Part shown: positions 1 to 64,000 of the stretch, in pieces
Position numbering within the stretch: the first letter of the stretch is position 1
Layout: every line of letters begins with the position of its first letter
IMG/VR virus record: IMGVR_UViG_3300033066_001102
Coordinates: 1-64,000 of that record
Origin: a virus
Lineage: Duplodnaviria > Caudoviricetes
DNA length: 64,000 nt
Reading direction: 5' to 3' (one strand)
Program-made: the position numbers and the translations under genes
The notes under the pieces: generated by a model
What the model was told of the DNA's origin: nothing
The model's database searches: none
The model's input: only the letters and a program-made list of their open reading frames with translations

Positions 1-84
1 ACTTTGTTTTTCTGGAATAATACTTTCAAGCCGTCAGATTACTATTCCGCTGATGTTGTCGCTTAATTGCGCCCAACAACCGGC

Positions 85-118
85 TAAACGCAATGCGTTT
101 ATTTTTGGATAAACGCAA
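85..118. promoter_or_regulatory. Operator-like palindrome TAAACGCA-A-TGCGTTTA plus an extra half-site
   Basis: Perfect 8-1-8 inverted repeat at 85-101 and a third TAAACGCAA at 110-118, just upstream of the ATG at 146. Confidence 0.4.
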
Positions 119-145
119 CTATTTTTTAACTTTAACTATCGCAAA

Positions 146-1819
146 ATGAATGTAATTACCGCAAATGCTTCCGAGTTTGTTTTAACATGGAAATCTTTAA
201 GCAAATCAGAATTCATGGAAATTTTAACTCAGGTAAAGGCTATGCCTGGAGCAAAATTCCGAGAAAAAGACAAGGTATGGACCATACCGATAGCAAATGC
301 CAGCGTCCTTTCAATTGTTGATATTGCAGACAGGTACGGATTCGTAATTAATCATGAGGCTCGATACGCTATTGAAAAAGCATCTAATCAAGCAATAGAC
401 CTACTGGACCTGTCGCTCGGCATAAAACCGGTTAACGATAACTTTGGACTGAAAAAAGAGTTATGGCCGTTTCAGAAGGTAGGAGTGCAGTATGGCATCA
501 TTGCAGGAAACCATCTGAACGGTGACGGTCCTGGAACCGGAAAAACAGCTCAGGCCATTGGAGTTATTCATGCTCAGAATCTTTACCCTGTCCTGGTAGT
601 AACTGTTAAACGCAACAAGATCCCTTTTATGAGAGCCTGGCAATCTTATACAGGCATGACAAGTCTGTCTGTGTGGACTAACGAAGCCAGAGGCAATGCT
701 CAAGTGGATATTATCGACTACAATATGATAGATAAACTTTCGGATTACATTAAGAAATACCGAAATTATGCTGCAGTGGTTTTTGATGAAATACACTATT
801 GCAAAAATTTAAGCACGGCCAGATCAAAAGCGTGTTTGGCGATTGCTGAAAATATTCATTACCGCTATGGCTACTCAGGATCATTAATTGTAAATCACAT
901 GCGCGATCTGTATGCCGCGCTTAAAATCATTGGACGTGAAAAGATATTTGGTACAGAATGGGACTTCCTGAACGCATACTGCAATGTAGCGGACAAAGAA
1001 ATTTGGAAGAAGAATCCGGCAGGTGGCAAAGCCATCAAGAAAACCATTAAGGAGTTCACCGGTATGAAGAATGAAAAAACATTGTTCAGTACACTTCGGG
1101 CGAATTGTTACATCGGTAGGTTGCGAAGGGAAGTAGTTGCTGATCTTCCTTCATTGACAGTTGACTATATCGACATTCCATTGGAAGAAGCGGAGATAGC
1201 TGCTGAGATGAAAATTTACAAAAGAGAATTGATTGATATTGCAGAGCAAATGTATGACTCTAAAGAGGGTACCCTGCAATATCAAAGCCTGGAGAAACAA
1301 GCAAGCGGCAACATTTTTAAAATCAGGTCAGCCGTAGGCCGGGCAAAACTGCCCGGAATAAAAGAGTGGCTAATGAATTTCTTGGAGTCTGGAGAGAAGA
1401 TTATTCTTTTTGCGCATCACCAGGACGTTCAATCAGCAGTAGCATCTTGGTTTCCTAATGGGGCTATTATAAAAGCAGGACAATCAGAAATTGAAGCGAT
1501 GAATGCCGTTGACAGGTTCACTAATGATCCGGAATGCAAGACAATCGTGTGCAGCATGATGGCCGGACAGGAGGCGCTCAATCTACAAGCGGCATCGTAT
1601 ATGGCAATCCTGGAACAACCTTGGACACAGAAGGATATCGATCAGATGGTAGGCAAGATGGACCGAGGCGAGCAGCGGAAAGCGATGATGGTGTATCACA
1701 CAGTCCAAATGGATGATGACAGTGTTGATCAGATCATCATGGAGATTCGCAAACTGAAAGCGGATATGGGGCAAATCAATTCAACCAAATATTTCATCAA
1801 TAAATTCTTAAAACTATGA
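146..1819 (+). CDS. SNF2-family helicase with a HARP-like N-terminal domain
   Basis: Walker A GDGPGTGKT, DEIH box, SGS motif III, C-terminal ILFAHH, GQEALNLQ and QMVGKMDR; N-terminal VKAMPGAKF..KVWTIP resembles HARP. Confidence 0.85.
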   Translation: MNVITANASEFVLTWKSLSKSEFMEILTQVKAMPGAKFREKDKVWTIPIANASVLSIVDIADRYGFVINHEARYAIEKASNQAIDLLDLSLGIKPVNDNFGLKKELWPFQKVGVQYGIIAGNHLNGDGPGTGKTAQAIGVIHAQNLYPVLVVTVKRNKIPFMRAWQSYTGMTSLSVWTNEARGNAQVDIIDYNMIDKLSDYIKKYRNYAAVVFDEIHYCKNLSTARSKACLAIAENIHYRYGYSGSLIVNHMRDLYAALKIIGREKIFGTEWDFLNAYCNVADKEIWKKNPAGGKAIKKTIKEFTGMKNEKTLFSTLRANCYIGRLRREVVADLPSLTVDYIDIPLEEAEIAAEMKIYKRELIDIAEQMYDSKEGTLQYQSLEKQASGNIFKIRSAVGRAKLPGIKEWLMNFLESGEKIILFAHHQDVQSAVASWFPNGAIIKAGQSEIEAMNAVDRFTNDPECKTIVCSMMAGQEALNLQAASYMAILEQPWTQKDIDQMVGKMDRGEQRKAMMVYHTVQMDDDSVDQIIMEIRKLKADMGQINSTKYFINKFLKL

Positions 1820-2346
1820 CCGCTGCACAGAAAATTCTCAATAAACAGCTTTACGAGTTAATCAAAGAAAAGTGCGGGACCGTGAAATATTTTTGCACTA
1901 TTTACCACTATAAGTATGATGGCATTATTCGCATTCTCAAAGGCAAATCCGCTACATTCGATCCTGTTTTATATGATATTATGCGAGAACAAGCATTAAA
2001 CTACGCGCCAGCAATTGTTATAGACATCATCCTCCTGCAAGCGATCATAAAAAAACATTGGGGTAGCATTGAAAAATTTTGCACCGATATTCATATTCGG
2101 AAATTAACATTGCTCAGGATGTTTGAGAACGCCAATATAAACGACAAAAAATTTCTTCAAGTTGCTTACAAGGCTTACACTATTTACCTGATGCAAAAAG
2201 AAGACCTCCATGCCGATCTAAATTTAACTCCTGCGAAATATCTCAATCGAAAAGCCAGACGATTGCTAAACATTAGGCAACTGGTCAAAAAAGAAAGGCT
2301 GAGTGACAAGTATCTGGAGCCGCCAATAGAAGGTATTATTATTTAG
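1816..2346 (+). CDS. Hypothetical protein with two HTH-like repeats (possible regulator)
   Basis: ATGA overlap with helicase; repeats LIKEKCGTVKYFC and IIKKHWGSIEKFC; basic C-terminus. Confidence 0.45.
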   Translation: MTAAQKILNKQLYELIKEKCGTVKYFCTIYHYKYDGIIRILKGKSATFDPVLYDIMREQALNYAPAIVIDIILLQAIIKKHWGSIEKFCTDIHIRKLTLLRMFENANINDKKFLQVAYKAYTIYLMQKEDLHADLNLTPAKYLNRKARRLLNIRQLVKKERLSDKYLEPPIEGIII

Positions 2347-2347
2347 T

Positions 2348-2382
2348 AAAAAAAAGCCGGAGGAAATTCCCTCCGGCTTTTT
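2348..2382. terminator. Bidirectional intrinsic terminator
   Basis: AAAAAAAAGCCGGAGG-AAATTC-CCTCCGGCTTTTT between convergent ORFs ending at 2346 and 2402. Confidence 0.85.
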
Positions 2383-2401
2383 CATTTGAGATCCTACAGA
2401 G

Positions 2402-2710
2402 TCAACATCGCAAATTAAAGCAGTCGCTCCCGGGTAATTGTTTGTTTTGGTACTCAGTATTTAAGGCTATCGCATATTGCATTTCTTGCAGGTTTTTATG
2501 GGGATAGCCTAATGGCCTATCCTGCAAAAAACACATTGGCGCATAACTGTTGTAACCGAACTCCACAGTCAATGTCACTGCTTGCGATAAATCCTCAATG
2601 GTTTTCGAAATACCAGGCGGTTCACCCTTTTGAGGCGGACGTTCTGATGCTACGCTCAGTAAAATGCCGCACATGGCGACAATTAGTGAGATTGCGAGAA
2701 TTTTTTTCAT
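2402..2710 (-). CDS. Small exported or membrane-anchored hypothetical protein
   Basis: MKKILAISLIVAMCGILLSVAS signal-peptide pattern; stop codon lies immediately before the bidirectional terminator. Confidence 0.55.
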   Translation of the reverse strand: MKKILAISLIVAMCGILLSVASERPPQKGEPPGISKTIEDLSQAVTLTVEFGYNSYAPMCFLQDRPLGYPHKNLQEMQYAIALNTEYQNKQLPGSDCFNLRC

Positions 2711-2734
2711 GCAGTAATAATACTGTTTTTTTTT

Positions 2735-2775
2735 TAAAAAATAGCCCCGGAATGGGATGCCGGGGCCATTTTTTG
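2735..2775 (-). terminator. Terminator-like hairpin in the leader of the 2402-2710 gene
   Basis: On the minus strand AAAAAATGGCCCCGG-9 nt-CCGGGGCTATTTTTT; the G-U pair favours the minus orientation. Confidence 0.5.
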
Positions 2776-2820
2776 CCGAGTAACCAGCTCGGACTAACCA
2801 CTATGATATGAATGGAGTGA

Positions 2821-2828
2821 CAAAAGTA
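2821..2828 (-). promoter_or_regulatory. Bacteroidota sigma70 -7 element (TACTTTTG)
   Basis: Exact TAnnTTTG match on the minus strand in an AT-rich divergent spacer; the TTG -33 candidate is slightly off-spaced. Confidence 0.45.
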
Positions 2829-2891
2829 CAGTTTTTAAATTTATTTACTGCCAACTATTGTATATTCTAATTTTTAATTTACATTTACCGC

Positions 2892-3140
2892 ATGGAAACG
2901 ACAGCAATAAAGCCAAAATCACTGAAATTAAAGTCATTTGAACTGGAACAAATATTCAACATGATCTTTGATAATCCGGATATTGAAAAATATTTACGGG
3001 AACGGTCAGACAAAAAAACCAGGTTAAAGATTAATGCTGCAAAGCATGCGCGAAAAAGTTTAAAGGAACAGGCAAAAAGAGATTTTCTCAGATCCGTAGG
3101 ATTCGAGGAAGCACAAGTGTCGCTTTGGCGATTGAAATAG
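2892..3140 (+). CDS. Hypothetical basic protein
   Basis: First ORF of the main + strand operon; 82 aa. Confidence 0.55.
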   Translation: METTAIKPKSLKLKSFELEQIFNMIFDNPDIEKYLRERSDKKTRLKINAAKHARKSLKEQAKRDFLRSVGFEEAQVSLWRLK

Positions 3141-3168
3141 ACAAACACTAACACTAACCCATACCACT

Positions 3169-4164
3169 ATGAAATTTACCAACATTCCCGACGAGGAATT
3201 AAAATCCCGCATTGACAGCGAAGGCGCTGTATTCATCGTTGAAAAGATGAAGCACTATCTTGACAGAACACAATTTTTGTCGGCAGGTCTCTTACACAAG
3301 ATGATCACCAGTACGCCAAAGCAGTTCCTATATGAATGGGAACTGGAAGCAATCGCCAGAGATACCGGGGAGATAATTGAGGACAGTCCTGCGCAACGTG
3401 AAGGGTCCGCATTTCATTCTATCTTGCTTGAGCCGGACCAGTTCGCTTATGAGTTTGCCGTACTGGATGAATCACAAAAGCCTGTTCCTGATAAGGACTA
3501 CAGGACAAAAGCCAATGCAGAATGGAAGGCGGCATTTGAAGGCGAATGTCAGATCACCGGAAAAATAATGCTCACATGGGAGCAGTTCTGCATGGTGAAG
3601 AATATAGAGTCAGTTGCAATGGCTGATCCGGATATCTCCAATATTCTTTCACAGGAAGGACTCACAGAAATTTCCATCTACACAAAGCTCGAATGGAATG
3701 GATTTACGTTTTACATCAAGATAAGGCCGGATCGTATTTCTACACGCATGCCGTTCTTTCTGGACGTGAAGACAACAAAATCTGCATCCCCGGAAATGAA
3801 TCGTTTCCCATCGGATGCGGCATCCTTCGGGTATGACATCAAGATGGCATTGTACTATGATGTGATTTCAGAACACATCGTTAAACTGTTCAACCAGTTT
3901 AAAGTTGACAATCCCACTCCGGAATTAAAAAGGTGCCTGATACTGGCATTCGAGAAAACACCACCATACGATTCGATGATCTACAATATAACTACTGACA
4001 CCATTGAAGTAGGACGTTACCGGTATCGTGCGGCATTGGATCGGATTGCCAAGTGTATGACAGATAATAAATGGCCAGGTTATTCATTCCTTGCAGAAGA
4101 AGGCCATCGTGGTATTGTTGATTTAATTTTGCCAGCATGGGTAGGTAAGGAAATTATTCGATAA
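3169..4164 (+). CDS. PD-(D/E)XK exonuclease, RecE/ExoVIII-like
   Basis: GSAFHSILLEP, KIRPDRI, LDVKTT and YDIKMALY motifs. Confidence 0.8.
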   Translation: MKFTNIPDEELKSRIDSEGAVFIVEKMKHYLDRTQFLSAGLLHKMITSTPKQFLYEWELEAIARDTGEIIEDSPAQREGSAFHSILLEPDQFAYEFAVLDESQKPVPDKDYRTKANAEWKAAFEGECQITGKIMLTWEQFCMVKNIESVAMADPDISNILSQEGLTEISIYTKLEWNGFTFYIKIRPDRISTRMPFFLDVKTTKSASPEMNRFPSDAASFGYDIKMALYYDVISEHIVKLFNQFKVDNPTPELKRCLILAFEKTPPYDSMIYNITTDTIEVGRYRYRAALDRIAKCMTDNKWPGYSFLAEEGHRGIVDLILPAWVGKEIIR

Positions 4165-4195
4165 TTTTTCAATTCACAACAGAAATTAACAGACA

Positions 4196-5215
4196 ATGGA
4201 ACCACAAGATTCAACAACTTACGAATCAGTAGAAATTATGCCAGTAGATTCTAAAGTAATCATGGCACAGGAAACAGCATTGATTGACCGGCAGATTGCA
4301 ACTGCCAAGCAATTCCCCCGGAACATCACTAAGGCAACGGAATCAGCAGTAGCAATTGTGTCTTTGGACAAAGAGACAGCTACTACATGCCATTACAGTG
4401 TTCCCAGAGGTGGGAAGCAGATTTCCGGTCCATCCGTTCACCTGGCAAAAATCATTGCACAGCAATGGGGCAACCTTCGCATACAGGCAAGAGTTGTGGA
4501 CATCGATCAAAAGCATGTGACTTCACAAGCAACCTGTTTTGATCTCGAATCAAACATTGCTATTCAGGTGGAAGTTAAACGATCTATTATGACCAAAAAC
4601 GGACGAATGAGTGATGATATGATTACCGTCACCGGCAATGCAGCGAATAGCATTGCGCTCCGTAATGCAGTGTATGCCATCATCCCGCGGGCCGTAATTG
4701 ACAAGGTGTACAATGCTGCCAAAGGAATGATCACTGGTGATGTGTCTGATGCAAACAAACTCATTGCACGGCGCAAGCAGGTCATTGATAAGTGTAAAGA
4801 TGCCTACAACATTACAGAAGCGGAAGTCCTTTCTGCAATCGGGAAAGCATCAATCAACAATGTTACTCCTGATGATATTATTGCGCTCATTGGAATCGGA
4901 ACAGCTATTAATGATGGTGATACAACCATTGATGAAGCATTCCGGAAAAAGAATACCAATAAGCAGCCAATCACAGATGATATATTCACAAAACCCAAAG
5001 AGGAAAAGCAGGAAGAAACTTCAACAGCTGCAGCGCCGGTTGAAATCTCCGACAAGGTGCGTGATTATGTCACAGGAGCAACAGATCCAAACGCATTGAT
5101 CGTGTATGTGAACAGTCTTACACACCTGCATGGACATACTGAATTCGTTAAACTGGTGACAGACAAGATTAAGACGTTTCCGAAAAAGGATGTCACCGAA
5201 AAACTCAAATTTTAA
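4196..5215 (+). CDS. Conserved phage protein, candidate recombination or ssDNA-annealing partner
   Basis: IDRQIATAKQFPR...GPSVHLA N-terminal domain; located between the RecE-like nuclease and the SMC-like ATPase; function inferred from position. Confidence 0.45.
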   Translation: MEPQDSTTYESVEIMPVDSKVIMAQETALIDRQIATAKQFPRNITKATESAVAIVSLDKETATTCHYSVPRGGKQISGPSVHLAKIIAQQWGNLRIQARVVDIDQKHVTSQATCFDLESNIAIQVEVKRSIMTKNGRMSDDMITVTGNAANSIALRNAVYAIIPRAVIDKVYNAAKGMITGDVSDANKLIARRKQVIDKCKDAYNITEAEVLSAIGKASINNVTPDDIIALIGIGTAINDGDTTIDEAFRKKNTNKQPITDDIFTKPKEEKQEETSTAAAPVEISDKVRDYVTGATDPNALIVYVNSLTHLHGHTEFVKLVTDKIKTFPKKDVTEKLKF

Positions 5216-5244
5216 TTTTCTAACCAATACCTAAACTTCATCCC

Positions 5245-5550
5245 ATGAAAAAAACAACAGTCACAACCATCGCAGCGCTTATGCTATTTGCCATGAGCGT
5301 ATTAACGACAGATGCATTCGGACAATGCAAGCCAACCATTCATTACGCAGGGTGCAACATTGAAGTTGAACAGCCATACCTGTACAGCACATTTCAGTGG
5401 TACAGAAACAACGTCCCTGTTTACCAGGGTAACGTCTTTGCGATTGAAGCAATAGTCGGCGTTTACTATTGCATTACAACCACCACTGATGGATGCACCA
5501 GTAAATCACGTCCATACAATGTCACTGTGTTTTGTGGAGGCAAACAGTAA
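5245..5550 (+). CDS. Secreted single Ig-like domain protein
   Basis: Signal peptide ending AFG|Q; FQWYRNN...GVYYCITTTTDGCTS Ig-like pattern. Confidence 0.55.
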   Translation: MKKTTVTTIAALMLFAMSVLTTDAFGQCKPTIHYAGCNIEVEQPYLYSTFQWYRNNVPVYQGNVFAIEAIVGVYYCITTTTDGCTSKSRPYNVTVFCGGKQ

Positions 5551-5582
5551 TTATTTAACCAACAAAAATTAATAGTACCACT

Positions 5583-6929
5583 ATGAGTAAAATCAAGACC
5601 ATTGAAGTCACCAATCTTAAAGCATTGGACTTCGCAACACTTAATCTGAATGGATGCAGCGTCATCGTGACGGGCAAAAACGACTCAGGAAAATCAACAC
5701 TCCTTCGAGGCACCATTGACAGGATTCGGGGCATCAAGCCGTCCGTTATTGTCAAAGAGGGACAAAAGCACGGGAAGTCATTCATCGAACTGACCAGTGG
5801 TGAGAAATTTGAATGGGTGTTTGCTGATGGGAAGGAAGACAAACTTTATTTCATCACCGACAAACAGATGAAAATTAATGCTACCAGGGCAATCTGCGAC
5901 CGTTTCTTTCCACCGGCATTTGACATTGATGAATGGTTGTCTGCTGCGCCGCAAAAACAGGCTTTAATGTTGCAAAAGTTAATAGGGCTCGACTTTACGG
6001 ATATAAATAATCGCTACCGATCTGCTTTCGAGGCTCGTACTGTAGCAAACAGAAACCTGGAAACGGAGCGTGTAAAGTTTAATGCCATGCCGGATGATCT
6101 TATTCCAATGGAAATTGTAAGCGCTACTGATATTCTGCAAGATATTGAAGCAGTGCGGGAAAAACTGAATAACCAATACCTAACAAATAAGCAACACAAC
6201 GAAGCGCTACGCGCTAAATGGCAAAAGGAAAATACGGAGCAGATGGAGCAAGTGCGTATGTTCAATGCAATGCAATCACAACGGAAAGAATCCCTGCAAA
6301 AAGCAATTAACGCACATGAGGTTTTAATAGAATCGGGATATACCGGCGACGAAGTTTCTAAATGGTTGAAAACACTCACTAATTCGATTGAACCTTTAAA
6401 ATTATTTACTCCACCACCTCAACCTGAGTTCATCGAAGAAATGCCGGATGATGCTGAACTTAAAAACCTTAACACCTTACTTGCTGATCTGCAGGAGCAC
6501 AACGAAAAAGCTCGCAAGTTCATGGAATATGAACAGCAAAAAGAAAAAGTGAAAACCGCATTGGAAAAGGCCGAAGAAGCTAACACACTGGTTAAATCCA
6601 TAGAACTGGAAAAAGAGGAACTGACCAAAACGGCAAATCTTCCTGATGGCATCGCATTCACCGATGATGGCGGTATCAGTATCAATGGCTTCCCAATCGC
6701 TGATGCGCAGATCAGCACGTCCCTAAAGTATATCACGGCGCTGCGGTTAGGATCCTTGAAGATGGGTGAAGTAGATGCATTGTATTTCGATGCATCGTAT
6801 CTGGACCATGCAAGCTATAATGGTGTTCAGAAATGGGCAGACGAACACAACCTGCAGCTGCTTGTCGAACGCCCGGATTGGGACGGCGGCCCATTGAAGT
6901 ATGAAATCATTCAATCACTTAACCAATAA
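5583..6929 (+). CDS. SMC/SbcC-like coiled-coil ATPase
   Basis: Walker A GKNDSGKS at the N-terminus, long coiled coil, signature-like ISTS and Walker B LYFDASYLD at the C-terminus. Confidence 0.7.
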   Translation: MSKIKTIEVTNLKALDFATLNLNGCSVIVTGKNDSGKSTLLRGTIDRIRGIKPSVIVKEGQKHGKSFIELTSGEKFEWVFADGKEDKLYFITDKQMKINATRAICDRFFPPAFDIDEWLSAAPQKQALMLQKLIGLDFTDINNRYRSAFEARTVANRNLETERVKFNAMPDDLIPMEIVSATDILQDIEAVREKLNNQYLTNKQHNEALRAKWQKENTEQMEQVRMFNAMQSQRKESLQKAINAHEVLIESGYTGDEVSKWLKTLTNSIEPLKLFTPPPQPEFIEEMPDDAELKNLNTLLADLQEHNEKARKFMEYEQQKEKVKTALEKAEEANTLVKSIELEKEELTKTANLPDGIAFTDDGGISINGFPIADAQISTSLKYITALRLGSLKMGEVDALYFDASYLDHASYNGVQKWADEHNLQLLVERPDWDGGPLKYEIIQSLNQ

Positions 6930-6940
6930 AATCTACTACT

Positions 6941-7696
6941 ATGATAAAACCACTAAGGCCGCTGGCCTTCCTTGACATTGAATCCACTGGACTTAATCGG
7001 GAGAATGACCGGATCGTTGAATTGGCAATAATTGTGTCTGATCCCCCCAAAAAATATCTGTTTAGATTTAATCCAGGTATTCCTATTCCTGCGGAAGCAA
7101 CTGCCATCCATGGCATATCTGATGCTGATGTAGCGAATGAAAATACATTTACTGCTTTGTCGCAAGCTATTTTTGAAATTTTGTTACCCTGTGATATTGT
7201 AGGCTTTAATTCCAACAGTTTCGACCTGCCGATGTTGTACCATGAATTTATGCGGGCAGGTATTACCTGGGATTACACAAAGCACAACTTCATTGATGTT
7301 GGCAATATCTTTAAAATTCAAGAGCCGCGCACACTTTCCGCTGCAGTGAAGTTCTACACAGGTGCTAACCATGAAGATGCGCACGGTGCCCTTGCTGATG
7401 CAATTGCAACGGCAGATGTATTTGCTGCCATGCTTACCAAATATGAAGGAACACTACCCTCCACTATTGAAGAATTAGCGTTGTTTTCTAACTTCGGAAA
7501 GAAGATGTTAGATATTTCCGGGAAGTTTGCGACCGATGATAATGGTGAGGTGATTTTCAATTTCGGACCCCACAGGGGAAAGCGGGCGAAGGATGAAATC
7601 AGTTTCCTTCAGTGGATGGTGTACAAAGCATCATTCCCACCGGACACCGTGAAAATAGCCATGCAGTTTTTAAACGAACCAGACGACATTTTCTAA
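6941..7696 (+). CDS. DEDDh 3'-5' exonuclease (DnaQ/epsilon-like)
   Basis: FLDIESTG, GFNSNSFD and HGALAD motifs. Confidence 0.9.
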   Translation: MIKPLRPLAFLDIESTGLNRENDRIVELAIIVSDPPKKYLFRFNPGIPIPAEATAIHGISDADVANENTFTALSQAIFEILLPCDIVGFNSNSFDLPMLYHEFMRAGITWDYTKHNFIDVGNIFKIQEPRTLSAAVKFYTGANHEDAHGALADAIATADVFAAMLTKYEGTLPSTIEELALFSNFGKKMLDISGKFATDDNGEVIFNFGPHRGKRAKDEISFLQWMVYKASFPPDTVKIAMQFLNEPDDIF

Positions 7697-7965
7697 TGGA
7701 ACAAACATTCTCAACAGGGGACACCGTGACTATCTCATACGATACCGAGTCCATCGAACCCATTAATCGTGTATTAATAAGTCTTGATAGAACTATTCCA
7801 GGCCATACTCAGGATATTACCAATCTGATCAAACAATCACCACGAGCGCGTGATTATATTGAAAAACTTATCAGAGAACATGCCAGGCAAGTTATCGAAG
7901 ACAATAATCAATACTTGGTTGATGAATACAAATTTTTCAAAAATCATTATTCATTCATTAAATAA
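7696..7965 (+). CDS. Hypothetical protein (start revised to the ATG at 7696)
   Basis: TAATG overlap with the exonuclease stop; MEQTFSTG start is more plausible than 7612. Confidence 0.55.
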   Translation: MEQTFSTGDTVTISYDTESIEPINRVLISLDRTIPGHTQDITNLIKQSPRARDYIEKLIREHARQVIEDNNQYLVDEYKFFKNHYSFIK

Positions 7966-7971
7966 CATACT

Positions 7972-8190
7972 ATGAAAAAGAACTCAAAAACTCAACACTC
8001 CGGTAAAGTGAAATTCTTTGATGCAAAAAAGGGTTTCGGATTCATTATTGACGACAATGAACAGCGTGAGTATTTCTTCCACGTAACAGCTCTTGTTGAT
8101 GCTGTAAATAAGGGTGATGAAGTAACTTATATTGTCGGTCCCGGTAAAAAGGGTGATGCAGCATTCTCCATTGAAAAAGTGAATACATAA
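7972..8190 (+). CDS. Cold-shock domain protein
   Basis: GKVKFFDAKKGFGFI (RNP1) and YFFH (RNP2); 72 aa. Confidence 0.9.
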   Translation: MKKNSKTQHSGKVKFFDAKKGFGFIIDDNEQREYFFHVTALVDAVNKGDEVTYIVGPGKKGDAAFSIEKVNT

Positions 8191-8208
8191 CCCCTAAAAC
8201 TAAAGACT

Positions 8209-8379
8209 ATGAGTAAATCAACTGATGATAAAAATATGATTCCAGACATCGAATACGCTGAAGGTATGGATGCCCGCTTGCAAAACAAGACTTCTTTAGA
8301 AAACCCATATCCTCCAGGTTCTCCAGAGTTTAACCGATGGTTAGCCGGTTACCTCGATGCTGATGAAGATTTCAGTTAA
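8209..8379 (+). CDS. Ribosome modulation factor (RMF/CrpP)-like small protein, 56 aa, absent from the ORF track
   Basis: Hand translation MSKSTDDKNMIPDIEYAEGMDARLQNKTSLENPYPPGSPEFNRWLAGYLDADEDFS; Y.EG..A...NPY...W..GY..A pattern; ACTATG start. Confidence 0.65.
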   Translation: MSKSTDDKNMIPDIEYAEGMDARLQNKTSLENPYPPGSPEFNRWLAGYLDADEDFS

Positions 8380-8418
8380 TTTTTCTTCAACCGTATACAG
8401 CAAATAATAACTGTTGTT

Positions 8419-8426
8419 TATGTTTG
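8419..8426 (+). promoter_or_regulatory. Possible -7 promoter element (TATGTTTG) upstream of the initiator
   Basis: Exact TAnnTTTG in a 175-bp spacer; no clear -33 element. Confidence 0.3.
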
Positions 8427-8554
8427 AAGTGGCAAAAAGATGTTACTAATGGTTTCTACGATCATTTAATCAAGATAAAGCGGTCTTCAGGGAAAAGAAT
8501 TCCTACCTACGGGTACGTCTTTTTGCCGCCCTGCTGACCGCCCATTTTTATACC

Positions 8555-9652
8555 ATGCCCCCAACGCGAGTCGGATTTATTAAGATTGACCGTTCTCTGA
8601 GAGATCATTGGCTGTGGAAGCGCCGCCCATTTTCTTATGCTCAGGCATGGATTGATTTGCTGCTTCGGGCAAAATGGGCTGATGATAAAGAAATGATAGG
8701 AAACACTTTTCTGGTCCTTAAAAGAGGCCAAATACTAACATCACAAGTGAAATTATCCGACGAATGGGGTTGGGACAGAAGAAGTACAAATAAATTTTTA
8801 TCTCTGTTAAAAACGGACAGGATGATACACAGCGAAGTGTACAGCACTTTTACCGTCATAACTATCTGTAATTATGATACTTATCAAAGTATTATTGTAA
8901 ATAATGCACAGCATGATGCACAGGATAATACACAGCAACCCGTACAGCACCATGTACAGCAACTTGTACACAGTAAAGAAAGTAAAGAAAGTAAAGAAGA
9001 TAATATCTTAACTACTCTTGTCCCCACCAAAAAAGGGGACGACACAGTTTTAGATTTCAAATCTAAAACCAAACCGGTTAAAAAATCAGAAGTCGAGAAA
9101 AAGGGCAGTCCGGAATGGTATGTTAAGTCCGACGCTATTTACCTGGCCAATACTGCTAACATGCACCTGATGCCAATCAAGGCCGATATAATTCAACAGA
9201 TATTCTCAAAAACCATCGCTGCGCGTCCAGACAAGGCCACAGCGGCCTTTATTTCCGCCAACCCACCCATTGCGTTCAACTTCAAAAAATATTCAGCCAT
9301 GTTGGTTTTTTATGGCATTGCTAAGACTTTTCACATGTTGGTATGTACCATCCGTCCTATTGAAGGCTACAAGGTCATGCGAACCACTAATGTTGAGAAG
9401 GCAATCAACCATGCCCGACTACTTGTGCAGGACGATAAACAGCCTCCTGAGAAGATTAAGGATGTTATGGATTGGATGTTTGATGAAAAACAGGATCCTT
9501 TTTGGCGAAACACTGTAATGTCAATTGATGGATTTAGAAAGCATTTTGATAAGATTGTCGCAAAAATGGAAGACAGTATTCGGGCAAGGGAAGAAAAAAT
9601 TGTTAAACCAGGATTTACACTCAACCACCATGGAAACGAGCACGAAGATTAA
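8555..9652 (+). CDS. Phage replication initiator (lambda O / replisome-organizer type)
   Basis: N-terminal GFIKIDRSLRDHWLW...KRGQILTS...LSDEWGW wHTH; internal repeats; immediately upstream of DnaB. Confidence 0.75.
   Translation: MPPTRVGFIKIDRSLRDHWLWKRRPFSYAQAWIDLLLRAKWADDKEMIGNTFLVLKRGQILTSQVKLSDEWGWDRRSTNKFLSLLKTDRMIHSEVYSTFTVITICNYDTYQSIIVNNAQHDAQDNTQQPVQHHVQQLVHSKESKESKEDNILTTLVPTKKGDDTVLDFKSKTKPVKKSEVEKKGSPEWYVKSDAIYLANTANMHLMPIKADIIQQIFSKTIAARPDKATAAFISANPPIAFNFKKYSAMLVFYGIAKTFHMLVCTIRPIEGYKVMRTTNVEKAINHARLLVQDDKQPPEKIKDVMDWMFDEKQDPFWRNTVMSIDGFRKHFDKIVAKMEDSIRAREEKIVKPGFTLNHHGNEHED
8826..8998 (+). repeat. Iteron-like repeats inside the initiator (candidate origin)
   Basis: 12-bp period units related to TGYACAGCA at 8826, 8838, 8905, 8917, 8929, 8941, 8953 and 8965, then AGTAAAGAA x3 at 8972-8998. 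Confidence 0.65.
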
Positions 9653-11162
9653 TAGACAAAAGCAACCACGAAACGATTTTGACGCTTCTATATACGGCAG
9701 AATTCAACCACAGGCGGGAGATGTAGAAGAAGCTGTACTTGGAGGGCTAATGATTGAACAGGAATCAATAAACGAAGTGTTAGATATTCTTCAGCCGGAA
9801 ATATTCTACGTCGATGCGCACCAATTAATCTGCCGTGCCATCCGCACCCTTCATGCCGAGCAGAAACCTTTCGACATCCTGATGGTCACACAGCAACTCC
9901 GGTCCACAGAGGAACTGGAAAGAATAGGAGGATCGTATTATATCACAACTTTGACTAATAGGGTAGCTTCTGCGGCAAATATCCGGCACCACCTACTGAT
10001 TATTTATCAGGCATACCTGCAGCGGGAAATAATTCGGAATTCAGCCGAAGTAATAAGGGATTCATTTGAGTGTAAAACCGATGTGTTTGATCTTATTGAT
10101 AAACAACGGATATTCTACCAAGCCATTGACGAGCCTCTTACGAGAATCAAAATAGTTCCGATTGCCAAACAAGTGGATGAAACCATAATGGCGATGGAAA
10201 AAGCATCCGGAAGCAGTAAATCCACATTCGGATATTCAACCGGATGGAAACAACTCGACAGAACAACCAGTGGTCTTGTCCCTGGAGAGGTAACCGTTAT
10301 TGCGGCACGTCCTGGCATGGGAAAGACAGCATTAGCAATATCGCTTGCTAACAATTTGAGAAGGCAAAAAATCATTACCGATATTTATTCTTTTGAGAGC
10401 CCGTACAAAACCGTAATCATGAGGTTTATGTCACAGGATTTAGGCATCCCATTAACACATCTACGACAAGGAAAAATTGTCGACTGGTTAAAAGTTAAAG
10501 ACTACGGTGAGGAATTGAAGATTGCAGGTATTTCTATTGAGGACACCGCCAGAATGAATGGTGAAGAACTTGAGGTAAGGATGCGGATGAGGGCCCGCAA
10601 TGATGGTGTACAGGTAGTGATAATTGACTACATGCAGCTGATGCACATGCGTAGTATGAACAAAAATGCCAACAGGGAGCAGGAAATAACGGCCATAAGC
10701 AGGATTATTAAGACCGTAGCGATGGAAACCGATACGGCAATGGTGCCCCTTTCACAGTTAAGCAGGACAGTGGAAACCAGGGGCGGGGATAAACGCCCAC
10801 AACTATCTGATCTACGAGAATCTGGATCTATTGAACAGGACGCAGATAGCGTATGGTTTATTTACCGGCCGGAGTATTACAAAATCATGCAGGACGCTAA
10901 TGGATATTCAACGCAGAATGTTGGGATCATTGATGTTGCCAAAAACAGAAATGGAGAAACCAAGGATCATGAATTTTTATACACTCCAGCACTAATGAAG
11001 TTTGAAGAATGGCCAAGTGAATTGAATAAGAAGTATGAACCTAATGCCGATGGCAGAAAGGGAAAGAAAAAAAGAGCCACTGACATTTCACGCAGAGATT
11101 ACACGGAAGCTGAAAGGGATGATGATTCGCCGCCAACAGAAGATGATCCACTACCTTTTTAG
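9630..11162 (+). CDS. dnaB: Replicative DNA helicase DnaB (start revised to 9630)
   Basis: GRIQPQA..VEEAVLG, AARPGMGKT, IDYMQL, LSQLSR, RPQLSDLRESGSIEQDAD. Confidence 0.95.
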   Translation: METSTKINRQKQPRNDFDASIYGRIQPQAGDVEEAVLGGLMIEQESINEVLDILQPEIFYVDAHQLICRAIRTLHAEQKPFDILMVTQQLRSTEELERIGGSYYITTLTNRVASAANIRHHLLIIYQAYLQREIIRNSAEVIRDSFECKTDVFDLIDKQRIFYQAIDEPLTRIKIVPIAKQVDETIMAMEKASGSSKSTFGYSTGWKQLDRTTSGLVPGEVTVIAARPGMGKTALAISLANNLRRQKIITDIYSFESPYKTVIMRFMSQDLGIPLTHLRQGKIVDWLKVKDYGEELKIAGISIEDTARMNGEELEVRMRMRARNDGVQVVIIDYMQLMHMRSMNKNANREQEITAISRIIKTVAMETDTAMVPLSQLSRTVETRGGDKRPQLSDLRESGSIEQDADSVWFIYRPEYYKIMQDANGYSTQNVGIIDVAKNRNGETKDHEFLYTPALMKFEEWPSELNKKYEPNADGRKGKKKRATDISRRDYTEAERDDDSPPTEDDPLPF

Positions 11163-11182
11163 TTTTAATTCTAAATTTACTA

Positions 11183-11497
11183 ATGATGGGAAAATCCTTT
11201 ATTGAACAGTCAAAAATTCACTGGTATTTAAGTACAGATCATGAAGTTTATCCGGGTGATGACAATATTATTATTGGTTGCCTCCAACGAATTGCTTTAG
11301 CAACCGAGAAGCAAGCAGCAGTAGCCGACATTATTTCTCAGAACTGGCAGCGATTAATGGATGAGCGGGATATGTACAAAAATTGGCATAATAAAGAAGT
11401 GGAAAGGACTGAAACATTGAATCGTAGGATCAGATCTATGAAAGGCGCATACACGAAACTTAAAAATAAAAACATATGTCAGACAAAAAAACCTTAA
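11183..11497 (+). CDS. Hypothetical coiled-coil protein
   Basis: In-operon ORF with a C-terminal coiled coil. Confidence 0.55.
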   Translation: MMGKSFIEQSKIHWYLSTDHEVYPGDDNIIIGCLQRIALATEKQAAVADIISQNWQRLMDERDMYKNWHNKEVERTETLNRRIRSMKGAYTKLKNKNICQTKKP

Positions 11498-11709
11498 CCG
11501 ACCGCGAAAAGCTCCAGGCATTTGCTCGTGAAGTGCAAACAATGCAAGCCATGCAAGACAGATATTTCAAGATTTCAAAGGAAGCAAGAAATAATTTAGC
11601 ATCACCGGATCAGGTGCGAGAAGCACTTAATAAATCAAAGGCTCAGGAAGCCAGAGTAAGAAAACTGGTGACTAATGCGCTGAGTCTTCAACTTACAATC
11701 GGAGATTAG
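11476..11709 (+). CDS. Hypothetical protein
   Basis: Short overlaps with both neighbours. Confidence 0.55.
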   Translation: MSDKKTLTDREKLQAFAREVQTMQAMQDRYFKISKEARNNLASPDQVREALNKSKAQEARVRKLVTNALSLQLTIGD

Positions 11710-11894
11710 TGGAATATCTATACCACGGTGACCGCATCACAGATCCAAGGTTGAAGAAGAAAACCTGCAGCGCCATACGGTTAAACGGTAAGTGTATTCG
11801 GGGAACAATGGGAACGATGCTGGTCCGATTTGAAGATGGCGAGAGAGCAGTAATCATTGCAAAACTTTTAAGAAAAATAAAATCATGTGGATAA
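11709..11894 (+). CDS. Small basic hypothetical protein
   Basis: GTG start sharing its first base with the upstream TAG. Confidence 0.5.
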   Translation: MEYLYHGDRITDPRLKKKTCSAIRLNGKCIRGTMGTMLVRFEDGERAVIIAKLLRKIKSCG

Positions 11895-13042
11895 TCCCTT
11901 CCAATCACCCGCTTTACTCTCAATTTGCACCGGATCTGGTGGACTCGAAAGAGGAATTGAGCATGCAACCGGCGCTGCAGTTCGAACAGTCGCTCATGTG
12001 GAAATCGAAGCCTTTATCATTGAAAACCTGGTGCGCCAAATGGAACAGGGTATATTGGATCCCGCACCTATTTGGACGGATGTTAAAACCTTCTTCCCAT
12101 TTGCACACCACTTTCGTGGAAAAATTGACGGCATCGCTGCAGGATATCCTTGTCAACCCTTCTCAAAAGCCGGTGAACGAAAAGGAGAAGATGATCCAAG
12201 ACACCTTTGGCCGTATATATTCAGAATCATTGAAGCAGTACGACCTGTTTGGTGTTTCTTCGAAAATGTCAGAGGACACCTCACAATGGGATATGACCAA
12301 GTTTACAAAGACCTTAGAAGTATTGGTTACTCAGTTGAGTGTGGAATATACTCAGCGCAAGAAGTTGGCGCAACACATGAGAGAGAACGGCTTTTCATCC
12401 TTGCCGTGGCCGACTCCTACCGCATGGCAGAGCGGGGAAGAACCGGATACATTCGAAGCTCGCAGACTGCGCCTGAAAGAGAAATGGGGGAAAAAAACCG
12501 GGAACGGAGCAGGGGAAACATTGAACATATCAGTAAAGAAGTGGACAACACCAACGCTATCATCAGCGAAGCAGGGAGAGAACGAGCCCGATGGGAAACG
12601 ATCGCAGACTTTGATTGGTCAAGTGCGCGGCAGCAATTGGGCAACACCACTGTCCAGGGAAGTGAAGAAAGGATTCCAGACAAGGGCAGACAGAGAAAAA
12701 AACGGGCAGCAGATCGGACTGATCACCCAAGTATTAGAAGCAGAGAACTGGGGAACACCAAGGAGCAACGAACACAAGGGATCGGGACCGAAAGGCAGCA
12801 AGGTACAGCAGAAGATGATGGATCAGCAATACCTGTCAGCCCAGGTGGAGGGTACAGATGGCCTGCTCCCAAAGGAGTCTTCCAACATCCGTGGGAAGCG
12901 CCCCGTCTTGTCTCCGGCATGGACTGCACAGTTAATGGGTACAACTTTAGAGAGGATCTTCTTCGCATGTTGGGAAATGCCGTTGTTTACCAGACAGCGG
13001 CCAAAGCATATCTTGACTTACTCTCGAAATTCAGATGAATGA
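11885..13042 (+). CDS. Overprinted alternative-frame protein with WxTP repeats and a motif-IX-like tail (putative second MTase subunit)
   Basis: 385 codons open across the entire MTase gene; WPTP, WTTP, WATP and WGTP repeats; VLSPAWTAQLMG; ATGA overlap with the next gene. Confidence 0.7.
   Translation: MWIIPSNHPLYSQFAPDLVDSKEELSMQPALQFEQSLMWKSKPLSLKTWCAKWNRVYWIPHLFGRMLKPSSHLHTTFVEKLTASLQDILVNPSQKPVNEKEKMIQDTFGRIYSESLKQYDLFGVSSKMSEDTSQWDMTKFTKTLEVLVTQLSVEYTQRKKLAQHMRENGFSSLPWPTPTAWQSGEEPDTFEARRLRLKEKWGKKTGNGAGETLNISVKKWTTPTLSSAKQGENEPDGKRSQTLIGQVRGSNWATPLSREVKKGFQTRADREKNGQQIGLITQVLEAENWGTPRSNEHKGSGPKGSKVQQKMMDQQYLSAQVEGTDGLLPKESSNIRGKRPVLSPAWTAQLMGTTLERIFFACWEMPLFTRQRPKHILTYSRNSDE
11887..13038 (+). 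CDS. DNA (cytosine-5) methyltransferase catalytic polypeptide
   Basis: Motif I LSICTGSGG, IV GYPCQPFS, VI FENV, VIII HERERLF, X LGNAV; GTG start with an in-frame TAA at 11878. Confidence 0.9.
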   Translation: MDNPFQSPALLSICTGSGGLERGIEHATGAAVRTVAHVEIEAFIIENLVRQMEQGILDPAPIWTDVKTFFPFAHHFRGKIDGIAAGYPCQPFSKAGERKGEDDPRHLWPYIFRIIEAVRPVWCFFENVRGHLTMGYDQVYKDLRSIGYSVECGIYSAQEVGATHERERLFILAVADSYRMAERGRTGYIRSSQTAPEREMGEKNRERSRGNIEHISKEVDNTNAIISEAGRERARWETIADFDWSSARQQLGNTTVQGSEERIPDKGRQRKKRAADRTDHPSIRSRELGNTKEQRTQGIGTERQQGTAEDDGSAIPVSPGGGYRWPAPKGVFQHPWEAPRLVSGMDCTVNGYNFREDLLRMLGNAVVYQTAAKAYLDLLSKFR

Positions 13043-13248
13043 ACTACGAATGGAAGCCATTTAACAAATGTCCTGATTGCGATGAAATGATTCAGGCAGG
13101 AATCAAGTTCATGATAGACCATCAAGTTGAAAAGCATGGACTACAGGAACGTACCAATACATTGATCAATGCAAGAACTTTAAAGGGTAGCGAATTAACC
13201 ATTGATGAAGCACTGACAGTAATAGGGAAAAATGAGCACCGAAAATAA
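13039..13248 (+). CDS. Small CxxC..H..H zinc-finger-like protein
   Basis: CPDC...HQVEKH. Confidence 0.5.
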   Translation: MNYEWKPFNKCPDCDEMIQAGIKFMIDHQVEKHGLQERTNTLINARTLKGSELTIDEALTVIGKNEHRK

Positions 13249-13322
13249 ATTCCATTTTTCCCCACATAATATGAGAAACGTAGTCCACCATATCAATTCG
13301 AACGCATCTTAATCAAGCTACT

Positions 13323-13775
13323 ATGAGCAAGCAGAACGTAAAATGGTCGCAGGAGGAATACAAGCAATGGCTACAGCGCACTGCTGAACAGCACCTCAAT
13401 CACAACAACCAATCGGTGCAAAATATCGAAAACAAACAGCCTGAAAAAAAATCCAAGTATTTCAACAAAAAAGTGGAAATCAATGGTGAATTGATCGACT
13501 CCAAAAAAGAGGCCGGTGTGTACATGAAGCTCCTTATGAAACAACGAGCAGGACTGATCACCAATCTGGAGCGCCAAGTACGATTCGATTACACCATTAC
13601 CTTTGCAGCAAATGGGAAAGAATGGAAGAAAACCGGATTTTATCGCGCCGACTTCACCTACAACGAAAACGGACAATTTATTGTTGCTGATGCAAAGGGT
13701 ATGCGCACGGCTGAGTACAACAGAAAAAAGAAAATAATGAAAAAACTTTACAACATTGAAATCTTAGAACTATGA
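13323..13775 (+). CDS. DUF1064-type PD-(D/E)XK endonuclease (possible resolvase)
   Basis: KYFNKKV...DSKKEA...LERQVRF...YRADF...DAKGMRT..Y..KKK. Confidence 0.8.
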   Translation: MSKQNVKWSQEEYKQWLQRTAEQHLNHNNQSVQNIENKQPEKKSKYFNKKVEINGELIDSKKEAGVYMKLLMKQRAGLITNLERQVRFDYTITFAANGKEWKKTGFYRADFTYNENGQFIVADAKGMRTAEYNRKKKIMKKLYNIEILEL

Positions 13776-14053
13776 AAACAATCATCACCTACCTTGTATT
13801 TGTCGCACTCGCAGCCCTGGTCTGCGTATTCGGATTCATCGGCATCCTCTGGTGGCTTGCCTTAGTATCAGTAGTCATATTCGTCGTGGACTACGTTTGG
13901 CCGTACCTTCAGATGAAGTATTATCTATGGAAAGCAAAGTCGAAAATCAATCATGTTTTGAATCACTCAAAAGATATTGATCCTGAAATAAGTGACATTT
14001 TAAGAGACTGTTTACAATTCATTGATGAAATCAATAGTGAAACAAAACTATGA
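13772..14053 (+). CDS. Small membrane protein
   Basis: Long N-terminal hydrophobic stretch (about two TM segments). Confidence 0.6.
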   Translation: MKTIITYLVFVALAALVCVFGFIGILWWLALVSVVIFVVDYVWPYLQMKYYLWKAKSKINHVLNHSKDIDPEISDILRDCLQFIDEINSETKL

Positions 14054-14454
14054 TAGATCAATTATCCGAAATCTACCACGGCTGGATGAACTGGCTCAAC
14101 CATGATAGTCTATCCGATGACATGCGCCGTGTAGCCAAACTTCGGCTGCAGTCCTGCTCCAAATGCGAGTACTCAAAGGAACGATGGGTAAAAAAGGTAT
14201 GGGACCAGATAACCGGAAAAAAAGAGCGCCGTTTTACCGGATATAAATGTGAAATATGCACCTGTCCGCTTGATCAAAAATCCGTTTCATGGGCTTCACA
14301 ATGTCCGCTTCCGGAATATGACGGCAAGTTATACCCGCAAATAAAGCGATGGGGAAAGGTTCAATTTGATAGCGAGGGTAAGGTAGTAGGTGGCGACAAT
14401 GTATATGTTACCGCTTTATCAACTTCTCTTGAATCCTTAACGCCTGAGAAGTAG
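14050..14454 (+). CDS. Cys-rich zinc-binding hypothetical protein
   Basis: CSKC...CEICTCPL...CP. Confidence 0.6.
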   Translation: MIDQLSEIYHGWMNWLNHDSLSDDMRRVAKLRLQSCSKCEYSKERWVKKVWDQITGKKERRFTGYKCEICTCPLDQKSVSWASQCPLPEYDGKLYPQIKRWGKVQFDSEGKVVGGDNVYVTALSTSLESLTPEK

Positions 14455-14821
14455 CCAGATGTAAATTCATTGGTGCATTGCCGGCGCCATGAAAATACAT
14501 TACCCAATTAGTAATTTCCCTCCTAACCGTATATGGACGTAGTAAGTTGATGTTTTCCAAGTTTATAGCACGAGGTCTGGATAGATTAATATTCTGCTGA
14601 TATTCCCATGTATCCACAAGCATGAAGCCGGTACGCTCGCAGAAGTCCCGTAGCGGGATCAGCGCGTGTACCGGCTTAGAACTGCCAACCATAAATATCT
14701 TGATGCTGTTTTCATCGGGCATCCCGCCAATCAGCCACGGTTCAGCGTAGTTGATCTGGCTTAGCCTTATCATACAGTCCATCTTTACTGTGTCGATAAT
14801 CGCACTATATATCAAGAACAT
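14408..14821 (-). CDS. Hypothetical protein, possibly LytTR-like DNA-binding
   Basis: IRLSQINYAE...IKIF...LRDFCERTGFMLV...AINLENI follows the LytTR pattern by eye. Confidence 0.4.
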   Translation of the reverse strand: MFLIYSAIIDTVKMDCMIRLSQINYAEPWLIGGMPDENSIKIFMVGSSKPVHALIPLRDFCERTGFMLVDTWEYQQNINLSRPRAINLENINLLRPYTVRREITNWVMYFHGAGNAPMNLHLATSQALRIQEKLIKR

Positions 14822-14834
14822 GGCAGGTTGTTTT

Positions 14835-15434
14835 TTATTTAATGCAATACTGCAAGAACGGCTGCACCCTCTGGCAATTCTTAAACAGGATCCTTGCCTC
14901 TGTAAGGCGCTCCTGCGTGAATCCAGGTAGCGGGAGTATCTTTTCGAACAACTCCCGGCTATGATTAAACTTACTTTTCATCAAAGTCTTGTTACTCTCC
15001 ATGAGCATCTCGAACTTAGCCTGGCGATCCTCTGCCAATGCTTTTTTTTGTTCATCCGAAACTTCAATCTTTGATTTCTTTTGCGGCTTCAAGACGTAAG
15101 CATTGCGCTCTCCATCATAAACAAACCCAAGCCCTTCCGCATACTTTCTGCGGGCCTCGTTGTAGGGATTGTATTTACGCCGCATCCAGGCAATAGCCCT
15201 GCTTAATTCTACTTCCAGATCAATAGGCAGGGACCTGATTGTTTCCCCGTTTATATCCCTGGATACATTCTCCTGTACTTCCAGGACACTATTGAACAGT
15301 TCTTCAAATTCTTCAAACAGGAAATCCTCCTTAAGGTTACGTTCTTCCCGGTTGTCCAGGCTTTCCACCATATCCATAATGGACGCCTGTGCAATGTCAT
15401 CCGACATGCTTACTACTTTAGATTCGTCTTCCAT
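14835..15434 (-). CDS. Hypothetical protein
   Basis: 199-aa in-operon ORF. Confidence 0.6.
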   Translation of the reverse strand: MEDESKVVSMSDDIAQASIMDMVESLDNREERNLKEDFLFEEFEELFNSVLEVQENVSRDINGETIRSLPIDLEVELSRAIAWMRRKYNPYNEARRKYAEGLGFVYDGERNAYVLKPQKKSKIEVSDEQKKALAEDRQAKFEMLMESNKTLMKSKFNHSRELFEKILPLPGFTQERLTEARILFKNCQRVQPFLQYCIK

Positions 15435-15465
15435 GAGTGTACATTTATTAAAGTGAAAAAATAAA

Positions 15466-16305
15466 TTATGGCTTGGGAGTCTTAATCTTCAACCTGCTGT
15501 AAAAGGTTGGTATGATCCCATAGTCGGGATTGTAATAGATATCGTCATGCTCCCCTAGCGTGTGGTCGCTAAGTGGATAGATTTTGATCAGGGAAGGAAT
15601 ACCTGCCGCGAACTGCGCCTCATAAGTTTCCTGTGCTGACTTAACCGGAATAAGCGGATCCAAGGCTCCGTTATAGAAATTGTTTGGAACCCCGGTGCTG
15701 TTGATAAGATAAAAGTAAGAACCAACTGCCGCCCCGGATAATGAAGCGGTACCTATAAGGCTGCCTTTGATTTTGGGTATCTTATATCCATCATAGAATG
15801 GAATCCCGGTGTTGTTAGCTGTAATACCGGCATTGATCCAGGTGATGCCACCGGCGCTTGTCCCAACGCCGAAGATTTCTTTACGCTTGATACCGTATGC
15901 AGTGGCATTCTCACGCAGAAACCGGATCAGTTCATACGTCTTGATCACCGACTCCTTTTGCTCTTGCTCGGTGAAGCCGTCTCCAACAGTAAGTTTGTAC
16001 TGAGCAGCCACGGTAACATAACCCAGCTGCACGATTTCGGTGCATATGTTATTAAGCTTGCTGATATCAGTCGTTCCACCGCCTGTATAGAAAATCATCA
16101 CCGGGCGTTTATCTTCTGTATCATGCGCCGGCATATAGATTTTGTACTTGTACCCTGGCTGATATTCACCAAAGTCCGTAGTCCATTCAGTAAATACCGG
16201 ATCGAGATAGCGAACAGGTTCAGGAGTGGTCGCTGTTAATGAAGTTTGTGCAAACGCAAGGCCGCTGCAGCATGTAAGTAGCAGGGCTAACAAGAGATTT
16301 TTCAT
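15466..16305 (-). CDS. Secreted alpha/beta-hydrolase (carboxylesterase-like)
   Basis: Signal peptide ..AFA|Q; RYLDPVF; RPVMIFYTGGG oxyanion region; GTSAG nucleophile; GALD Asp; DHT His. Confidence 0.8.
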   Translation of the reverse strand: MKNLLLALLLTCCSGLAFAQTSLTATTPEPVRYLDPVFTEWTTDFGEYQPGYKYKIYMPAHDTEDKRPVMIFYTGGGTTDISKLNNICTEIVQLGYVTVAAQYKLTVGDGFTEQEQKESVIKTYELIRFLRENATAYGIKRKEIFGVGTSAGGITWINAGITANNTGIPFYDGYKIPKIKGSLIGTASLSGAAVGSYFYLINSTGVPNNFYNGALDPLIPVKSAQETYEAQFAAGIPSLIKIYPLSDHTLGEHDDIYYNPDYGIIPTFYSRLKIKTPKP

Positions 16306-16342
16306 GATTACTTTGTTTTTTTTCGCTGATTAGATAAAACGA

Positions 16343-16606
16343 TTAATCTTCCTGCTGGATGGCTTCAAGCATTCCCCGGATATCCTCAACAGTTGCATCA
16401 CCCTTTGGTCCCAGCAGCGCCTCTGCCAGATCTCCGAATGGGTAAAAGTATTGAACAAGCTCCTTGAATGCATCCGCTTTTTCCTTATCCGGTGTTTCAT
16501 CGGTAAAGGACTGCACCTTTTCTTTGAGTGCAATAAATTCAGGGGACTTAAAAGTTTCTTTGATCTGCTTTGCAGCCTCGATCGCTTTTTTGATTTCGAT
16601 TGGCAT
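16343..16606 (-). CDS. Small helical hypothetical protein (start revised to the ATG at 16606)
   Basis: MPIEIKK start; downstream of the holin. Confidence 0.5.
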   Translation of the reverse strand: MPIEIKKAIEAAKQIKETFKSPEFIALKEKVQSFTDETPDKEKADAFKELVQYFYPFGDLAEALLGPKGDATVEDIRGMLEAIQQED

Positions 16607-16633
16607 AGTGAATGGATTTTGAAGGGTTAACAA

Positions 16634-17185
16634 TTATTTTTCTTCTTTGACTGAATTGATCGTTTTTATCAACGCCTCCCCGGCTTTGTTTTTATAGGTG
16701 TCGATGTATTTGATTGCAAGGAGAGCAATTTGCCCCTTTAATGCACCAACCAGCACCAGGTTTTTAAATGCGCTCAGGATCGTATTGAGCAAAATGAGCA
16801 GGTAGAAGCATTTTGAAATGACTGCCAGGATCGGGCTTATTGCCGGCCATCCAAGGGCATCATTTATCTTCGGCATGTTATAGGTTACTCCCAATAGAAA
16901 CAAAAACGCAACTACAGTAAATAACCAACTGGCAAACTTCTTGGTCGAAAACCCCTCTCCGTTTTTTAAAGACAAGGCAATTCCGGAAAACAGGTCCGCA
17001 TGCAGAACAACGATCAGAATAGATAGCGTCCAGGGAGGACTCCACATCCATTCGTTTAAAAAGTCCTGCAGCGACATGAAGGCTACACTCAGCAGTAAAA
17101 TGTGACGTTCCATTTTATTCAGGGGTTTTAGGAGTAAAAGGAAATTCATCTTATGGCCCCATGCATGTTTTAAATCGATTGCCAT
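16634..17185 (-). CDS. Putative holin
   Basis: Three to four TM segments, DLFSGI...KK motif, SAFKNL, basic C-terminus; lies after the tail genes. Confidence 0.7.
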   Translation of the reverse strand: MAIDLKHAWGHKMNFLLLLKPLNKMERHILLLSVAFMSLQDFLNEWMWSPPWTLSILIVVLHADLFSGIALSLKNGEGFSTKKFASWLFTVVAFLFLLGVTYNMPKINDALGWPAISPILAVISKCFYLLILLNTILSAFKNLVLVGALKGQIALLAIKYIDTYKNKAGEALIKTINSVKEEK

Positions 17186-17233
17186 CGTGCGGTAAATTTA
17201 AGATTAAAAATAACTACCCCAAATTAGGTATGT

Positions 17234-17509
17234 TTACTTTTCCACCGATTCACTGTTCAAATGAATCTCTATATCCGCGATAAGAGCAAGTTTCTCCTTT
17301 ATCTTATTTTCAAAATCAGCCAACTGAGAATCGAACTCCTTTATCATCTGGATCTTTGCCTCCTCCATTCGCTTGACTTCCGATTTCAGTTGACCAGGCG
17401 TAACATAGTCAACTTTTAATGTTTCCTGCACAGACTCAATCCGCACCCTCCTGTCATCGGGTGCAACAGATGTGGATGCTGGTTCTACTGCTTGTATTTT
17501 CCTGTTCAT
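17234..17509 (-). CDS. Coiled-coil hypothetical protein, possible fibre chaperone (start revised to 17509)
   Basis: ATGA overlap with the 17506 stop; C-terminal coiled coil. Confidence 0.5.
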   Translation of the reverse strand: MNRKIQAVEPASTSVAPDDRRVRIESVQETLKVDYVTPGQLKSEVKRMEEAKIQMIKEFDSQLADFENKIKEKLALIADIEIHLNSESVEK

Positions 17510-18609
17510 ATAGATAATATTTGAAAAAAGTTTCCAGATGATCCTGCACCAGGCGCCGTAAAAATCCACCCGCTATTCCCGCTTACGTTTGTGCTGTTAG
17601 CGCCTGCGTAAAATGTGGCGCCTCCGCTTGCGGTACTATCCTTTATGCTCATATAATCAACGCTAACCGTCCCGCTTGACTTACTAATGGTTGCGGCTGA
17701 TCCGGCTGATGATGATATCAACTTTGCCAGATTGCCAACGCTGCCATTGGTTGCCAAGTTAGTAATAGTTTGTGTAACACCTGCAGTAAGTATCAACCCG
17801 GTAGCTAACCCTGCAGTGTTGATATTCAGAGTGGCAATGGTATTGGCGCCACTAAGCACATTGGCATCACCGGAAACAGTCAGCGTAGAAATGGTATTGG
17901 CGCCACTAAGCGTAATCGACGCACCGGATAAAACAATCGTGTTAAAGGTAAGGCCACCGGAAGTAAAAGCCTTTGAAGTCCCGGAAGAATCGTTTACCGT
18001 TATCGTAGATCCGGTAGCAGTAAAGGTCAAATTTGTTATGGTCCCAAAATTCCAAACCGTCCCGGTAGAAGTCAGGGTAAGGCTGCAATTTGTCATTGTC
18101 AGCGTCCTGGTATTGGAGTTGTTACTTACAAAGTTGCCGGTTGTAATAGTCCTGCCAGTAAGATCGAGGGATCCGTTGGTAAGTGTAAACCCCTTTCCTG
18201 TTACCATTGATACATTATCCTGCAGCACCCATGTCCCACCAACACCGTTAAACGTCCAGTTGCTTCCAATAGACAACCCGGCCGTTGTTATATTATGGCT
18301 TCCGCTTGTTGCAGTAAAAGTGATCGTGCCGGTATAGCTTAGTGTCATTCCGGAAACAAGCAACAACCCACCTGCGATGCTGATTGCCTGAGTGCCTGCT
18401 ATCGTTCCGGTAAATCCTGTAAGGATCAGATTCCTGCAGGTAAAGGAGTTCGTGAGCGTAACGGTAACGGCCCCGCTTGCAGCATCAATGTAAACGTCAT
18501 CGGAAGCAGTAGGGATAGGCTGCCCACCGGCGCCTCCGGACGTTAACGCCCATTTGGTTCCTGCTGTTGCGTTTGCTGATGCCGTTCCTCCTACCCAATA
18601 CAGATCCAT
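17506..18609 (-). CDS. Gly/Thr/Ser-rich beta-helical tail or fibre-associated protein (start revised to 18609)
   Basis: DLYWVGG...P..SDDVYID start; beta-strand repeats such as LSGANTI x2; YMSIKDS..GGATFYAGANS tail. Confidence 0.65.
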   Translation of the reverse strand: MDLYWVGGTASANATAGTKWALTSGGAGGQPIPTASDDVYIDAASGAVTVTLTNSFTCRNLILTGFTGTIAGTQAISIAGGLLLVSGMTLSYTGTITFTATSGSHNITTAGLSIGSNWTFNGVGGTWVLQDNVSMVTGKGFTLTNGSLDLTGRTITTGNFVSNNSNTRTLTMTNCSLTLTSTGTVWNFGTITNLTFTATGSTITVNDSSGTSKAFTSGGLTFNTIVLSGASITLSGANTISTLTVSGDANVLSGANTIATLNINTAGLATGLILTAGVTQTITNLATNGSVGNLAKLISSSAGSAATISKSSGTVSVDYMSIKDSTASGGATFYAGANSTNVSGNSGWIFTAPGAGSSGNFFQILSI

Positions 18610-18613
18610 AAAA

Positions 18614-20533
18614 CTATGCTTCTTGTGATGTTGCAATACAATCCCAAACTGATGCTACCTCATTCCAGATCAGACCAACGTAAAGATACTTTCCAAGTAC
18701 CGTCTTAGTTGGTAAGGTTGCCCCTCTGGAAGCAAACGATGCTCCCCAGGTTATAGCCCTGGCGGTACCGTTATCCAATATGCGAATAATCAAAGACTGT
18801 CCGGATGTTGGTGTACCGGATAGATTCGTTGTAAAGGAAGTGATCGCTGCAGCCAATGCTGTAATAGTGAACATATCAACATTGTCGGTATTGATTGTCG
18901 GAGTGGCGCTACTGGCCACCGTGCCCACCCTTTTCGTTACCCGCTTGTTGGTGAACGTCTGTGTCGCAGCAAGGGTAGCAACCTCATCCCAGCCGGTATC
19001 TCCTGCCGTAGAGGTCTTTAAGTACATTCTTCCTATTGATCCGGTATTTACAAAAGTAACACTGGATCTGGCCGCCGTTATCGCAGATTCCGGAGTGGCA
19101 GTGCTTACATGAAAGAAAGTTGACGTTCCGATATTCTGCATCTTCAATATCGGTTCGGTAACGGCCGCAGATGTGTCAACCAGATACAACGTACCCTCAA
19201 CGCTCAGCCTCCTGGTTGATTCATTAAAGGTGAACGTCGAATGACTGTCTATTCCGGTAGCGGTACCAACAATTACCTCCCGGTTTACAAATTCAAGATC
19301 TCCGGTAGTAAGCATGCGCTCCCAACTGGTAGAGGTAGCCCCTACTTTAAGCCATGCCGTACCATCTGATCCATCGTTTACATATGCTATGCTACTCCTT
19401 TGGGCAGTAAGCCCTGATGCGGGACTTGTTTCCCTGTAATAAGTGCCGTGATTCTTTCCGGCAACAAAATATACCATGGTATGATTGATTGCGCCCCATC
19501 CACTACCATCCGGTTCTGCACCTATTGCAAGCTGGTTACTTGCCGTGATTGCGGCATTGTATCCAAGTGACGTGGATGAATGCAGTGAATCTGTAGATGA
19601 AGACTTGCCACCAAGCATGGTCATCGCATTGCCTGTCACCAGGCCGTTACCGGTGTTGCGTCCCAAAAAGACGTTGTATTGTCCGAACTCCAGATCTCCA
19701 CCGGAATTGTACCCAAGGCCAGTGTTGTGGCTTTCCGATTCTATTTTGTGAAGGGAGTTGTACCCTATTGCAGTATTGTAGGACCCGTCAATCAATCCAT
19801 CCAACGCCTCTGCCCCAAAACCTGAATTGCCGATAATGTTTTCTACATCGGCATCGGTTAATGCACCTGATCCCCAACTGGTGTTTGTGTCTGAGTATTC
19901 TATGCTGAACAGCTTGGTTTCCCGGTGCCATTTGCCATTGACTTTTATGTCGAGCATCTTAATGCTATTGACCATAATAGCTACCGGCTGATTGTTAGCG
20001 CTTCCGATAATGCCGGGAGCAGTAAGCTCTTGACCATTGAGCAGCCACCTGTTATTGAGGTCTTTGAAGTCTAATAGCGAATTTACCTTTAATGCAAGTT
20101 CCCGGTTTATATCGGTCTGTGTGGCCCGGAAGGCCTGTGTTTCCTGCGCGCCTGCTGAAAAGACAACCATATCCGATTGAAGGATATCCCCGAAATTCCT
20201 AAACCCCTTCACCACAATACCATTCTTTGAACTGTTACAACCAAACCAACCGATATCCAGGTCGTTTAGCATGTCAATCAGTTCAAAGAGGTTGCCTGGA
20301 ACACCAACAACATACTCACGGCTGTCAATCAAAATAGATACCGGATCACCCCCATAATCAATGACCTCGTTTACATCGGCATCAAAAGTGTACTCGCTGT
20401 AGTTGCCCAACAGCTGCAGGTCAAGGTTACGGTAAGACCTTTTTGTAGGTTCCCAAAACTTTGCATTGATGGACTGCAGCACATCATTTACTGCGCCAAA
20501 ATCACCCGTTGAAACTAATGTAGGAGAAGCCAT
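18614..20533 (-). CDS. Tail fibre protein
   Basis: NTAIGYNSL, NTGLGYNSG and NVFLGRNTG repeats; an internal duplicated domain; C-terminal TPTSGQSLIIRI..NGTARAITW domain. Confidence 0.75.
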   Translation of the reverse strand: MASPTLVSTGDFGAVNDVLQSINAKFWEPTKRSYRNLDLQLLGNYSEYTFDADVNEVIDYGGDPVSILIDSREYVVGVPGNLFELIDMLNDLDIGWFGCNSSKNGIVVKGFRNFGDILQSDMVVFSAGAQETQAFRATQTDINRELALKVNSLLDFKDLNNRWLLNGQELTAPGIIGSANNQPVAIMVNSIKMLDIKVNGKWHRETKLFSIEYSDTNTSWGSGALTDADVENIIGNSGFGAEALDGLIDGSYNTAIGYNSLHKIESESHNTGLGYNSGGDLEFGQYNVFLGRNTGNGLVTGNAMTMLGGKSSSTDSLHSSTSLGYNAAITASNQLAIGAEPDGSGWGAINHTMVYFVAGKNHGTYYRETSPASGLTAQRSSIAYVNDGSDGTAWLKVGATSTSWERMLTTGDLEFVNREVIVGTATGIDSHSTFTFNESTRRLSVEGTLYLVDTSAAVTEPILKMQNIGTSTFFHVSTATPESAITAARSSVTFVNTGSIGRMYLKTSTAGDTGWDEVATLAATQTFTNKRVTKRVGTVASSATPTINTDNVDMFTITALAAAITSFTTNLSGTPTSGQSLIIRILDNGTARAITWGASFASRGATLPTKTVLGKYLYVGLIWNEVASVWDCIATSQEA

Positions 20534-23500
20534 TATGCAGGGGGATTAATGTTTACAATAATTGCGGACGCCGTAGTAACTCCTGTAAGCTTGATCTTCA
20601 TAATGCTATGCTCCGGAACATCTATTAATGAACTGGAAGTTGACAGTTCGCTGATAGGCACGATATCAACCGGAGTAAGACCGGGCACCGGAAGCGGGAA
20701 GTATTTGAAGTAATCGTATGCATGGCACGTTCCTATTGAACCGTAAAGCTCTTCGCTGTAACACCCTGTTACATCCACATCCGTTAACAAAGTGGTGCCA
20801 TCCACGACAATACTCTGGATGACTTCCGCATCATTGATATTGTACAGCCATAAGTAAACCACGGAATCAACCTCAAATGCTACAATATCAAACTGTAGTG
20901 GCTGGTTCGTGATCGTCACCGGAATGAATACCGGGTAGCCGCCTGAATACGTGCTTAATGGTTTAAGCAGTTCGTATGCTACCCCTTGTATTCGCTTCAC
21001 GAATGTATCCGCGCCAGATCCGTTTATGTATGACGGATCGATCGAGAACAATGCATCTTGCGCAGTAATTACCGAAACGGCACTTTCGTTCATTAAGAAT
21101 ACAGCGCTTGAGATAAAATTATCGTGAGTATGATTGAACTTGAAAAACTCAATTATCTCATTTATGATCATAAGCCCATGTAGCATGGTGTTCGCTACAT
21201 ATCCGGTACGCTGCTGCGAGCATCCGTATTGCCCAACATGCATCCTTAACGGATAAGCCAGGTCATAATAAGTTTGCAGCCTGGGCAGGACTTCCCCGTA
21301 TAAACTGTTATTGCCATCAAACAGATTATCCCTTGTATAATCCAGAGCAAGGGCAAAGTAAACATCAATATCCGTAGAGTTGTTTGCCCCGGGAGAGTTG
21401 CCGCCATTATCCCCTAACCAGAAGTATTGACTGAATTCCTCGATACCCTGAGAGATTGCACAAGCCACAACATCAGCATTGGTCCAACCGGAACGATCCT
21501 GAATAGCCAGGTTTATCACCCTTACTGCATTTGGGAAATTGGCTTTTACATAATTATCAAACGTAACAACCAGGGCTATGTACTCCGCAGAAGTCATCGA
21601 GGCGCCAGGTGTAACAGCGTCAGAATTGCCGGTACTCATCTCGTTACCGTATCGCACCTTGTAAGGGATACCAAGCGATTCCAGTTCTGTAAGATATTGC
21701 CCTAACTCGGTTGTGGTACCGTGCGATAGGTTTGCCGTAAACACGATCATGCTCATGTTTGCAACCGAATTACAATACGTCTTAAACCGGGCCCAGAAGT
21801 CCTGCCCGGAATCGTTGTACGTTTCGTGCAGGTCTACGGCATCATCAACGCTTCCGGTATAATGATAGATCTCATTTGTATTTGCCCGCATCCCTACATT
21901 TGATACCGTTGTCAATGGCTCGTTGTTTGGCACAAGGTCAAACCCGCCACGCTTGCTTACATAGTGTATCCACCGATCCTGAGCACCGGATGAATAGACG
22001 CCATGCTTAAATCCAATTTCATTTACAAAGTCCGTGAAATCGGTTTTGCTGTATAAATCAGTATAATATAAGCCCACGTTATCCAATGCAACCCCAAACA
22101 ACGGCAGCATGTTATCAATTTCATCAGCAGTGTCCGGAGTGGTGAATACCACGGACAAGCTGTATGGGCGAAGCCTTAAGGTGTCCTGCTCAACATATGT
22201 AACGCCTTCGGTGACAGGATCCGTCGCATTCGTGCTGTAGTTTTGTGTTACAGACAGATTACTTGCCGGCACCGATACGCCATCAATAATGAGTGAATCG
22301 ACAGTAATATCCTCTGCAGTAGGATTCAGCAGCAGCACCCGGATCTCGCTGCCAACCTTTATCGCGAGCGTCACCAGGTTACTGTCAACAATAGAACTAT
22401 TGCTTACCATGGGCAGCAGCTTTTGATTATCCGCAAAGAAGCTACCCAACTGAACCATGAAAGGGTAATGCACTTTTGTGCTGTAATCATCATTCACATC
22501 AAACAGCTGCTTGATATTCATGAAACACGCTCCTACCAATTTGTCATCATGATCCAGATTGTCTTTGGTAAGAGTCATGTATATTTCGGCCATGAGCAAG
22601 CCATTTGCAGCCGTGTTACGGATCGGGGAAGTAGCCTTAACAGTAACCTGGGATAAGAACACCCCCTTACCGTTTAAGTCGCTATCCTCTACGAATGCCC
22701 AAAAATCAGTCCGATCAGCAACCTTCTGGCGAACCGCAGGATAATCCACCGCGTCGCTATCTTTAAACTGATAATACTGCCGGTTTACATCAACAATATC
22801 CAGTTCCATTAAGACCTGATTCCAGTCGGCATCATCATTGCCTCCGTCGTCCCACAACCTGCCATCCATAGAGATAATGACATTAGGAAGTGCCGCCCGG
22901 ATATATTCAAGGATAGTCGTTCCTGCATCTACTTCGGTCAACAGCCGATAAAGAATTTGCGCCTTCGTTGTTTCTGCCCCTCCGGTATTCACAAACAGAT
23001 CCTCCCATGCGCCGGTCTTTAACTCCATACCCAACTCCAAGATATCAAGACTGGCATTTGTAGCATTAATTCCGGCAACGATTAGATCAACCTCGTCCTT
23101 TACGGCCTGATAGTCCACCGAAGCCCATACGATTGTATCATTGCTGAATGGAATTAGCGGAGAGGCCAGGTTCAATCCAACTACAGCCCTGGTTATTTCC
23201 AACTGGTCGATGAAGTACTGGAACTCGGTAAAGAACTTGCGGCCATAAGGATTGCCGCCATTATACAGGTCACCGCCTTGTACCGTTGTATAGTCAAGCC
23301 CCCGATCGGTAGCATCCGATTCGATACTTCCCCATCCATCCGTTCCTGCAGGATGCCACCAGTCGATGACAGCGCCGGTCGGGAAAGCCAAGAAACTGAA
23401 ATTAAGCTCCTTCACCGCATTAATCAGATCGGTATTTCCTACAAGTGAATTTTCAATAGAAAGGTCAAACCATGTGGATCCCCAAATATTAAGCATATCA

Positions 23501-23946
23501 ACAGGCGATTCCGTCGATATGGAAAGAGTAATGACATCGGTGTCGATAGCATTATCAGGGAACATCTCACCGTACTGGTGATAGGCCTGTACGGTAAATA
23601 TATGATTATCGTCCACCGACCAGGTTCCAAGCCCCATGGCATTCAGGGCATCCAATAATTCTTCTTCATCTGCAACATCCTCCGCAACCAACTCGATATT
23701 GTTATCCACCACAACCCAATAGGTAAACGGATATTCAAATCCGGATGCATCGTAAGTATAGGTAAGTAGCCTGGAATAGTACCCGATGAAGGCATATGAC
23801 TCCGTTACCTCCATTGACGCAGCCCCATTCTCACTATTTGGATCACATGAACAGTCATTCTCTACCCTTAATGCGGGCAGCCGCTTTGCCTCCGAAGTAT
23901 CGCAGGTCCTGTTATTAACAACCAATGCAGGAAGTGTTGTTGACAT
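20533..23946 (-). CDS. Tail spike with two tandem clan GH-A-like barrel plus beta-sandwich modules
   Basis: FLAFPTG..DWW / ELGME / LSQ in module 1 and YSSG..D / YGNE / VGQYG in module 2, each followed by a VLLLN or LWLYN beta-domain. Confidence 0.6.
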   Translation of the reverse strand: MSTTLPALVVNNRTCDTSEAKRLPALRVENDCSCDPNSENGAASMEVTESYAFIGYYSRLLTYTYDASGFEYPFTYWVVVDNNIELVAEDVADEEELLDALNAMGLGTWSVDDNHIFTVQAYHQYGEMFPDNAIDTDVITLSISTESPVDMLNIWGSTWFDLSIENSLVGNTDLINAVKELNFSFLAFPTGAVIDWWHPAGTDGWGSIESDATDRGLDYTTVQGGDLYNGGNPYGRKFFTEFQYFIDQLEITRAVVGLNLASPLIPFSNDTIVWASVDYQAVKDEVDLIVAGINATNASLDILELGMELKTGAWEDLFVNTGGAETTKAQILYRLLTEVDAGTTILEYIRAALPNVIISMDGRLWDDGGNDDADWNQVLMELDIVDVNRQYYQFKDSDAVDYPAVRQKVADRTDFWAFVEDSDLNGKGVFLSQVTVKATSPIRNTAANGLLMAEIYMTLTKDNLDHDDKLVGACFMNIKQLFDVNDDYSTKVHYPFMVQLGSFFADNQKLLPMVSNSSIVDSNLVTLAIKVGSEIRVLLLNPTAEDITVDSLIIDGVSVPASNLSVTQNYSTNATDPVTEGVTYVEQDTLRLRPYSLSVVFTTPDTADEIDNMLPLFGVALDNVGLYYTDLYSKTDFTDFVNEIGFKHGVYSSGAQDRWIHYVSKRGGFDLVPNNEPLTTVSNVGMRANTNEIYHYTGSVDDAVDLHETYNDSGQDFWARFKTYCNSVANMSMIVFTANLSHGTTTELGQYLTELESLGIPYKVRYGNEMSTGNSDAVTPGASMTSAEYIALVVTFDNYVKANFPNAVRVINLAIQDRSGWTNADVVACAISQGIEEFSQYFWLGDNGGNSPGANNSTDIDVYFALALDYTRDNLFDGNNSLYGEVLPRLQTYYDLAYPLRMHVGQYGCSQQRTGYVANTMLHGLMIINEIIEFFKFNHTHDNFISSAVFLMNESAVSVITAQDALFSIDPSYINGSGADTFVKRIQGVAYELLKPLSTYSGGYPVFIPVTITNQPLQFDIVAFEVDSVVYLWLYNINDAEVIQSIVVDGTTLLTDVDVTGCYSEELYGSIGTCHAYDYFKYFPLPVPGLTPVDIVPISELSTSSSLIDVPEHSIMKIKLTGVTTASAIIVNINPPA

Positions 23947-23949
23947 GGA

Positions 23950-24189
23950 TCAGTATCGGTTTTGATAGTAACAGTTATAGATCTCGTATTCTTCTTCAGT
24001 AGCGTTATGCTGCAAAAGGTATATCAGCAGTTGAAAAATAGTAATGCTGTTTTCCAGTCCGAAGCGTGACAATCCGATGTTTCCCCGGTACACTTTCTTG
24101 CAGTGCGCCGACGACAACTTGGCTATGATGGTACACGCTAATGCATTGGCATCCGTGTTCTCGATTTCTTTGATATCTGGGACTACCAT
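23950..24189 (-). CDS. Small hypothetical protein in the structural module
   Basis: Overlaps the 24183 gene; helical and Cys-containing. Confidence 0.5.
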   Translation of the reverse strand: MVVPDIKEIENTDANALACTIIAKLSSAHCKKVYRGNIGLSRFGLENSITIFQLLIYLLQHNATEEEYEIYNCYYQNRY

Positions 24190-24860
24190 TCCGGATCAGT
24201 TTGAAGTTTGATTATCTTTTTCTGTACAGAACTCAACCCGTTTGTAACACAGTTGCAATCGCATCCATCTGTTTGCGCCACGAACTTAAGGCTCTCAAAA
24301 TCCTTTACGGTCTGATAGTACAGATCAATATACTTCTTGTCATTGCACTGAGAAACGCCATTGAAGATTTTCTTTCCAATAGCGGTAATCGCCGCTTGCG
24401 CTTGACTATAAAGAAAAACAGATTCCGTTACCGTGCCGGCTACTGTTTCTTCGTCGGAGTAAACATCATACTTAAATGTCCAACAGCCATCACTGAAGCA
24501 GGAAGCCACAACCCCGTCGCAGTCACTTAGAACCGATTCGCCCCCACATACATCGCAACCTTCAACCACATCATCCTCGTCTTCATCTTCCTCCTCATCC
24601 TCTGGAGCGTAGTTGTCGCAGTTAAATGAAATCTGGCCTTGTGACGGAAGATACCCGAGATCTGTCAGTTCCGTAAAAGTATCCGCGCCTGGAGCTTTAA
24701 CGGATATTACCGTTTTAAACACATCCTCCTTCGCAATGTTAGGAGAACCATACCCACCCGGTTCATCATCGGCATCGTAGTCAGGAGTAGTATCTTCAAA
24801 ATAGTTTGTCTTTTGATCCGGATAACCGAGCGTTACCGTGAATTCTGGAATGAGCGCCAT
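24183..24860 (-). CDS. Acidic Cys-rich putative structural protein
   Basis: DTTPDY...PGGYGSPN start, acidic run, CDVC and CDCNC clusters. Confidence 0.6.
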   Translation of the reverse strand: MALIPEFTVTLGYPDQKTNYFEDTTPDYDADDEPGGYGSPNIAKEDVFKTVISVKAPGADTFTELTDLGYLPSQGQISFNCDNYAPEDEEEDEDEDDVVEGCDVCGGESVLSDCDGVVASCFSDGCWTFKYDVYSDEETVAGTVTESVFLYSQAQAAITAIGKKIFNGVSQCNDKKYIDLYYQTVKDFESLKFVAQTDGCDCNCVTNGLSSVQKKIIKLQTDPEW

Positions 24861-24861
24861 A

Positions 24862-27800
24862 TCAATTTTTATTTTCTCTTAGTTTGGCCCTATAGCGATA
24901 TTCACGCTGTTCTTTAGGAGTCATTTCTTGACGATTTTGCTCCTTAGAATAGTACATCGCATCCATCAATTCTAAGTAAAGATAATCACTAATAACATTC
25001 AAATCCCTAAAACTCTGAAGCTCAGTCTTAATCTGCGCATCGGTAGCGCCCCTTAATTCTTCCTTTATATATGCTGGCTTCGATTCTGCCGGCAAGTTAT
25101 GAATGAACTTTTGACGCTTACTCAAAGGAAATTTAGGCATTTCCACAACCTTTTTGGTTTGCTGAAGTATCAATCGTTCAGATTCCGGTGTCTCAGGATC
25201 CGCAATTTTAAAGTTGATAGAATCCATGGCTTCATCTTTCGGCATTGTGCTGTATTGTGAATCGTACAATTTTTGAGCATCTTCTTTAACTTTAGCCATA
25301 TCATACTGTTGTTCATGTAAAGAGGAGTAGTCGGATGGTTTTACTGCCATTGACCGCTGATTCAGAGTATTCAAAATCTCCTTATTAATGAAAGGAACCT
25401 GAATTACCAGGTTACCCATTGCCAATGCCGCCCGTGCCATATTATACTTTGCCAGCGCATCATCATCCGGATTACCATTGCCGACCACATCCATTGCATC
25501 TAACACCGGTTGGTACAGCTTATCTATCGGAGTAGTGAACGGCATAAAGATATTGTACACCTGCTTTGCCTGCGCCCATTCCGTTGGTAATGGGAAGTTT
25601 GGACTGTATAAAAGCGCATCATGGTATGAATTATATGCATGCCCTATAAGATTTTCAGTTACCCGCTTATTAGCCATTTCAGCTAATGCATTGAAAATGA
25701 TTTTGTTGAAGTAAGGCAGCCTTCCAAGTGCGAATAATTGCAATCCTGCAGAAAACAGATTCCTTGCCCAATACTCTTTAGTGTACAGATCTTCCAATTG
25801 CGCCTTTTTCTCTTTCGGATCTCCACCCATGCCGATAATCAATGCGCTGATCAACTTTGACATTACATTAAATGCCATATTACCTGCCAGATATCCCATG
25901 GTAATTCCAGCAGACTTAAGCCTTCCGTATTCACCTTTACCAGAAATTAAATCAGAAGCATATCGTTGAGCATACGCCGTTTGTTGATACATAAGTACTC
26001 CAAGGAAGTAACGGAACCGCCCCATGGCATACGCATACCATGCTTTTCGCTCATCTTCATTCTGAAAACTATATACCTTTTCTGCCGCTCTTCCCCGGTT
26101 TGAAACACCAATGGATTTGTCCACAATCTTCTCAGCATAGTTCCCCGCTGCAGTAACTACTTCCGGAGGCAATGTTGTGGTAATATCTTGAACCGGAATA
26201 TTTTCATCGTACCCGTGATCCTTTAGGTATTGCCGGAAAGAAGCTACCCATATCGGGAAGGAGCTCGGATAGTCGCCTATACCAATACTAAGTTGCTGAA
26301 TCAAATCTCCTGTCCTACGAACAGCATTGTGCTGCCATGCATTGAAAGTGTCAAATGCAAGTGTTTCTAATTTACTTCTGTTACGATGGTCGTACTTCTT
26401 CATCGTCGTCCTCGACTCTTTCCAGTGTTTCAATGGTGATAGGAACGGATTGTGCAGGATCATTGATTGCCCACCTGGCATATCAACAAGCTCGGTGTGT
26501 GTGCTAAACCGTTGATAAATACTGAATCCATTATTACGCATAAGTTCCAACCATTCCCTTGAGTGTGAAAAGAAATCACGGCCATTTTTATAAATGATTT
26601 TAATTGCATTATATGGATTGCTTGACAAGTAAGCAGCTGCAATGGTCCAGTTAGGAATATATTCCGCAAACCGCTTTACACTGACAAGCGCCTGACCGGT
26701 GAGGGACCGGATTAATGCATCTACAATCTTCTGTCCTGTTGACTTCGACAATTCGTTAAATCCTATCTCATGCTTCAGCATAGTCATTACCTGATCGCGC
26801 AACGTAGTAGCAAGGTCTGAAGTCATTGCATCGGTAAAGGTCGGGGTGATCATTGCCCCAAATACTTCACGGATCGGTTCTGTCAAGTGTTTATCAAACA
26901 AAGTCCCTTCAATGCTTCCGAGTAGTGACTGATAGGCAAAAGAGTAAAATACCTTTTTCGGATAGGTACGCTGGAACATGGATGATGCCTTTGTATTCAT
27001 TATCGCATCCCGAAGCCCATCGCCAGATTCCATAGCAGCAATCTGATTCTCCAACTTTGCTTCATCCACGTTAACACCTCCCAATATGGTCATAGGATGG
27101 TAGTTCTCGATGAAGTTTACATTTTCACCACGCACGTACATCTGCAGGTATTGAACGATTGGTTGCAACCGATCTTCGACAAGGTCATGCAAACCGTTTG
27201 CAAAGGCTTTTTGCGCAGGAGTGAAAGAATCCCATGTTGCCTGAAGATCAATTACCCGTTCTTCTGTATCATCGGTTGGTGTTGTGAATTTTAATGCATT
27301 GTAGGCATCCAGGTAATCCATTTCAAATACATCGGAATAGAATGAACTCTCACGCATGTTTGCGATGCTGTCATTCAGTTTCTTTTTGAAATCAATATCC
27401 GGACGGTTACGATCCACCTGATTTGCAAATGCCCACATCCTAACCATCATTGCCGCCTTTGATCTGGAATTTAGACCGGTACCAAGCGCGTCGTATAGTT
27501 TATCCAATTGATGCTTAACAGTCTGATAGTCCGTCCGGAATTGTTCAATGGCTGTAGTGATCGGCTGAATATAATGCTGCCAGAAAGGAGCGTCATATTT
27601 CATATTTGGATCGGGCCTTAATAGAATCGTATCCCACAATGTCTTAGGATTGCGTTTCAGTTCTTCTGCTAATTCCCGGATATTCTTAAAGTAAAATTCC
27701 GTTTCCTGCTTCATGTTAACCACCGTCGCTGCCTTCTGCTGCTTACGTGCAGGAAGCACCCAATCCTTGTCCATGTGACCGGAAACAAGTTGGTTGTGAT

Positions 27801-30800
27801 ACAGATTGTACATGACGCCGTAATAGTTCTTCATCTGATTGAACTTAAGTTCATGATGATCGATATTTACGAATTCCCGTACTTTCTGTTGTAATTGCTT
27901 GTCAATTTCCGGATGCCGCACAATAGAGGTAGGATCAAAATTATTCTTCATTTCGTCAATCAAATCACTCCACCTATTCCGTTGCGCCTCCTCTCTATTT
28001 GCCCTTGCCTCTGACGATTCCCGTTCTTCAGGTTCCACCGTTTCAATCTCATTGGCCCAATCAGTCACTTCACGGATCACTTCACGGATCAGGTTTACGT
28101 CAGGAAGGAGCTCCCTGCCTTTTGCCGCCAAAGGATTAATTGCCTGGAGATATTTAAACAATAAGTTCACCGGTATCCGTTGCCTACTTTTTATTATGGG
28201 CAGGTTCACCAGTTCCATTCCAAGCATACGGATATCTGGAAACTTCTGTTGTTTAAGCAGATTGCGCCGTGCATCACGCTTTGCGCGAATTGCTTCTCGG
28301 TACTGTTCCCTGTAAATAAACTTGTCAATGGCCTGTTCAAACCGTGTGATGGCTGTAGCAAGCCTTGCAGGATTGCCCTGAGACTTGCGGATTTTGTCAA
28401 TGGCATCGAGAAACAATCTGGTATCACTGAGCCCAATACTCTTTACCCGTTGTGTGATATAATTGGTCAGGTTATCCAATGCCGTTTCCATGTCACCAGG
28501 TTGAGCATTGTTCACGAACTTCCTAATCCGTTTTAGATAGCTGTCTAAGGAATCAATATCCGCTGCAGAGCTTATACCATAATCATTGAGCATCCGGATG
28601 AAATCATCCATTTTATACGGATTACCCCTTTTCGCCTGATCACGGTACCAGTTGGTTGTTTCGATGTAGTTGAGCGCATTTCGGATTGCACGAGCAACGC
28701 TGAATCCTGCCTTAACGCTATACCGGATAATTTTAAGAGCGCCTTTCAGGATCAACTTTGGAGGAAGCAGGTATGCTTTGCCGCCACTACCCATCTTCGC
28801 AAATTCTGAATCTACGCTATCATATAATTGTTTTAATCTATTGTCTATGCGTTCTTGAAGACCAGCCGATTTTGAATTGTCCGGAAACTGCATGAACGGT
28901 CCTTCTTCTTCTTCTTCAGTTCCGGCTCCCAATCCTTTAACCTCACCATCCTCGGTGTCTTCACTTTTTGCAGTTGGCTCATCCGCATCCATTTTTTCAT
29001 CTTCTTCCCGCTGCTTACGTTCTTGATCTGATTCTTTCTTTCCTTTCCTTTGCTTCCGCTCTTCTTTTCGCTGCTCCCTTTCGCGATCATCCGCAATTAA
29101 TCTTTGTATGATTTCCAATAGTTCCATTGAGTTACTATCAAGTTCACCTTCCCCATCGGATGTTATGCCCTCCTGTAATAATTGCGCTTCCAGTTCTAAA
29201 ATCTGCTTCTGCATCATATCCATTTCTTCCATTTTTTCAAATGGCTGCCCGATCTGTCCTTTAATCTTGTCAATTTCAGATTGATACTCGCTGATCCGTG
29301 TATCAATCGTTTCTTGGTCAAATGAGATATCCTTGACCTTGCCATAAATCCTATTGCCCAGTGATATGCCTCCATTAAAATTAAAGGTGTCTTCCATCCG
29401 TTCACCTAAAAATAACTGTACCTCGCTACCAATCGCATTAGTATCAAAGATGGGCTCTGTTTTTTTATCATAATTAGTACCACGAGCCTCTTCGTTAAAC
29501 ATTCCTGTTTGACCACCATCAACCCAAGCACCAAATCGGTTTGTTATAACGGCAGTCATGTGATCGCCAAATTTAATTACCACCTTCACATTACCACCTG
29601 CATCACGGCCTTTCTCATGTAACTTCTGGATTGCCTTTGCCTGCGCCTCATCAATGGCCTGTCCGAATTTTTCTTTATGAACAATACCATCAATCGTAAC
29701 AGTAGTGATTTTACGATCTGATGACTTCATCTTGCCATCTTCCGTTCTTTCAAAATCCATCCAGTTGGGTAGATCTTCCATGAAAGCATTCAAGAATGGC
29801 TTGCGAGAATATAGTGCTGGTATAATCGCTTCCAGTTCCTTCACGCGGCCGGCCAGTTTACCTTCGCGAAGACGATAGTTGTTATATGCTGCCTCAAGCT
29901 GCCTAAGCATCCGTTGACTTTCTCGCAATAACAGTCCAGTCGAACTGCCAGCAAGCATTGATGCCATAATTCCATTTTGAAGATCACCATCAGAAATATC
30001 AATATCGTCATGAGCGCTCCAGTCAAGAAAATTGGAAAGCGCTTGATTAATAAATTTTCCTTTTATCTCTAATCGTTGATAGGCCAAAGCATCCATTGTA
30101 TCTTTCACGCCAACCTCTTTAACCATCACTGGCCGATCAAACCCACCCTCCTCTATTGATAATGCGCAAAGATTTCCCTGTCTTATGCCACGTCCATTAC
30201 GTTGTGTCATTTTAGAAGGAAGATCAGGGGCATCTACATGCCATAAGGCAACTACCCTTTCCTGTACATTTATACCTACACCAATTTTATCCGTGTGGCC
30301 AATAAGAAATCTAACCTTCCCCTCATTCATATCCTGCATGACAAGTGCTCGCCTTAACCCATCAAACTTATCATCTGCAATTACTATTTCGGAAGGAAGA
30401 ACCCCATTGGCAATAAGATTTTTCCGAATTTCCTGATGAGCATTGAATGAAGAATCTCTGGATCTAATCGAATCGCAGAATATCAATTGAGTTCCCTTAA
30501 TGCCAGTTGTTTCATGATACACTTCAGCAGCGCGAATGGCTGTCTGATTCAATTTGCTATTAGGATCTTCCGGATACTTTTTGTATTTGTTATTAAGAAG
30601 CCGTACATCAACAGCCGCTTTCTTTGCTAATCCATAAAGCACAATGGGCAACCAAATAAGTTTAGCTTGTTGAGACCCTTGCAAATTATCCCACCATACC
30701 GCAAGGCTTCGAATAGTATCAATAACCTCTTTCGTAGCAAAAGACATTTCTAATACTATTTGCTCCACCTCTTTATTTGGTACAAGCCGACTTTCCTTGA

Positions 30801-33800
30801 ACTCTAAAATATCTTCATTGGTAACTACATCTACATTTGTTCTAAATGCAGCAACCAGCGCAGGTAGATTTATAAACTCACGCATTCTCGGCAATTCTTT
30901 ATAAACACCTGTAGCAGTAAGCTCTAATGATTGCGTGATATGCGTAAAGGATGCGGCAAAGGAATCAAAAGTATCAATACCTAATTCCTTTAACATGGCA
31001 GGTGATATATACCTCATCACTGTCCACATTTCAGCCATTGTATTTGTAATCGGCGTACCGGAAGCCATTACCACATTACGCCCGCCGTTTTGCTGCATAA
31101 TAAACCGCGTTTTCGTATATGCATCCCAGGCAATATTTGATCGTTGCACATCAATGCCTCTTATATTTGGAAGAGAAGTATCAAAACCTACTTTTTTGTA
31201 CGCATCCGCTTCATCTAAAATTATCGCATCAATACCCATCTCTTCAAAATAAAATGTTGCATCCTTCTTTTGGTTATTGATTTCAGCAAACTTCCTACGA
31301 TCTCTCAACGTCTGCCGACCTTCATCTTTCACCCTACGAGTCTTTTTATCAGCAATAGGCTTTGCGCCCAATTTTTCCATTCTTTTTTTCAACTTCGCTA
31401 TATCCCTTGAAAATTGCTTTTTTTCTTCATTATCCATATTCGCCTTCTGCGCCTCCAGATTAGCAATTTCTGCTTGTAACATTGCCCGTTCTCGATCTGG
31501 ATCATTGGGTATTTTTTCCAAGAAACTTCTTGGAATAATCACAACATCCCAAGCACCATAAGCAATTGATGCAAACAACCGTTGCCTGTTTTCTTTTTGC
31601 ATATCCTTCTTTGTTGCCATTAGGATACGTTTACCAGGATACAGTTTTGAGGCAGAAGCATTGAACTGTTCAAATGTTGGATTATGAACAACGATCAAAG
31701 TTTTATTTGCCAACTTCAACCGCTTCCATTCCATTGCAATAGAAATCAGCGTGTAGGTCTTACCGCTACCTACATCATGCGCGAGGTATGTTGACCGGCG
31801 CAGCGATCGGAACGCGGCCCTGGATTGATGCTGCCGCAGTTTGAATTCTTCACCATCAATAAATTCTGATTGTTCCGGAAATCTTTTTATAACTCTCGTT
31901 GATTTATATTCAACAAAACCCTGTACTTCATTATTAAAAGATTGCTCCAGTTCATCGTGAATGCTCTCAGTTCGTTTCACCCATGCTTCGAATTCCGATT
32001 TCAGTCCTTCCAGTTTAAGTCTCGCTTCAGCAGTCTTTTCATGATCAACTATTCGCCTTTTCCCTTCTGCGTCAGTCGGATCAATCTTATACACTTTTAC
32101 ATCACCATTATTTAACGCTTTCTCCATCATTTCTGATGCATCGTAAATTATTTTACCTGTTTCTGGATTTTGGTATCCCCAGGTTGCCTCGCCTAATGAA
32201 TTAGAACTCCTGTACTTATTGAATTTTACACTGTATCTATTTTTTGAAACATTCTCATTGTAGGTTACATCAGCCTGAATATCCTGGTCTTTCATAAACG
32301 AGCTGTACACAGACAGCGGAATCCACGTTGAGCCAATTCCAGGTGTGATAAGATGCATTGGTGCCCATGGTGGCAATACTTCTTTTAAAGAAGTTACGTT
32401 ACGTTCAAAATTTGCGTCTGTTAGTGCGGCTAATTCTGCCTGTTTTAATTTCTCTCGTACATTTCCTGAGATATATTCATCATGATCAATCAACATGCCC
32501 GTAATTGGGTCCACAAAAGCAAGGCGCTCCTCCAAAATAAGCTGCCTTGCGGCATCTGGATTTATATCAAGCAATTTTGCAACATAATCAATATTGATTG
32601 TCCCCTTGTAAATGATCGAAATATTTACTGCATCACTTATGCTTTCCGCACTGGTAGGTATTACGTAAGGATAATTCACCCGACGACTAAGAATATCACC
32701 TGGAGCAATTTCGTACTTATAATAAGCATTGCCGGCTTTATTTCTTTCGATTTTTTGAGTGATTTTTTCCAAAGAATAAACAATAGCAAATTCAGAGTCC
32801 TCTTTTAAAAATGATAGCTTATTGTTACGGTTAATCCGACCATACCTCTCGTGAAAATTTAGGTAAGCAATTCGCAATTTTCTTCGTTGCTCATTCAATT
32901 CATCATCTGTAAACTTTACTGATCGCTCACTTTGTACCAGTTTTTTTGCTAACTGTTTAACATTAATAAACAATTTAAACACCGTTTCTACCGAAACAGA
33001 TTTGCCACCGGATAGCGTTACTCTCTCATTTTCAAAATCCACATACACGCGAACGCCATTCTCTGAAGTGTATATTTCACCATTTTCATCAATATAATAG
33101 CCACCATCTACATCTCGCTCTTCTGAAAACAAATCTTCTGTTGTGGTTGATGAATCTGAACCTGTCGTATTAGATATATTTTGCGGCAGTTTATCAATAG
33201 CGTTTTCAATCATGCCATTTAGATCATCTGAAGTGGGAACCAGTGTATTATCATTAGCTGTATTAAGACCACCCCTACCCGCTTCATGTGCCAGGCGCAT
33301 TTCACCCATCATCATTTCGGGATTATCATGGAAATACTCATTGATAAACTGCGTGTAAGGATCACCCTCATCGTCTACTGTTTCACGGTGTGGCACGGCC
33401 ATACTCCATAACTGTGCTTGTGGATGGGTGCGACCCTGATCAGTCCGTTTGCGGAAAATCAGTATATCGGTAGTAACTTCAGTGCCCGCATTCTCTTTAA
33501 ACGCATTCCAGGGCAACCGAATAGCCCCCATAAAATCCACTTCCTCATGCTCATTCATGTAGTCACGAAACTCCTGAATAGTCCCCCTGTCCATCGTATT
33601 GGATGTAGTGATTAATACACCAAGTCCTCCTGGCTTCACCATGCGCATGCTCTTACCAATAAAATAGTTGTGGATATTCCACTTCGTCAAATCCTCAAAG
33701 TTTTTATCATACACCTTGATGGGTCCAAAAGGAACATTGCTAATGGCAAGATCATACGACGCTGGTTGCAACCGCGTTTCTTCGAATCCGGAAACCCGCA

Positions 33801-36800
33801 CATTTGACTGTGGATATAATTTTGTCGCAATACGTCCTGATATCAGATCCAGTTCAACCATGTCCATCTTGCTGTTAGGAACAAGGTTACGAGGCATAAG
33901 TCCATTGAAGTGACCTACCCCCGCAGCCGGCTCAAGCACCCTACCACCACGGAATCCCAATCGTTCTGCGATGGTCCACATATGGCTAATGATATCTTTC
34001 GAAGTGTAATGTGCGTTTGTGGTAGACGCAATGGCAGATTTCAGTTCTGATGGTGTCAGCATCTTTACAATCTGATTGTGCATGGATAGGTACTTATCTT
34101 TCCATGATGTTTGCCCACGTTCCTGAGCCTTGTTTACATCCAGTACCGTAGCCAATCCCCCCCATCCAGTAAACTGTGCAAGTATTGTTTTTTCTTCTGG
34201 TGTTGGATTACGGTCAGCCTTTTCAAGTTCCTTCAATAGTTCAATAGCTTCAATATTGGCGCGGATTTTACCCATCTCGCCTTTAGGAACTAACTCTGTT
34301 GATTGCGTTATTACAAAGTTTCTGTTAGCAGGATCTATTGGATCTGCAGTTTCTTCAGAGCTTGATTCAGTAGATTTTGATTTAGGGTTGCTTCTGATGT
34401 TTCTACCGGACTTAGTACGACGCTCGCCTCCTCCTCCGCTTCCGCTTCCGTTGCTCCCAGTTTCAACGCCTTGGTCCGTACCTGTTCCGCCCGTGTCAGT
34501 TTCCATTGGAGATATCTCCTCAGTTTCATCGGGTACTTCACCAGGTATGTTAGAAAACTCTGGTCGGTCGCCGCTAAATAGGTCAGATGTTGTACCGCTT
34601 CCTGGCTTTGTTCCAGGGGTTCTTCCTCCACTAATGTTTTCAGTGTTTTCATTTTTTACAGGTAGTTTAAAGTTACTAACTATTTTTTTATCCGTCAGTT
34701 GATCGGAGATTTCATCTGGTGCACCATAGGCATAAGAGCCATACGCTTTCTTCAGATACGGTAGCATCATTTCTGCTTTCTGATCACCGAACTTCTGCCT
34801 GATGCCATTGACAATGCTCTCAAACGATGTCATTCCGGCTTTGACAGCACTTTCCACCATCTTGATTCCTGCATCATTCAGTTTGATTTCCTTCTCATTC
34901 ATTGCACCTTTGGTGCGCACCTTACTTGTCAGGAATCTTTCTACCAGTCCCTCCTTTGATTTGTATTCACCAGAAGCGCGTAATACTTCACGCATCCCCT
35001 TGATAATGGGATGATAGTTGGGCAGTCCGAAAATCTTTTTGATTGCTTCAATTAATTCCTGATAGTATGCTTTGATTTTCTGCCATACAGTATGGGAGAT
35101 GAATCTATTGCCCAGGTACTCACTGGCATTCATGGCCCAGAATTCAGAAGGATTGGCATATTGGTAATCATCACGATTCAGTACACCATTCAAGAAATCC
35201 AAAAACACCTGATCCTGAATATCTTTATCATTAGAGATCGTTGATAAATGTAGGTTGCGTAATGCTTCTCTACGTTCTGTAGTAGCATTTCTAAGTTGCT
35301 TATCGTATTGTTTTGCCCACTCAACAAAAATTGCCTTTTGCGCTTCATCCGACAACATTCGCTCGGTGTGGTGCAATATCTCATGCACGATCACATAAGG
35401 ATCATTATTGCTTTTGATAATGCGAACCAGTCGATTGAATGGAGAATATGTCCCCGCCATTCCCTTATAGTCATTGGTGACGATGGAGATGCCCAGGTCA
35501 GATGCAACAAGAGGATTTTTATTCAATAACCATAATGCGAATTCCGCGCCTACCTGAGTTATTTCTCCTTTGCGCTGTGCATTGAGTATTCGCTCTTTGA
35601 CATATACGGGACCGCGCTTCCTGTCCCTGATTCTCTTGCTCTGATTGCGCTCAAAGTTTTCATCGAGCAATCTTGCCAACCGGATGGAGAATTCTTTCGG
35701 ATCCAATTCACCGGAACTCAGTTCTCTGTCGAGTGCTTTTAGTTTGGCAATGAAACTGAATCGTTTTTCTTTTTCCTCACTCGCATACGGGATCGAGAAC
35801 ATATTTTTTACGATGTCGCTTCCATCATCTGTCAGATCATCGAACAGATCTCCGAACTCATCCATTGCGGCATCAACCTCTGATGGAATGTCAACAGGTG
35901 GGTATGCCGTTGGTTTCCCTGCTTCAAAATATGTTTGAATTGCGCCAATATGTCTTCGTACATAATCATCCGTATTTTCAATTTTTCCATTAGCATCTTT
36001 TTTCAATGGAGGAATACCAATCTTTTCAAAGAGAAGATTGAACTTATTAAAGTCAATGGTGCCAATGCCTAACAATTGAGTTTGCATCCACGATGAAAGA
36101 TCTTGTGGACGATTCCTGCCAATATTAAAGCCAATAGTTTCAATATCTGATTCTACGCTTCGCCGCAGATCCATCTTGATAGCAGATCGCAACACAAAGT
36201 TTACAATATCCTCCACTTTAGTATCAGCGCTGATGTCTTCCGGTTTATATTCATTCTTACCGATCACCAACTTTCTTCCAAACATATTTAGCATCACGGC
36301 CTTCACTTCCTGCCAGAATTCTTTAATCAGATCAATCAGTGATTTATCTTCCAATTGTTTCCGTGCTTCCAAGTCAATTGCCCTGGCAATCATTTCATGC
36401 GTCTTCATCCTCGCGCTGGCATTCGGATATTTGCTGTCAACAAATTCCTTAACCTCCTTATTCTTTCGGACAGACTTCTGCAACCGGTCATACAATTCCG
36501 GGTTGCGTTTCTCTATAGCGAGAATAAATGGATGTGAGAATGCTTCGTGAATTGGAGTGGTTTCATCGGCAACACCACTTACAAAGTATGCTGTTTCTGT
36601 TGCATCATCATAAAATCCGGCCGGCATCGGACCGTCATACTTCTGCATCCTGTATCGCTTAGTTGCGTCCATGATAGCATCCATGTATTCCTTATCGGCA
36701 GCAAGAATCTCAACCGTATATGCCTTGTCGATTGCATTATTCTTAACAATGTAATCACCTGGAGTAATTGTTTCTTTTTGGCTATTTAGTGTAGCTTTAT

Positions 36801-39800
36801 CTGCATCACGCTTTTTCCTTGCATCCTCTTTACGCTTATCCCGCTTTTCACGCGCTTGCTTTGTGATTGTGTCATAAATACTTTGTTTCTCCCTACGTTG
36901 GCGCATTTGCTCTTCATGCGCACTTTTTCCAGCCTGCCTTTCGCGTTCATATTGGCGTTGCCTTTCTTGCTGTCGCCGCTGCCAGTCACGCATTTGTTCT
37001 TCTTGATCCCTGCGGAAGTCTTCATAGGTATTCCGCTGTTGATGACCAGATCTTCCAGAACCCTGATCACCTGGTCTGCGAGCATGACTATCACTGATAA
37101 TACCCTTGTTATAGTTGTCATTCACTACATTGAGGTACTTCATCAGCTCTAACGCATCCGCACCCTTGTCTGGATGATATTTGAATGATAACTTTCGATA
37201 TGCTTTACGTGCTTCTTCTTTATTGGCAACTGTCCGATAGACCTTTAGGATAAATGCTTTTGCCTCGTTTTGATCAACATTATCGAATAAATCAATGTCT
37301 TCCAATATGCCGAAAAAGAAATCGCGATCCGAATTTAGAATTGCTTTGGCTTCGTCTTGAGTAACTGTTTTGTAATTGATGCCAAATCGTTTCTTAAGCG
37401 CTTCACCGATAGTATTTAGTTCCTGATCGTTGAGTTTCCTATTATTTAATTTTGTTTGCCTGCGATCAATAGCATTCTTAATTCTTGTTGCAGGATGAGT
37501 TTCACGATTGCCTTTTGGAACCTCATTCCTTGATATGATATTCTTTAGACGGTCCAGTTCTGTTTGACCTGCAGCTTCAATAATATTATCAGGCAATGAT
37601 TCAATATGAGAGTATAAATCTTTGTGCCTTTTAGCTGATGGTGCACGTTTATCCAGTTCCAGATATGCATCATTCCATTGCTTCAAATTAGACCATGTAA
37701 CCCTCGTTCCAGGAGTAGTAATTTCTTCAGGTCCAGTAGCAACAGTTTCGGTACGACCGTCAATGATCCGCATTTTCTCAGCGGCCATCCAGTTCATCAT
37801 AATCTTTTGTCCTGCAGCATTTGCTTCTTCCCATGTAGCATAACGGGCATCGTTACCATTCCATTTACCACCTTCACCTTTAATAATCAGTTCAACACGA
37901 TATGGGAAATTCTCTACATCTTTTTTCTTATCAACCGGTTCAGGCGCTTCTTCTTTCTCGCTTGCAATCACTTCTGAAAACTTCTTTGGTGTCCAATACA
38001 GATCCAATTCAACCGGCAGTGACTTCATTTCCTCAATGCTGATGTAGCCCCATTCGCCGTCTTCGCCAAACTTCGCATAACCGAACGCCTGGTACTGTTT
38101 CCCCTTATCTTTCGGAGCATCATCCTTGGATCCCTTGTCTTTCTCGATGATGTACCAATCCCTGCCGCCAATGAAGTAGTGCAGGTACACTATTTTGTCG
38201 CCTTCTTCCTGGTCATCCGTTTCATAAGTGGCTGGCATTCCTTCAATCAACTTGTCCAGTTTGTCCAGCATGTCGATGAAGAACTCGGATTCCTCACTCT
38301 TTAATTCGTTTTGCTGCAGCGATTCCAGTTCCGCCTCCGGCATGAAGTTGACGATATTCGGAGTGATAACGGACTTAGCAGTTTTTTCAACCTTAGAGGG
38401 TTTTACTTCTTCCTCTTTGGCTTCGGTGGTATTGTCCGTACTCGTTTTTTTATCGGTGGTAGGGGTAAATTCTTTTTTGAATAATTCAACCTGATCTTTG
38501 GGAACTTCAATGGCTACTTTTTTAAGTCCTAATTCTTTTGCTGCAAGGATTCTATGCCTGCCATCTTCAAATCCTAATTTGCCATCATTAATACTTGCAA
38601 CGCTTGGTTCAAATGTAACTTTCGTTTCAGTCCGTTCACCTGTTTTGGGATGAACCCATCTATTATCATTCAGATAATTACTAATGAACTCTTTTGCTTT
38701 TTGAACCCTATTCCCAATCTGATTCTTTTTATTTGTTACATCATAATCCGGTTGATCTTTTGACTGCCGTTCAAGTATCTTGTCAGTATCCACAAAAACA
38801 ATTTCATTCTTCTTTGGATTCCTTAATGTGTATTCAACGTCCTCAAGTGCATTAGGATTTTTGCCTACGTCTTCTTTTGGCACTCCGAACTCTTCAAGTT
38901 GTTGTCTTGTGTCAGTAGGTTGACTTTCTGGAACTACTTCTTCTTGTGAAAGTCCTTCTGCGATATTGGTTGCTTCGACATTTCTTTCACCGCCTGCAAT
39001 CGCTCCTCGTTTTTCTTCTGGTGATTGAGAGGCGGCTTTGCCCCGTATTCCATTTTTATTTGCCAATTCTTCTATTTTAGCAAGCAAATCCGTTTCAGAT
39101 AAATTTAAAATATCTTCTTTATCTAAAGGGAAACTTTGATCTGCTATATCTATGTATTTTTCACCTGTATGAATATTCGTTCTTTCTGTTTCTTTTCTAT
39201 ACGTTATATGCCAATTTCCTCCTACACTAAATAATTTTTCAAAAACATAGTCCCCTATTTTATTAGGTAATACCTTTCTTAAAATATTAGATGTTTTCTT
39301 TACATCTTCTTGTATATTTTTTTCGTCAAATTTTTCAAATGCTTTTTGTTTTTTAACATCTACATCATTCAATGCACTTTCCCCTTTGGCTTCTGGCTGT
39401 TGTATTTCATTTTTAGCAACGCCAGCGCCACCTTGCTGCTCTTGTCCAATTTCGTCTTTGGTTTCTTCGGTTGTGATTTCATTGATCAGAGTTTTTGTTT
39501 CGTCAGTTAATGGTACTTCCAATGTAAGTTCCTCTATGGTCCCATCAGGATTATCATCAAGCCATGCAAGAATATCTTCTTGCTCAGAGGAAGGTATCTG
39601 TGATGCTTTTTTGCGATATTCTGCGAATGTTTTTAAAAGAGTTCTGTCAAATTGTATCCCTGTAATGGCCGTAAATTGCTGCCCTAATCTTGATGTTAAC
39701 GGCCCAAATAATTTAGATTCATCCAGACCATTAGGATACTTAAGCATAAAGTCCCACAAATCCTTCTCTGTAAATCGATCAAAATCTTCTCTAAGATTGA

Positions 39801-42800
39801 GATCTGAAACAGATTGATCTATACCCTTTGCATTTTTACCGTAGTAATTATCTCTAAGCGCCTGCCAATTAGGTAAATCACTAAGATCATATCCGAAATA
39901 TCTCCTTACATCTTCATTGTTAAAACTGATGTGCGCATCAGCCATCCGTCGCTCTTTATCACTAAATTGCAACGACTCACCTTCCATTTGATCCATGTAG
40001 GCCGCACCAATCAATATTTCTAATGGATTCTCGCCTTCAGATCCGAGTTTGTGATAATAGTCTTCTTCATTATTGATATCCGACACATCAAGCTCAGGAG
40101 TACTTGAATATTTTTCAACCAGGTAACCAGAAACAACTTTATCATAAATAGGACTTCTTCGATCAACTTCTTTACCCGAAACCGAATTTTCAAATATTAT
40201 AGAGCCACTTTTCGATTTCTTAACCTCATATTCAATGTTCTCTACCGATATAAATTCCTTGTTACCGATAACAGATAATTTCGCCTTGTTTTTATTTTCA
40301 GTACCTGGAGTGATCTCTTTTTTGATATCTTCAAGTTGATCAATCAATTCCTCATCAAGATCATCTTCAGGGAAAGGAATATCTACAGGAATATGTTCTA
40401 CCGGATCACCAATGTCAATTCCAATAACAGGTGGTACTACGTCGATAATAGGAACAGTTTGACTCTCTGGCATCCCCGCTGCTACATTAGTCTGCTCCTT
40501 TATCTTTCTATTCAATTCAGCCAGTAGTGCTGAAGCATGCGCCGCAGGAATATTTTTATACCGGTTCACTTTCATTGCTACTTCTGCCTCATTCATGCCA
40601 GGAGCACCCACCTTCTTAGCCGTTGCCCTCGTTTCAAAAGCATTTAATACTTGTTCCGCATAAATCCTTTCATCGCCCGCTGCAAATTTCCCGAGATTCT
40701 TTTTTCTGAAATCCCTGATGGACATTACGCCGGCATTGCGAAGTGCATACAGTTGTCCCAGTTTTCCGTTGCTTATATTCACAGCAACAGGATTCTGATT
40801 CACGTCGAAGTAACGAACAGTTGATTTTGCTTTTGGCAAGAATGATCCCACTGATGCTATAGGAGCAAACGCCCCGATTCCCAATGCAGTAGTAGCAAAA
40901 AACTCTTTATTATACCCTTCAAAAACGCCCTGATCACCGGTAATTATATTCGATAACGGACTATTTACCCATTCTTCAAATTGCTCACCAATGATATTTG
41001 AATATGAAAGGTTATGCTTAAATATCTCTTGTATTGCTTCATTCGGCTCAATACCATGACGCGCTAACCAGTAACCAACAGTCAGTCGCTTCATAAAATC
41101 AGGATCCTTCAGCACCTTTTTTGAGAAAGCATTACCCATCCATGGAACAACCTCTCCAATTCGCTCAGTAGCAAATTCAGCCCATGAAGTACCAAATGCT
41201 TTTGCAAAAGCAGTAGAAAAGTCTTCTCCTCTGCCCTTTTGCGATTCATCCAATTGGTATAACAATTTAGTTCCGTCAGGCGAAAAAGCCATTACCATTC
41301 CCGGTTGCATGCGCTCCAGTGTGGTGTTAATATACATTTGAGGATTTGCAGCCGTTTGCGCTATTCCACCAATAAGGCTTGCCAATACCTCGCTTGAACG
41401 TCCCGCTGCCGATTCTGCAAATATTACCGAACCGGCCGATTTAGCACTTTGTGCGGCGCTGATTTTTCCAAGATCAAGAATGCTTGTACCCGCTTTTGCA
41501 GCAATCTTTTGCAGACCTTGTCCTACTACTGTTTTTGCGGAAGAATAAACACCACTTGTAGCTGCAAATTCACCAATGTAAGGGAACATTCCGGTTGTTA
41601 TTTGCCCGGCCGTGTACCAGTAATTCGGTGTAATCTGGCTTTCAATATCATTCTTTGCTGTTTCTGATTGCAACAGCAATGTTTCAATAGGAGATAAGGC
41701 CTTGCCATCGCGAACTTTATTCTTGATACTTAACAGATTGATGTTGTCTGGAATGTCAGCAATAGATTTTATAAAAGGAATAAAATCGGTCATTCGTTTA
41801 TTTATCGCACCTTGATAAAACCATCCCTGATAGTTTTCTGGCAATGTCCCAATTTTGACGAGATTTTCCCGTGTCTGCAGCAATAGTCTGTATTCCTTGT
41901 ATTTATCTATGGATTCATTAGATAGCGATCCGTTTTTTTCAATACCATCATTCCTTGCTACATTTAATTCCTTTTTTAATTCGGCTATTTGCTTATCGAT
42001 TTCTGGCAATGTCTGTTCTGCATAGCTGCGAAGCGAAAAGGTAGTTAAGTTACCCTTGTCAGTGATATATGCCGGCCTTACTACATGGTAATAAAATTGC
42101 TTTCTGGCTTCAAAAATATCCTCTGGCGACACGCCTGCATTATGAAGCTCTATTGCTTTATTTTGCCAGGCATGATCCATCAACTTCTTTTTCTCTTCAT
42201 AGGATTTTCCTTGAAATTCTGGACTTTCGAAAGCACTTTGCGCCTTCCGTATGTAATCGCCACCGAGAATGGTCTTAGATGGGCTGATTACGGCATCAAT
42301 TTTTAAATTGAATGCATCATCAATTTCTGTTTTAAGGGGAGTAAAATATTTACTTTGCCATAGATCAGTGATTTTGGCATTATACACCTGATTTAACTCA
42401 GCACCTTTTTGTCTAACAAAGTTTTGAGCATTGGCATTTCCTTCAGGTGATGAAAGATCAAATGTTTTAGAGGCTTCTACTTTAAGGTTTTGTATTGCCG
42501 CTTCCAATGATTTGTTTAATGCAAGATACTCTGGATCTCTTTGAAAAATAGAATCGTACTTCGACTGAATGGGACGAATAAATGAAGTGTCTGCGTACAC
42601 CTTATTGAGATTATTAAGAATCTCAGCCCGTGGCTTAAGAAAGCTGTCTATTTGTGTAGGTAATCGATATTGCTGACCATAGAAAGTATTTGATGCCGGC
42701 TGATTAATAACATCTTTTAGGAAGTTTGTGTTTTTAGCTTTGAGTACTTCTTCATGCATCACACCTAACCCAACCAACTTATCTCTCATTCCATCGGCAT

Positions 42801-43320
42801 CTTCTATATCACCCTCTGTAATGGTTTTTTTCGCAATTGCTATTTGCTTATTTCCGGAAGGGAATTGACCAATAAGCTCACCACCTTCAACTTTCAGTTT
42901 CGGAACTTCTGGCACCCATCCCGCGAAGTAATCGGTGATCATCCGTTTTGCCTTCTGAACCATTGATTGATCCGTTGGCTCCTGGTCAACCGCATTAACC
43001 GGTTTCTGCGGATAAGTAACGGAAGATTTATTTTCAGTAGCCGTCGGTGTAGCGACAGGAGTACTGGTCAACTTATCACCCAAGTTTGCCGATGGTCCGA
43101 GCGATTTTGTATCAACAGGGGCAGTGTTGGTCAGACGGAGCGCACTGTCAACCTTTGAACTGAACTTGTCATAATCAGGAAGATTGAAATCTCTGGCAGC
43201 GGCATCATAAAAGGACTTCCGGAGTTTTGGGTCCTTCATCTTCGACTGAAAATTCTCATAGCTGCCTACATTGAACTTTTGTGAAGCGGCCTGGTATAAT
43301 GGGAGCAAATCATTGGGCAT
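24862..43320 (-). CDS. Giant (6152 aa) polyvalent DarB-like protein, probably virion-packaged and ejected
   Basis: ParB-like EDGRHR (~aa 1590), DUF2958-like (~1695-1780), J-domain KAYRKLSFKYHPDK (HPD at aa 2049), HEAFSH (2258), HEILH (2646), N6-MTase FTGWGG/HYTS/LEPAAG/NVPF (~3000-3370), SNF2 HDVGSGKT/DEAD/SGTP/QRNGRGIRQG (~3820-4420). Confidence 0.85.
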   Translation of the reverse strand: MPNDLLPLYQAASQKFNVGSYENFQSKMKDPKLRKSFYDAAARDFNLPDYDKFSSKVDSALRLTNTAPVDTKSLGPSANLGDKLTSTPVATPTATENKSSVTYPQKPVNAVDQEPTDQSMVQKAKRMITDYFAGWVPEVPKLKVEGGELIGQFPSGNKQIAIAKKTITEGDIEDADGMRDKLVGLGVMHEEVLKAKNTNFLKDVINQPASNTFYGQQYRLPTQIDSFLKPRAEILNNLNKVYADTSFIRPIQSKYDSIFQRDPEYLALNKSLEAAIQNLKVEASKTFDLSSPEGNANAQNFVRQKGAELNQVYNAKITDLWQSKYFTPLKTEIDDAFNLKIDAVISPSKTILGGDYIRKAQSAFESPEFQGKSYEEKKKLMDHAWQNKAIELHNAGVSPEDIFEARKQFYYHVVRPAYITDKGNLTTFSLRSYAEQTLPEIDKQIAELKKELNVARNDGIEKNGSLSNESIDKYKEYRLLLQTRENLVKIGTLPENYQGWFYQGAINKRMTDFIPFIKSIADIPDNINLLSIKNKVRDGKALSPIETLLLQSETAKNDIESQITPNYWYTAGQITTGMFPYIGEFAATSGVYSSAKTVVGQGLQKIAAKAGTSILDLGKISAAQSAKSAGSVIFAESAAGRSSEVLASLIGGIAQTAANPQMYINTTLERMQPGMVMAFSPDGTKLLYQLDESQKGRGEDFSTAFAKAFGTSWAEFATERIGEVVPWMGNAFSKKVLKDPDFMKRLTVGYWLARHGIEPNEAIQEIFKHNLSYSNIIGEQFEEWVNSPLSNIITGDQGVFEGYNKEFFATTALGIGAFAPIASVGSFLPKAKSTVRYFDVNQNPVAVNISNGKLGQLYALRNAGVMSIRDFRKKNLGKFAAGDERIYAEQVLNAFETRATAKKVGAPGMNEAEVAMKVNRYKNIPAAHASALLAELNRKIKEQTNVAAGMPESQTVPIIDVVPPVIGIDIGDPVEHIPVDIPFPEDDLDEELIDQLEDIKKEITPGTENKNKAKLSVIGNKEFISVENIEYEVKKSKSGSIIFENSVSGKEVDRRSPIYDKVVSGYLVEKYSSTPELDVSDINNEEDYYHKLGSEGENPLEILIGAAYMDQMEGESLQFSDKERRMADAHISFNNEDVRRYFGYDLSDLPNWQALRDNYYGKNAKGIDQSVSDLNLREDFDRFTEKDLWDFMLKYPNGLDESKLFGPLTSRLGQQFTAITGIQFDRTLLKTFAEYRKKASQIPSSEQEDILAWLDDNPDGTIEELTLEVPLTDETKTLINEITTEETKDEIGQEQQGGAGVAKNEIQQPEAKGESALNDVDVKKQKAFEKFDEKNIQEDVKKTSNILRKVLPNKIGDYVFEKLFSVGGNWHITYRKETERTNIHTGEKYIDIADQSFPLDKEDILNLSETDLLAKIEELANKNGIRGKAASQSPEEKRGAIAGGERNVEATNIAEGLSQEEVVPESQPTDTRQQLEEFGVPKEDVGKNPNALEDVEYTLRNPKKNEIVFVDTDKILERQSKDQPDYDVTNKKNQIGNRVQKAKEFISNYLNDNRWVHPKTGERTETKVTFEPSVASINDGKLGFEDGRHRILAAKELGLKKVAIEVPKDQVELFKKEFTPTTDKKTSTDNTTEAKEEEVKPSKVEKTAKSVITPNIVNFMPEAELESLQQNELKSEESEFFIDMLDKLDKLIEGMPATYETDDQEEGDKIVYLHYFIGGRDWYIIEKDKGSKDDAPKDKGKQYQAFGYAKFGEDGEWGYISIEEMKSLPVELDLYWTPKKFSEVIASEKEEAPEPVDKKKDVENFPYRVELIIKGEGGKWNGNDARYATWEEANAAGQKIMMNWMAAEKMRIIDGRTETVATGPEEITTPGTRVTWSNLKQWNDAYLELDKRAPSAKRHKDLYSHIESLPDNIIEAAGQTELDRLKNIISRNEVPKGNRETHPATRIKNAIDRRQTKLNNRKLNDQELNTIGEALKKRFGINYKTVTQDEAKAILNSDRDFFFGILEDIDLFDNVDQNEAKAFILKVYRTVANKEEARKAYRKLSFKYHPDKGADALELMKYLNVVNDNYNKGIISDSHARRPGDQGSGRSGHQQRNTYEDFRRDQEEQMRDWQRRQQERQRQYERERQAGKSAHEEQMRQRREKQSIYDTITKQAREKRDKRKEDARKKRDADKATLNSQKETITPGDYIVKNNAIDKAYTVEILAADKEYMDAIMDATKRYRMQKYDGPMPAGFYDDATETAYFVSGVADETTPIHEAFSHPFILAIEKRNPELYDRLQKSVRKNKEVKEFVDSKYPNASARMKTHEMIARAIDLEARKQLEDKSLIDLIKEFWQEVKAVMLNMFGRKLVIGKNEYKPEDISADTKVEDIVNFVLRSAIKMDLRRSVESDIETIGFNIGRNRPQDLSSWMQTQLLGIGTIDFNKFNLLFEKIGIPPLKKDANGKIENTDDYVRRHIGAIQTYFEAGKPTAYPPVDIPSEVDAAMDEFGDLFDDLTDDGSDIVKNMFSIPYASEEKEKRFSFIAKLKALDRELSSGELDPKEFSIRLARLLDENFERNQSKRIRDRKRGPVYVKERILNAQRKGEITQVGAEFALWLLNKNPLVASDLGISIVTNDYKGMAGTYSPFNRLVRIIKSNNDPYVIVHEILHHTERMLSDEAQKAIFVEWAKQYDKQLRNATTERREALRNLHLSTISNDKDIQDQVFLDFLNGVLNRDDYQYANPSEFWAMNASEYLGNRFISHTVWQKIKAYYQELIEAIKKIFGLPNYHPIIKGMREVLRASGEYKSKEGLVERFLTSKVRTKGAMNEKEIKLNDAGIKMVESAVKAGMTSFESIVNGIRQKFGDQKAEMMLPYLKKAYGSYAYGAPDEISDQLTDKKIVSNFKLPVKNENTENISGGRTPGTKPGSGTTSDLFSGDRPEFSNIPGEVPDETEEISPMETDTGGTGTDQGVETGSNGSGSGGGGERRTKSGRNIRSNPKSKSTESSSEETADPIDPANRNFVITQSTELVPKGEMGKIRANIEAIELLKELEKADRNPTPEEKTILAQFTGWGGLATVLDVNKAQERGQTSWKDKYLSMHNQIVKMLTPSELKSAIASTTNAHYTSKDIISHMWTIAERLGFRGGRVLEPAAGVGHFNGLMPRNLVPNSKMDMVELDLISGRIATKLYPQSNVRVSGFEETRLQPASYDLAISNVPFGPIKVYDKNFEDLTKWNIHNYFIGKSMRMVKPGGLGVLITTSNTMDRGTIQEFRDYMNEHEEVDFMGAIRLPWNAFKENAGTEVTTDILIFRKRTDQGRTHPQAQLWSMAVPHRETVDDEGDPYTQFINEYFHDNPEMMMGEMRLAHEAGRGGLNTANDNTLVPTSDDLNGMIENAIDKLPQNISNTTGSDSSTTTEDLFSEERDVDGGYYIDENGEIYTSENGVRVYVDFENERVTLSGGKSVSVETVFKLFINVKQLAKKLVQSERSVKFTDDELNEQRRKLRIAYLNFHERYGRINRNNKLSFLKEDSEFAIVYSLEKITQKIERNKAGNAYYKYEIAPGDILSRRVNYPYVIPTSAESISDAVNISIIYKGTINIDYVAKLLDINPDAARQLILEERLAFVDPITGMLIDHDEYISGNVREKLKQAELAALTDANFERNVTSLKEVLPPWAPMHLITPGIGSTWIPLSVYSSFMKDQDIQADVTYNENVSKNRYSVKFNKYRSSNSLGEATWGYQNPETGKIIYDASEMMEKALNNGDVKVYKIDPTDAEGKRRIVDHEKTAEARLKLEGLKSEFEAWVKRTESIHDELEQSFNNEVQGFVEYKSTRVIKRFPEQSEFIDGEEFKLRQHQSRAAFRSLRRSTYLAHDVGSGKTYTLISIAMEWKRLKLANKTLIVVHNPTFEQFNASASKLYPGKRILMATKKDMQKENRQRLFASIAYGAWDVVIIPRSFLEKIPNDPDRERAMLQAEIANLEAQKANMDNEEKKQFSRDIAKLKKRMEKLGAKPIADKKTRRVKDEGRQTLRDRRKFAEINNQKKDATFYFEEMGIDAIILDEADAYKKVGFDTSLPNIRGIDVQRSNIAWDAYTKTRFIMQQNGGRNVVMASGTPITNTMAEMWTVMRYISPAMLKELGIDTFDSFAASFTHITQSLELTATGVYKELPRMREFINLPALVAAFRTNVDVVTNEDILEFKESRLVPNKEVEQIVLEMSFATKEVIDTIRSLAVWWDNLQGSQQAKLIWLPIVLYGLAKKAAVDVRLLNNKYKKYPEDPNSKLNQTAIRAAEVYHETTGIKGTQLIFCDSIRSRDSSFNAHQEIRKNLIANGVLPSEIVIADDKFDGLRRALVMQDMNEGKVRFLIGHTDKIGVGINVQERVVALWHVDAPDLPSKMTQRNGRGIRQGNLCALSIEEGGFDRPVMVKEVGVKDTMDALAYQRLEIKGKFINQALSNFLDWSAHDDIDISDGDLQNGIMASMLAGSSTGLLLRESQRMLRQLEAAYNNYRLREGKLAGRVKELEAIIPALYSRKPFLNAFMEDLPNWMDFERTEDGKMKSSDRKITTVTIDGIVHKEKFGQAIDEAQAKAIQKLHEKGRDAGGNVKVVIKFGDHMTAVITNRFGAWVDGGQTGMFNEEARGTNYDKKTEPIFDTNAIGSEVQLFLGERMEDTFNFNGGISLGNRIYGKVKDISFDQETIDTRISEYQSEIDKIKGQIGQPFEKMEEMDMMQKQILELEAQLLQEGITSDGEGELDSNSMELLEIIQRLIADDREREQRKEERKQRKGKKESDQERKQREEDEKMDADEPTAKSEDTEDGEVKGLGAGTEEEEEGPFMQFPDNSKSAGLQERIDNRLKQLYDSVDSEFAKMGSGGKAYLLPPKLILKGALKIIRYSVKAGFSVARAIRNALNYIETTNWYRDQAKRGNPYKMDDFIRMLNDYGISSAADIDSLDSYLKRIRKFVNNAQPGDMETALDNLTNYITQRVKSIGLSDTRLFLDAIDKIRKSQGNPARLATAITRFEQAIDKFIYREQYREAIRAKRDARRNLLKQQKFPDIRMLGMELVNLPIIKSRQRIPVNLLFKYLQAINPLAAKGRELLPDVNLIREVIREVTDWANEIETVEPEERESSEARANREEAQRNRWSDLIDEMKNNFDPTSIVRHPEIDKQLQQKVREFVNIDHHELKFNQMKNYYGVMYNLYHNQLVSGHMDKDWVLPARKQQKAATVVNMKQETEFYFKNIRELAEELKRNPKTLWDTILLRPDPNMKYDAPFWQHYIQPITTAIEQFRTDYQTVKHQLDKLYDALGTGLNSRSKAAMMVRMWAFANQVDRNRPDIDFKKKLNDSIANMRESSFYSDVFEMDYLDAYNALKFTTPTDDTEERVIDLQATWDSFTPAQKAFANGLHDLVEDRLQPIVQYLQMYVRGENVNFIENYHPMTILGGVNVDEAKLENQIAAMESGDGLRDAIMNTKASSMFQRTYPKKVFYSFAYQSLLGSIEGTLFDKHLTEPIREVFGAMITPTFTDAMTSDLATTLRDQVMTMLKHEIGFNELSKSTGQKIVDALIRSLTGQALVSVKRFAEYIPNWTIAAAYLSSNPYNAIKIIYKNGRDFFSHSREWLELMRNNGFSIYQRFSTHTELVDMPGGQSMILHNPFLSPLKHWKESRTTMKKYDHRNRSKLETLAFDTFNAWQHNAVRRTGDLIQQLSIGIGDYPSSFPIWVASFRQYLKDHGYDENIPVQDITTTLPPEVVTAAGNYAEKIVDKSIGVSNRGRAAEKVYSFQNEDERKAWYAYAMGRFRYFLGVLMYQQTAYAQRYASDLISGKGEYGRLKSAGITMGYLAGNMAFNVMSKLISALIIGMGGDPKEKKAQLEDLYTKEYWARNLFSAGLQLFALGRLPYFNKIIFNALAEMANKRVTENLIGHAYNSYHDALLYSPNFPLPTEWAQAKQVYNIFMPFTTPIDKLYQPVLDAMDVVGNGNPDDDALAKYNMARAALAMGNLVIQVPFINKEILNTLNQRSMAVKPSDYSSLHEQQYDMAKVKEDAQKLYDSQYSTMPKDEAMDSINFKIADPETPESERLILQQTKKVVEMPKFPLSKRQKFIHNLPAESKPAYIKEELRGATDAQIKTELQSFRDLNVISDYLYLELMDAMYYSKEQNRQEMTPKEQREYRYRAKLRENKN

Positions 43321-43330
43321 GTGATATGTT

Positions 43331-44710
43331 TTAATAGTTTGACCAACCTTCTATGTTTATCTTCCCGCCGCTTGCAGGACTGTAATAAATGTCTTTACGC
43401 TTGAATCGCGTAGGTGTCTTTCCAGACTGCGCAATCTCAAATGCTGTTTGAATATCCGGTGTCATGTATTGCGACTGATCTTCTTCGGCAGTAGTGGCAC
43501 CAAATCCAATGTCTGGAGTTGCAGCAGCATACTTATTTGGATTATAAATATTCGTACCATCATGGTTGATCAGTCCCATCAAACTGGTATAATCCCCAAT
43601 ATTCACATTACTTGCCCCCAGTATGCGCTGCGCCATATCATCAAAGGTCAGCGCATCGCTGGTGCCATCATCATATTTCACCACGAATCTGGATTGTGAA
43701 GGATCAGCAGGATCATTCTTTACCTGTACAGCAACGGCCTCGTTCACAAATTTTCCTGTCCCTTTCCTGAGCTTGGTGATGTCAAAAGGTGTAACATTTA
43801 CATTATAAGCACCGGTAGCAGGATCGTAAGTGGTTTTATTGGTAGGATCAAACATTGCACGGTGCAGGTTATCAGTAACCGATTTCACTGATTGTAACTT
43901 GTCCATATACTTTTGTTGAGCAAGCCAACTGTCATAACCACCGCCTGATCCGTGAGATTGAATTCTTCCCCAAATAAACTTCGTAGCGCCTTTCACTTCC
44001 GGATTATCGTACAGATCTGCCATCTGCTCAATATCCTCTCTTGGAATAGCAGGATTTTCTGCAGACATCACATCGACAAGAAATTCCTTTCCTACATATC
44101 CCTTATGTTTAGCGTCTGCAGTAGGCATTTCGATTGAAAGGAATTTTAACGGATTAACTTCTGGCATGGCATGAGAACGTGAAAACGGCAACTTTTTGAT
44201 CACACCCTTATTGTGCAGGTCAACGGCCTCAATCCACGGCACCTTTTCTTTCGTCCCGCCCGGATATTCCACTTCAACCGGCGCTACCCATTCGCTTTTT
44301 TGGATCGCTTCGGTGCCCAGGTTGTAGTTCTTCAGGTTTTCCTTTGCATCACGCAATTCCGGACTATCGAGCAGTGTCCGTTTATACTTCGATACCACTT
44401 CAGGAGCCATCAACTGAAGCATGTGCGTGTCATTGTTGTACTTCGATAGTTCCGCAATAACCGGTTGCATCAACTTCTCATGTGCTGCCTTGAACCGTTC
44501 AGCATCGGCAGGTAGCATCTCGCTTGCCTTTTGTGCCGTTTCCTCTAATTGTGCCGAAACCAGTCCCATTGCCTTCATCCGCTCCTTCATCTGATCGAGA
44601 GCATCATCACGCATTCGTGTAGCAATGGTGATGTTTTCCATCGAATCTCTTCTTCTGGCTGCATAGTCAGGCGAAGCGTTTAATCCATTATAAAAGGCGG
44701 CTCCAGGCAT
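43331..44710 (-). CDS. Putative cargo/ejection protein
   Basis: Between muzzle and giant protein; helical N-half; position only. Confidence 0.5.
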   Translation of the reverse strand: MPGAAFYNGLNASPDYAARRRDSMENITIATRMRDDALDQMKERMKAMGLVSAQLEETAQKASEMLPADAERFKAAHEKLMQPVIAELSKYNNDTHMLQLMAPEVVSKYKRTLLDSPELRDAKENLKNYNLGTEAIQKSEWVAPVEVEYPGGTKEKVPWIEAVDLHNKGVIKKLPFSRSHAMPEVNPLKFLSIEMPTADAKHKGYVGKEFLVDVMSAENPAIPREDIEQMADLYDNPEVKGATKFIWGRIQSHGSGGGYDSWLAQQKYMDKLQSVKSVTDNLHRAMFDPTNKTTYDPATGAYNVNVTPFDITKLRKGTGKFVNEAVAVQVKNDPADPSQSRFVVKYDDGTSDALTFDDMAQRILGASNVNIGDYTSLMGLINHDGTNIYNPNKYAAATPDIGFGATTAEEDQSQYMTPDIQTAFEIAQSGKTPTRFKRKDIYYSPASGGKINIEGWSNY

Positions 44711-44713
44711 GGC

Positions 44714-46423
44714 TTAATGTGTTGGCAGTTGTGATTGTGGATTGTAATTACCGTAATTTAAGTACCAAAGAGGATCTTCTGGTAAAATTGGAGAACGCTC
44801 TATTTCAGAATTAAGTAACGATGGCGGCAAAAAAGGCGATTGCAATTTCGGCACTGTTGGCATTACCGGAGCAGCTGCAGTAACAGGAGTAGCGGCCTTA
44901 TCTTCCGGAACCAATCCTTTTAACCATGCGCTGATGTCCATTCCGCTCAGTTTCTTATTCACTTCAATCAGCGACTTCAAGTATTGATCATTTATACTAC
45001 CAGGTCCATAGTTTTTACTGTAGTCCATCTGGTTTATCATGCTTTGTAATCCTGTCTTTGCCAAGTCGCCTGCAGCGGTTTGTTCACGCAATTTCTCTTC
45101 ATACTTCCGGATGAAATTCTCTTTGTCCATGCTCACATCCTGAAGGAGCGCATTACCATAAGCCTGTTGTGACCTCCGTTTCATATCCGCGTTGGCCGCA
45201 GCAAACTTCATTGCTCGACTCATGTAGTCGCCGGCAAAACGTGAAGCATCACCGACGCTGAAAGCACCATTACCACCGCTTGTTTCATGCGCAAAATTTA
45301 ATCCGGCCGTAAGTGCTCGCTCATTAGCATCTTTGATCGCACCTGCTTCCGCTCCTGTGAAGCCCATAGTCGCATCCTTATGAAGCTGTAATAGATATTG
45401 TGACCAAGCATCCGGTTTCTTGAATTCGGGAAGATCGCCCTTTGTGCCCTGCATTCCCATAAGGAACTGTGCAGCATTGAATATTTGCTCAGGTCCGCCA
45501 AGTTGTGTACTGATCTTTTCAGCAGTATCCCATGGATTATTATAGCTTCTTCCTCCCCCCATGTCAATAATGGTAGCACCGGAAGCATATTCAATCGGAT
45601 CCTGCTTGTACTTTTTCGGATCCCCGCCACCGGCCACAAACCCGAAAAATTTACGTTGTCGCTTTGATATTGGTTTACCGTAAACTGTACCGTCTTTCAA
45701 TATCTGCTTTGCTTTTTCAGCACTGAGCTCACCGCCCTTCTTCGCTTCCATCAAACCTTTTTCTTCCTCATGATCCGGTTGACGGTCCATTGCCTTCGCA
45801 ACAAACTTGCCGAGCGCAGTAGGATCGCCTTCTTCTTTGAGTTCCTTCATTTTCCGGTTATCGGACTTGCTCATTACCCGTTCACCATAGCTGATGTCGC
45901 CAACGTGACGACCAGTTTTTTTGTCAATCATGGCGAGGTCTTCATCGCCGTCCCACCAGTGTTTCATTTCGCCTCCTTTTTTCATTGGATGAAAGGACGA
46001 GCCCCAATCGTCCGAAAGATTCACGTCATTGGTTGCACCTGCAGCGCCGGACATGGTCATTTTTGCACCTTGGCCAATTGCCGATATTCCTAAAGGATTA
46101 CCTGGAACAAGTATTTCAGATAATACACCACCAGCCGTTATAAGTACTCCTACGCCTGCCATTGAAGCTGCGTGATCCGATGCTTTATTGTCATTCACAT
46201 TTTCAAGAAAAGTATTAAAACCGTCACCCTTGAATTGCTGCGCCATTCCATGACGGGTATTACTTCCAAATCCAGGTATAAACCGTGCGACTTTCCCAAA
46301 GTTGTTACGTTCACCAGTTTGTTTAAATCCGGCTATTGCAGCAATCCATTTCTTATCGTCCGGCAGATATGTTGGATCGACAACAAATTGAGAATCGGGA
46401 ATATTTTCATTAAAGAGTGGCAT
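44714..46423 (-). CDS. Putative cargo/ejection protein
   Basis: Gly/Ala-rich hydrophobic segment, GGEMK..GERV region, coiled coil, Pro-rich tail; directly follows the muzzle gene. Confidence 0.55.
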   Translation of the reverse strand: MPLFNENIPDSQFVVDPTYLPDDKKWIAAIAGFKQTGERNNFGKVARFIPGFGSNTRHGMAQQFKGDGFNTFLENVNDNKASDHAASMAGVGVLITAGGVLSEILVPGNPLGISAIGQGAKMTMSGAAGATNDVNLSDDWGSSFHPMKKGGEMKHWWDGDEDLAMIDKKTGRHVGDISYGERVMSKSDNRKMKELKEEGDPTALGKFVAKAMDRQPDHEEEKGLMEAKKGGELSAEKAKQILKDGTVYGKPISKRQRKFFGFVAGGGDPKKYKQDPIEYASGATIIDMGGGRSYNNPWDTAEKISTQLGGPEQIFNAAQFLMGMQGTKGDLPEFKKPDAWSQYLLQLHKDATMGFTGAEAGAIKDANERALTAGLNFAHETSGGNGAFSVGDASRFAGDYMSRAMKFAAANADMKRRSQQAYGNALLQDVSMDKENFIRKYEEKLREQTAAGDLAKTGLQSMINQMDYSKNYGPGSINDQYLKSLIEVNKKLSGMDISAWLKGLVPEDKAATPVTAAAPVMPTVPKLQSPFLPPSLLNSEIERSPILPEDPLWYLNYGNYNPQSQLPTH

Positions 46424-46425
46424 AT

Positions 46426-49400
46426 CTATCTTATTTTAGCAATCGGTTGATAAGATTGATCGTGTGAAGTTAATGCAATCACGGCATCATCCGCATTGGT
46501 AAATATCAACTCGGTAGTCATAGTCTTACCAGATAGATGTTCACCGCTTACATTCCTGCCCATTGTTGGAGTAGTAAATAGAAGGTTTTTATACCTGGAT
46601 TTGGTATCTCCTGAAATTGTCAATCCTTGTGTTTGGGTATCAGTTACCCAATTTACTGTCGTTAGCAAATCATAAGCATCTGGATTGATATTCGTCCAAG
46701 AATTATGAAAAAGTTTATTTACGTCTGGCAGCGGATTCTGAACGAACTTAATTTTTGTCTGTCTATAAGTCCCAAAGTACTTACCCCTTTCACCGACGTT
46801 ATGTACATACCAGTCCAAAGTACCATCCGTTTCTACGGAAGCAGACATCATCAATCCCCTTATAGTAGTATAAACATACGGAACCCAGTCAAAGATGGAA
46901 ACGAAACTTGTAACATGCTCATCTGCACTATAACAGATTGTGGTCCTTGTTTTTTCTTGTCCGTGTGATACTGCGTAAATACTCCAATAGATTTTCTCCC
47001 TAACAGGATCATAACCCCCTGCAATATGACGTGCCTCATCATCCACTGACACATCTTCATAACTAAGATACATCAGGTTGTCATAACTCCATTGCTTCAT
47101 CTCGCAACGAACGGATAGATTCGTTATGCCATCCTGAGCAAATCGAACAAAGGACTTGCTATAGTAATCCGGATAATAAAAAGCCTTTGGCGTTTGGATG
47201 ATCGCATGCGGATGGATACACCCATATTCAGTACTGATAGGATAAGGTTTTTGCCATACTTCCGGTGTTCCAATCGAGATTGCTTGGCCTGCTTCCGTTG
47301 ATAATGCAGTAAGTTCATTGATTCGTAAGCCAAACAACGCCCTTTCTTGAATTGAATACATATTGTTTCCGAAATAGCCTCGACCGGTAATCTTTCCATA
47401 CTGAAGTTCCACGTTTCCACGGTTTCCTGTAAGGAACTGCCTGTAGTTATCATTAAATTCTCCCGGCACCTTAAGCAAGGAGTATAGCCATGTGCCGTCA
47501 AAATCAGTGATCGTAGGATTGATTTCCGATGGCATTGAAACATAAGCCTGGACATTGCTTTCGTGCATTACCACGGAATTTAGATAGAATTCTTCCGGTT
47601 GCCCTTCCATAATTCCTTCCGGGAAATTTTCCGGATCTTCATAACCACACGCTTCGGCCTGACTGCGAATTCCCTTACTTGCAAAATTGCGCCCCCTTCG
47701 AAGTGCTATATTCATACTTGATTCAAGAGGAACAATAACACCTACGCCATAGTCTTGCCAGCAATCGCCATCATGAGTACAATCACCAGGCTTTGGATAT
47801 AATCGTACAAAGTCAAAAAGCCAAGGGTAACAATCCCCACCCCAAACCTCGACTCCATTCAGAATATATCTGTCACCACCGGTACGAACCGCATCAATTG
47901 TTATTGTATCCCCTCCATCCATGTATGTAATATCACTATAAACATTCGTAGGATGCTCAACAGTAATGATTGTAGTAGTTGTGCTGAAATCACCAAGGGA
48001 AAGCGAATCAAGCCATGTTGTTAATTCGGAAAGAGAGGTAACGCCAGATGATGTGTGCGGAGTACCATTTATAGTTATAGTAAATGCTGTTGATGAAAAG
48101 GAATCAGACTCAAATGTCCATGTATAACGGTAATCTGATTTAATGTCATCGAGCACGTCCTGATTAATTGGCTGAATATGTCCAGTTCCGATGTAAACAC
48201 GCTCCTCTAATGAACTTTGATTTGGATCAGTATAATACGATGGCTGCTTTACAATGTAATTAGCAACATAATATGCCGCATAATTAGTTAAATCTGCCCC
48301 TGCAGCTGCAAAAGTAAGATTCTTAAAGTCCTTGGTTTTCAGAATCCATACCTGACGAACCCCCTGCGCATGCGGATTACCACAAGAACCATCAATATCA
48401 TCCATATTGGCATCATTGCGAAACTTAAGGTCTGTATTATCTTCATCGTACCCGGAAGAATCATACTCATTGAATAACGATACAGTTTGCATCCTCTTAA
48501 CACGCGATTTTTTCCCGTATTCATAGAGCTTTTCGGATAAAGTTGCATTCCCATCTATAACAACATTCTTTGTATAGTATTTCCGATAATTTCCTTCTAA
48601 TTGAGTAACGCCGGGCATATCGCTGCCTTGTTTGTATGCTTCCGGAACACCATAAAGAGCGACAAGATTCATACGGTCAACATCAAAGACAACATCATCC
48701 TGAGAGGTTCCTTCAAAAATATTTCGCTCAAACAATAAATCTGGACTATAGAACATACCAGTATAAGGACGTGAAGCAATATCCAAAGAATTGCTTTCAT
48801 AACCATATATTCTACTATCAGGCACAACCGAATAAGGATCCGTGAAATCATTGCTCGGGAGAGGAAGTGGTTGCGTCGAATTATCTTGATCCTCACTATT
48901 CTTTTCTATCACTGCAGGTAATAACAATCCCTGACATAATATTTGTGGTTTCCTTTTACAGCGAACGATTAAGACGGCACTTACTTGTAATTTCCCATCA
49001 GAATCAAATAAAATATCAGTGATATCAAGCCCACTAATTTTTAAGCCAAGCAAGTTGATATTTTCAGTATCAGTATCGTTCATCAGCTGATACTCATTAC
49101 CAGTACCATCATATCTATCTGGGAAAGTGTAATCCTTTATGTGTTTAGCGTAAAATTTGTTACCCTTAAGATCTAATGCAACCAATGCAAAAGGATATGT
49201 TTCGCCACCCCAATAGCTACTAAAAGCATGTTCAAATTGAACTCCTTTATAATTTAGATAGTCATTTATAACAGGAAGACTTACCGTTTTGGATGCTGAT
49301 AACCGATCAATATACAATTGTTGCGTTAAGGTGCCTTCATCAGTAATTTCAACATCTGTAAGCGGTACACTTGTTTCAGCCTTTAATTCATCAACACTCA

Positions 49401-50532
49401 TTTCTTTTATAAATGGCTCGAATGTAGCTGAAGATAAATCCAAATCATACGGGCCATATGTTTTAACACCACCCGTCCATAACCGGTTATCCTTCTGTCC
49501 GATGGCAGCAACCCTACGAATTGGAACAATGTATTTATTAAATTCCTGCAGCGAAACCGGTATTCCGGACGTATTGGTAAAGTTCACCGTCACATCTTCT
49601 AATTCCGGATCGATAACTTCCCTGTAAAAAATAGATGCCTCAACTGTAGTGTCCTTGTCAGTAGAATAGACATAAGCGACTTCTAACTGATAAAACCTTG
49701 TGTCAACACCTTGAATCTCGAACTGATAGCCAACACCTGTCACCACATTAGACGCATACATCGAACGGTCGTGCATGCTTTCCAGTTCTTCCGGATCCAA
49801 GGTGACAAAGTAATGCCTGGTAAGTGGTGTCCACGGCGTTTTATATCCGTCACGAGTAATAAGCCGGTAGGAAAACTCATACATCCCGGTTTTCAGTGTT
49901 CCTTCAAGAGTGGTATCCTTAAGAACGATTCTTCCAACGGCCATATCTGGCTGCAAGGCCAACGAATGTACAGAATAGAACCACGGATATTTACCTGAGC
50001 CAAGAGGCGTATAATCTCCTTCCGTGAATTCTTCACTGATACTTTGAAGTCCAACCTTATGATTCAGACAGCGAGGTTCCGCATTCTTTGTATTCCAATA
50101 AACACGCTCAATATTTTTTGATTCAATACATGGTTCAATATTAATAATCAGGTTTTCATTATTGAAATCCAGCTTATCCCCATTGGGGTCAAACTCGTCA
50201 TTGAATATCGTTGTGTACGTCGATGTGTACCCATTCACATCCAATTTTACGATTCCAATCTCTGAAAAACCCGTGTTTTCATTGGCGGCAAAAATGATAG
50301 AGTAATCCAGTATTTCCCGGCCACCAACTGGCACATATCCTTCCGGAAGCATTTCGCTCAATGCAATATTGCCACGCTCGTTAGTAAATTGCGCATCACC
50401 GGCACCGGTAAAGACAATATCTCCATTTAGCGCATAAATATAACTTCCATGATCTTGTGCAGATAGTGTACGATCCATCCGGAGCCCCTTGCTAAAGGTA
50501 TTGGTGAATATGTGTTTACCACGTTGCTGCAT
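46426..50532 (-). CDS. Tail muzzle/stabilization protein (crAss-like, P22 gp10-type position)
   Basis: NTFSKGLRMD...ALNG..NERGN start, GMYEFSYRL, GETYPFALV, GGDCY, YGCIHP and YYPDY segments typical of this family. Confidence 0.75.
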   Translation of the reverse strand: MQQRGKHIFTNTFSKGLRMDRTLSAQDHGSYIYALNGDIVFTGAGDAQFTNERGNIALSEMLPEGYVPVGGREILDYSIIFAANENTGFSEIGIVKLDVNGYTSTYTTIFNDEFDPNGDKLDFNNENLIINIEPCIESKNIERVYWNTKNAEPRCLNHKVGLQSISEEFTEGDYTPLGSGKYPWFYSVHSLALQPDMAVGRIVLKDTTLEGTLKTGMYEFSYRLITRDGYKTPWTPLTRHYFVTLDPEELESMHDRSMYASNVVTGVGYQFEIQGVDTRFYQLEVAYVYSTDKDTTVEASIFYREVIDPELEDVTVNFTNTSGIPVSLQEFNKYIVPIRRVAAIGQKDNRLWTGGVKTYGPYDLDLSSATFEPFIKEMSVDELKAETSVPLTDVEITDEGTLTQQLYIDRLSASKTVSLPVINDYLNYKGVQFEHAFSSYWGGETYPFALVALDLKGNKFYAKHIKDYTFPDRYDGTGNEYQLMNDTDTENINLLGLKISGLDITDILFDSDGKLQVSAVLIVRCKRKPQILCQGLLLPAVIEKNSEDQDNSTQPLPLPSNDFTDPYSVVPDSRIYGYESNSLDIASRPYTGMFYSPDLLFERNIFEGTSQDDVVFDVDRMNLVALYGVPEAYKQGSDMPGVTQLEGNYRKYYTKNVVIDGNATLSEKLYEYGKKSRVKRMQTVSLFNEYDSSGYDEDNTDLKFRNDANMDDIDGSCGNPHAQGVRQVWILKTKDFKNLTFAAAGADLTNYAAYYVANYIVKQPSYYTDPNQSSLEERVYIGTGHIQPINQDVLDDIKSDYRYTWTFESDSFSSTAFTITINGTPHTSSGVTSLSELTTWLDSLSLGDFSTTTTIITVEHPTNVYSDITYMDGGDTITIDAVRTGGDRYILNGVEVWGGDCYPWLFDFVRLYPKPGDCTHDGDCWQDYGVGVIVPLESSMNIALRRGRNFASKGIRSQAEACGYEDPENFPEGIMEGQPEEFYLNSVVMHESNVQAYVSMPSEINPTITDFDGTWLYSLLKVPGEFNDNYRQFLTGNRGNVELQYGKITGRGYFGNNMYSIQERALFGLRINELTALSTEAGQAISIGTPEVWQKPYPISTEYGCIHPHAIIQTPKAFYYPDYYSKSFVRFAQDGITNLSVRCEMKQWSYDNLMYLSYEDVSVDDEARHIAGGYDPVREKIYWSIYAVSHGQEKTRTTICYSADEHVTSFVSIFDWVPYVYTTIRGLMMSASVETDGTLDWYVHNVGERGKYFGTYRQTKIKFVQNPLPDVNKLFHNSWTNINPDAYDLLTTVNWVTDTQTQGLTISGDTKSRYKNLLFTTPTMGRNVSGEHLSGKTMTTELIFTNADDAVIALTSHDQSYQPIAKIR

Positions 50533-51182
50533 TATCTAAGAACAAATTTGAATGGTGAACTTGTCACGTCAGATGCTAATTTAACATTGAAGAACTTCGG
50601 TACATTGTCGCGTGATCTTGTATAAAGCGACTGGCTTTCCCAGTTTTGCTTATTAATTTGATACACATTGGCCCCAATCTGTCCGCTATTCATTTCACCG
50701 AGCTTGAACATGGTATTTACATAGGCCATGTATGCTTCAACATGATCTTCCATCACCATCGGAAGGCCATCACGGTCCAATTCAAGCGACCAGTAGCTAA
50801 AACTGATAGTTCCTGTTTTGTACGGACAATCAACGACGTTATCATGGAAACTGAAATAACCACCTTGCTCATGTATGAATGTATAACCACAATGACAAGG
50901 AGAACACCGGCATTGGCAGCACGTCATATCGAACAATCGAGGATCGAGGCAGAGATCCAAAATCTGGTTTTCTTTAAAGAATCCAACCGGAAGCATCGCT
51001 TGACCTCTTTCAACTGGGACGTTGATTGCATTTTTTCCGTGCAATGCGTTTTCCGATAACCCAAGGTTTGTTTCAACCATCCCAACCATTTGTGCCAGTT
51101 CTGGCAAAAACTGATCAATATCAGGTCTTCCAGAAGTTATCTTCAGCAGCGGTAGTATTGATTCTAAGGAACGGTATCTCAT
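50532..51182 (-). CDS. Putative tail ring (tubular) protein
   Basis: VERGQAMLP and SYWSLELDRDGLPMV...EAYMAY; position before the muzzle. Confidence 0.6.
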   Translation of the reverse strand: MRYRSLESILPLLKITSGRPDIDQFLPELAQMVGMVETNLGLSENALHGKNAINVPVERGQAMLPVGFFKENQILDLCLDPRLFDMTCCQCRCSPCHCGYTFIHEQGGYFSFHDNVVDCPYKTGTISFSYWSLELDRDGLPMVMEDHVEAYMAYVNTMFKLGEMNSGQIGANVYQINKQNWESQSLYTRSRDNVPKFFNVKLASDVTSSPFKFVLR

Positions 51183-51910
51183 ACAATCCGAACGGTTTTT
51201 TGCATTTGTGACTGTCTGTCGTCACGGTTGTTATTGGTCTGATCACTTAGGAACTGCATGGAAATATTCATCTCTCTGGAAAGAATCAGCATCTTAATTT
51301 CCGACATCATATCATCGGTTACCGGATAGATATCATTGGTCTTGTCGTAACAGCATACGGCTGAACTAAGGGACTTCTTGTAGCATGCAGTCGTGGGATC
51401 CGCAACGATCATGCGCACATTGATATAACACATATCCATGTATAATTCAGAGTCCTGAGTAGCCACGTAAAGCGCATTGGTACCCACTCGCCATGCAAAG
51501 ACAAACTTTTCAGAGAATGGCGCTGCGAGTTTTCCACCCAGTTCATTAGGTGAATCAAGGATGATAAACTTCTTCCGTTTATTGATCACACCCACATAAT
51601 CCAGAGCGCCTTCGATTTCCAGTGGTGCGGGGATGATGGCCTTTGAAACATAACTGCCGGTTGGAAGTCCGGAACATTCACTTTGGTCAACACAATCCAG
51701 TAAGATGCAGCCCAGATCCTGTACCAGTGATTGCTTTACCTTGAGGTACATCTTACGGTCCCGCTTCAGTGTCTGCGTAACAATGGTTGCCCGATATTCC
51801 CTGATCCACTTCTCTACCTCCCTGGAATCAATTGCTTCACGGCGCTTTACTGCACCGAGCTTGTTTGCAATGCCGATGATGTCGTATGTATGTGCCCGAA
51901 GCGTGTCCAT
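51179..51910 (-). CDS. Putative tail ring (tubular) protein (start revised to 51910)
   Basis: VEKWIREYRA...QDLGCILL..VD...NVRMIVADP...YPV; the 51970 start falls at a terminator hairpin. Confidence 0.65.
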   Translation of the reverse strand: MDTLRAHTYDIIGIANKLGAVKRREAIDSREVEKWIREYRATIVTQTLKRDRKMYLKVKQSLVQDLGCILLDCVDQSECSGLPTGSYVSKAIIPAPLEIEGALDYVGVINKRKKFIILDSPNELGGKLAAPFSEKFVFAWRVGTNALYVATQDSELYMDMCYINVRMIVADPTTACYKKSLSSAVCCYDKTNDIYPVTDDMMSEIKMLILSREMNISMQFLSDQTNNNRDDRQSQMQKTVRIV

Positions 51911-51929
51911 TACCTTGCTGGTTGAGAGT

Positions 51930-51968
51930 AAGAAATAAAGGGGCAACCATGTTTTGCATAGCTGCCCC
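51930..51968 (-). terminator. Intrinsic terminator downstream of the 51991-52872 gene
   Basis: Minus strand GGGGCAGCTATG-CAAAA-CATGGTTGCCCC followed by TTTATTTCTT. Confidence 0.7.
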
Positions 51969-51990
51969 ATTTTAAACTATAGGCAAACGA

Positions 51991-52872
51991 TTATGAGCAA
52001 GGGCAACCTTGGTGAATCACCTGATGGTATTTGGCTGCAGTAGCCGTTCCACCGAGGATCGCGCAAAGTGCGGTGCTGATCGTTGTACCCAATGATGCTG
52101 ACTCGGCAGTACCACCTTCCTGGATTACGAGCCATAACACATGCTTTTTCAGCACGGCTCCACCACTTTCCCTGTTAAAGGAAGGCAGATCGCCGGTGTC
52201 GATGCTGTAATAAGGAATCTCAACCACCAGGTATGAAGTGCTGTCGCTGTCTTCAATGCCGTCATCGGTAGTCCATCCACCGAATTCGATGAAGTCAGAG
52301 CCACGACCGAAGTTGATCCTGTTGGCAGTGGTGATCGCTACAGACTGAATAGCAGTGTTCACCTTCGTCAAAAAGTCCTGTCCTGCAGTTACAGCAGTCA
52401 GGCGAAGATGATTACTGGAATTTGATGCTGTAACAATCCTGTCCGGATCCGCATTGATCTTGGTCACAAACTTATCCGTGAAGGTTGATTCAGTCCATGT
52501 TGTGGATGTCAGGTAGTCAACCGAATAGGTTTTAGTCTGCCATTCACCTGATGTCAGGTCCTTCCAGCTGAGCGTAACGTGATAGGTTGCAACATCGCGA
52601 TCGGTGAATGTTTGTGGCAATACCGATGTGGTGATGGTGTCAACTTCCGCAACAGCCGTTTGAGGGCAAAGCACTTTCACTTTGTCCATGCGATCGATCA
52701 GGGGCCAACTGATCAGAAACGACTTGTCCGTTTGGTCATCCGTGAGGGTGAGGACGCCGTCTTCGATGCCATAAGTGAGGGTATCGCCGTTATTTAGGAC
52801 GATGAACTCCTTTGGCTTTCCGGGCCATTGCTGCACCGGAGAACAGTGCAGGTTATTAGGGTTTGTATCCAT
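51991..52872 (-). CDS. Putative auxiliary capsid or decoration protein
   Basis: Thr-rich beta protein; position between ring genes after the capsid gene, as in crAss-like phages. Confidence 0.5.
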   Translation of the reverse strand: MDTNPNNLHCSPVQQWPGKPKEFIVLNNGDTLTYGIEDGVLTLTDDQTDKSFLISWPLIDRMDKVKVLCPQTAVAEVDTITTSVLPQTFTDRDVATYHVTLSWKDLTSGEWQTKTYSVDYLTSTTWTESTFTDKFVTKINADPDRIVTASNSSNHLRLTAVTAGQDFLTKVNTAIQSVAITTANRINFGRGSDFIEFGGWTTDDGIEDSDSTSYLVVEIPYYSIDTGDLPSFNRESGGAVLKKHVLWLVIQEGGTAESASLGTTISTALCAILGGTATAAKYHQVIHQGCPCS

Positions 52873-52888
52873 TATTTTAATGATTTTA

Positions 52889-53548
52889 CTATGTTAACTG
52901 AATTTGTGTGTCTTTATTCGTTTCTGCTTGCGTGATGGGCCTTCGCTCATCGAGGTTTATTCCGCATTGTTTATCCACTGCCCTTTTTATAATCCTCCAG
53001 TCGCCACCTTCGCCAATCTCAGGAGATCCGGTAATTGTTGCCAATACTGTTGGATTCCTGTAGTAAAAGGCATCTACCGTGGCAGGAGCAGAGTAGCAAT
53101 GAATAGTGACTTTTTTTTTCGATGCGCCGGCATCATACCATACGCTGTATTTCGGATGGTCATTGTCCGGCTTGCGTAACGGATTGTAAAAATCGCTGCG
53201 CTCATTCATTGAAAGGAATTCGATGTTTCGGGATTCTGCGGTATTGCTACATGACTGAATAAAATTTCCACGAAGGCTGGCAATCCACCGTGCACCACCC
53301 GGGAAATTGGTAGTATCGATGTAAAAGATAACACCCGTAAGTGTAATCCCAATAGCCGGACGTAACAACGGAGCAAGGAGTTGGATCGCACTTTCATCCT
53401 TTTCGGACAGCAGTTTAATCCATTCCTCAAACAGTTCATCGTAGGTTTCGTTGAGCAGGCCAACCATTTCGGTATCATCTACCATTGGCGAAGCCGACTC
53501 AACGAGCTTACGATTTATTTGATCAGCTATTTGCTGCCACGTTTGCAT
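52889..53548 (-). CDS. Putative head-tail ring/adaptor protein
   Basis: EMVGLLNE...LAPLL...NPLRKP...YYRNP pattern. Confidence 0.6.
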   Translation of the reverse strand: MQTWQQIADQINRKLVESASPMVDDTEMVGLLNETYDELFEEWIKLLSEKDESAIQLLAPLLRPAIGITLTGVIFYIDTTNFPGGARWIASLRGNFIQSCSNTAESRNIEFLSMNERSDFYNPLRKPDNDHPKYSVWYDAGASKKKVTIHCYSAPATVDAFYYRNPTVLATITGSPEIGEGGDWRIIKRAVDKQCGINLDERRPITQAETNKDTQIQLT

Positions 53549-54344
53549 CCTTTAAAAACTTTGGTTTCAGTGAAGCAAAAATATTAGGTTGATCCTTCAG
53601 CCAAACTACTACGGCATCAAGATCCATCCCGATTCCGGCATTCTCGTATTTATAAACGCCGTTATCAAACTTCAACATTCCTTTCATCAGCATGCCTGCA
53701 ACAACCAAATGATAATCAAGATCAGACGACAACAGCTTGTCTTGAACGTCCTTTGAGGTATATAACATGCCTTCCGTATGTGCGGGGGTATGAACCAATT
53801 CGATAAGTGCATTTAGCACATCATCGTAACCCATATCTTTTCCGGAAGCGCCAAATAGATAACCGAATAGCAATAGCCGATCCGGTTCCATTTCCTCAAT
53901 AGTGACCTCCATTTTACGAAGCTGCTGGCGATTAAGAGTATTCTTTTTCGCTTCTTCGGTAGCATTAACCATGTAAAGCAATTTCCGCTTTGGATTTAAC
54001 CGGTCATGCCCCAACCATGGTCCTCCAGGCTTAGTATCACCGATTAAAAATTCATATACTGCCTTATGCCACGGATTCCTTGGCTCACCTTTTTCGTTTA
54101 CAGAGGTGTCCAACTTATAATCCTTATAGGCAAAAACGGTAAATGATTTCGGCTCATTTGTCCTGGGATCTATAAGTATCCGCATGGTACCATTTCGATC
54201 CTTGTAAGCACGGAAACGCTGATCGCCAGCCGTCACCTTATTATTGTGGCTTTTAAACCACTTGATCCAGATTACATCTGAAGTAGAGGATGCTGCCAGG
54301 GCTTTGGTCTTGCTTCCTCCTGTTTTTGTTGCTGTTTCAGCCAT
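53523..54344 (-). CDS. Conserved crAss-like protein immediately after the major capsid gene
   Basis: Position; LKFDNGVYKY...IGMDLDAVVVWLKD C-terminus. Confidence 0.55.
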   Translation of the reverse strand: MAETATKTGGSKTKALAASSTSDVIWIKWFKSHNNKVTAGDQRFRAYKDRNGTMRILIDPRTNEPKSFTVFAYKDYKLDTSVNEKGEPRNPWHKAVYEFLIGDTKPGGPWLGHDRLNPKRKLLYMVNATEEAKKNTLNRQQLRKMEVTIEEMEPDRLLLFGYLFGASGKDMGYDDVLNALIELVHTPAHTEGMLYTSKDVQDKLLSSDLDYHLVVAGMLMKGMLKFDNGVYKYENAGIGMDLDAVVVWLKDQPNIFASLKPKFLKDANVAANS

Positions 54345-54388
54345 GATGATTTTTTTAAAAAAGGGTTAGTGAATAAACAAATTGAAAA

Positions 54389-55825
54389 TTAACCTACGCA
54401 GTACCACGCTGCCACGCCATTAATTTTGCGTAACACCGTCATACCTTCGGAAAGCCATTCAGCAGAGTAACCGTCACGGGCGTTGGATGAAAAAATCTTC
54501 ATCGGATCGATCGGATTTACCATACCGTCAACGATTTTGCAAATCAGGCGACGGTCAATGCCGTTTGCCTTCTTCACCTTACGCTGCAGCGTAGGAATCT
54601 GCTTACCGGTGTCGCTCACACTCATGTTGCCGTCCACAAAGAAGTAGGATTGGCCAAGCAGCGATAATCCTTCATCATCGGTATCGTTGTTCAGAGGATC
54701 GGTAAGTACCGGATTTTCGAATACGGTGATATCGCAGTTCAACAGGTGAACCGTAACAATATCCTCACCAACGATCACTTTCCTTCCGGAATCCATCGTG
54801 TAAACAATACCACGGTTTCCATTATGGAGATAATCATTTGCAAGCAGCCTGTACCATTCAGCCACTCCGCCGGCACCGGTATGTACGGTAATTTTTCCAC
54901 CGTTGATACCTGCGGAGATTTTGAAGTCGCGGATAAAATTCAGCAGCTTATCGCGTGTCAGCGTTCCTTTTGCAAACTCATCCGTCATAGATGCGCTAAT
55001 TTGCTCAAGGAAGCCGTTACCACGGATGATCTTTTTGGAATCCTTATCGGTCTTCTGAGAGAATCCGTCAGTGCTCATGGTTGTTTTACCAAACCATGCA
55101 TCCTTTTCAAGTTCCCATAAAAAACCACCGTCCTGAGAACCGAATTGATCCATGAATTCCTGCGGAGTAGATCCAATCATCCACATCTTAGCGGCTTTCG
55201 GACCGTTACCTTTTTGAATCCAGAGGATTGAGGACGCTGCATCACCGGTTACTGTTTTGGCAGAACGGGAGATAGTTGTCCAGTTAGCCATCCAGTCCAT
55301 AAAGTTCTGTGCTCCATATCCTTTTTCGCTGTACTCCGTGTTGGAGTTTGCGACCTTACCCATGCGACGGCCTCCATAAAACTCAGAACTGTCGATGGTA
55401 TCGGTTGGATCACCGGACATCAGTTTGAACGGAACGCGGTACCCTTTCACGGTTTTCACACCGTAGTCATTTGCACGAAGCAATGCAGTACCGACTTTAT
55501 ATTCCCATGTAGGACGGGCGTAATCTTCTTCGACCTCCACGTAGATGATGCTGTCACCAGCGCCATCACCGATCGGGGCGGTATCTGTCATGGTAAGCGG
55601 ACGATCCTTTCGTCCCATAACAGGAAACTCAAACTTCTTGTCACCAATACCTTCTACATCAGCTTCAGTGAATGGTGCGGTAATGTTGGTGAGGGAATAT
55701 TGCGGCTGCGTCATCAGCAGGTCCATCGCAATTTCCGGGTAAATAGTATGATTGGCGTAAAGCGAATTCATCGCTGTTATTCCGTCCGGATCATACGTTC
55801 CCTTAAAGATTTTTATTTGTGGCAT
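54389..55825 (-). CDS. Major capsid protein (Crassvirales-like)
   Basis: N-terminal NSL.A....PE...L...L...KFEFPVMGRKDRPL resembles the crAss MCP start; G.GFLEQI, TGAGG, ENPVL and DGY...LSEG C-terminal motifs. Confidence 0.85.
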   Translation of the reverse strand: MPQIKIFKGTYDPDGITAMNSLYANHTIYPEIAMDLLMTQPQYSLTNITAPFTEADVEGIGDKKFEFPVMGRKDRPLTMTDTAPIGDGAGDSIIYVEVEEDYARPTWEYKVGTALLRANDYGVKTVKGYRVPFKLMSGDPTDTIDSSEFYGGRRMGKVANSNTEYSEKGYGAQNFMDWMANWTTISRSAKTVTGDAASSILWIQKGNGPKAAKMWMIGSTPQEFMDQFGSQDGGFLWELEKDAWFGKTTMSTDGFSQKTDKDSKKIIRGNGFLEQISASMTDEFAKGTLTRDKLLNFIRDFKISAGINGGKITVHTGAGGVAEWYRLLANDYLHNGNRGIVYTMDSGRKVIVGEDIVTVHLLNCDITVFENPVLTDPLNNDTDDEGLSLLGQSYFFVDGNMSVSDTGKQIPTLQRKVKKANGIDRRLICKIVDGMVNPIDPMKIFSSNARDGYSAEWLSEGMTVLRKINGVAAWYCVG

Positions 55826-55890
55826 TGTGAGTCCATAATTAACCCATACATGCAGTTAACATACACATCCCCATGTAAGAAAGGCTATGA

Positions 55891-57030
55891 CTATCCTTCG
55901 TCTTCCGGATCATTCCACCGGTTAATGTCGAAGGTGCCTTCTTTGGTGCCACGAGTGGCAACCTCAGTAGCTATTCTTTGGTTGTAGCTTTTATTCAAAA
56001 TCTTTTCTTCAACATTCGTCTTGTAGCTCGACTTATGCCCACGCCTGAATCCATCCGTCCTCTCACCTCTTAGAAGTTTGTTGAGAATTTTCTTACCGAA
56101 TTTCGCAGCAAAGGCGGCCTCGGTGAAAAATTTGGGATCGTTGCGCATTTTAGCGACTCCATCGGGATTTTTAATCATAGCCTGGAACTCTTTAAGCTCT
56201 GCAATGAATGGCTTCAATGGGATTCCGAACATAGTTTTTAAGTTCAGAACTTCTTCCTTTACGCCATCAGAAAAATGTGATTCAAGTTTTGCTTTGGCTT
56301 CTTGTTGTTTGACGTGAGCATCCACGATACGTTTCCTGTAAGACTTTAGGGATGACAATATTTCGGGAGTTTGCGTACCAATCCAGTCTTCACCGTAAAG
56401 ATCAACATTCTTTTCGATGTAGGTTTCGGCATCATTTTCTTCCCAACCCTTCTCCTTTACAAGCCACGTTTTTAATAGCTCACGCTCAGGTAATTTCATT
56501 ACAGCGTCGATTCCTGCCGTTGGAGCAGAAGCACCATTTTCAGCAGCGACAATCCTTTGTTTTAATAAGGCGATAAGTTGCTCAGGATTCTGAGCGTCAC
56601 CTATCTCAAGTTCTTTTGAAATGCGACCGATCAAATCAGTAGCATCAATTTTTTGATCTTTTTGATCTGATTTTTCCTTTTCTAACTCAGTTTCGGCACC
56701 ACCATCATCATCAAGAGAAAAATCATTGTCATCCGTACCTGCCAGTTCCTTCAGCACATTGTCTTCATCATCATTCATTCCTGCACCATCATCGGTACCT
56801 GGCACTTTTACTTTTGGTTCACCCTTTTTCTCAACTGTTACTTTATTCTGTGCTCCAAGGTCAATCTCTCCAGGTTTTTCTTTTTCTTCATTCTCTTCAC
56901 CATCCGGATTATCATTCCATCCTTTGATGTCAAACTTGCCTTCAGTATTTTCTGCAGGATCATGTTTGCCCAAGACAATAACGTCATTATCTTCATGTAC
57001 TTCATCTTTTGATTGATTCCCTGGTGTCAT
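55891..57030 (-). CDS. Putative capsid scaffolding protein
   Basis: Highly acidic N-half, helical C-half, directly upstream of the MCP. Confidence 0.65.
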   Translation of the reverse strand: MTPGNQSKDEVHEDNDVIVLGKHDPAENTEGKFDIKGWNDNPDGEENEEKEKPGEIDLGAQNKVTVEKKGEPKVKVPGTDDGAGMNDDEDNVLKELAGTDDNDFSLDDDGGAETELEKEKSDQKDQKIDATDLIGRISKELEIGDAQNPEQLIALLKQRIVAAENGASAPTAGIDAVMKLPERELLKTWLVKEKGWEENDAETYIEKNVDLYGEDWIGTQTPEILSSLKSYRKRIVDAHVKQQEAKAKLESHFSDGVKEEVLNLKTMFGIPLKPFIAELKEFQAMIKNPDGVAKMRNDPKFFTEAAFAAKFGKKILNKLLRGERTDGFRRGHKSSYKTNVEEKILNKSYNQRIATEVATRGTKEGTFDINRWNDPEDEG

Positions 57031-57065
57031 GACTTGCTAATTTTCAGTTAAAGATATAAACTTTA

Positions 57066-58262
57066 TTAAAACAAAATTAGATTTTCTGCTAATTCAAGTT
57101 GTGTTATGGCAATGTGCCAGATCTCATAATCATTAATTCCGGCAGTGATTCGCCATTTATACGATTCTAAATTGAACATTGCGCTCATCGGAAATACATT
57201 AAAATTATGATTCCCTCCATGTGGAATATCCGGATCAATATATGGTCCAGACATTAACGGCTCTTTTGATAATGCAATGACCTTGAATGTTTCAGCATCA
57301 TATACATAACAACCCATGTGATACTGCCGGTGAATCTGACCTCGCAAGTGCTCAGGATATTGAATGCGTGAATGAAAGAAAGAATAATAACGACCACCAT
57401 AAAGAACAGGGCATGTCCCGCCTCCAATGTCATTGCCGAAGCCCCAACGCCACCAATCAGGAGCAGGATGATCGTGCCGGCAAACTTCCGTGAGTTTTGT
57501 GCCATTGACTTTATATACCACATGGGGAGCAACTGAATATACGGTGTACAGTTCATCATTCTTCTCGAAGAATGTCCAGTTTTTTTCCATCCTTCGACGG
57601 TTCGGCTTGTCAAGAAACCTTGCCATTGCAACAAGCCTGTCCTCCGGATAAACAATACACAACCCAATTGCACAACCATCAGCATAGGACAGATGCAGCC
57701 CTCCCTGATAAATGAATAACCTGGGATCTTCCGCAAAGGAATCGCAGTAAGGAAGGTCAAGCAGCCAATTCGTTCCCGGTATTGGTTGCCACGAATCCAT
57801 ATCAATCTCACACATCGCAATGCGGGTATTTACCGTCCACGGCATTGCATCTACACGGTAGGCCATATACAATCGATTACTATACCGGCACACGGATCCA
57901 TTGAACCAATTAGTGACTTTTATTTCCTGATCACCTACCATGTACGACTGAATCAGTTTAGAACTGTCAACCTTTATCGGCTTCCGGTCCCATCCATATT
58001 GATCGAGCAGGCTCTTGACGGAAACATATTTTGATGCATGTGACTTTGTCAGCCAGGTTTCTTCTTCCAACCGGCGCATGACGATCATGTAATCATCTTC
58101 ATTCTGTGCCAGTGCGACCGCACGTTTTATAATGTCCCGCGAATAGTGCATGAATGCACCATGTACATTTACTACCCTGCTGAGTTCAGGGGCAGTCTTG
58201 TAACTTTCCAGAATCCGGGAGATTTCATCCTGCAGCAACTTATGTTTTCTGTTGTCAGCCAT
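57066..58262 (-). CDS. GH130/GH32-like five-bladed beta-propeller with a ~95-aa N-terminal extension
   Basis: FNGSV...YMAYR, AEDPRLF, EKNWTFF, GGT.PV, FFHS...YH.G.Y, EPL motifs. Confidence 0.7.
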   Translation of the reverse strand: MADNRKHKLLQDEISRILESYKTAPELSRVVNVHGAFMHYSRDIIKRAVALAQNEDDYMIVMRRLEEETWLTKSHASKYVSVKSLLDQYGWDRKPIKVDSSKLIQSYMVGDQEIKVTNWFNGSVCRYSNRLYMAYRVDAMPWTVNTRIAMCEIDMDSWQPIPGTNWLLDLPYCDSFAEDPRLFIYQGGLHLSYADGCAIGLCIVYPEDRLVAMARFLDKPNRRRMEKNWTFFEKNDELYTVYSVAPHVVYKVNGTKLTEVCRHDHPAPDWWRWGFGNDIGGGTCPVLYGGRYYSFFHSRIQYPEHLRGQIHRQYHMGCYVYDAETFKVIALSKEPLMSGPYIDPDIPHGGNHNFNVFPMSAMFNLESYKWRITAGINDYEIWHIAITQLELAENLILF

Positions 58263-58263
58263 G

Positions 58264-59502
58264 TTACCATTTTAAAGCAGCATCCGAAGTATCATTCCAT
58301 TTCACCTGATCAGCAATCCTGGGAAGGACGGTCAGCACTTTCATGTAAGGCAGCGACCTTTGCATGAGCGCACAGTCAATGGCTGCGTAAACATCACGTT
58401 GTGACATAATCAAATATTTTACGGCCTTTCGCGTGAGTAAATATGCATGTGTGCAAAGAGGATATTTAACATCCCACAAATCACCTTTCAGTCTTGTTTT
58501 TGGCTTTCCGAGGCAATGACAACTTCCTACATACATGATATCCCAATCCGGCATTACGTCATCCGCATCATTAAGCGCCTCAATTATTCTGGCATACCAA
58601 TCTTCTACCAGTATCACGTCACCTTCCACAATCAGAAATAAATCATGCGGCAACGCAGCCGCAACGGTCCACGCCATGTAGTGTGACATCACATTGCCAA
58701 CGTCCTTGGCCCCAATATGGTAGTCCGTGCCAGGATTATCATATTCATAGGTGTGTTCAGTTTTTAACCCGAACACTTCTGCATTGATACCATTCATGTA
58801 ATGCACATTGCTTACGCCCCGCTCGTTCAAGTGTTGTTCCAGTCGGGCACGTTCTTCGGGACGCTCAGATAGGGTAATAGCAATTGTTTTGATCTGCCCT
58901 GCATGTCCCTTTGTGATACTTGCTTTATTTTTTTGTCTGGTTATTTTTATCAGCGCATTGTCATACACGCGCTCACTTGACATATCAAATAATTCAACAT
59001 TAAAATCTCCAAGCGGGAAAATATTCAGATGGCCTTTCCAATGTGCAGGAGCAACGTCTTCGATGATGTACAGACCTTCAGGAGCAACCATGCGAGCCAG
59101 ATTATTGAGCAATTGCAATTGATCTTTTTTCTCGTGCGATGCATCATCAATGATCAAATCAAATTCAACATTCTTTATCTGATTCAGCCATTCAACTTTA
59201 TATGCATCGGTAGGAATGAGCATGATTCGGCCATGATCAAGTACCGCATCAATGAAACGATCAGTTCGATTATCAACACCAGTTACAATAGCATCCGGAA
59301 AATATTCAGCGAGTGATAGCAAGCACCCACCGCCGTATTCATTGCAACCAACTTCAATGATGTACTTTACCTTTCGTGTAGCTTTCAATTCTGCAAACCA
59401 CAGATCATACAAATAACCGTATGTGTGATGATCCAGACGATCAGACTTTACTCCAAACTGTTGTTCAATTCTGCGAACCACGTCGCTGTACATTTCTTCC
59501 AT
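58264..59502 (-). CDS. Class I SAM O-methyltransferase fused to a GT25-like glycosyltransferase
   Basis: N-half HTY..LY, IEVG, DLIIDDASH, G.YIIED; C-half ITLSERPEER, G...SH..AW, LIVEGD, WDIMYVG, CTHAYL, AID. Confidence 0.8.
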   Translation of the reverse strand: MEEMYSDVVRRIEQQFGVKSDRLDHHTYGYLYDLWFAELKATRKVKYIIEVGCNEYGGGCLLSLAEYFPDAIVTGVDNRTDRFIDAVLDHGRIMLIPTDAYKVEWLNQIKNVEFDLIIDDASHEKKDQLQLLNNLARMVAPEGLYIIEDVAPAHWKGHLNIFPLGDFNVELFDMSSERVYDNALIKITRQKNKASITKGHAGQIKTIAITLSERPEERARLEQHLNERGVSNVHYMNGINAEVFGLKTEHTYEYDNPGTDYHIGAKDVGNVMSHYMAWTVAAALPHDLFLIVEGDVILVEDWYARIIEALNDADDVMPDWDIMYVGSCHCLGKPKTRLKGDLWDVKYPLCTHAYLLTRKAVKYLIMSQRDVYAAIDCALMQRSLPYMKVLTVLPRIADQVKWNDTSDAALKW

Positions 59503-59528
59503 GCTATTTATTTTATGATGTTAATTAA

Positions 59529-61736
59529 TCATGCTCCTTGCGGTTGCGCTGCAGGTTGACTGAATGCCGCCATTTCCTGCTTATCGGCCAGTTCCATTTC
59601 CTGTAAATGCTGATTGTTTTGCAAAATACGATCTTCCACCGATTCATTCAACTTCGCTTCTTTATTGATAAGTGCAACATTTTCAGATCCCGCTTTTTGT
59701 GTCTTCGCTACTTCGAGCGGAACCGTTCTCTTAATGAACAACTCTTCCTCTTTTAGCCGGTTTGCATGTGCGGCAATCTGATTACCTTGCTCCATAACGG
59801 CAATTTTAGACTGCTCGATTTTATTCTGAGTCTGCCTGATAATATTAACCGCATGCTCTAATATCACTTCCGCTTCAGCACCACTTTCTGCATTATAAGT
59901 TTTCACCAGTTCAAGAATCATGGTTGCATCCGTAGCAAGGGTTTTCTCCATCCATCCCATAATGTACTCTTTTTCCTGGTTAACCTTGGTTGATGATTGC
60001 AGGTATATACCAGCTTCACAAAGTTCAAAATCATTAGATACCTGAAATACGTGAGGCATTCCATCACCACCGATATAACTCTTTGTATCACCCGGTGACC
60101 ATAGATACCTAATCAGATCAGCACAACGCTGTAATCCGGTTTCGGTAAAAGTGCTCATAACATCAAAAACCGGCTTTGTCATGTACGAGCTTTGAATTAG
60201 ATTGCTTTGTACTGTACCTACCGGTGAGGTTGAGGCCGCCTGGCCACTTCGTGCGGAAGGAACACCTGTCATGCGTTCCGCTGTCTGCGTAAGCATAGTT
60301 GATAATGCAATAATGTATTGAATAGAAGCACTTGGTCCATAATCTACTTCACCGCCAGATACTGATCTGCCTGGTATGTCACCGGCGCGGATCTGCTCAA
60401 CAACAAAACCTAAAACCTTTGCTGAATAAGCAACATCCTCCAATTCCATGTTATCCGGTTTTCTTTCAGATGCATATCTTGTTGCCTTTCCACCTGATTG
60501 CGCAAGTAAAAAATCAAGTGTCATCATGCAGTTGCTATACAACTTCTGAACAGGATAAGCACGATTATAAAATGAATGTCGGCTTAACATGCCAAAATAA
60601 GAATATTGCAAATCCATATGATTACCCTGCATGGGAATCTGATTGCGACGGCGTAATGGCTTTAATACAATATCCTTAGAAATCTTTACCAATTCCCAAA
60701 TCTCATCAATCGTCTTATTGTTGTACACTTTATCATTATCTGGCTCATATGGCATAGCAAGAAATTGCTTCTCACTATGTGCCTTAACCTCAATGTCAAT
60801 AACACGATAGAATAATGTTCCATTAATATTTGTAACGCAATCTCCATATTTGCCATTCCAATCCTGGATAGTTTGCGTTCCATCTGCAAGAGAACGCTGA
60901 TCATCCAGTAGTTGTTTCCTTTGCTTGGTATTAAGACGATAGCCATACCTGTGCAATATTTCACTTAACGGCATCAACACATCTTTTCCCATAAATGGTG
61001 ATCTGCGATGAATAGTATCAAATATATAACTGCCTTCGCCACGTTGAAAAATGCAATTCTGTATAGGAATATGGCTGATAATCGGATCATCGTTGATGAT
61101 ATCAACCTTTCCCATTACATCGCCATTAATAAGAATATCATATAGGCATTTTGCTAACTCATCTTGAAATCCATACCGATAATACAGATAGTTCAATCCA
61201 TACTTAAGATTAATTTCCAGATAATCCCGGATACTTTTGTTCGGCATGGATTTAAACTGCTCAGGAATAACGTCCATCTTTTTATCAATCGGAAGTTTCA
61301 TCCCAATAATTGATTCCGCTTCGGCCCATATTGGCTCCAATACCTTTTCGGCAGCAATCCTTCCCATCAGATTCATCTTGCTCGAATAAGCATTTTTATT
61401 CACTCGAAGTACGCTGAATGGGACAGGTCTTGATGTATGTTCACCTACTAACCTTTGTATCAGCGGCTCAAGCAATGGATAACTGGCTGCCGTAAATGGC
61501 TTTGGCTTATCATCCCCATATGTATGTGTCAAATACTTCAGTTCACTAAGGTCAACATTGCCGAGAAAACGATCAAAGTTCTTTTGGTAGTTAAACCTTG
61601 TATCATTCCATCCTTTTGATGATGAATACTTGCTTACTGTATTAGTAATATCAACTGCCCATTTCTGGCGCTCTTCATCTGTTGTTGGTACTGTAAGATC
61701 TGCGATCATGACGCTTTGTTTTGAGTATTCATCCAT
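59529..61736 (-). CDS. Portal protein (crAss-like)
   Basis: YPLLEPLIQRLVGE..RP, CLYDILING, ERMTGVPSAR.G...VGTVQ; between terminase and capsid genes. Confidence 0.85.
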   Translation of the reverse strand: MDEYSKQSVMIADLTVPTTDEERQKWAVDITNTVSKYSSSKGWNDTRFNYQKNFDRFLGNVDLSELKYLTHTYGDDKPKPFTAASYPLLEPLIQRLVGEHTSRPVPFSVLRVNKNAYSSKMNLMGRIAAEKVLEPIWAEAESIIGMKLPIDKKMDVIPEQFKSMPNKSIRDYLEINLKYGLNYLYYRYGFQDELAKCLYDILINGDVMGKVDIINDDPIISHIPIQNCIFQRGEGSYIFDTIHRRSPFMGKDVLMPLSEILHRYGYRLNTKQRKQLLDDQRSLADGTQTIQDWNGKYGDCVTNINGTLFYRVIDIEVKAHSEKQFLAMPYEPDNDKVYNNKTIDEIWELVKISKDIVLKPLRRRNQIPMQGNHMDLQYSYFGMLSRHSFYNRAYPVQKLYSNCMMTLDFLLAQSGGKATRYASERKPDNMELEDVAYSAKVLGFVVEQIRAGDIPGRSVSGGEVDYGPSASIQYIIALSTMLTQTAERMTGVPSARSGQAASTSPVGTVQSNLIQSSYMTKPVFDVMSTFTETGLQRCADLIRYLWSPGDTKSYIGGDGMPHVFQVSNDFELCEAGIYLQSSTKVNQEKEYIMGWMEKTLATDATMILELVKTYNAESGAEAEVILEHAVNIIRQTQNKIEQSKIAVMEQGNQIAAHANRLKEEELFIKRTVPLEVAKTQKAGSENVALINKEAKLNESVEDRILQNNQHLQEMELADKQEMAAFSQPAAQPQGA

Positions 61737-63649
61737 GACATCTTCCGAAACAGCTTCCGTTCGCCTTGCGACCTGGTAGAGACTTGCATCGGTATTCCCA
61801 TATCATTAAAACTGTAATGAACTCCAAGAATAGACTCTTTTTTATCTTCTTCATCCCCTTCTTTTTTGATTGGTACGCCAGACATATCTTCTTCATAACA
61901 CAATGCAACACCTGCGGCGCTCCCCAGATCACTATTGGCTTTGCCAAACAAAGCTATGTTTTTTAAGAAACGTATGTCAAAACAATTTTCAATATGCGGA
62001 GATTGTGTCCATAACTTCAACCGTTCTGCAATAAGCTCTTTCTGGTCCTTGATGTTATAACCGTATGCATCTGCTTCTGATACAACCTTACCGTTTACTC
62101 TGGGGAAGATCTTAAGGTAATCACGTCCATTCACCTTCTTTGATTTCAAAAAATACTCTTTGAGCATTTTGTTATGAAACTCTACTGCAGCTCGAGATTG
62201 CGTGTAAACTGCAGCCTTCAATGCTTCATCATGAAAATCATCAAGTTTTGGCGGCCTTCCAAGGTAAGTAAGTATCGGAATACGACCTATCTCATTGTTG
62301 TTAATAAACCGGCGCCATACAACGATTCCACCTTCAGAGTCCGACTCAGGCGCCTCATCCTTAAAATAATCATCAACAGCTGTTATGTCCGCATCCGGAT
62401 AAAGATGATTGATAGGATCATATGTCTTTACCCACAAACCACCTGGTTGTTCTATAAAAAAAACACGGCCGGTAAACCGGTACTCCCTTCCTATTGATTC
62501 TCGTTCCCATGTCAATGAACCGGTTTTCGCTATTGCCTTCAACTGCGGATTTATAGCAATTCGCTCAATCTGATCATTAATCGCCTTAACATCCACCTTT
62601 GAATTCATCGTAAGCAGGAACAACTCGCCTTTATTGGTTGGATTATTCTGAACTTCTTTATAGTAAGAAGTCTTGTCGTCCATTTCCATCAACGGAGCAC
62701 GGACGGCCATTATCTTTTTTAATGCTCCTTCCTGATCGCTTATACCTGTTTCAATATCCCAATAGTCACCATACTGCATCTGTGCAGGTATCAATATCTG
62801 TTCAAAATTGAACGCTTCCGCAAAAGACCAGTAGTTTTCAAGATCCGTGTTTTTCGAATAGCTGATCTGGTCCACCGTACCAAGAAAAATGTGAAACCCA
62901 ATTATCACATCACCTTCCACAAAACAATCCTTTGTGTCACCCCAATAGGCTGACATGGTAACCTTCTTTCCAAATGTCCCGATTTCATCCGTTACCCCAA
63001 GACTGAAAGCGCCTCCTTTCCATATTGAAGGCTTCGGTATCTGAGAAGTGTAAAGAATAGACTCAGATCCAAGTGTGCGCTTGCCCCACGGTGAATCTAC
63101 TTCCATCCCCAATTTTCGGGCATCTACATTTTCAACGGTAAATGGTTGTGTCATTTGTGGATTGACAGTGCTCAATGCCGTGGCAAACTTCTCTTTGATT
63201 TTTGAAAGGGCCTCCAAATCAGGAGTGGCATAAAAACATTCGGCCTCTGTATTGAACAATAACTCGTGCTCAACAATAGACGTGATATCATCCGATGCAC
63301 CCTTGCGACGACCTTTTAATAGTATTGCGCCAATACGTTTGCTTTCTTTTCGAAGCTCATATATCTTTTGGTGCAATTCATGATCAAGATCTCGGTACAA
63401 CGCATAACTGATAATTTTCTTTTTTGAATATGGACCAGGATCGAATTCTTTATACCGCCGCCTTTTAATAGGCCTGTGATTCAAATGCCGGTAATAGCTT
63501 CCAGGGATCCATACGCCGTCAGGTGGCTTGTACCCTTCCTGGCATCGCCTGATTTCCTCTCTCCAATAGCTTTGATATTCCTTACTGTCCTCTCGCATCG
63601 GCGGCGGCGGATCAGCTATGACAGGGCTATATTTTAAGCATGGTTTCAT
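61706..63649 (-). CDS. terL: Terminase large subunit
   Basis: YWREEIRRC.EGY...G.YY..LN start, LKGRRKGAS Walker A, VTDEIG Walker B, TAVDDY...SDSEG nuclease region. Confidence 0.9.
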   Translation of the reverse strand: MKPCLKYSPVIADPPPPMREDSKEYQSYWREEIRRCQEGYKPPDGVWIPGSYYRHLNHRPIKRRRYKEFDPGPYSKKKIISYALYRDLDHELHQKIYELRKESKRIGAILLKGRRKGASDDITSIVEHELLFNTEAECFYATPDLEALSKIKEKFATALSTVNPQMTQPFTVENVDARKLGMEVDSPWGKRTLGSESILYTSQIPKPSIWKGGAFSLGVTDEIGTFGKKVTMSAYWGDTKDCFVEGDVIIGFHIFLGTVDQISYSKNTDLENYWSFAEAFNFEQILIPAQMQYGDYWDIETGISDQEGALKKIMAVRAPLMEMDDKTSYYKEVQNNPTNKGELFLLTMNSKVDVKAINDQIERIAINPQLKAIAKTGSLTWERESIGREYRFTGRVFFIEQPGGLWVKTYDPINHLYPDADITAVDDYFKDEAPESDSEGGIVVWRRFINNNEIGRIPILTYLGRPPKLDDFHDEALKAAVYTQSRAAVEFHNKMLKEYFLKSKKVNGRDYLKIFPRVNGKVVSEADAYGYNIKDQKELIAERLKLWTQSPHIENCFDIRFLKNIALFGKANSDLGSAAGVALCYEEDMSGVPIKKEGDEEDKKESILGVHYSFNDMGIPMQVSTRSQGERKLFRKMSWMNTQNKAS

Positions 63650-64000
63650 TCTGCCGCTGGTGCCGCGTTACGTTCTGCTACCTTTTGCTCTTCCATAACA
63701 ACCGTCAACATACTCGGTTTTCGGTTCTTTTTATACACGATATTATCAAAAACTCCATCCGATATACTCTGTTTCAGATTTTCAAGAGCCTCTCTACGAA
63801 GCTCATTCAGCGCTTTTAGCGATTTGCCAATGTCAGTTATGGTTTCAACGTCCTTACTTTCCTTCATCCTAATTGTTTGCAGATAAATCTGTTCGTCATA
63901 AACCTGCACCTGTATAAAATCAGAATCATAAAAGTGATCCCTTAATTTTTCAATGGCATCAAGTATCACCGGATCCTTTTCCCATGCAATATGCTTCTTC
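63646..64000 (-). CDS. Partial ORF upstream of terL (possible small terminase), open to the window edge
   Basis: The frame stays open beyond the called GTG (KKHIAWEKDPVILDAIEK...); ATGA overlap with terL. Confidence 0.55.
   Translation of the reverse strand, partial: KKHIAWEKDPVILDAIEKLRDHFYDSDFIQVQVYDEQIYLQTIRMKESKDVETITDIGKSLKALNELRREALENLKQSISDGVFDNIVYKKNRKPSMLTVVMEEQKVAERNAAPAAE

What the first reader, a model, noticed from the sequence alone, without database searches (positions are those of the whole stretch)
1..64000. crAss-like virion module on a lambdoid replication arm, with a DarB-type giant where virion RNA polymerase is expected
Seen: the order terminase-portal-scaffold-MCP-rings-muzzle-cargo-giant gene, plus an initiator with iterons and DnaB; no DNA polymerase or primase in the window. 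Established: Crassvirales encode virion RNAP subunits after the muzzle/cargo genes and usually their own DNA polymerase. By eye I find no DxDGD or DFDID catalytic motif in the three cargo-position proteins. Inference: a lineage that uses the crAss-type ejection apparatus to deliver an anti-defence polyprotein and relies on host RNAP.
Basis: partly seen in the sequence, partly recalled or inferred. Interest (0 to 1): 0.75.

Follow-up and report, generated by a model that had tools for sequence, protein, structure and literature searches.

The report
crAss-type phage without its own polymerases
This wastewater phage builds a crAss-type particle but has no particle-borne RNA polymerase or DNA polymerase; where its relatives encode that polymerase it has a 6152-residue multi-enzyme protein with a DarB-like anti-restriction core, so the slot looks like a swappable payload bay.

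Summary
The window is 64 kb of a 74.6-kb phage contig. Curated crAss-specific Pfam models hit the major capsid protein, ring proteins 1 and 2, and the muzzle. Gene order matches Crassvirales: muzzle, two mid-size proteins, one giant.

No crAss-type virion RNA polymerase is present.
- No conserved DxDxD motif exists.
- An HMM of nine Crassvirales catalytic regions finds Flavobacterium phage Fpv1 at 5e-49 but nothing here (best E 2.9).
- It also finds nothing credible in a complete 78.3-kb relative with terminal repeats.
- No DNA polymerase is found in either genome.

The 6152-aa giant is a mosaic. It has a DarB-like N6-methyltransferase plus SNF2 helicase core, a J-domain and a zincin-like cassette. 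These are set into a lineage-specific backbone whose C-terminal module is also carried by the relative's 2368-aa protein in the same slot.

The giant and both neighbours are almost cysteine-free, like proven crAss cargo proteins. Packaging and ejection are inferred, not shown.

Replication uses a DnaD/O-like initiator with iterons inside its own gene, plus DnaB.

I rate this a new variant of known kinds, interest 0.62. Unchecked first-reader notes of this scan report the same pattern in three other genomes.

The parts
61706..63649 (-). Large terminase subunit (647 aa)
   Evidence: phrog_6681, 1e-42. tblastn hits only crAss-like phages at 22-24% identity. 51% identical to the TerL of relative G001.
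59529..61736 (-). Portal protein (735 aa)
   Evidence: phrog_6547, 1e-32. Hits only Crassvirales and Flavobacterium Fpv phages at 20-25% identity. In the portal tree it lies on a long separate branch with G001.
57066..59502 (-). Two genes inserted between portal and scaffold: a methyltransferase/GT25 protein (412 aa) and a 398-aa unknown
   Evidence: Glyco_transf_25, 7.5e-7, plus weak methyltransferase hits. Homologues lie at the same place in G001.
55891..57030 (-). Scaffold candidate (379 aa)
   Evidence: Assigned by position upstream of the MCP only. No family hit. 41% identical to the G001 protein at the same place.
54389..55825 (-). crAss-type major capsid protein (478 aa)
   Evidence: Pfam Crass_capsid PF23898, 8e-14 over nearly its full length. 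phrog_11589. All 30 phage-record hits are Crassvirales. Only 9 related clusters among 5.8 billion.
51991..54344 (-). Three head-tail connector or auxiliary genes (273, 219 and 293 aa)
   Evidence: Only a weak SU10_adaptor hit, 0.008. All three are conserved in the same order in G001 at 39-54% identity.
51179..51970 (-). Tail ring protein 2
   Evidence: Pfam CrAss_Ring_2 PF25702, 2e-18. phrog_9863.
50532..51182 (-). Tail ring protein 1
   Evidence: Pfam CrAss_Ring_1 PF24228, 4.8e-7, above its cut-off.
46426..50532 (-). Muzzle protein (1368 aa)
   Evidence: Pfam crAss_MUZ PF25731, 1.5e-84, plus crAss_MUZ_C. phmmer 1e-13 to the cr50_1 muzzle. Normal cysteine content, 8.8 per 1000.
44714..46423 (-). 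Cargo-position protein 1 (569 aa)
   Evidence: Same slot and size as phi14:2 g070, which carries crAss_CARG1. No cysteine and one hydrophobic segment at residues 86-104. A language-model lead to crAss_CARG1 clusters scores 0.91. The PF25725 HMM itself does not hit. The AF2 model is poor and mostly helical.
43331..44710 (-). Cargo-position protein 2 (459 aa)
   Evidence: Assigned by position. No cysteine. 47% identical to G001's 443-aa protein in the same slot. No family hit.
24862..43320 (-). 6152-aa polyvalent protein in the giant-cargo slot
   Evidence: A single open frame. Near-identical giants (90-92% identical over their best BLASTP alignments, 28-44% of the query) occur in two other assemblies. 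2 cysteines in 6152 residues. No D.D.D motif. No similarity to RNAP giants.
37108..37251 (-). J-domain inside the giant (residues 2024-2071)
   Evidence: Pfam DnaJ: 7.7e-7, 29.6 bits, above cut-off, when scanned as a 650-aa piece. phmmer hits to solved J-domains.
34945..35790 (-). Zincin-like cassette (residues 2511-2792, with an HEILH motif)
   Evidence: 33-37% identical to a segment of the giants of Erwinia phages PEp14 and Stean and four others. The motif was read from the sequence. No Pfam hit.
29611..34623 (-). DarB-like core: N6-adenine methyltransferase plus SNF2/SF2 helicase (residues about 2900-4570)
   Evidence: Pfam Eco57I, ResIII, SNF2-rel_dom and Helicase_C. Shared at 29-36% identity by all 117 distant polyvalent proteins examined. 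130 phage records hit, many annotated 'DarB-like antirestriction'. P1 darB hit at 2e-18.
24865..28773 (-). Lineage-specific C-terminal module of the giant (residues 4850-6152)
   Evidence: Only 6 hits among 1.84 billion representative proteins. Linked to the C-terminal half of G001's 2368-aa protein through P0141 and P0144 (E 1e-5 to 2e-11, collinear). No hit in crAss, Fpv or phi14:2 cargo proteins. AF2 model is all-helical at pLDDT 40.
24183..24860 (-). Cysteine-rich acidic 225-aa protein directly after the giant
   Evidence: 10 cysteines in 225 aa. Weak homologue at the same place in G001. No family hit.
18614..23946 (-). 1137-aa protein and 639-aa tail-spike-like protein
   Evidence: phrog_4636 tail spike and phrog_3030 on the 639-aa protein. 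Partial homologues in G001.
8555..9652 (+). Replication initiator (DnaD/O-like replisome organiser, 365 aa)
   Evidence: phrog_2514, 1.3e-38; also phrog_9773 'replication initiation O-like'. The N-terminal domain is 47% identical to initiators of temperate Staphylococcus phages.
8817..8998 (+). Candidate origin: about eight 12-nt iterons (core ACAGC) followed by three AGTAAAGAA repeats, inside the initiator gene
   Evidence: the repeat finder families D1, D2 and D10, and Tandem Repeats Finder rows. Sequence read.
9525..11162 (+). DnaB-type replicative helicase
   Evidence: Pfam DnaB_C, 1.8e-74, and DnaB N-terminal domain, 1.6e-27.
146..7696 (+). Recombination and repair genes: SNF2 helicase, RecE-like PD-(D/E)XK exonuclease, a 339-aa unknown, a 448-aa P-loop protein and a DnaQ-like exonuclease
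   Evidence: Pfam SNF2-rel_dom, DUF3799 and RNase_T. phrog_62, phrog_412, phrog_3657 and phrog_1499.

Best explanation
The window is most of the genome of an uncultured wastewater phage, about 75 kb. It belongs to a rare, deep-branching lineage related to Crassvirales.

The phage builds a crAss-type particle: capsid, portal, two-ring tail barrel and muzzle. It keeps the crAss gene order in which the muzzle gene is followed by the proteins stored in the particle.

It encodes no virion RNA polymerase and no DNA polymerase. I infer two consequences:
- All its transcription is done by host RNA polymerase.
- Its DNA is copied by the host replisome. A DnaD/O-like initiator would recruit that replisome by binding iterons inside its own gene, together with a phage DnaB helicase.

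The giant-cargo slot holds a polymerase in Crassvirales and in Flavobacterium phage Fpv1. Here it holds a 6152-residue polyvalent protein, built as follows:
- A lineage-specific backbone. Its C-terminal module is shared with the 2368-residue protein in the same slot of a complete relative.
- Inserted cassettes: a DarB-like N6-adenine methyltransferase plus SNF2 helicase core, a J-domain and a zincin-like module.
- Close relatives differ from it by swaps of these cassettes.

Most likely mechanism (inferred): the two small cysteine-free proteins and the giant are packed in the capsid and tail. They are pushed out partly unfolded through the muzzle before or with the DNA. The giant then acts at once in the cell. 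Its DarB-like core would protect the incoming DNA from restriction, and its J-domain would recruit host DnaK to pull it in or refold it.
For: Shown by tools:
- crAss-specific Pfam models hit the MCP, ring 1, ring 2 and the muzzle.
- TerL, portal and MCP have only crAss-like phages, plus Fpv phages for the portal, as relatives among 50,697 phage records.
- The order muzzle, two mid-size proteins, giant is the same in cr50_1, Fpv1 and phi14:2. Their giants carry the gp66-type catalytic region with DFDID or DYDID.
- An HMM built from nine Crassvirales catalytic regions finds Fpv1 gp33 at 4.8e-49. In all six frames of this genome its best E is 2.9.
- Neither the giant nor the 459-aa protein has a D.D.D motif. 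The one in the 569-aa protein is not conserved in its family.
- Relative G001 is 78,308 bp, has 123-bp terminal repeats and is rated 100% complete. It shares the module at 39-68% identity. It has a motif-free 2368-aa protein in the slot and no polymerase.
- The giant's core is shared with more than 460 polyvalent proteins, with 130 phage records labelled DarB-like, and with P1 darB.
- The C-terminal module links to G001's protein.
- Giants that are about 90% identical over the shared segments differ by whole segments.
- Cysteine count: 2 in 7180 residues for the three cargo-position proteins, against about 10 per 1000 in the rest of the proteome. The same depletion is seen in phi14:2 g066-g070 (MS-verified virion proteins) and in the corresponding cr50_1 and Fpv1 proteins, but not in the muzzles.
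- Initiator, iterons and DnaB.

From the literature: in PhiCrAss001 the genes after the muzzle encode cargo proteins held in the capsid and tail and ejected partly unfolded (PMC10172136).
Against: - No direct evidence that the giant is in the particle or is ejected.
- The 569-aa and 459-aa proteins show no significant sequence or profile similarity to crAss cargo proteins. The PF25725 HMM is negative and hhalign is negative. The reference cargo proteins do not align with each other either, so this test has little power.
- About 4,000 residues of the giant have no assigned fold. Both AF2 models were of low confidence (pLDDT 40 and 44).
- No host-type promoter signal stood out.
- The contig has no terminal repeat and is rated 95% complete. 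The assembly graph branches at its start.
- The host was not identified.
Confidence: 0.7

Rival explanations
1. A virion RNA polymerase is present but is too divergent to detect. It would be hidden in an unassigned part of the giant, in the 1137-aa protein or in the small cargo proteins.
For: About 4,000 residues of the giant have no family. crAss RNAPs are known to be very divergent; for the epsilon group HHpred reaches only 95% probability (PMC11054128). My two structure models were too poor to show folds.
Against: Every crAss-type and cellular two-barrel polymerase needs the DxDxD metal site. The giant, the 459-aa protein and the 1137-aa protein have no D.D.D, and the one in the 569-aa protein is not conserved. 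The catalytic-region query and HMM reach all sampled Crassvirales families and Fpv1 (E down to 1e-28 by tblastn, 5e-49 by HMM) but find nothing here. Both models are almost entirely helical, with no barrel.
Confidence: 0.05
2. The polymerase genes lie in a part of the genome that was not assembled.
For: No terminal repeat; the record is classed linear and 95% complete. Contigs of the likely source run diverge from the contig at positions 48-96 into sequence not present in it.
Against: The slot where the RNAP gene belongs is assembled and occupied. The complete relative with terminal repeats lacks both polymerases. The 95% figure equals 74.6/78.3 kb, the ratio to that relative's length; that this is where the figure comes from is my inference. 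The contig ends lie in an early-gene cassette array of small ORFs.
Confidence: 0.05
3. The giant is not ejected cargo. It would be made late and either act inside the infected cell (for example by methylating progeny DNA) or serve only as an internal structural or scaffolding protein.
For: Nothing here shows packaging. The C-terminal module and the N-terminal third have no known function. G001's 2368-aa counterpart has no recognisable enzyme domain.
Against: It lies in the cargo block, between the muzzle/cargo genes and the tail-spike genes, on one strand with gaps of a few bases. Its extreme cysteine depletion matches proven ejected proteins and other polyvalent proteins. P1 DarB, the archetype, is packaged and injected (established knowledge, not tested here).
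Confidence: 0.15
4. The element is a temperate or plasmid-like 'lambdoid' phage, and host-dependence of replication reflects lysogeny.
For: The initiator type is typical of temperate phages. RecE-like exonuclease, RadC, two cytosine or other DNA methyltransferases and a cassette array are present.
Against: No integrase, repressor, ParA/B or excisionase family was found in any ORF tested over the whole contig. No ORF of integrase size is left unassigned other than the 339-aa phrog_3657 protein, which sits next to the exonuclease. Small HTH proteins could have been missed.
Confidence: 0.1

Closest known systems
Crassvirales (Cellulophaga phage phi14:2, Bacteroides phage PhiCrAss001, uncultured phage cr50_1)
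   Same: crAss-type MCP, ring proteins 1 and 2, and muzzle (Pfam). Nearest TerL and portal. The same order: muzzle, two mid-size proteins, giant. Cysteine-poor proteins after the muzzle.
   Different: No gp66-type RNA polymerase, no DNA polymerase, and a 74.6-kb genome instead of about 90-105 kb. TerL, portal and MCP are only 21-25% identical. The portal lies on its own long branch. The giant carries a DarB-like core instead of the polymerase.
Flavobacterium phage Fpv1 (Fipvunavirus, not placed in Crassvirales)
   Same: Related portal and muzzle N-terminus. The same order: muzzle, 628 aa, 732 aa, then a 4401-aa virion protein.
   Different: The Fpv1 giant contains the gp66-type polymerase (phmmer 1.5e-23 to gp66; DYDID motif). 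The giant here does not.
IMGVR_UViG_3300010400_000002 (G001), the nearest complete genome
   Same: Syntenic virion module from TerS to tail spike at 39-68% identity. No polymerases. A cysteine-free cargo trio. Shares the C-terminal module of the slot protein.
   Different: Its slot protein is 2368 aa with no methyltransferase, helicase, J-domain or any Pfam hit. Its replication arm is unrelated, with Lin1244-like, AAA_25 and HNH proteins.
DarB of phage P1 and the 'DarB-like antirestriction' / PLxRFG giants of Bcep22-, PEp14- and LASTA-type podophages; polyvalent proteins in the sense of Iyer, Aravind and co-workers (2017, from memory)
   Same: An N6-methyltransferase plus SF2 helicase core at 29-36% identity. 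A giant single ORF with shuffled accessory domains. Very low cysteine content.
   Different: No PLxRFG motif, no LPD38 and no lytic transglycosylase. The C-terminal module is specific to this lineage. It sits in a crAss-type virion module.
Lambda O/ori and SPP1-type replisome organisers
   Same: The iterons lie inside the initiator's own gene, between its two domains, and are followed by an A+T-rich stretch. The initiator gene is followed by a helicase gene.
   Different: By sequence the initiator belongs to the DnaD-like family. The phage supplies DnaB itself rather than a loader for the host helicase. No cI/cro/int module was found.

Membership tests
Crassvirales / crAss-like phages | crAss-type major capsid protein | tested here: met
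   PF23898, 8e-14, over residues 37-466. All tblastn hits are Crassvirales.
Crassvirales / crAss-like phages | Tail barrel ring proteins and a muzzle protein with the crass fold | tested here: met
   PF25702 2e-18, PF24228 5e-7, PF25731 1.5e-84.
Crassvirales / crAss-like phages | Virion-packaged two-barrel RNA polymerase (gp66 type, DxDxD) | tested here: not met
   No conserved motif. The HMM, with a positive control at 4.8e-49, gives a best E of 2.9 here. phmmer with gp66, Fpv1 gp33 and cr50_1 gp059 is negative.
Crassvirales / crAss-like phages | Own family A or B DNA polymerase and primase | tested here: not met
   No polymerase or primase family in any ORF tested over the whole contig. Two unknowns of 339 and 448 aa leave the primase question partly open.
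Crassvirales / crAss-like phages | Phylogenetic placement inside the order | tested here: inconclusive
   Portal tree of 13 rows: this phage plus G001 form a long branch of their own. The tree is unresolved against Fpv1, Steigviridae and Suoliviridae. It has no outgroup and no Intestiviridae or Crevaviridae sequences.
Polyvalent proteins / DarB-like antirestriction giants | N6-adenine methyltransferase fused to an SF2 helicase in one very large ORF | tested here: met
   Eco57I, ResIII, SNF2 and Helicase_C. 29-36% identity over about 1,600 residues to more than 460 such proteins. P1 darB hit at 2e-18.
Polyvalent proteins / DarB-like antirestriction giants | Accessory domains shuffled between close relatives | tested here: met
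   P0012 and P0013, 85-92% identical over the shared segments, lack residues 1282-1956, 2490-2817 or 1389-2469 of this giant.
Polyvalent proteins / DarB-like antirestriction giants | Named LPD domains, PLxRFG/LPD38 C-terminal region | tested here: not met
   Only LPD14 at 23 bits, below its 27-bit cut-off. No PLxRFG motif, although PEp14 has it.
Polyvalent proteins / DarB-like antirestriction giants | Packaged in the particle, injected, and protects incoming DNA from restriction | not testable with these tools
   Supported only by gene position and cysteine depletion.
Lambdoid replication module | Origin iterons inside the initiator gene | tested here: met
   12-nt repeats at 8817-8970 within 8555-9652.
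Lambdoid replication module | P-type loader for the host helicase, and a cI/cro/int immunity region | tested here: not met
   The phage has its own DnaB. No repressor or integrase family was found.

The most novel reading that the evidence does not exclude
The crAss-type particle is a general protein-delivery device, and the gene slot after muzzle/cargo-1/cargo-2 is an exchangeable payload bay. The same slot holds a virion RNA polymerase in Crassvirales and Fpv1, a 2.4k-residue protein without recognisable enzymes in G001, and DarB-like multi-enzyme arrays of 5-6k residues here. The arrays differ by cassette swaps between phages whose giants are about 90% identical over shared segments. On this reading the virion polymerase is one payload among several rather than a defining trait. 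A polymerase-free sister lineage lives entirely on host transcription and replication. Its genome is 27% shorter, which would leave more capsid room for protein, provided the capsid is the same size as in PhiCrAss001.
Probability: 0.45. Interest if true: 0.75.

Novelty: new variant of a known kind. Interest (0 to 1): 0.62.

Why it matters
The virion RNA polymerase is treated as a hallmark of crAss-like phages in every paper I could find. This lineage keeps the whole crAss ejection apparatus but lacks that polymerase and a DNA polymerase.

- It separates the particle design from the transcription strategy.
- It gives a natural comparison for asking what the cargo system needs in order to work.
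- It shows that very large enzyme arrays can occupy the slot, about 0.68 MDa per chain (my estimate from length).
- It predicts a simple phenotype: early transcription sensitive to rifampicin, unlike phi14:2.
- It identifies a compact composition marker, near-absence of cysteine, for proteins that travel through the tail.

Tried and rejected
- The search for related loci with the 459-aa protein alone found nothing. The giant alignment was too long for the tool.
- phmmer and hhalign of the 569-aa and 459-aa proteins against phi14:2, cr50_1 and Fpv1 cargo proteins gave nothing. Those references do not match each other either, so this says nothing either way.
- The PF25725 (crAss_CARG1) search of the genome was negative.
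- gp66 has no Pfam or PHROG family, so no family-based genome search was possible.
- The PDB sequence searches of the giant found only J-domains and a short INO80 (SNF2-type ATPase) match.
- The Atlas search of residues 1540-1800 gave scores of 0.75, which is uninformative. My by-eye reading of a ParB-like DGRHR motif and a DUF2958-like stretch there is unconfirmed.
- AF2 models of the C-terminal module (pLDDT 40) and of the 569-aa protein (pLDDT 44) were too poor for fold searches, so none was run.
- Promoter scans showed no excess over shuffles or uniform expectation: sigma-70 type, the Bacteroidota TTTG...TAnnTTTG pattern, and intergenic TAnnTTTG.
- PDB searches of the 339-aa and 448-aa replication-arm unknowns were empty.
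- Laying contigs on the contig start showed a branching assembly graph but did not close the genome.
- The C-terminal-module HMM found nothing in crAss or Fpv proteins.


Full report
**What is in the window**

The window is bases 1-64000 of a single 74,613-bp virus record. The record has no terminal repeat and is classed linear and 95% complete. Genes form two arms. A minus-strand virion arm runs from about 66.7 kb down to 14.4 kb. A plus-strand early and replication arm runs from 66.9 kb over the contig ends to 14.45 kb. No tRNA gene was found.

**The virion arm**

Curated models made from the PhiCrAss001 structure hit four proteins above their cut-offs:
- Crass_capsid on 54389-55825
- CrAss_Ring_2 on 51179-51970
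- CrAss_Ring_1 on 50532-51182
- crAss_MUZ (1.5e-84) on 46426-50532

TerL, portal and MCP have, among 50,697 phage records, only crAss-like phages as relatives. For the portal and the muzzle N-terminus there are also Flavobacterium psychrophilum Fpv phages. All these matches are at 20-26% identity. Two extra genes (a methyltransferase/GT25 protein and a 398-aa unknown) lie between portal and scaffold. The scaffold is assigned by position only.

**What the slot holds in relatives**

| Phage | After the muzzle | Giant | RNA polymerase in giant |
|---|---|---|---|
| phi14:2 | g070 (593 aa, crAss_CARG1), g069 (420 aa), g068, g067 | g066, 2180 aa | yes, DFDID |
| cr50_1 (Suoliviridae) | 673 aa, 637 aa | 4774 aa | yes |
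| Fpv1 (outside Crassvirales) | 628 aa, 732 aa | 4401 aa | yes, 1.5e-23 to gp66, DYDID |
| This phage | 569 aa, 459 aa | 6152 aa | no (see below) |

The giant here therefore sits where an RNA-polymerase giant is expected.

**Is a polymerase hidden?**

- The giant, the 459-aa protein, the muzzle and the 1137-aa protein contain no D.D.D at all.
- The single DGDED in the 569-aa protein reads EGAED, EGPED or DGGED in its homologues.
- A 551-residue piece of gp66 around the catalytic site finds 144 phage records across Steigviridae, Suoliviridae, Intestiviridae and Fpv phages.
- An HMM built from nine Crassvirales pieces finds Fpv1, which was left out of the model, at 4.8e-49. In six-frame translations of this genome its best E is 2.9.
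- Full-length gp66, Fpv1 gp33 and cr50_1 gp059 find nothing here by phmmer.
- No ORF in the remaining 10.6 kb exceeds 367 aa. None hits a polymerase family.

**A complete relative**

The MCP has only nine related clusters among 5.8 billion. One lies on IMGVR_UViG_3300010400_000002 (G001). That record is 78,308 bp, has a 123-bp direct terminal repeat and is rated 100% complete.

G001 shares the whole module in order: TerL 51%, portal 54%, MCP 68%, rings 55%, muzzle 54%, and the two cargo-position proteins 43% and 47%. In the giant slot it has a 2368-aa protein with no Pfam hit and no D.D.D. Its replication arm is unrelated and also lacks polymerases.

The RNAP HMM finds only one 113-aa ORF in G001, at E 8e-4. 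I did not follow this up.

Absence of both polymerases is therefore a property of the lineage, not of an incomplete contig.

**The giant**

It is one open frame of 6152 codons. Two independent assemblies hold giants that are 85-92% identical to it over the shared segments. They differ by whole segments: residues 1282-1956, 2490-2817 or 1389-2469 are missing or replaced.

Layout of the protein:
- Residues 1-67: a duplicated short motif, also seen in unrelated polyvalent proteins.
- Residues 435-838: a region shared with about nine other polyvalent proteins. It includes a sub-threshold LPD14 hit.
- Residues 2024-2071: a J-domain.
- Residues 2511-2792: a cassette with an HEILH motif, shared with the giants of Erwinia phages PEp14 and Stean.
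- Residues about 2900-4570: a core with Eco57I-type N6-methyltransferase, ResIII, SNF2 and Helicase_C signatures. All 117 distant polyvalent proteins examined share it.
- Residues 4850-6152: a C-terminal module.

The core hits 130 phage records, many annotated 'DarB-like antirestriction' (Bcep22, DC1, Ralstonia phages, PEp14-like phages, Bacteroides phage BKO1-TP3). It also hits P1 darB at 2e-18 over the methyltransferase.

Unlike those giants, this one has no PLxRFG motif. Its C-terminal module has only six hits among 1.84 billion representative proteins. Two of those, P0141 and P0144, also match the C-terminal half of G001's 2368-aa protein, collinearly, at about 1e-5. A direct HMM built from the giant's close relatives ranked that protein first, at E 0.009.

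I read this as a lineage-specific slot protein into which a DarB-like block and other cassettes were inserted. The opposite direction, loss in G001, is equally possible.

**Evidence that the three proteins are cargo**

- They lie in the cargo block.
- The 569-aa protein has one hydrophobic segment. PhiCrAss001 gp45 has a predicted transmembrane helix (PMC10172136).
- The clearest signal is composition. The giant has 2 cysteines in 6152 residues, both in the helicase. The 569-aa and 459-aa proteins have none, and G001's three counterparts have none.
- The rest of the proteome has about 10 cysteines per 1000 residues, and the muzzle has 8.8.
- The same depletion holds for phi14:2 g066-g070, which are virion proteins by mass spectrometry according to the record's annotation. 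It also holds for the cr50_1 and Fpv1 counterparts and for polyvalent proteins in general, while the cr50_1 muzzle has 11.2 per 1000.
- PhiCrAss001 cargo is ejected partly unfolded and refolds in the cell (PMC10172136). A built-in J-domain fits that model. This last point is inference.

**Replication**

The 365-aa protein at 8555-9652 is a DnaD-like/O-like replisome organiser. Its N-terminal domain is 47% identical to initiators of temperate Staphylococcus phages. About eight 12-nt repeats with an ACAGC core, followed by three AGTAAAGAA units, lie in the linker of its own gene. DnaB follows.

The arm also carries:
- an SNF2 helicase
- a RecE-like exonuclease
- a DnaQ-like exonuclease
- a DUF1064 resolvase
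- RadC
- two DNA methyltransferases

No integrase or repressor family was found.

**Placement and habitat**

In a portal tree of 13 sequences, this phage and G001 form a long branch of their own. They are not nested in Steigviridae or Suoliviridae and are unresolved against Fpv1. The tree has no outgroup and lacks two Crassvirales families, so loss versus primary absence of the polymerase stays open.

Runs from several wastewater studies hold the sequence.

**Literature and earlier notes**

Papers on Crassvirales, including the zeta and epsilon groups, all describe the virion polymerase as shared. I found no paper describing a crAss-type phage without it, within the limits of the library.

Unchecked first-reader notes of this scan report the same pattern in three other genomes. 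I did not test those.

**Verdict**

Delivery of the giant through the tail and dependence on host RNA polymerase are well-grounded inferences, not demonstrations.

Noticed in passing
window 24862-46423; G001 (L007) 4985-15151: The three cargo-position proteins together have 2 cysteines in 7180 residues, and G001's three counterparts have none. The rest of the proteome has about 10 per 1000. The same depletion is seen in phi14:2, cr50_1 and Fpv1 cargo proteins but not in muzzle proteins. The end-placed cysteines seen in those references (for example gp66 residues 3 and 2179) are absent here.
   Followed up: partly
window 24862-43320 compared with P0012 and P0013: Giants that are 85-92% identical over the shared segments differ by replacement of whole segments (residues 1282-1956, 2490-2817, 1389-2469). 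One relative carries a phosphoribosyltransferase family instead. This points to recent cassette exchange inside one ORF.
   Followed up: partly
window 43120-43320 (giant residues 1-67): A duplicated motif of about 25 residues (F-N-x-G/P-x-Y-x-x-F-x-S-K) at the very N-terminus. It recurs in the otherwise unrelated polyvalent proteins P0016 and P0017, and in another form in P0142 and G001's 2368-aa protein. It may be a packaging or docking signal.
   Followed up: no
window 24183-24860: A 225-aa acidic protein with 10 cysteines lies directly after the almost cysteine-free giant. A weak homologue sits at the same place in G001.
   Followed up: no
G001 (L009) about 7126-7464, minus strand: A 113-aa ORF in the relative's early arm gives the only sub-threshold hit to the crAss RNAP catalytic HMM (E 8e-4, HMM positions 122-215). 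It is too short to be a polymerase and could be chance or a remnant.
   Followed up: no
window 57066-59502: A methyltransferase/glycosyltransferase-25 fusion and a 398-aa unknown interrupt the portal-scaffold junction. G001 has the same insert, split into more genes.
   Followed up: no
window 11885-13042: Two overlapping frames, starting 2 nt apart, are both open for about 385 codons. One is a DNA methyltransferase (phrog_1008).
   Followed up: no
window 48-117: Contigs of the likely source run diverge here, at a 10-bp-stem hairpin, into sequence absent from the record. One 2.3-kb contig has four times the depth. This fits strain variation in the cassette array that another note of this scan describes at the contig end.
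   Followed up: partly
L024-L026, L029, L030 (Suoliviridae portal genes): Table-11 translations of five Suoliviridae portal genes contain 8-11 in-frame stops. This is consistent with the stop-codon reassignment known in that family.
   Followed up: no
L001 6183-6569 (contig 69183-69569): A 128-aa early protein carries the DnaA C-terminal helix-turn-helix domain (3.5e-8). It may bind DnaA boxes and interfere with host initiation.
   Followed up: no

Follow-up and report, generated by a model that had tools for sequence, protein, structure and literature searches.

Two open reading frames in one gene

The locus examined here raises the question of how a single stretch of phage DNA can be open in two reading frames from end to end, and whether the two products belong to one enzyme. 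It lies in a window of 64,000 nucleotides taken from the IMG/VR virus record IMGVR_UViG_3300033066_001102. A preliminary description of the window, made from the sequence alone, had noted a C5 methyltransferase gene in which both frames are open throughout, with an ATG and a GTG start nested in ATGTGG. The coordinates were confirmed on re-examination: frame A extends from the GTG at 11887 to the TGA at 13036-13038 (383 aa) and frame B from the ATG at 11885 to the TGA at 13040-13042 (385 aa), and neither contains an internal stop codon. The overall layout is as follows.

11885..11890, + strand: ATGTGG with two nested starts, ATG for frame B and GTG (11887) for frame A
11887..13038, + strand: frame A ORF, putative alpha subunit, with catalytic large domain, disordered linker and motif X
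11885..13042, + strand: frame B ORF, putative beta subunit, with overprinted N-terminal part, W.TP array, motif IX and short tail

The double openness of the locus is far beyond chance. When the codons of frame A were shuffled synonymously, the +1 frame acquired a mean of 6.2 stops, and shuffling those of frame B placed 13.2 stops in frame A; stop-free outcomes were absent from both sets (0/5000 each). The +2 (third) frame of the locus contains 23 stops, and the +1 open runs of the other 25 long ORFs of the window span 34-191 codons, compared with 384 at the locus. A compositional artefact is ruled out as the cause by the +2 frame control and the synonymous shuffles. An assembly or sequencing error was also considered as the origin of the two frames and was rejected, since cultured phages and hundreds of independent contigs share the layout.

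The leader preceding ATGTGG is A/T-rich and has no clear Shine-Dalgarno sequence. Frame A has a stop codon just upstream of its GTG and, ahead of motif I, no other possible start. At the other end, the stop codon of frame B overlaps the ATG of the next gene (13039) as ATGA. This overlap and the A at -3 had been put forward as signs that frame B is translated. Both features are present, but the argument drawn from them is weak, since the frame A stop also abuts the next-gene ATG, and in bacteria neither feature carries much weight in this respect.

Frame A carries the catalytic domain

The features recognized in frame A, all on the coding strand of the locus, are listed below.

11914..11943, + strand: motif I LLSICTGSGG, AdoMet binding; C14, G16 and G19 invariant in alignment A2
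12142..12165, + strand: motif IV GYPCQPFS with the catalytic Cys; GYPCQ invariant in alignments A2 and A3
12256..12270, + strand: motif VI FFENV, from the sequence and alignment A2
12376..12405, + strand: motif VIII HERERLFILA; the first WPTP of frame B starts 2 bases past its end
12418..12858, + strand: linker, residues 178-324, R/E/G-rich, unconserved and predicted to be disordered
12859..12906, + strand: conserved block WPAPKGVFQHPWEAPR (family consensus WPARPGEEQYEWEEPR), alignment A3
12955..12987, + strand: motif X DLLRMLGNAVV, alignment A3; confident C-terminal helices in the AlphaFold model

Frame A matches PF00145 well above the cutoff (E 4.8e-34; 118.7 bits, cutoff 22), and motifs I (F.G.G), IV (PCQ), VI (ENV) and VIII (Q/E.R.R) are all found in it between 11914 and 12405, invariant in A2/A3. 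It falls short of the full-length cutoff of TIGR00675 (79 vs 100.65), which fits a missing small domain. As previously claimed, motifs I, IV, VI, VIII and X could all be located around an R/G-rich middle (residues 178-324; 15% R, 11% E, 11% G), and there is no clear motif IX, as only the unconserved, predicted disordered spacer separates motif VIII from motif X. The linker stays open, yet shows no sign of constraint as part of an A protein. The conserved block at 12859-12906 overlaps a conserved N..GK.R segment of frame B located just before motif IX.

Structure prediction gave a corresponding picture. AlphaFold models residues 1-188 of frame A with pLDDT 85-97 and residues 355-382 as helices with pLDDT 86-96, while residues 191-351 remain at pLDDT 33-45. 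The model thus has a confidently predicted large domain and motif X helices, without a small domain, and Foldseek aligns it to M.HaeIII and M.HhaI over only about 175 columns. On the basis of its motifs, frame A is a C5 methyltransferase large domain comprising motifs I-VIII, followed by an R/E/G linker of ~165 residues and motif X. In a C5 methyltransferase, TRD, IX and X would be expected in the same chain as I-VIII; of these three, frame A has X only.

Frame B carries a putative recognition chain

The features of frame B are as follows.

11885..12406, + strand: residues 1-174, overprinted on frame A motifs I-VIII
12407..12760, + strand: array of four W.TP units, putative target-recognition domain (TRD)
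12407-12418 (WPTP), 12542-12553 (WTTP), 12638-12649 (WATP) and 12749-12760 (WGTP), + strand: the four W.TP units
12908..12940, + strand: motif-IX-like LSPAWTAQLMG (family consensus LNPAWVAQLMG)

Conserved positions in residues 1-174 include an N-terminal MWI.P and several Trp, Arg and Leu residues, and a long helix is predicted at 130-168. The ordered repeats reported for frame B beneath the middle of frame A are indeed there, in the form of four W.TP units whose tryptophans occupy residues 175, 220, 252 and 289. The motif-IX-like sequence was likewise recovered, with the consensus LNP.WVE.LMG.P.GWT in other clades, but it does not form the end of frame B as had been stated, for 33 residues follow it.

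Searches of Pfam, NCBIfam and PADLOC with frame B returned no match, and a comparison of its profile with PDB sequences gave no meaningful match and no solved structure. By contrast, frame B matches phrog_1008, 'DNA methyltransferase', at 7.8e-20. Homologues of frame B number 323 and mostly cover 94-99% of it; among the best 120 of these 323, none carries PF00145, and those named by their source are called 'hypothetical protein'. A frame B profile retrieved 20,891 cluster representatives at E<=1e-3 among 1.84 billion. Modelled alone, frame B is predicted by AlphaFold with low confidence (pLDDT 57.6, pTM 0.27), the long helix at 130-168 reaching a pLDDT of about 85, and the Atlas model has a pLDDT of 0.45. 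Because the fold model is of low confidence and no structure matches, the identification of the W.TP array as a TRD relies on its position and its homology to mycobacteriophage ShiLan gp70, described below, rather than on its fold. A search for longer fused forms of the repeat and motif IX region (675-2000 aa) found none, which is weak evidence only.

Frame B is kept open and conserved across related phages

A frame lying over a real gene may be an untranslated shadow ORF, open through composition, codon bias or assembly artefacts. The purine-rich middle of the gene is compatible with such an origin for frame B, and tblastn and HMM searches are known to produce artefactual similarity between alternative frames of homologous genes. 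The preliminary description had proposed that homologues be compared for synonymous-site constraint, and had regarded interruption of frame B in close homologues as speaking against a second protein.

For the test of openness, 80 IMG/VR viral loci were picked solely by the catalytic domain of frame A. Rather than being interrupted, the +1 frame was open in all 80, with motif IV preceded by 73 or more open codons and followed by 149 or more. The control, the +2 frame of these loci, was open over 2-34 codons upstream and 6-62 codons downstream (132 in one locus). Over motifs I-VIII, frame B contains 0.04 stops per sequence, vs 3.1 in synonymous shuffles. Openness extends from about 40% to over 60% G+C and across phages of cyanobacteria, Proteobacteria and Firmicutes.

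The starts are co-located as well. Both start codons are nested in NTGTGG, which is found at the corresponding position of 117/135 unique related loci and is the sole possible frame A start in 61 of them; among related loci it is often found 6-10 nt downstream of a GGAGG-like sequence. The rest of the 135 have two start codons 5-7 nt apart.

Codon choice in frame A follows the residues of frame B. A frame A Ala is encoded by GCG in 130/131 sequences, giving Arg in frame B in 99%; a Gly is GGT in 120/124, giving Val, and a Pro is CCT in 125/129, giving Leu. The remaining fourfold sites in those sequences are random. The expected synonymous-site constraint is thus present, and at a dozen columns conservation of frame B exceeds that of frame A. 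Frame B identity amounts to 36.0%, vs 25.4% +/- 0.08 in a null conditioned on a stop-free frame, by which stop avoidance alone is rejected as the reason for frame B conservation. Because synonymous sites of frame A are frozen at conserved frame B residues, the 174 overprinted residues of frame B are under amino-acid selection. Among 395 close pairs, most variation falls at the third position of frame A in the N-terminal zone and at that of frame B in the middle zone (W.TP array), and the C-terminal zone has a mixed substitution pattern.

These comparative data contradict the shadow ORF, which we regard as extremely improbable: the +2 frame is closed in these genes, shuffles that keep amino acids and codon usage give 3-13 stops, openness holds over that range of G+C contents and hosts, the ATG is conserved, codons are frozen at specific sites beyond stop avoidance, and the middle evolves with the codon periodicity of frame B. 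Judged by homologous sequences, the locus is a same-strand overprinted pair, both frames being open beyond chance with amino-acid constraint in each. The family comparison shows that both frames are kept open and the starts co-located, and its substitution patterns show each frame under amino-acid selection in zones of its own.

A few exceptions were encountered. One frame contains a stop at loci L006, L082 and L145, and a homopolymer-linked frame swap is seen at L152/L153; these may be sequencing errors, and the layout is not absolute. Constraint at frame A synonymous sites could in principle stem partly from RNA-level or DNA-level signals.

Relatives range from a single chain to full overlap

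A blastn search of the locus against 50,697 phage records gave no match. The relatives are too diverged at the DNA level, and protein-guided searches were therefore used; scanning IMG/VR with one protein as query yielded only 2 loci, and alignment-based scans were needed. The natural forms recovered make a continuum from a single chain to full overlap.

At one end is ShiLan gp70 (JN020143.1), a single-chain C5 methyltransferase whose LPTP..D..GG repeats, LAPAFSEWMMGWPAGW and LRIIGNGVVP match frames B and A; unlike in the window, a single frame holds all of these, with the +1 frame closed. Mycobacteriophage JewelBug (NC_054780.1) resembles the window in having two overlapping genes, gp81 and gp80, both annotated 'DNA methyltransferase'. 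Its gp80, in the +1 frame of gp81, contains LPTP repeats, motif IX (RFSEWMMGW) and motif X. However, the two genes overlap by only some 60 codons and have no common start, and over the N-terminal catalytic part the +1 frame is closed. Partial overlap is found in Paenibacillus phage Mock2 and SBP5phi2, and full overlap in the window locus, Klebsiella phage BUCT711, cyanophages and C75C1. A search of E. coli genomes with the BUCT711 gene recovered only 4 partial prophage copies, one of them annotated as a pseudogene. In about 10% of related loci (L026, L065, L076, L090 and others), which we call type 2, TRD, IX and X are all in frame B; frame A is full of stops in the linker stretch and ends at variable distances past motif VIII.

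Type-2 loci link the window to the single chain. In BLASTP, window frame B residues 175-355 match the type-2 B protein of L026 (E 1e-7), which in turn matches ShiLan gp70 residues 202-378 (E 4e-9). With hhalign, frame A aligns to the catalytic domain of gp70 at E 2.9e-42, and the match between motif IX of frame B and the IX region of gp70 is weak (E 1.5e-4, 52% probability). On these alignments, the C-terminal half of frame B is homologous to the TRD-IX segment of gp70.

This homology bears on the possibility that both frames are translated and that frame B is a protein in its own right, such as a DNA-binding or anti-defence factor, with frame A alone being the enzyme. Such a role would be in keeping with a frame B that has no match in Pfam, NCBIfam, PADLOC or PDB and no confident fold, and with a frame A that keeps every catalytic motif and motif X. 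We nevertheless consider it decidedly unlikely. The C-terminal half of frame B has its counterparts in the TRD-IX(-X) part of single-chain and two-gene phage methyltransferases, and PHROGs groups type-2 B proteins as DNA methyltransferase. Frame A has a disordered, unconserved spacer in place of a small domain. Moreover, motif X of type 2 is itself in frame B, and therefore frame A cannot be complete without frame B.

Two subunits or one recoded chain

We consider it probable, from the comparison of homologues, that the locus encodes two subunits of one split C5 methyltransferase, fully overlapping, with adjacent nested starts and the TRD in the second frame. Family-wide openness, nested starts and selection on frame B support the heterodimeric enzyme with end-to-end overprinting that had been proposed at the outset, as do the homology of frame B to the TRD-IX segment and the lack of a small domain in the frame A model.

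Alternatively, the order I-VIII in frame A, TRD-IX in frame B and X in frame A could be read by recoding into a single polypeptide, with a +1 shift into frame B after motif VIII and a -1 shift back for motif X. Type-2 relatives would need just one +1 shift, and the product would be a canonical single chain like ShiLan gp70. This order is indeed colinear with single-frame gp70, the first WPTP of frame B follows motif VIII of frame A almost immediately, the frame A linker has no amino-acid conservation, and two A7 runs are present inside the window gene. A conserved slippery site or homopolymer is not found, however: runs (A/T >=7 or G/C >=6) occur in only 43/137 genes, at varying positions, and a conserved slippage tract was therefore rejected. 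In type-2 loci the frame A stop lies at variable distances past motif VIII, and relatives with separately annotated overlapping genes exist. Recoding also leaves unexplained the openness of frame B and its conserved ATG and residues over the 174 codons upstream of the supposed shift. To our knowledge, two efficient frameshifts in one gene would be unprecedented. We judge recoding unlikely.

In the two-subunit model, one ribosome-binding region would serve two start codons located two bases apart in ATGTGG. Initiation at GTG would give alpha, consisting of the AdoMet/catalytic large domain (I-VIII), a disordered spacer of about 165 residues and motif X helices that would fold back onto the large domain. 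Initiation at ATG, in the +1 frame, would give beta, with the 174-residue overprinted segment, four W.TP modules replacing the TRD, and motif IX. By analogy with the subunits of M.EcoHK31I and M.AquI, alpha and beta would assemble into one enzyme methylating phage DNA, the likely purpose being protection against host restriction. We infer that beta is translated and forms a complex with alpha, that GTG versus ATG usage governs the alpha:beta ratio, and that the enzyme has this biological role.

Comparison with known split methyltransferases

M.EcoHK31I of E. coli (Lee, Kam & Shaw 1995, as cited in PMC2836561 and PMC3404938) and M.AquI are, according to these two papers, active two-polypeptide C5 methyltransferases. 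For M.EcoHK31I the papers assign motifs I-VIII and X to alpha, and motif IX to a beta read from an alternative frame within the alpha gene, the N-terminal part of beta being required for association with alpha (PMC2836561, PMC3404938); the TRD is kept by alpha (PMC3404938).

The window is like this enzyme as described, in that alpha (frame A) has I-VIII and X, and motif IX lies in the alternative frame B. M.EcoHK31I, cited as precedent in the preliminary description, therefore holds for the position of motif IX but not for the split as a whole. Its beta is short and embedded, with an internal start of its own and the TRD in alpha. The window beta, unlike it, is as long as alpha (385 aa), and starts 2 nt from the alpha start; its 174 N-terminal residues, which overprint the catalytic domain, are conserved. 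The split differs because frame B carries not just motif IX but also the putative recognition repeats. The N-terminal part of frame B possibly docks to alpha, as the analogy with that of M.EcoHK31I beta would suggest.

M.AquI of Agmenellum quadruplicatum (Karreman & de Waard 1990) is presented in PMC3404938 as a C5 methyltransferase whose two subunits are divided in the variable region. Type-2 relatives are like M.AquI as described there, with I-VIII in alpha and TRD, IX and X in beta, whereas in the window motif X is in alpha (frame A). The beta frame of the type-2 phage loci is open from the start of alpha; M.AquI is compared here by the motif content of its subunits, as given in that source.

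A further case of out-of-frame coding in a phage methylase is the 'ShiLan domain', an insertion in which an HNH endonuclease is encoded out of frame (PMC11855218). As in the window, the insertion is open in the host frame and a second protein lies out of frame. The 'ShiLan domain', however, is a mobile element, and the homing endonuclease encoded by it is unrelated (PMC11855218), whereas the second frame of the window spans the whole gene and putatively encodes part of the enzyme itself. Literature searches returned no description of a dual-frame phage methyltransferase family.

Significance and annotation

Extending the two-subunit reading to the family, we lean slightly towards the view that a very large family of phage C5 methyltransferases, comprising thousands of 50%-identity clusters, depends on the reading of a single gene in two frames with nested or adjacent starts, that the 174-residue B module arose de novo, for example as a docking clamp, and that the choice between ATG and GTG sets the subunit ratio. 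If true, few same-strand dual-coding arrangements known from dsDNA phages would be as long or as widespread. With about 1.15 kb of dual-coded sequence, selection measurable in both frames and existing intermediates, the locus makes a rare natural overprinting system, suited to the study of the origin of overprinting and of the limits of the genetic code. The nested ATGTGG suggests a simple means of co-expressing two subunits from one ribosome site. Naturally split methyltransferases have been used as scaffolds for targeted methylation (PMC2836561), and the W.TP repeat array, in a detachable subunit, may serve as a specificity module.

Databases annotate just one frame of this layout, which is conserved in thousands of phage sequences, and if the two frames were recognized as a pair, much viral dark matter would receive a name and predictions of phage methylomes would be corrected. 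Since gene callers do not allow long overlaps on the same strand, one frame is kept, more or less at random. For two near-identical cyanophages, one record holds frame A as a 'cytosine-specific DNA methyltransferase' and the other holds frame B as a 'hypothetical protein'.

Two coextensive open frames at one locus

The record containing the window is 74.6 kb long and ~95% complete (CheckV), and the window covers most of it. The preliminary description had proposed a methyltransferase locus with nested starts and two frames open throughout, and re-derivation of the coordinates confirmed this. Both starts lie within ATGTGG, neither frame contains an internal stop, and frame B is the +1 frame of frame A, codon position 3 of A being position 2 of B.

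Frame A (putative alpha subunit): GTG at 11887, stop at 13036-13038, 383 aa
Frame A, motifs I, IV, VI and VIII: residues 10-173
Frame A, R/E/G-rich stretch (linker): residues 178-324
Frame A, motif X: residues 357-367
Frame B (putative beta subunit): ATG at 11885, stop at 13040-13042, 385 aa
Frame B, four W.TP units: W at residues 175, 220, 252 and 289
Frame B, motif-IX-like LSPAWTAQLMG: residues 342-352

Shuffling A's synonymous codons produced a mean of 6.2 stops in the +1 frame, shuffling B's codons produced 13.2 in A's frame, and stop-free outcomes were absent in both directions (0/5000 each). The +2 frame at the locus carries 23 stops, and +1 open runs in the window's 25 other long ORFs merely reach 34-191 codons. 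The double open frame is not a product of chance.

Proposed division of the methyltransferase between the frames

All motifs earlier assigned to A, together with its low-complexity middle, were located. Frame A matches PF00145 (E 4.8e-34) and scores below the cutoff of full-length TIGR00675. An AlphaFold model based on an alignment of 31 homologues contains a confident domain at residues 1-188 (pLDDT 85-97), a region without structure at 191-351 (pLDDT 33-45) and confident C-terminal helices. Foldseek aligned this model with M.HaeIII and M.HhaI over ~175 columns, about half of each enzyme; judged from the predicted structure, this half is the large domain. The linker is gappy and unconserved among relatives, its sole recurring feature, L(A/G)(N/D)(S/T), being B's W.TP codons read in A. 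Among PADLOC models, A scores best with DruM2/DruM (Druantia cytosine methylase; E 2e-30), in an alignment that extends into the linker up to residue 280.

The ordered repeats and motif-IX-like segment described for B beneath A's middle were likewise recovered, the first W.TP unit beginning 2 bases past the end of A's motif VIII. Residues 130-168 of B form a predicted helix (pLDDT ~85). No match to B was found in Pfam, NCBIfam, PADLOC or PDB; it does match phrog_1008 ('DNA methyltransferase'), and in the ESM Atlas it falls in viral 'hypothetical protein' clusters. A word-indexed search returned 323 homologues, most spanning 94-99% of B at 35-45% identity, and none of the matches listed (the 120 closest of the 323) carries PF00145. 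With a profile of B, 20,891 of 1.84 billion cluster representatives reached E<=1e-3 and 2,068 reached E<=1e-30, almost all of them matching from residue 1.

One B-type protein (P0029) contains NUMOD4 and HNH_3 domains, and frame B of locus L105 has a ~190-residue insertion between motif IX (LNADWVESLQG) and motif X (RVDRLRLLGNGVVP). The family thus seems to be a target of homing-endonuclease-like insertions (cf. the ShiLan domain, PMC11855218).

Conservation of both frames in relatives

To keep B out of the selection, IMG/VR was scanned with an alignment built solely from the catalytic domain of A. At least 595 loci matched, of which 80 were kept. Every one of these 80 has a +1 frame free of stops around motif IV, over no fewer than 73 codons on its upstream side and no fewer than 149 (mostly 200-400) on its downstream side. 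The corresponding open runs in the +2 frame are 2-34 and 6-62 codons, apart from one locus that reaches 132 downstream. Over these stretches, none of the 80 loci shows the interruption of B that had earlier been raised as potentially refuting. B is also open in Phage C75C1 and Synechococcus phages, at 25-29% B identity and much higher G+C.

Gene callers pick between the frames arbitrarily: in the near-identical genomes of Synechococcus phages Yong-M2-251 and Ssp-JY39 (L002/L003), one record annotates A ('cytosine-specific DNA methyltransferase') and the other B ('hypothetical protein'). PGAP annotates a prophage copy in E. coli PCP07014 (chromosome 2951116-2951877; L173) as a pseudogene ('internal stop'); this relative of the gene in Klebsiella phage BUCT711 may be genuinely decayed or may be a two-frame gene that was misread. 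In L145, a single in-frame stop separates motif VIII of A from the linker; B is intact, and downstream the linker, a WP..QY.WE.PR block and motif X are still open in A. This stop could be an error, a site of readthrough or the mark of a three-piece variant. Long homopolymer tracts lie within the gene in some relatives: G9 in L005 and L021, ~40 nt after motif IV, and C9 versus C10 in L152/L153, ~322 nt after it. The extra C in L153 exchanges the content of the two frames beyond the tract, and could reflect sequencing error or a phase-variable switch.

Start codons and selection on frame B

NTGTGG heads B in 117 of 135 unique loci (99 ATGTGG, 13 GTGTGG, 5 TTGTGG), and in 61 of the 117 the nested GTG is the sole possible start of A. 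GGAGG-like sequences frequently lie 6-10 nt upstream. In loci lacking NTGTGG, two start codons lie 5-7 nt from each other, e.g. ATGACATG; in some, the ATG of A is 7 nt upstream of B's. An out-of-frame ATG conserved over the true start would be harmful if its frame went unused.

Selection was assessed in 133 unique sequences, over 167 codons where B overlaps the catalytic domain. Stops in B average 0.04 per sequence there, against 3.1 in synonymous shuffles. In pairs with A identity <62%, B identity is 36.0%; the shuffle null is 24.9% and the null conditioned on stop-free sequences 25.4% +/- 0.08. These controls, with the +2 frame, rule out a shadow ORF, which we regard as exceedingly improbable. 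Individual codons are also frozen: an invariant Ala of A is GCG in 130/131 (Arg in B, 99%), a Gly GGT in 120/124 (Val in B), a Pro CCT in 125/129 (Leu in B) and an Ile ATC in 122/123 (Ser in B). Stop avoidance cannot explain the Ala, Gly and Pro sites, because none of their alternatives makes a stop; at the Ile site ATA alone would create one, and although ATT would be harmless in this respect, nearly all sequences have ATC. Other fourfold sites of these sequences vary at random, which shows that saturation is real. Since codons are frozen site-specifically and B is more conserved than A at a dozen columns, the N-terminal 174 residues of B appear constrained as protein. Synonymous-site constraint, proposed earlier as a check, is thus present. 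Across 395 pairs of type-1 genes (window-like layout, motif X in A), the pattern differs between zones.

Variability by codon position in type-1 gene pairs (70-97% nucleotide identity)
Zone; A1 (= B3); A2 (= B1); A3 (= B2); pattern
N-terminal; 0.163; 0.102; 0.241; A-like, damped
Middle; 0.309; 0.232; 0.227; B3 most variable, A periodicity absent
C-terminal; 0.234; 0.133; 0.271; mixed

Relation to single-chain enzymes

Mycobacteriophage ShiLan gp70 carries motifs I-VIII, LPTP..D..GG repeats, LAPAFSEWMMGWPAGW and LRIIGNGVVP in one frame, its +1 frame being closed. Frame A matches its residues 3-161 (E 2.9e-42); the B profile matches the region of its motif IX at E 1.5e-4 with 52% probability. 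In type 2 genes (~10% of A-selected loci), A stops at a variable distance after motif VIII, with many stops beyond, and B, still open from ATGTGG, unites the repeats with motifs IX and X in a single frame. For the type-2 locus L026, B matches gp70 residues 202-378 (E 4e-9); window B matches L026 B (E 1e-7). By these alignments, the C-terminal half of B is homologous to the target-recognition domain (TRD) and motif IX of gp70. That B has a function unrelated to methylation is very unlikely given this homology and the presence of motif X in type-2 B. Because phrog_1008 matches window B N-terminally and window A at motif X, it appears to be the type-2 form.

Judged by sequence, the architectures of relatives form a continuum. 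In JewelBug the annotation already shows two methyltransferase genes, gp81 and gp80, that overlap by ~60 codons. Paenibacillus phage Mock2 has a B that opens at codon 62 of A, and Stenotrophomonas phage SBP5phi2 one that opens at codon 38; neither is annotated. B is full-length in Klebsiella phage BUCT711. In Klebsiella phage phiKp_5 the gene is of the ordinary HhaI-like kind and B is absent.

A single chain read A to B to A by frameshifting would be colinear with gp70; however, no slippery site conserved among relatives was found, and B's conservation and start upstream of the supposed shift would be unexplained, making this unlikely. Openness, selection on B, start arrangement and TRD-IX homology together argue for what had been proposed, a C5 methyltransferase whose second chain lies in an alternative frame: two polypeptides from one site, joined into one enzyme, is the best-supported reading and a probable one. 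B would be translated separately and its product would form a complex with that of A. Such assembly is experimentally established for M.EcoHK31I and M.AquI (PMC2836561, PMC3404938), and the N-terminus of M.EcoHK31I beta is required for association with alpha (PMC2836561). By analogy, the N-terminal part of B, including the predicted helix, may contribute to association with A. The enzyme would probably guard phage DNA against restriction.

Known systems and neighboring genes

To our knowledge, alternative-frame or split C5 methyltransferases have so far comprised two isolated bacterial cases. Literature searches turned up no account of a phage family in which two frames overlap from end to end and share a start while the second encodes the TRD; the nearest paper reports an out-of-frame HNH concealed within a phage methylase insertion (PMC11855218).

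Two further genes were noted in the window:

24862-43320, (-): giant ORF of 6152 aa in the phage structural arm
13323-13775, (+): DUF1064 gene, two genes downstream of the methyltransferase

The giant ORF has weak Pfam matches to an Eco57I-type methylase, ResIII/SNF2/Helicase_C and a DnaJ domain, and may be similar to giant DarB-like proteins (anti-restriction or ejected). Klebsiella phage BUCT711, too, has a DUF1064 gene close to its methyltransferase.
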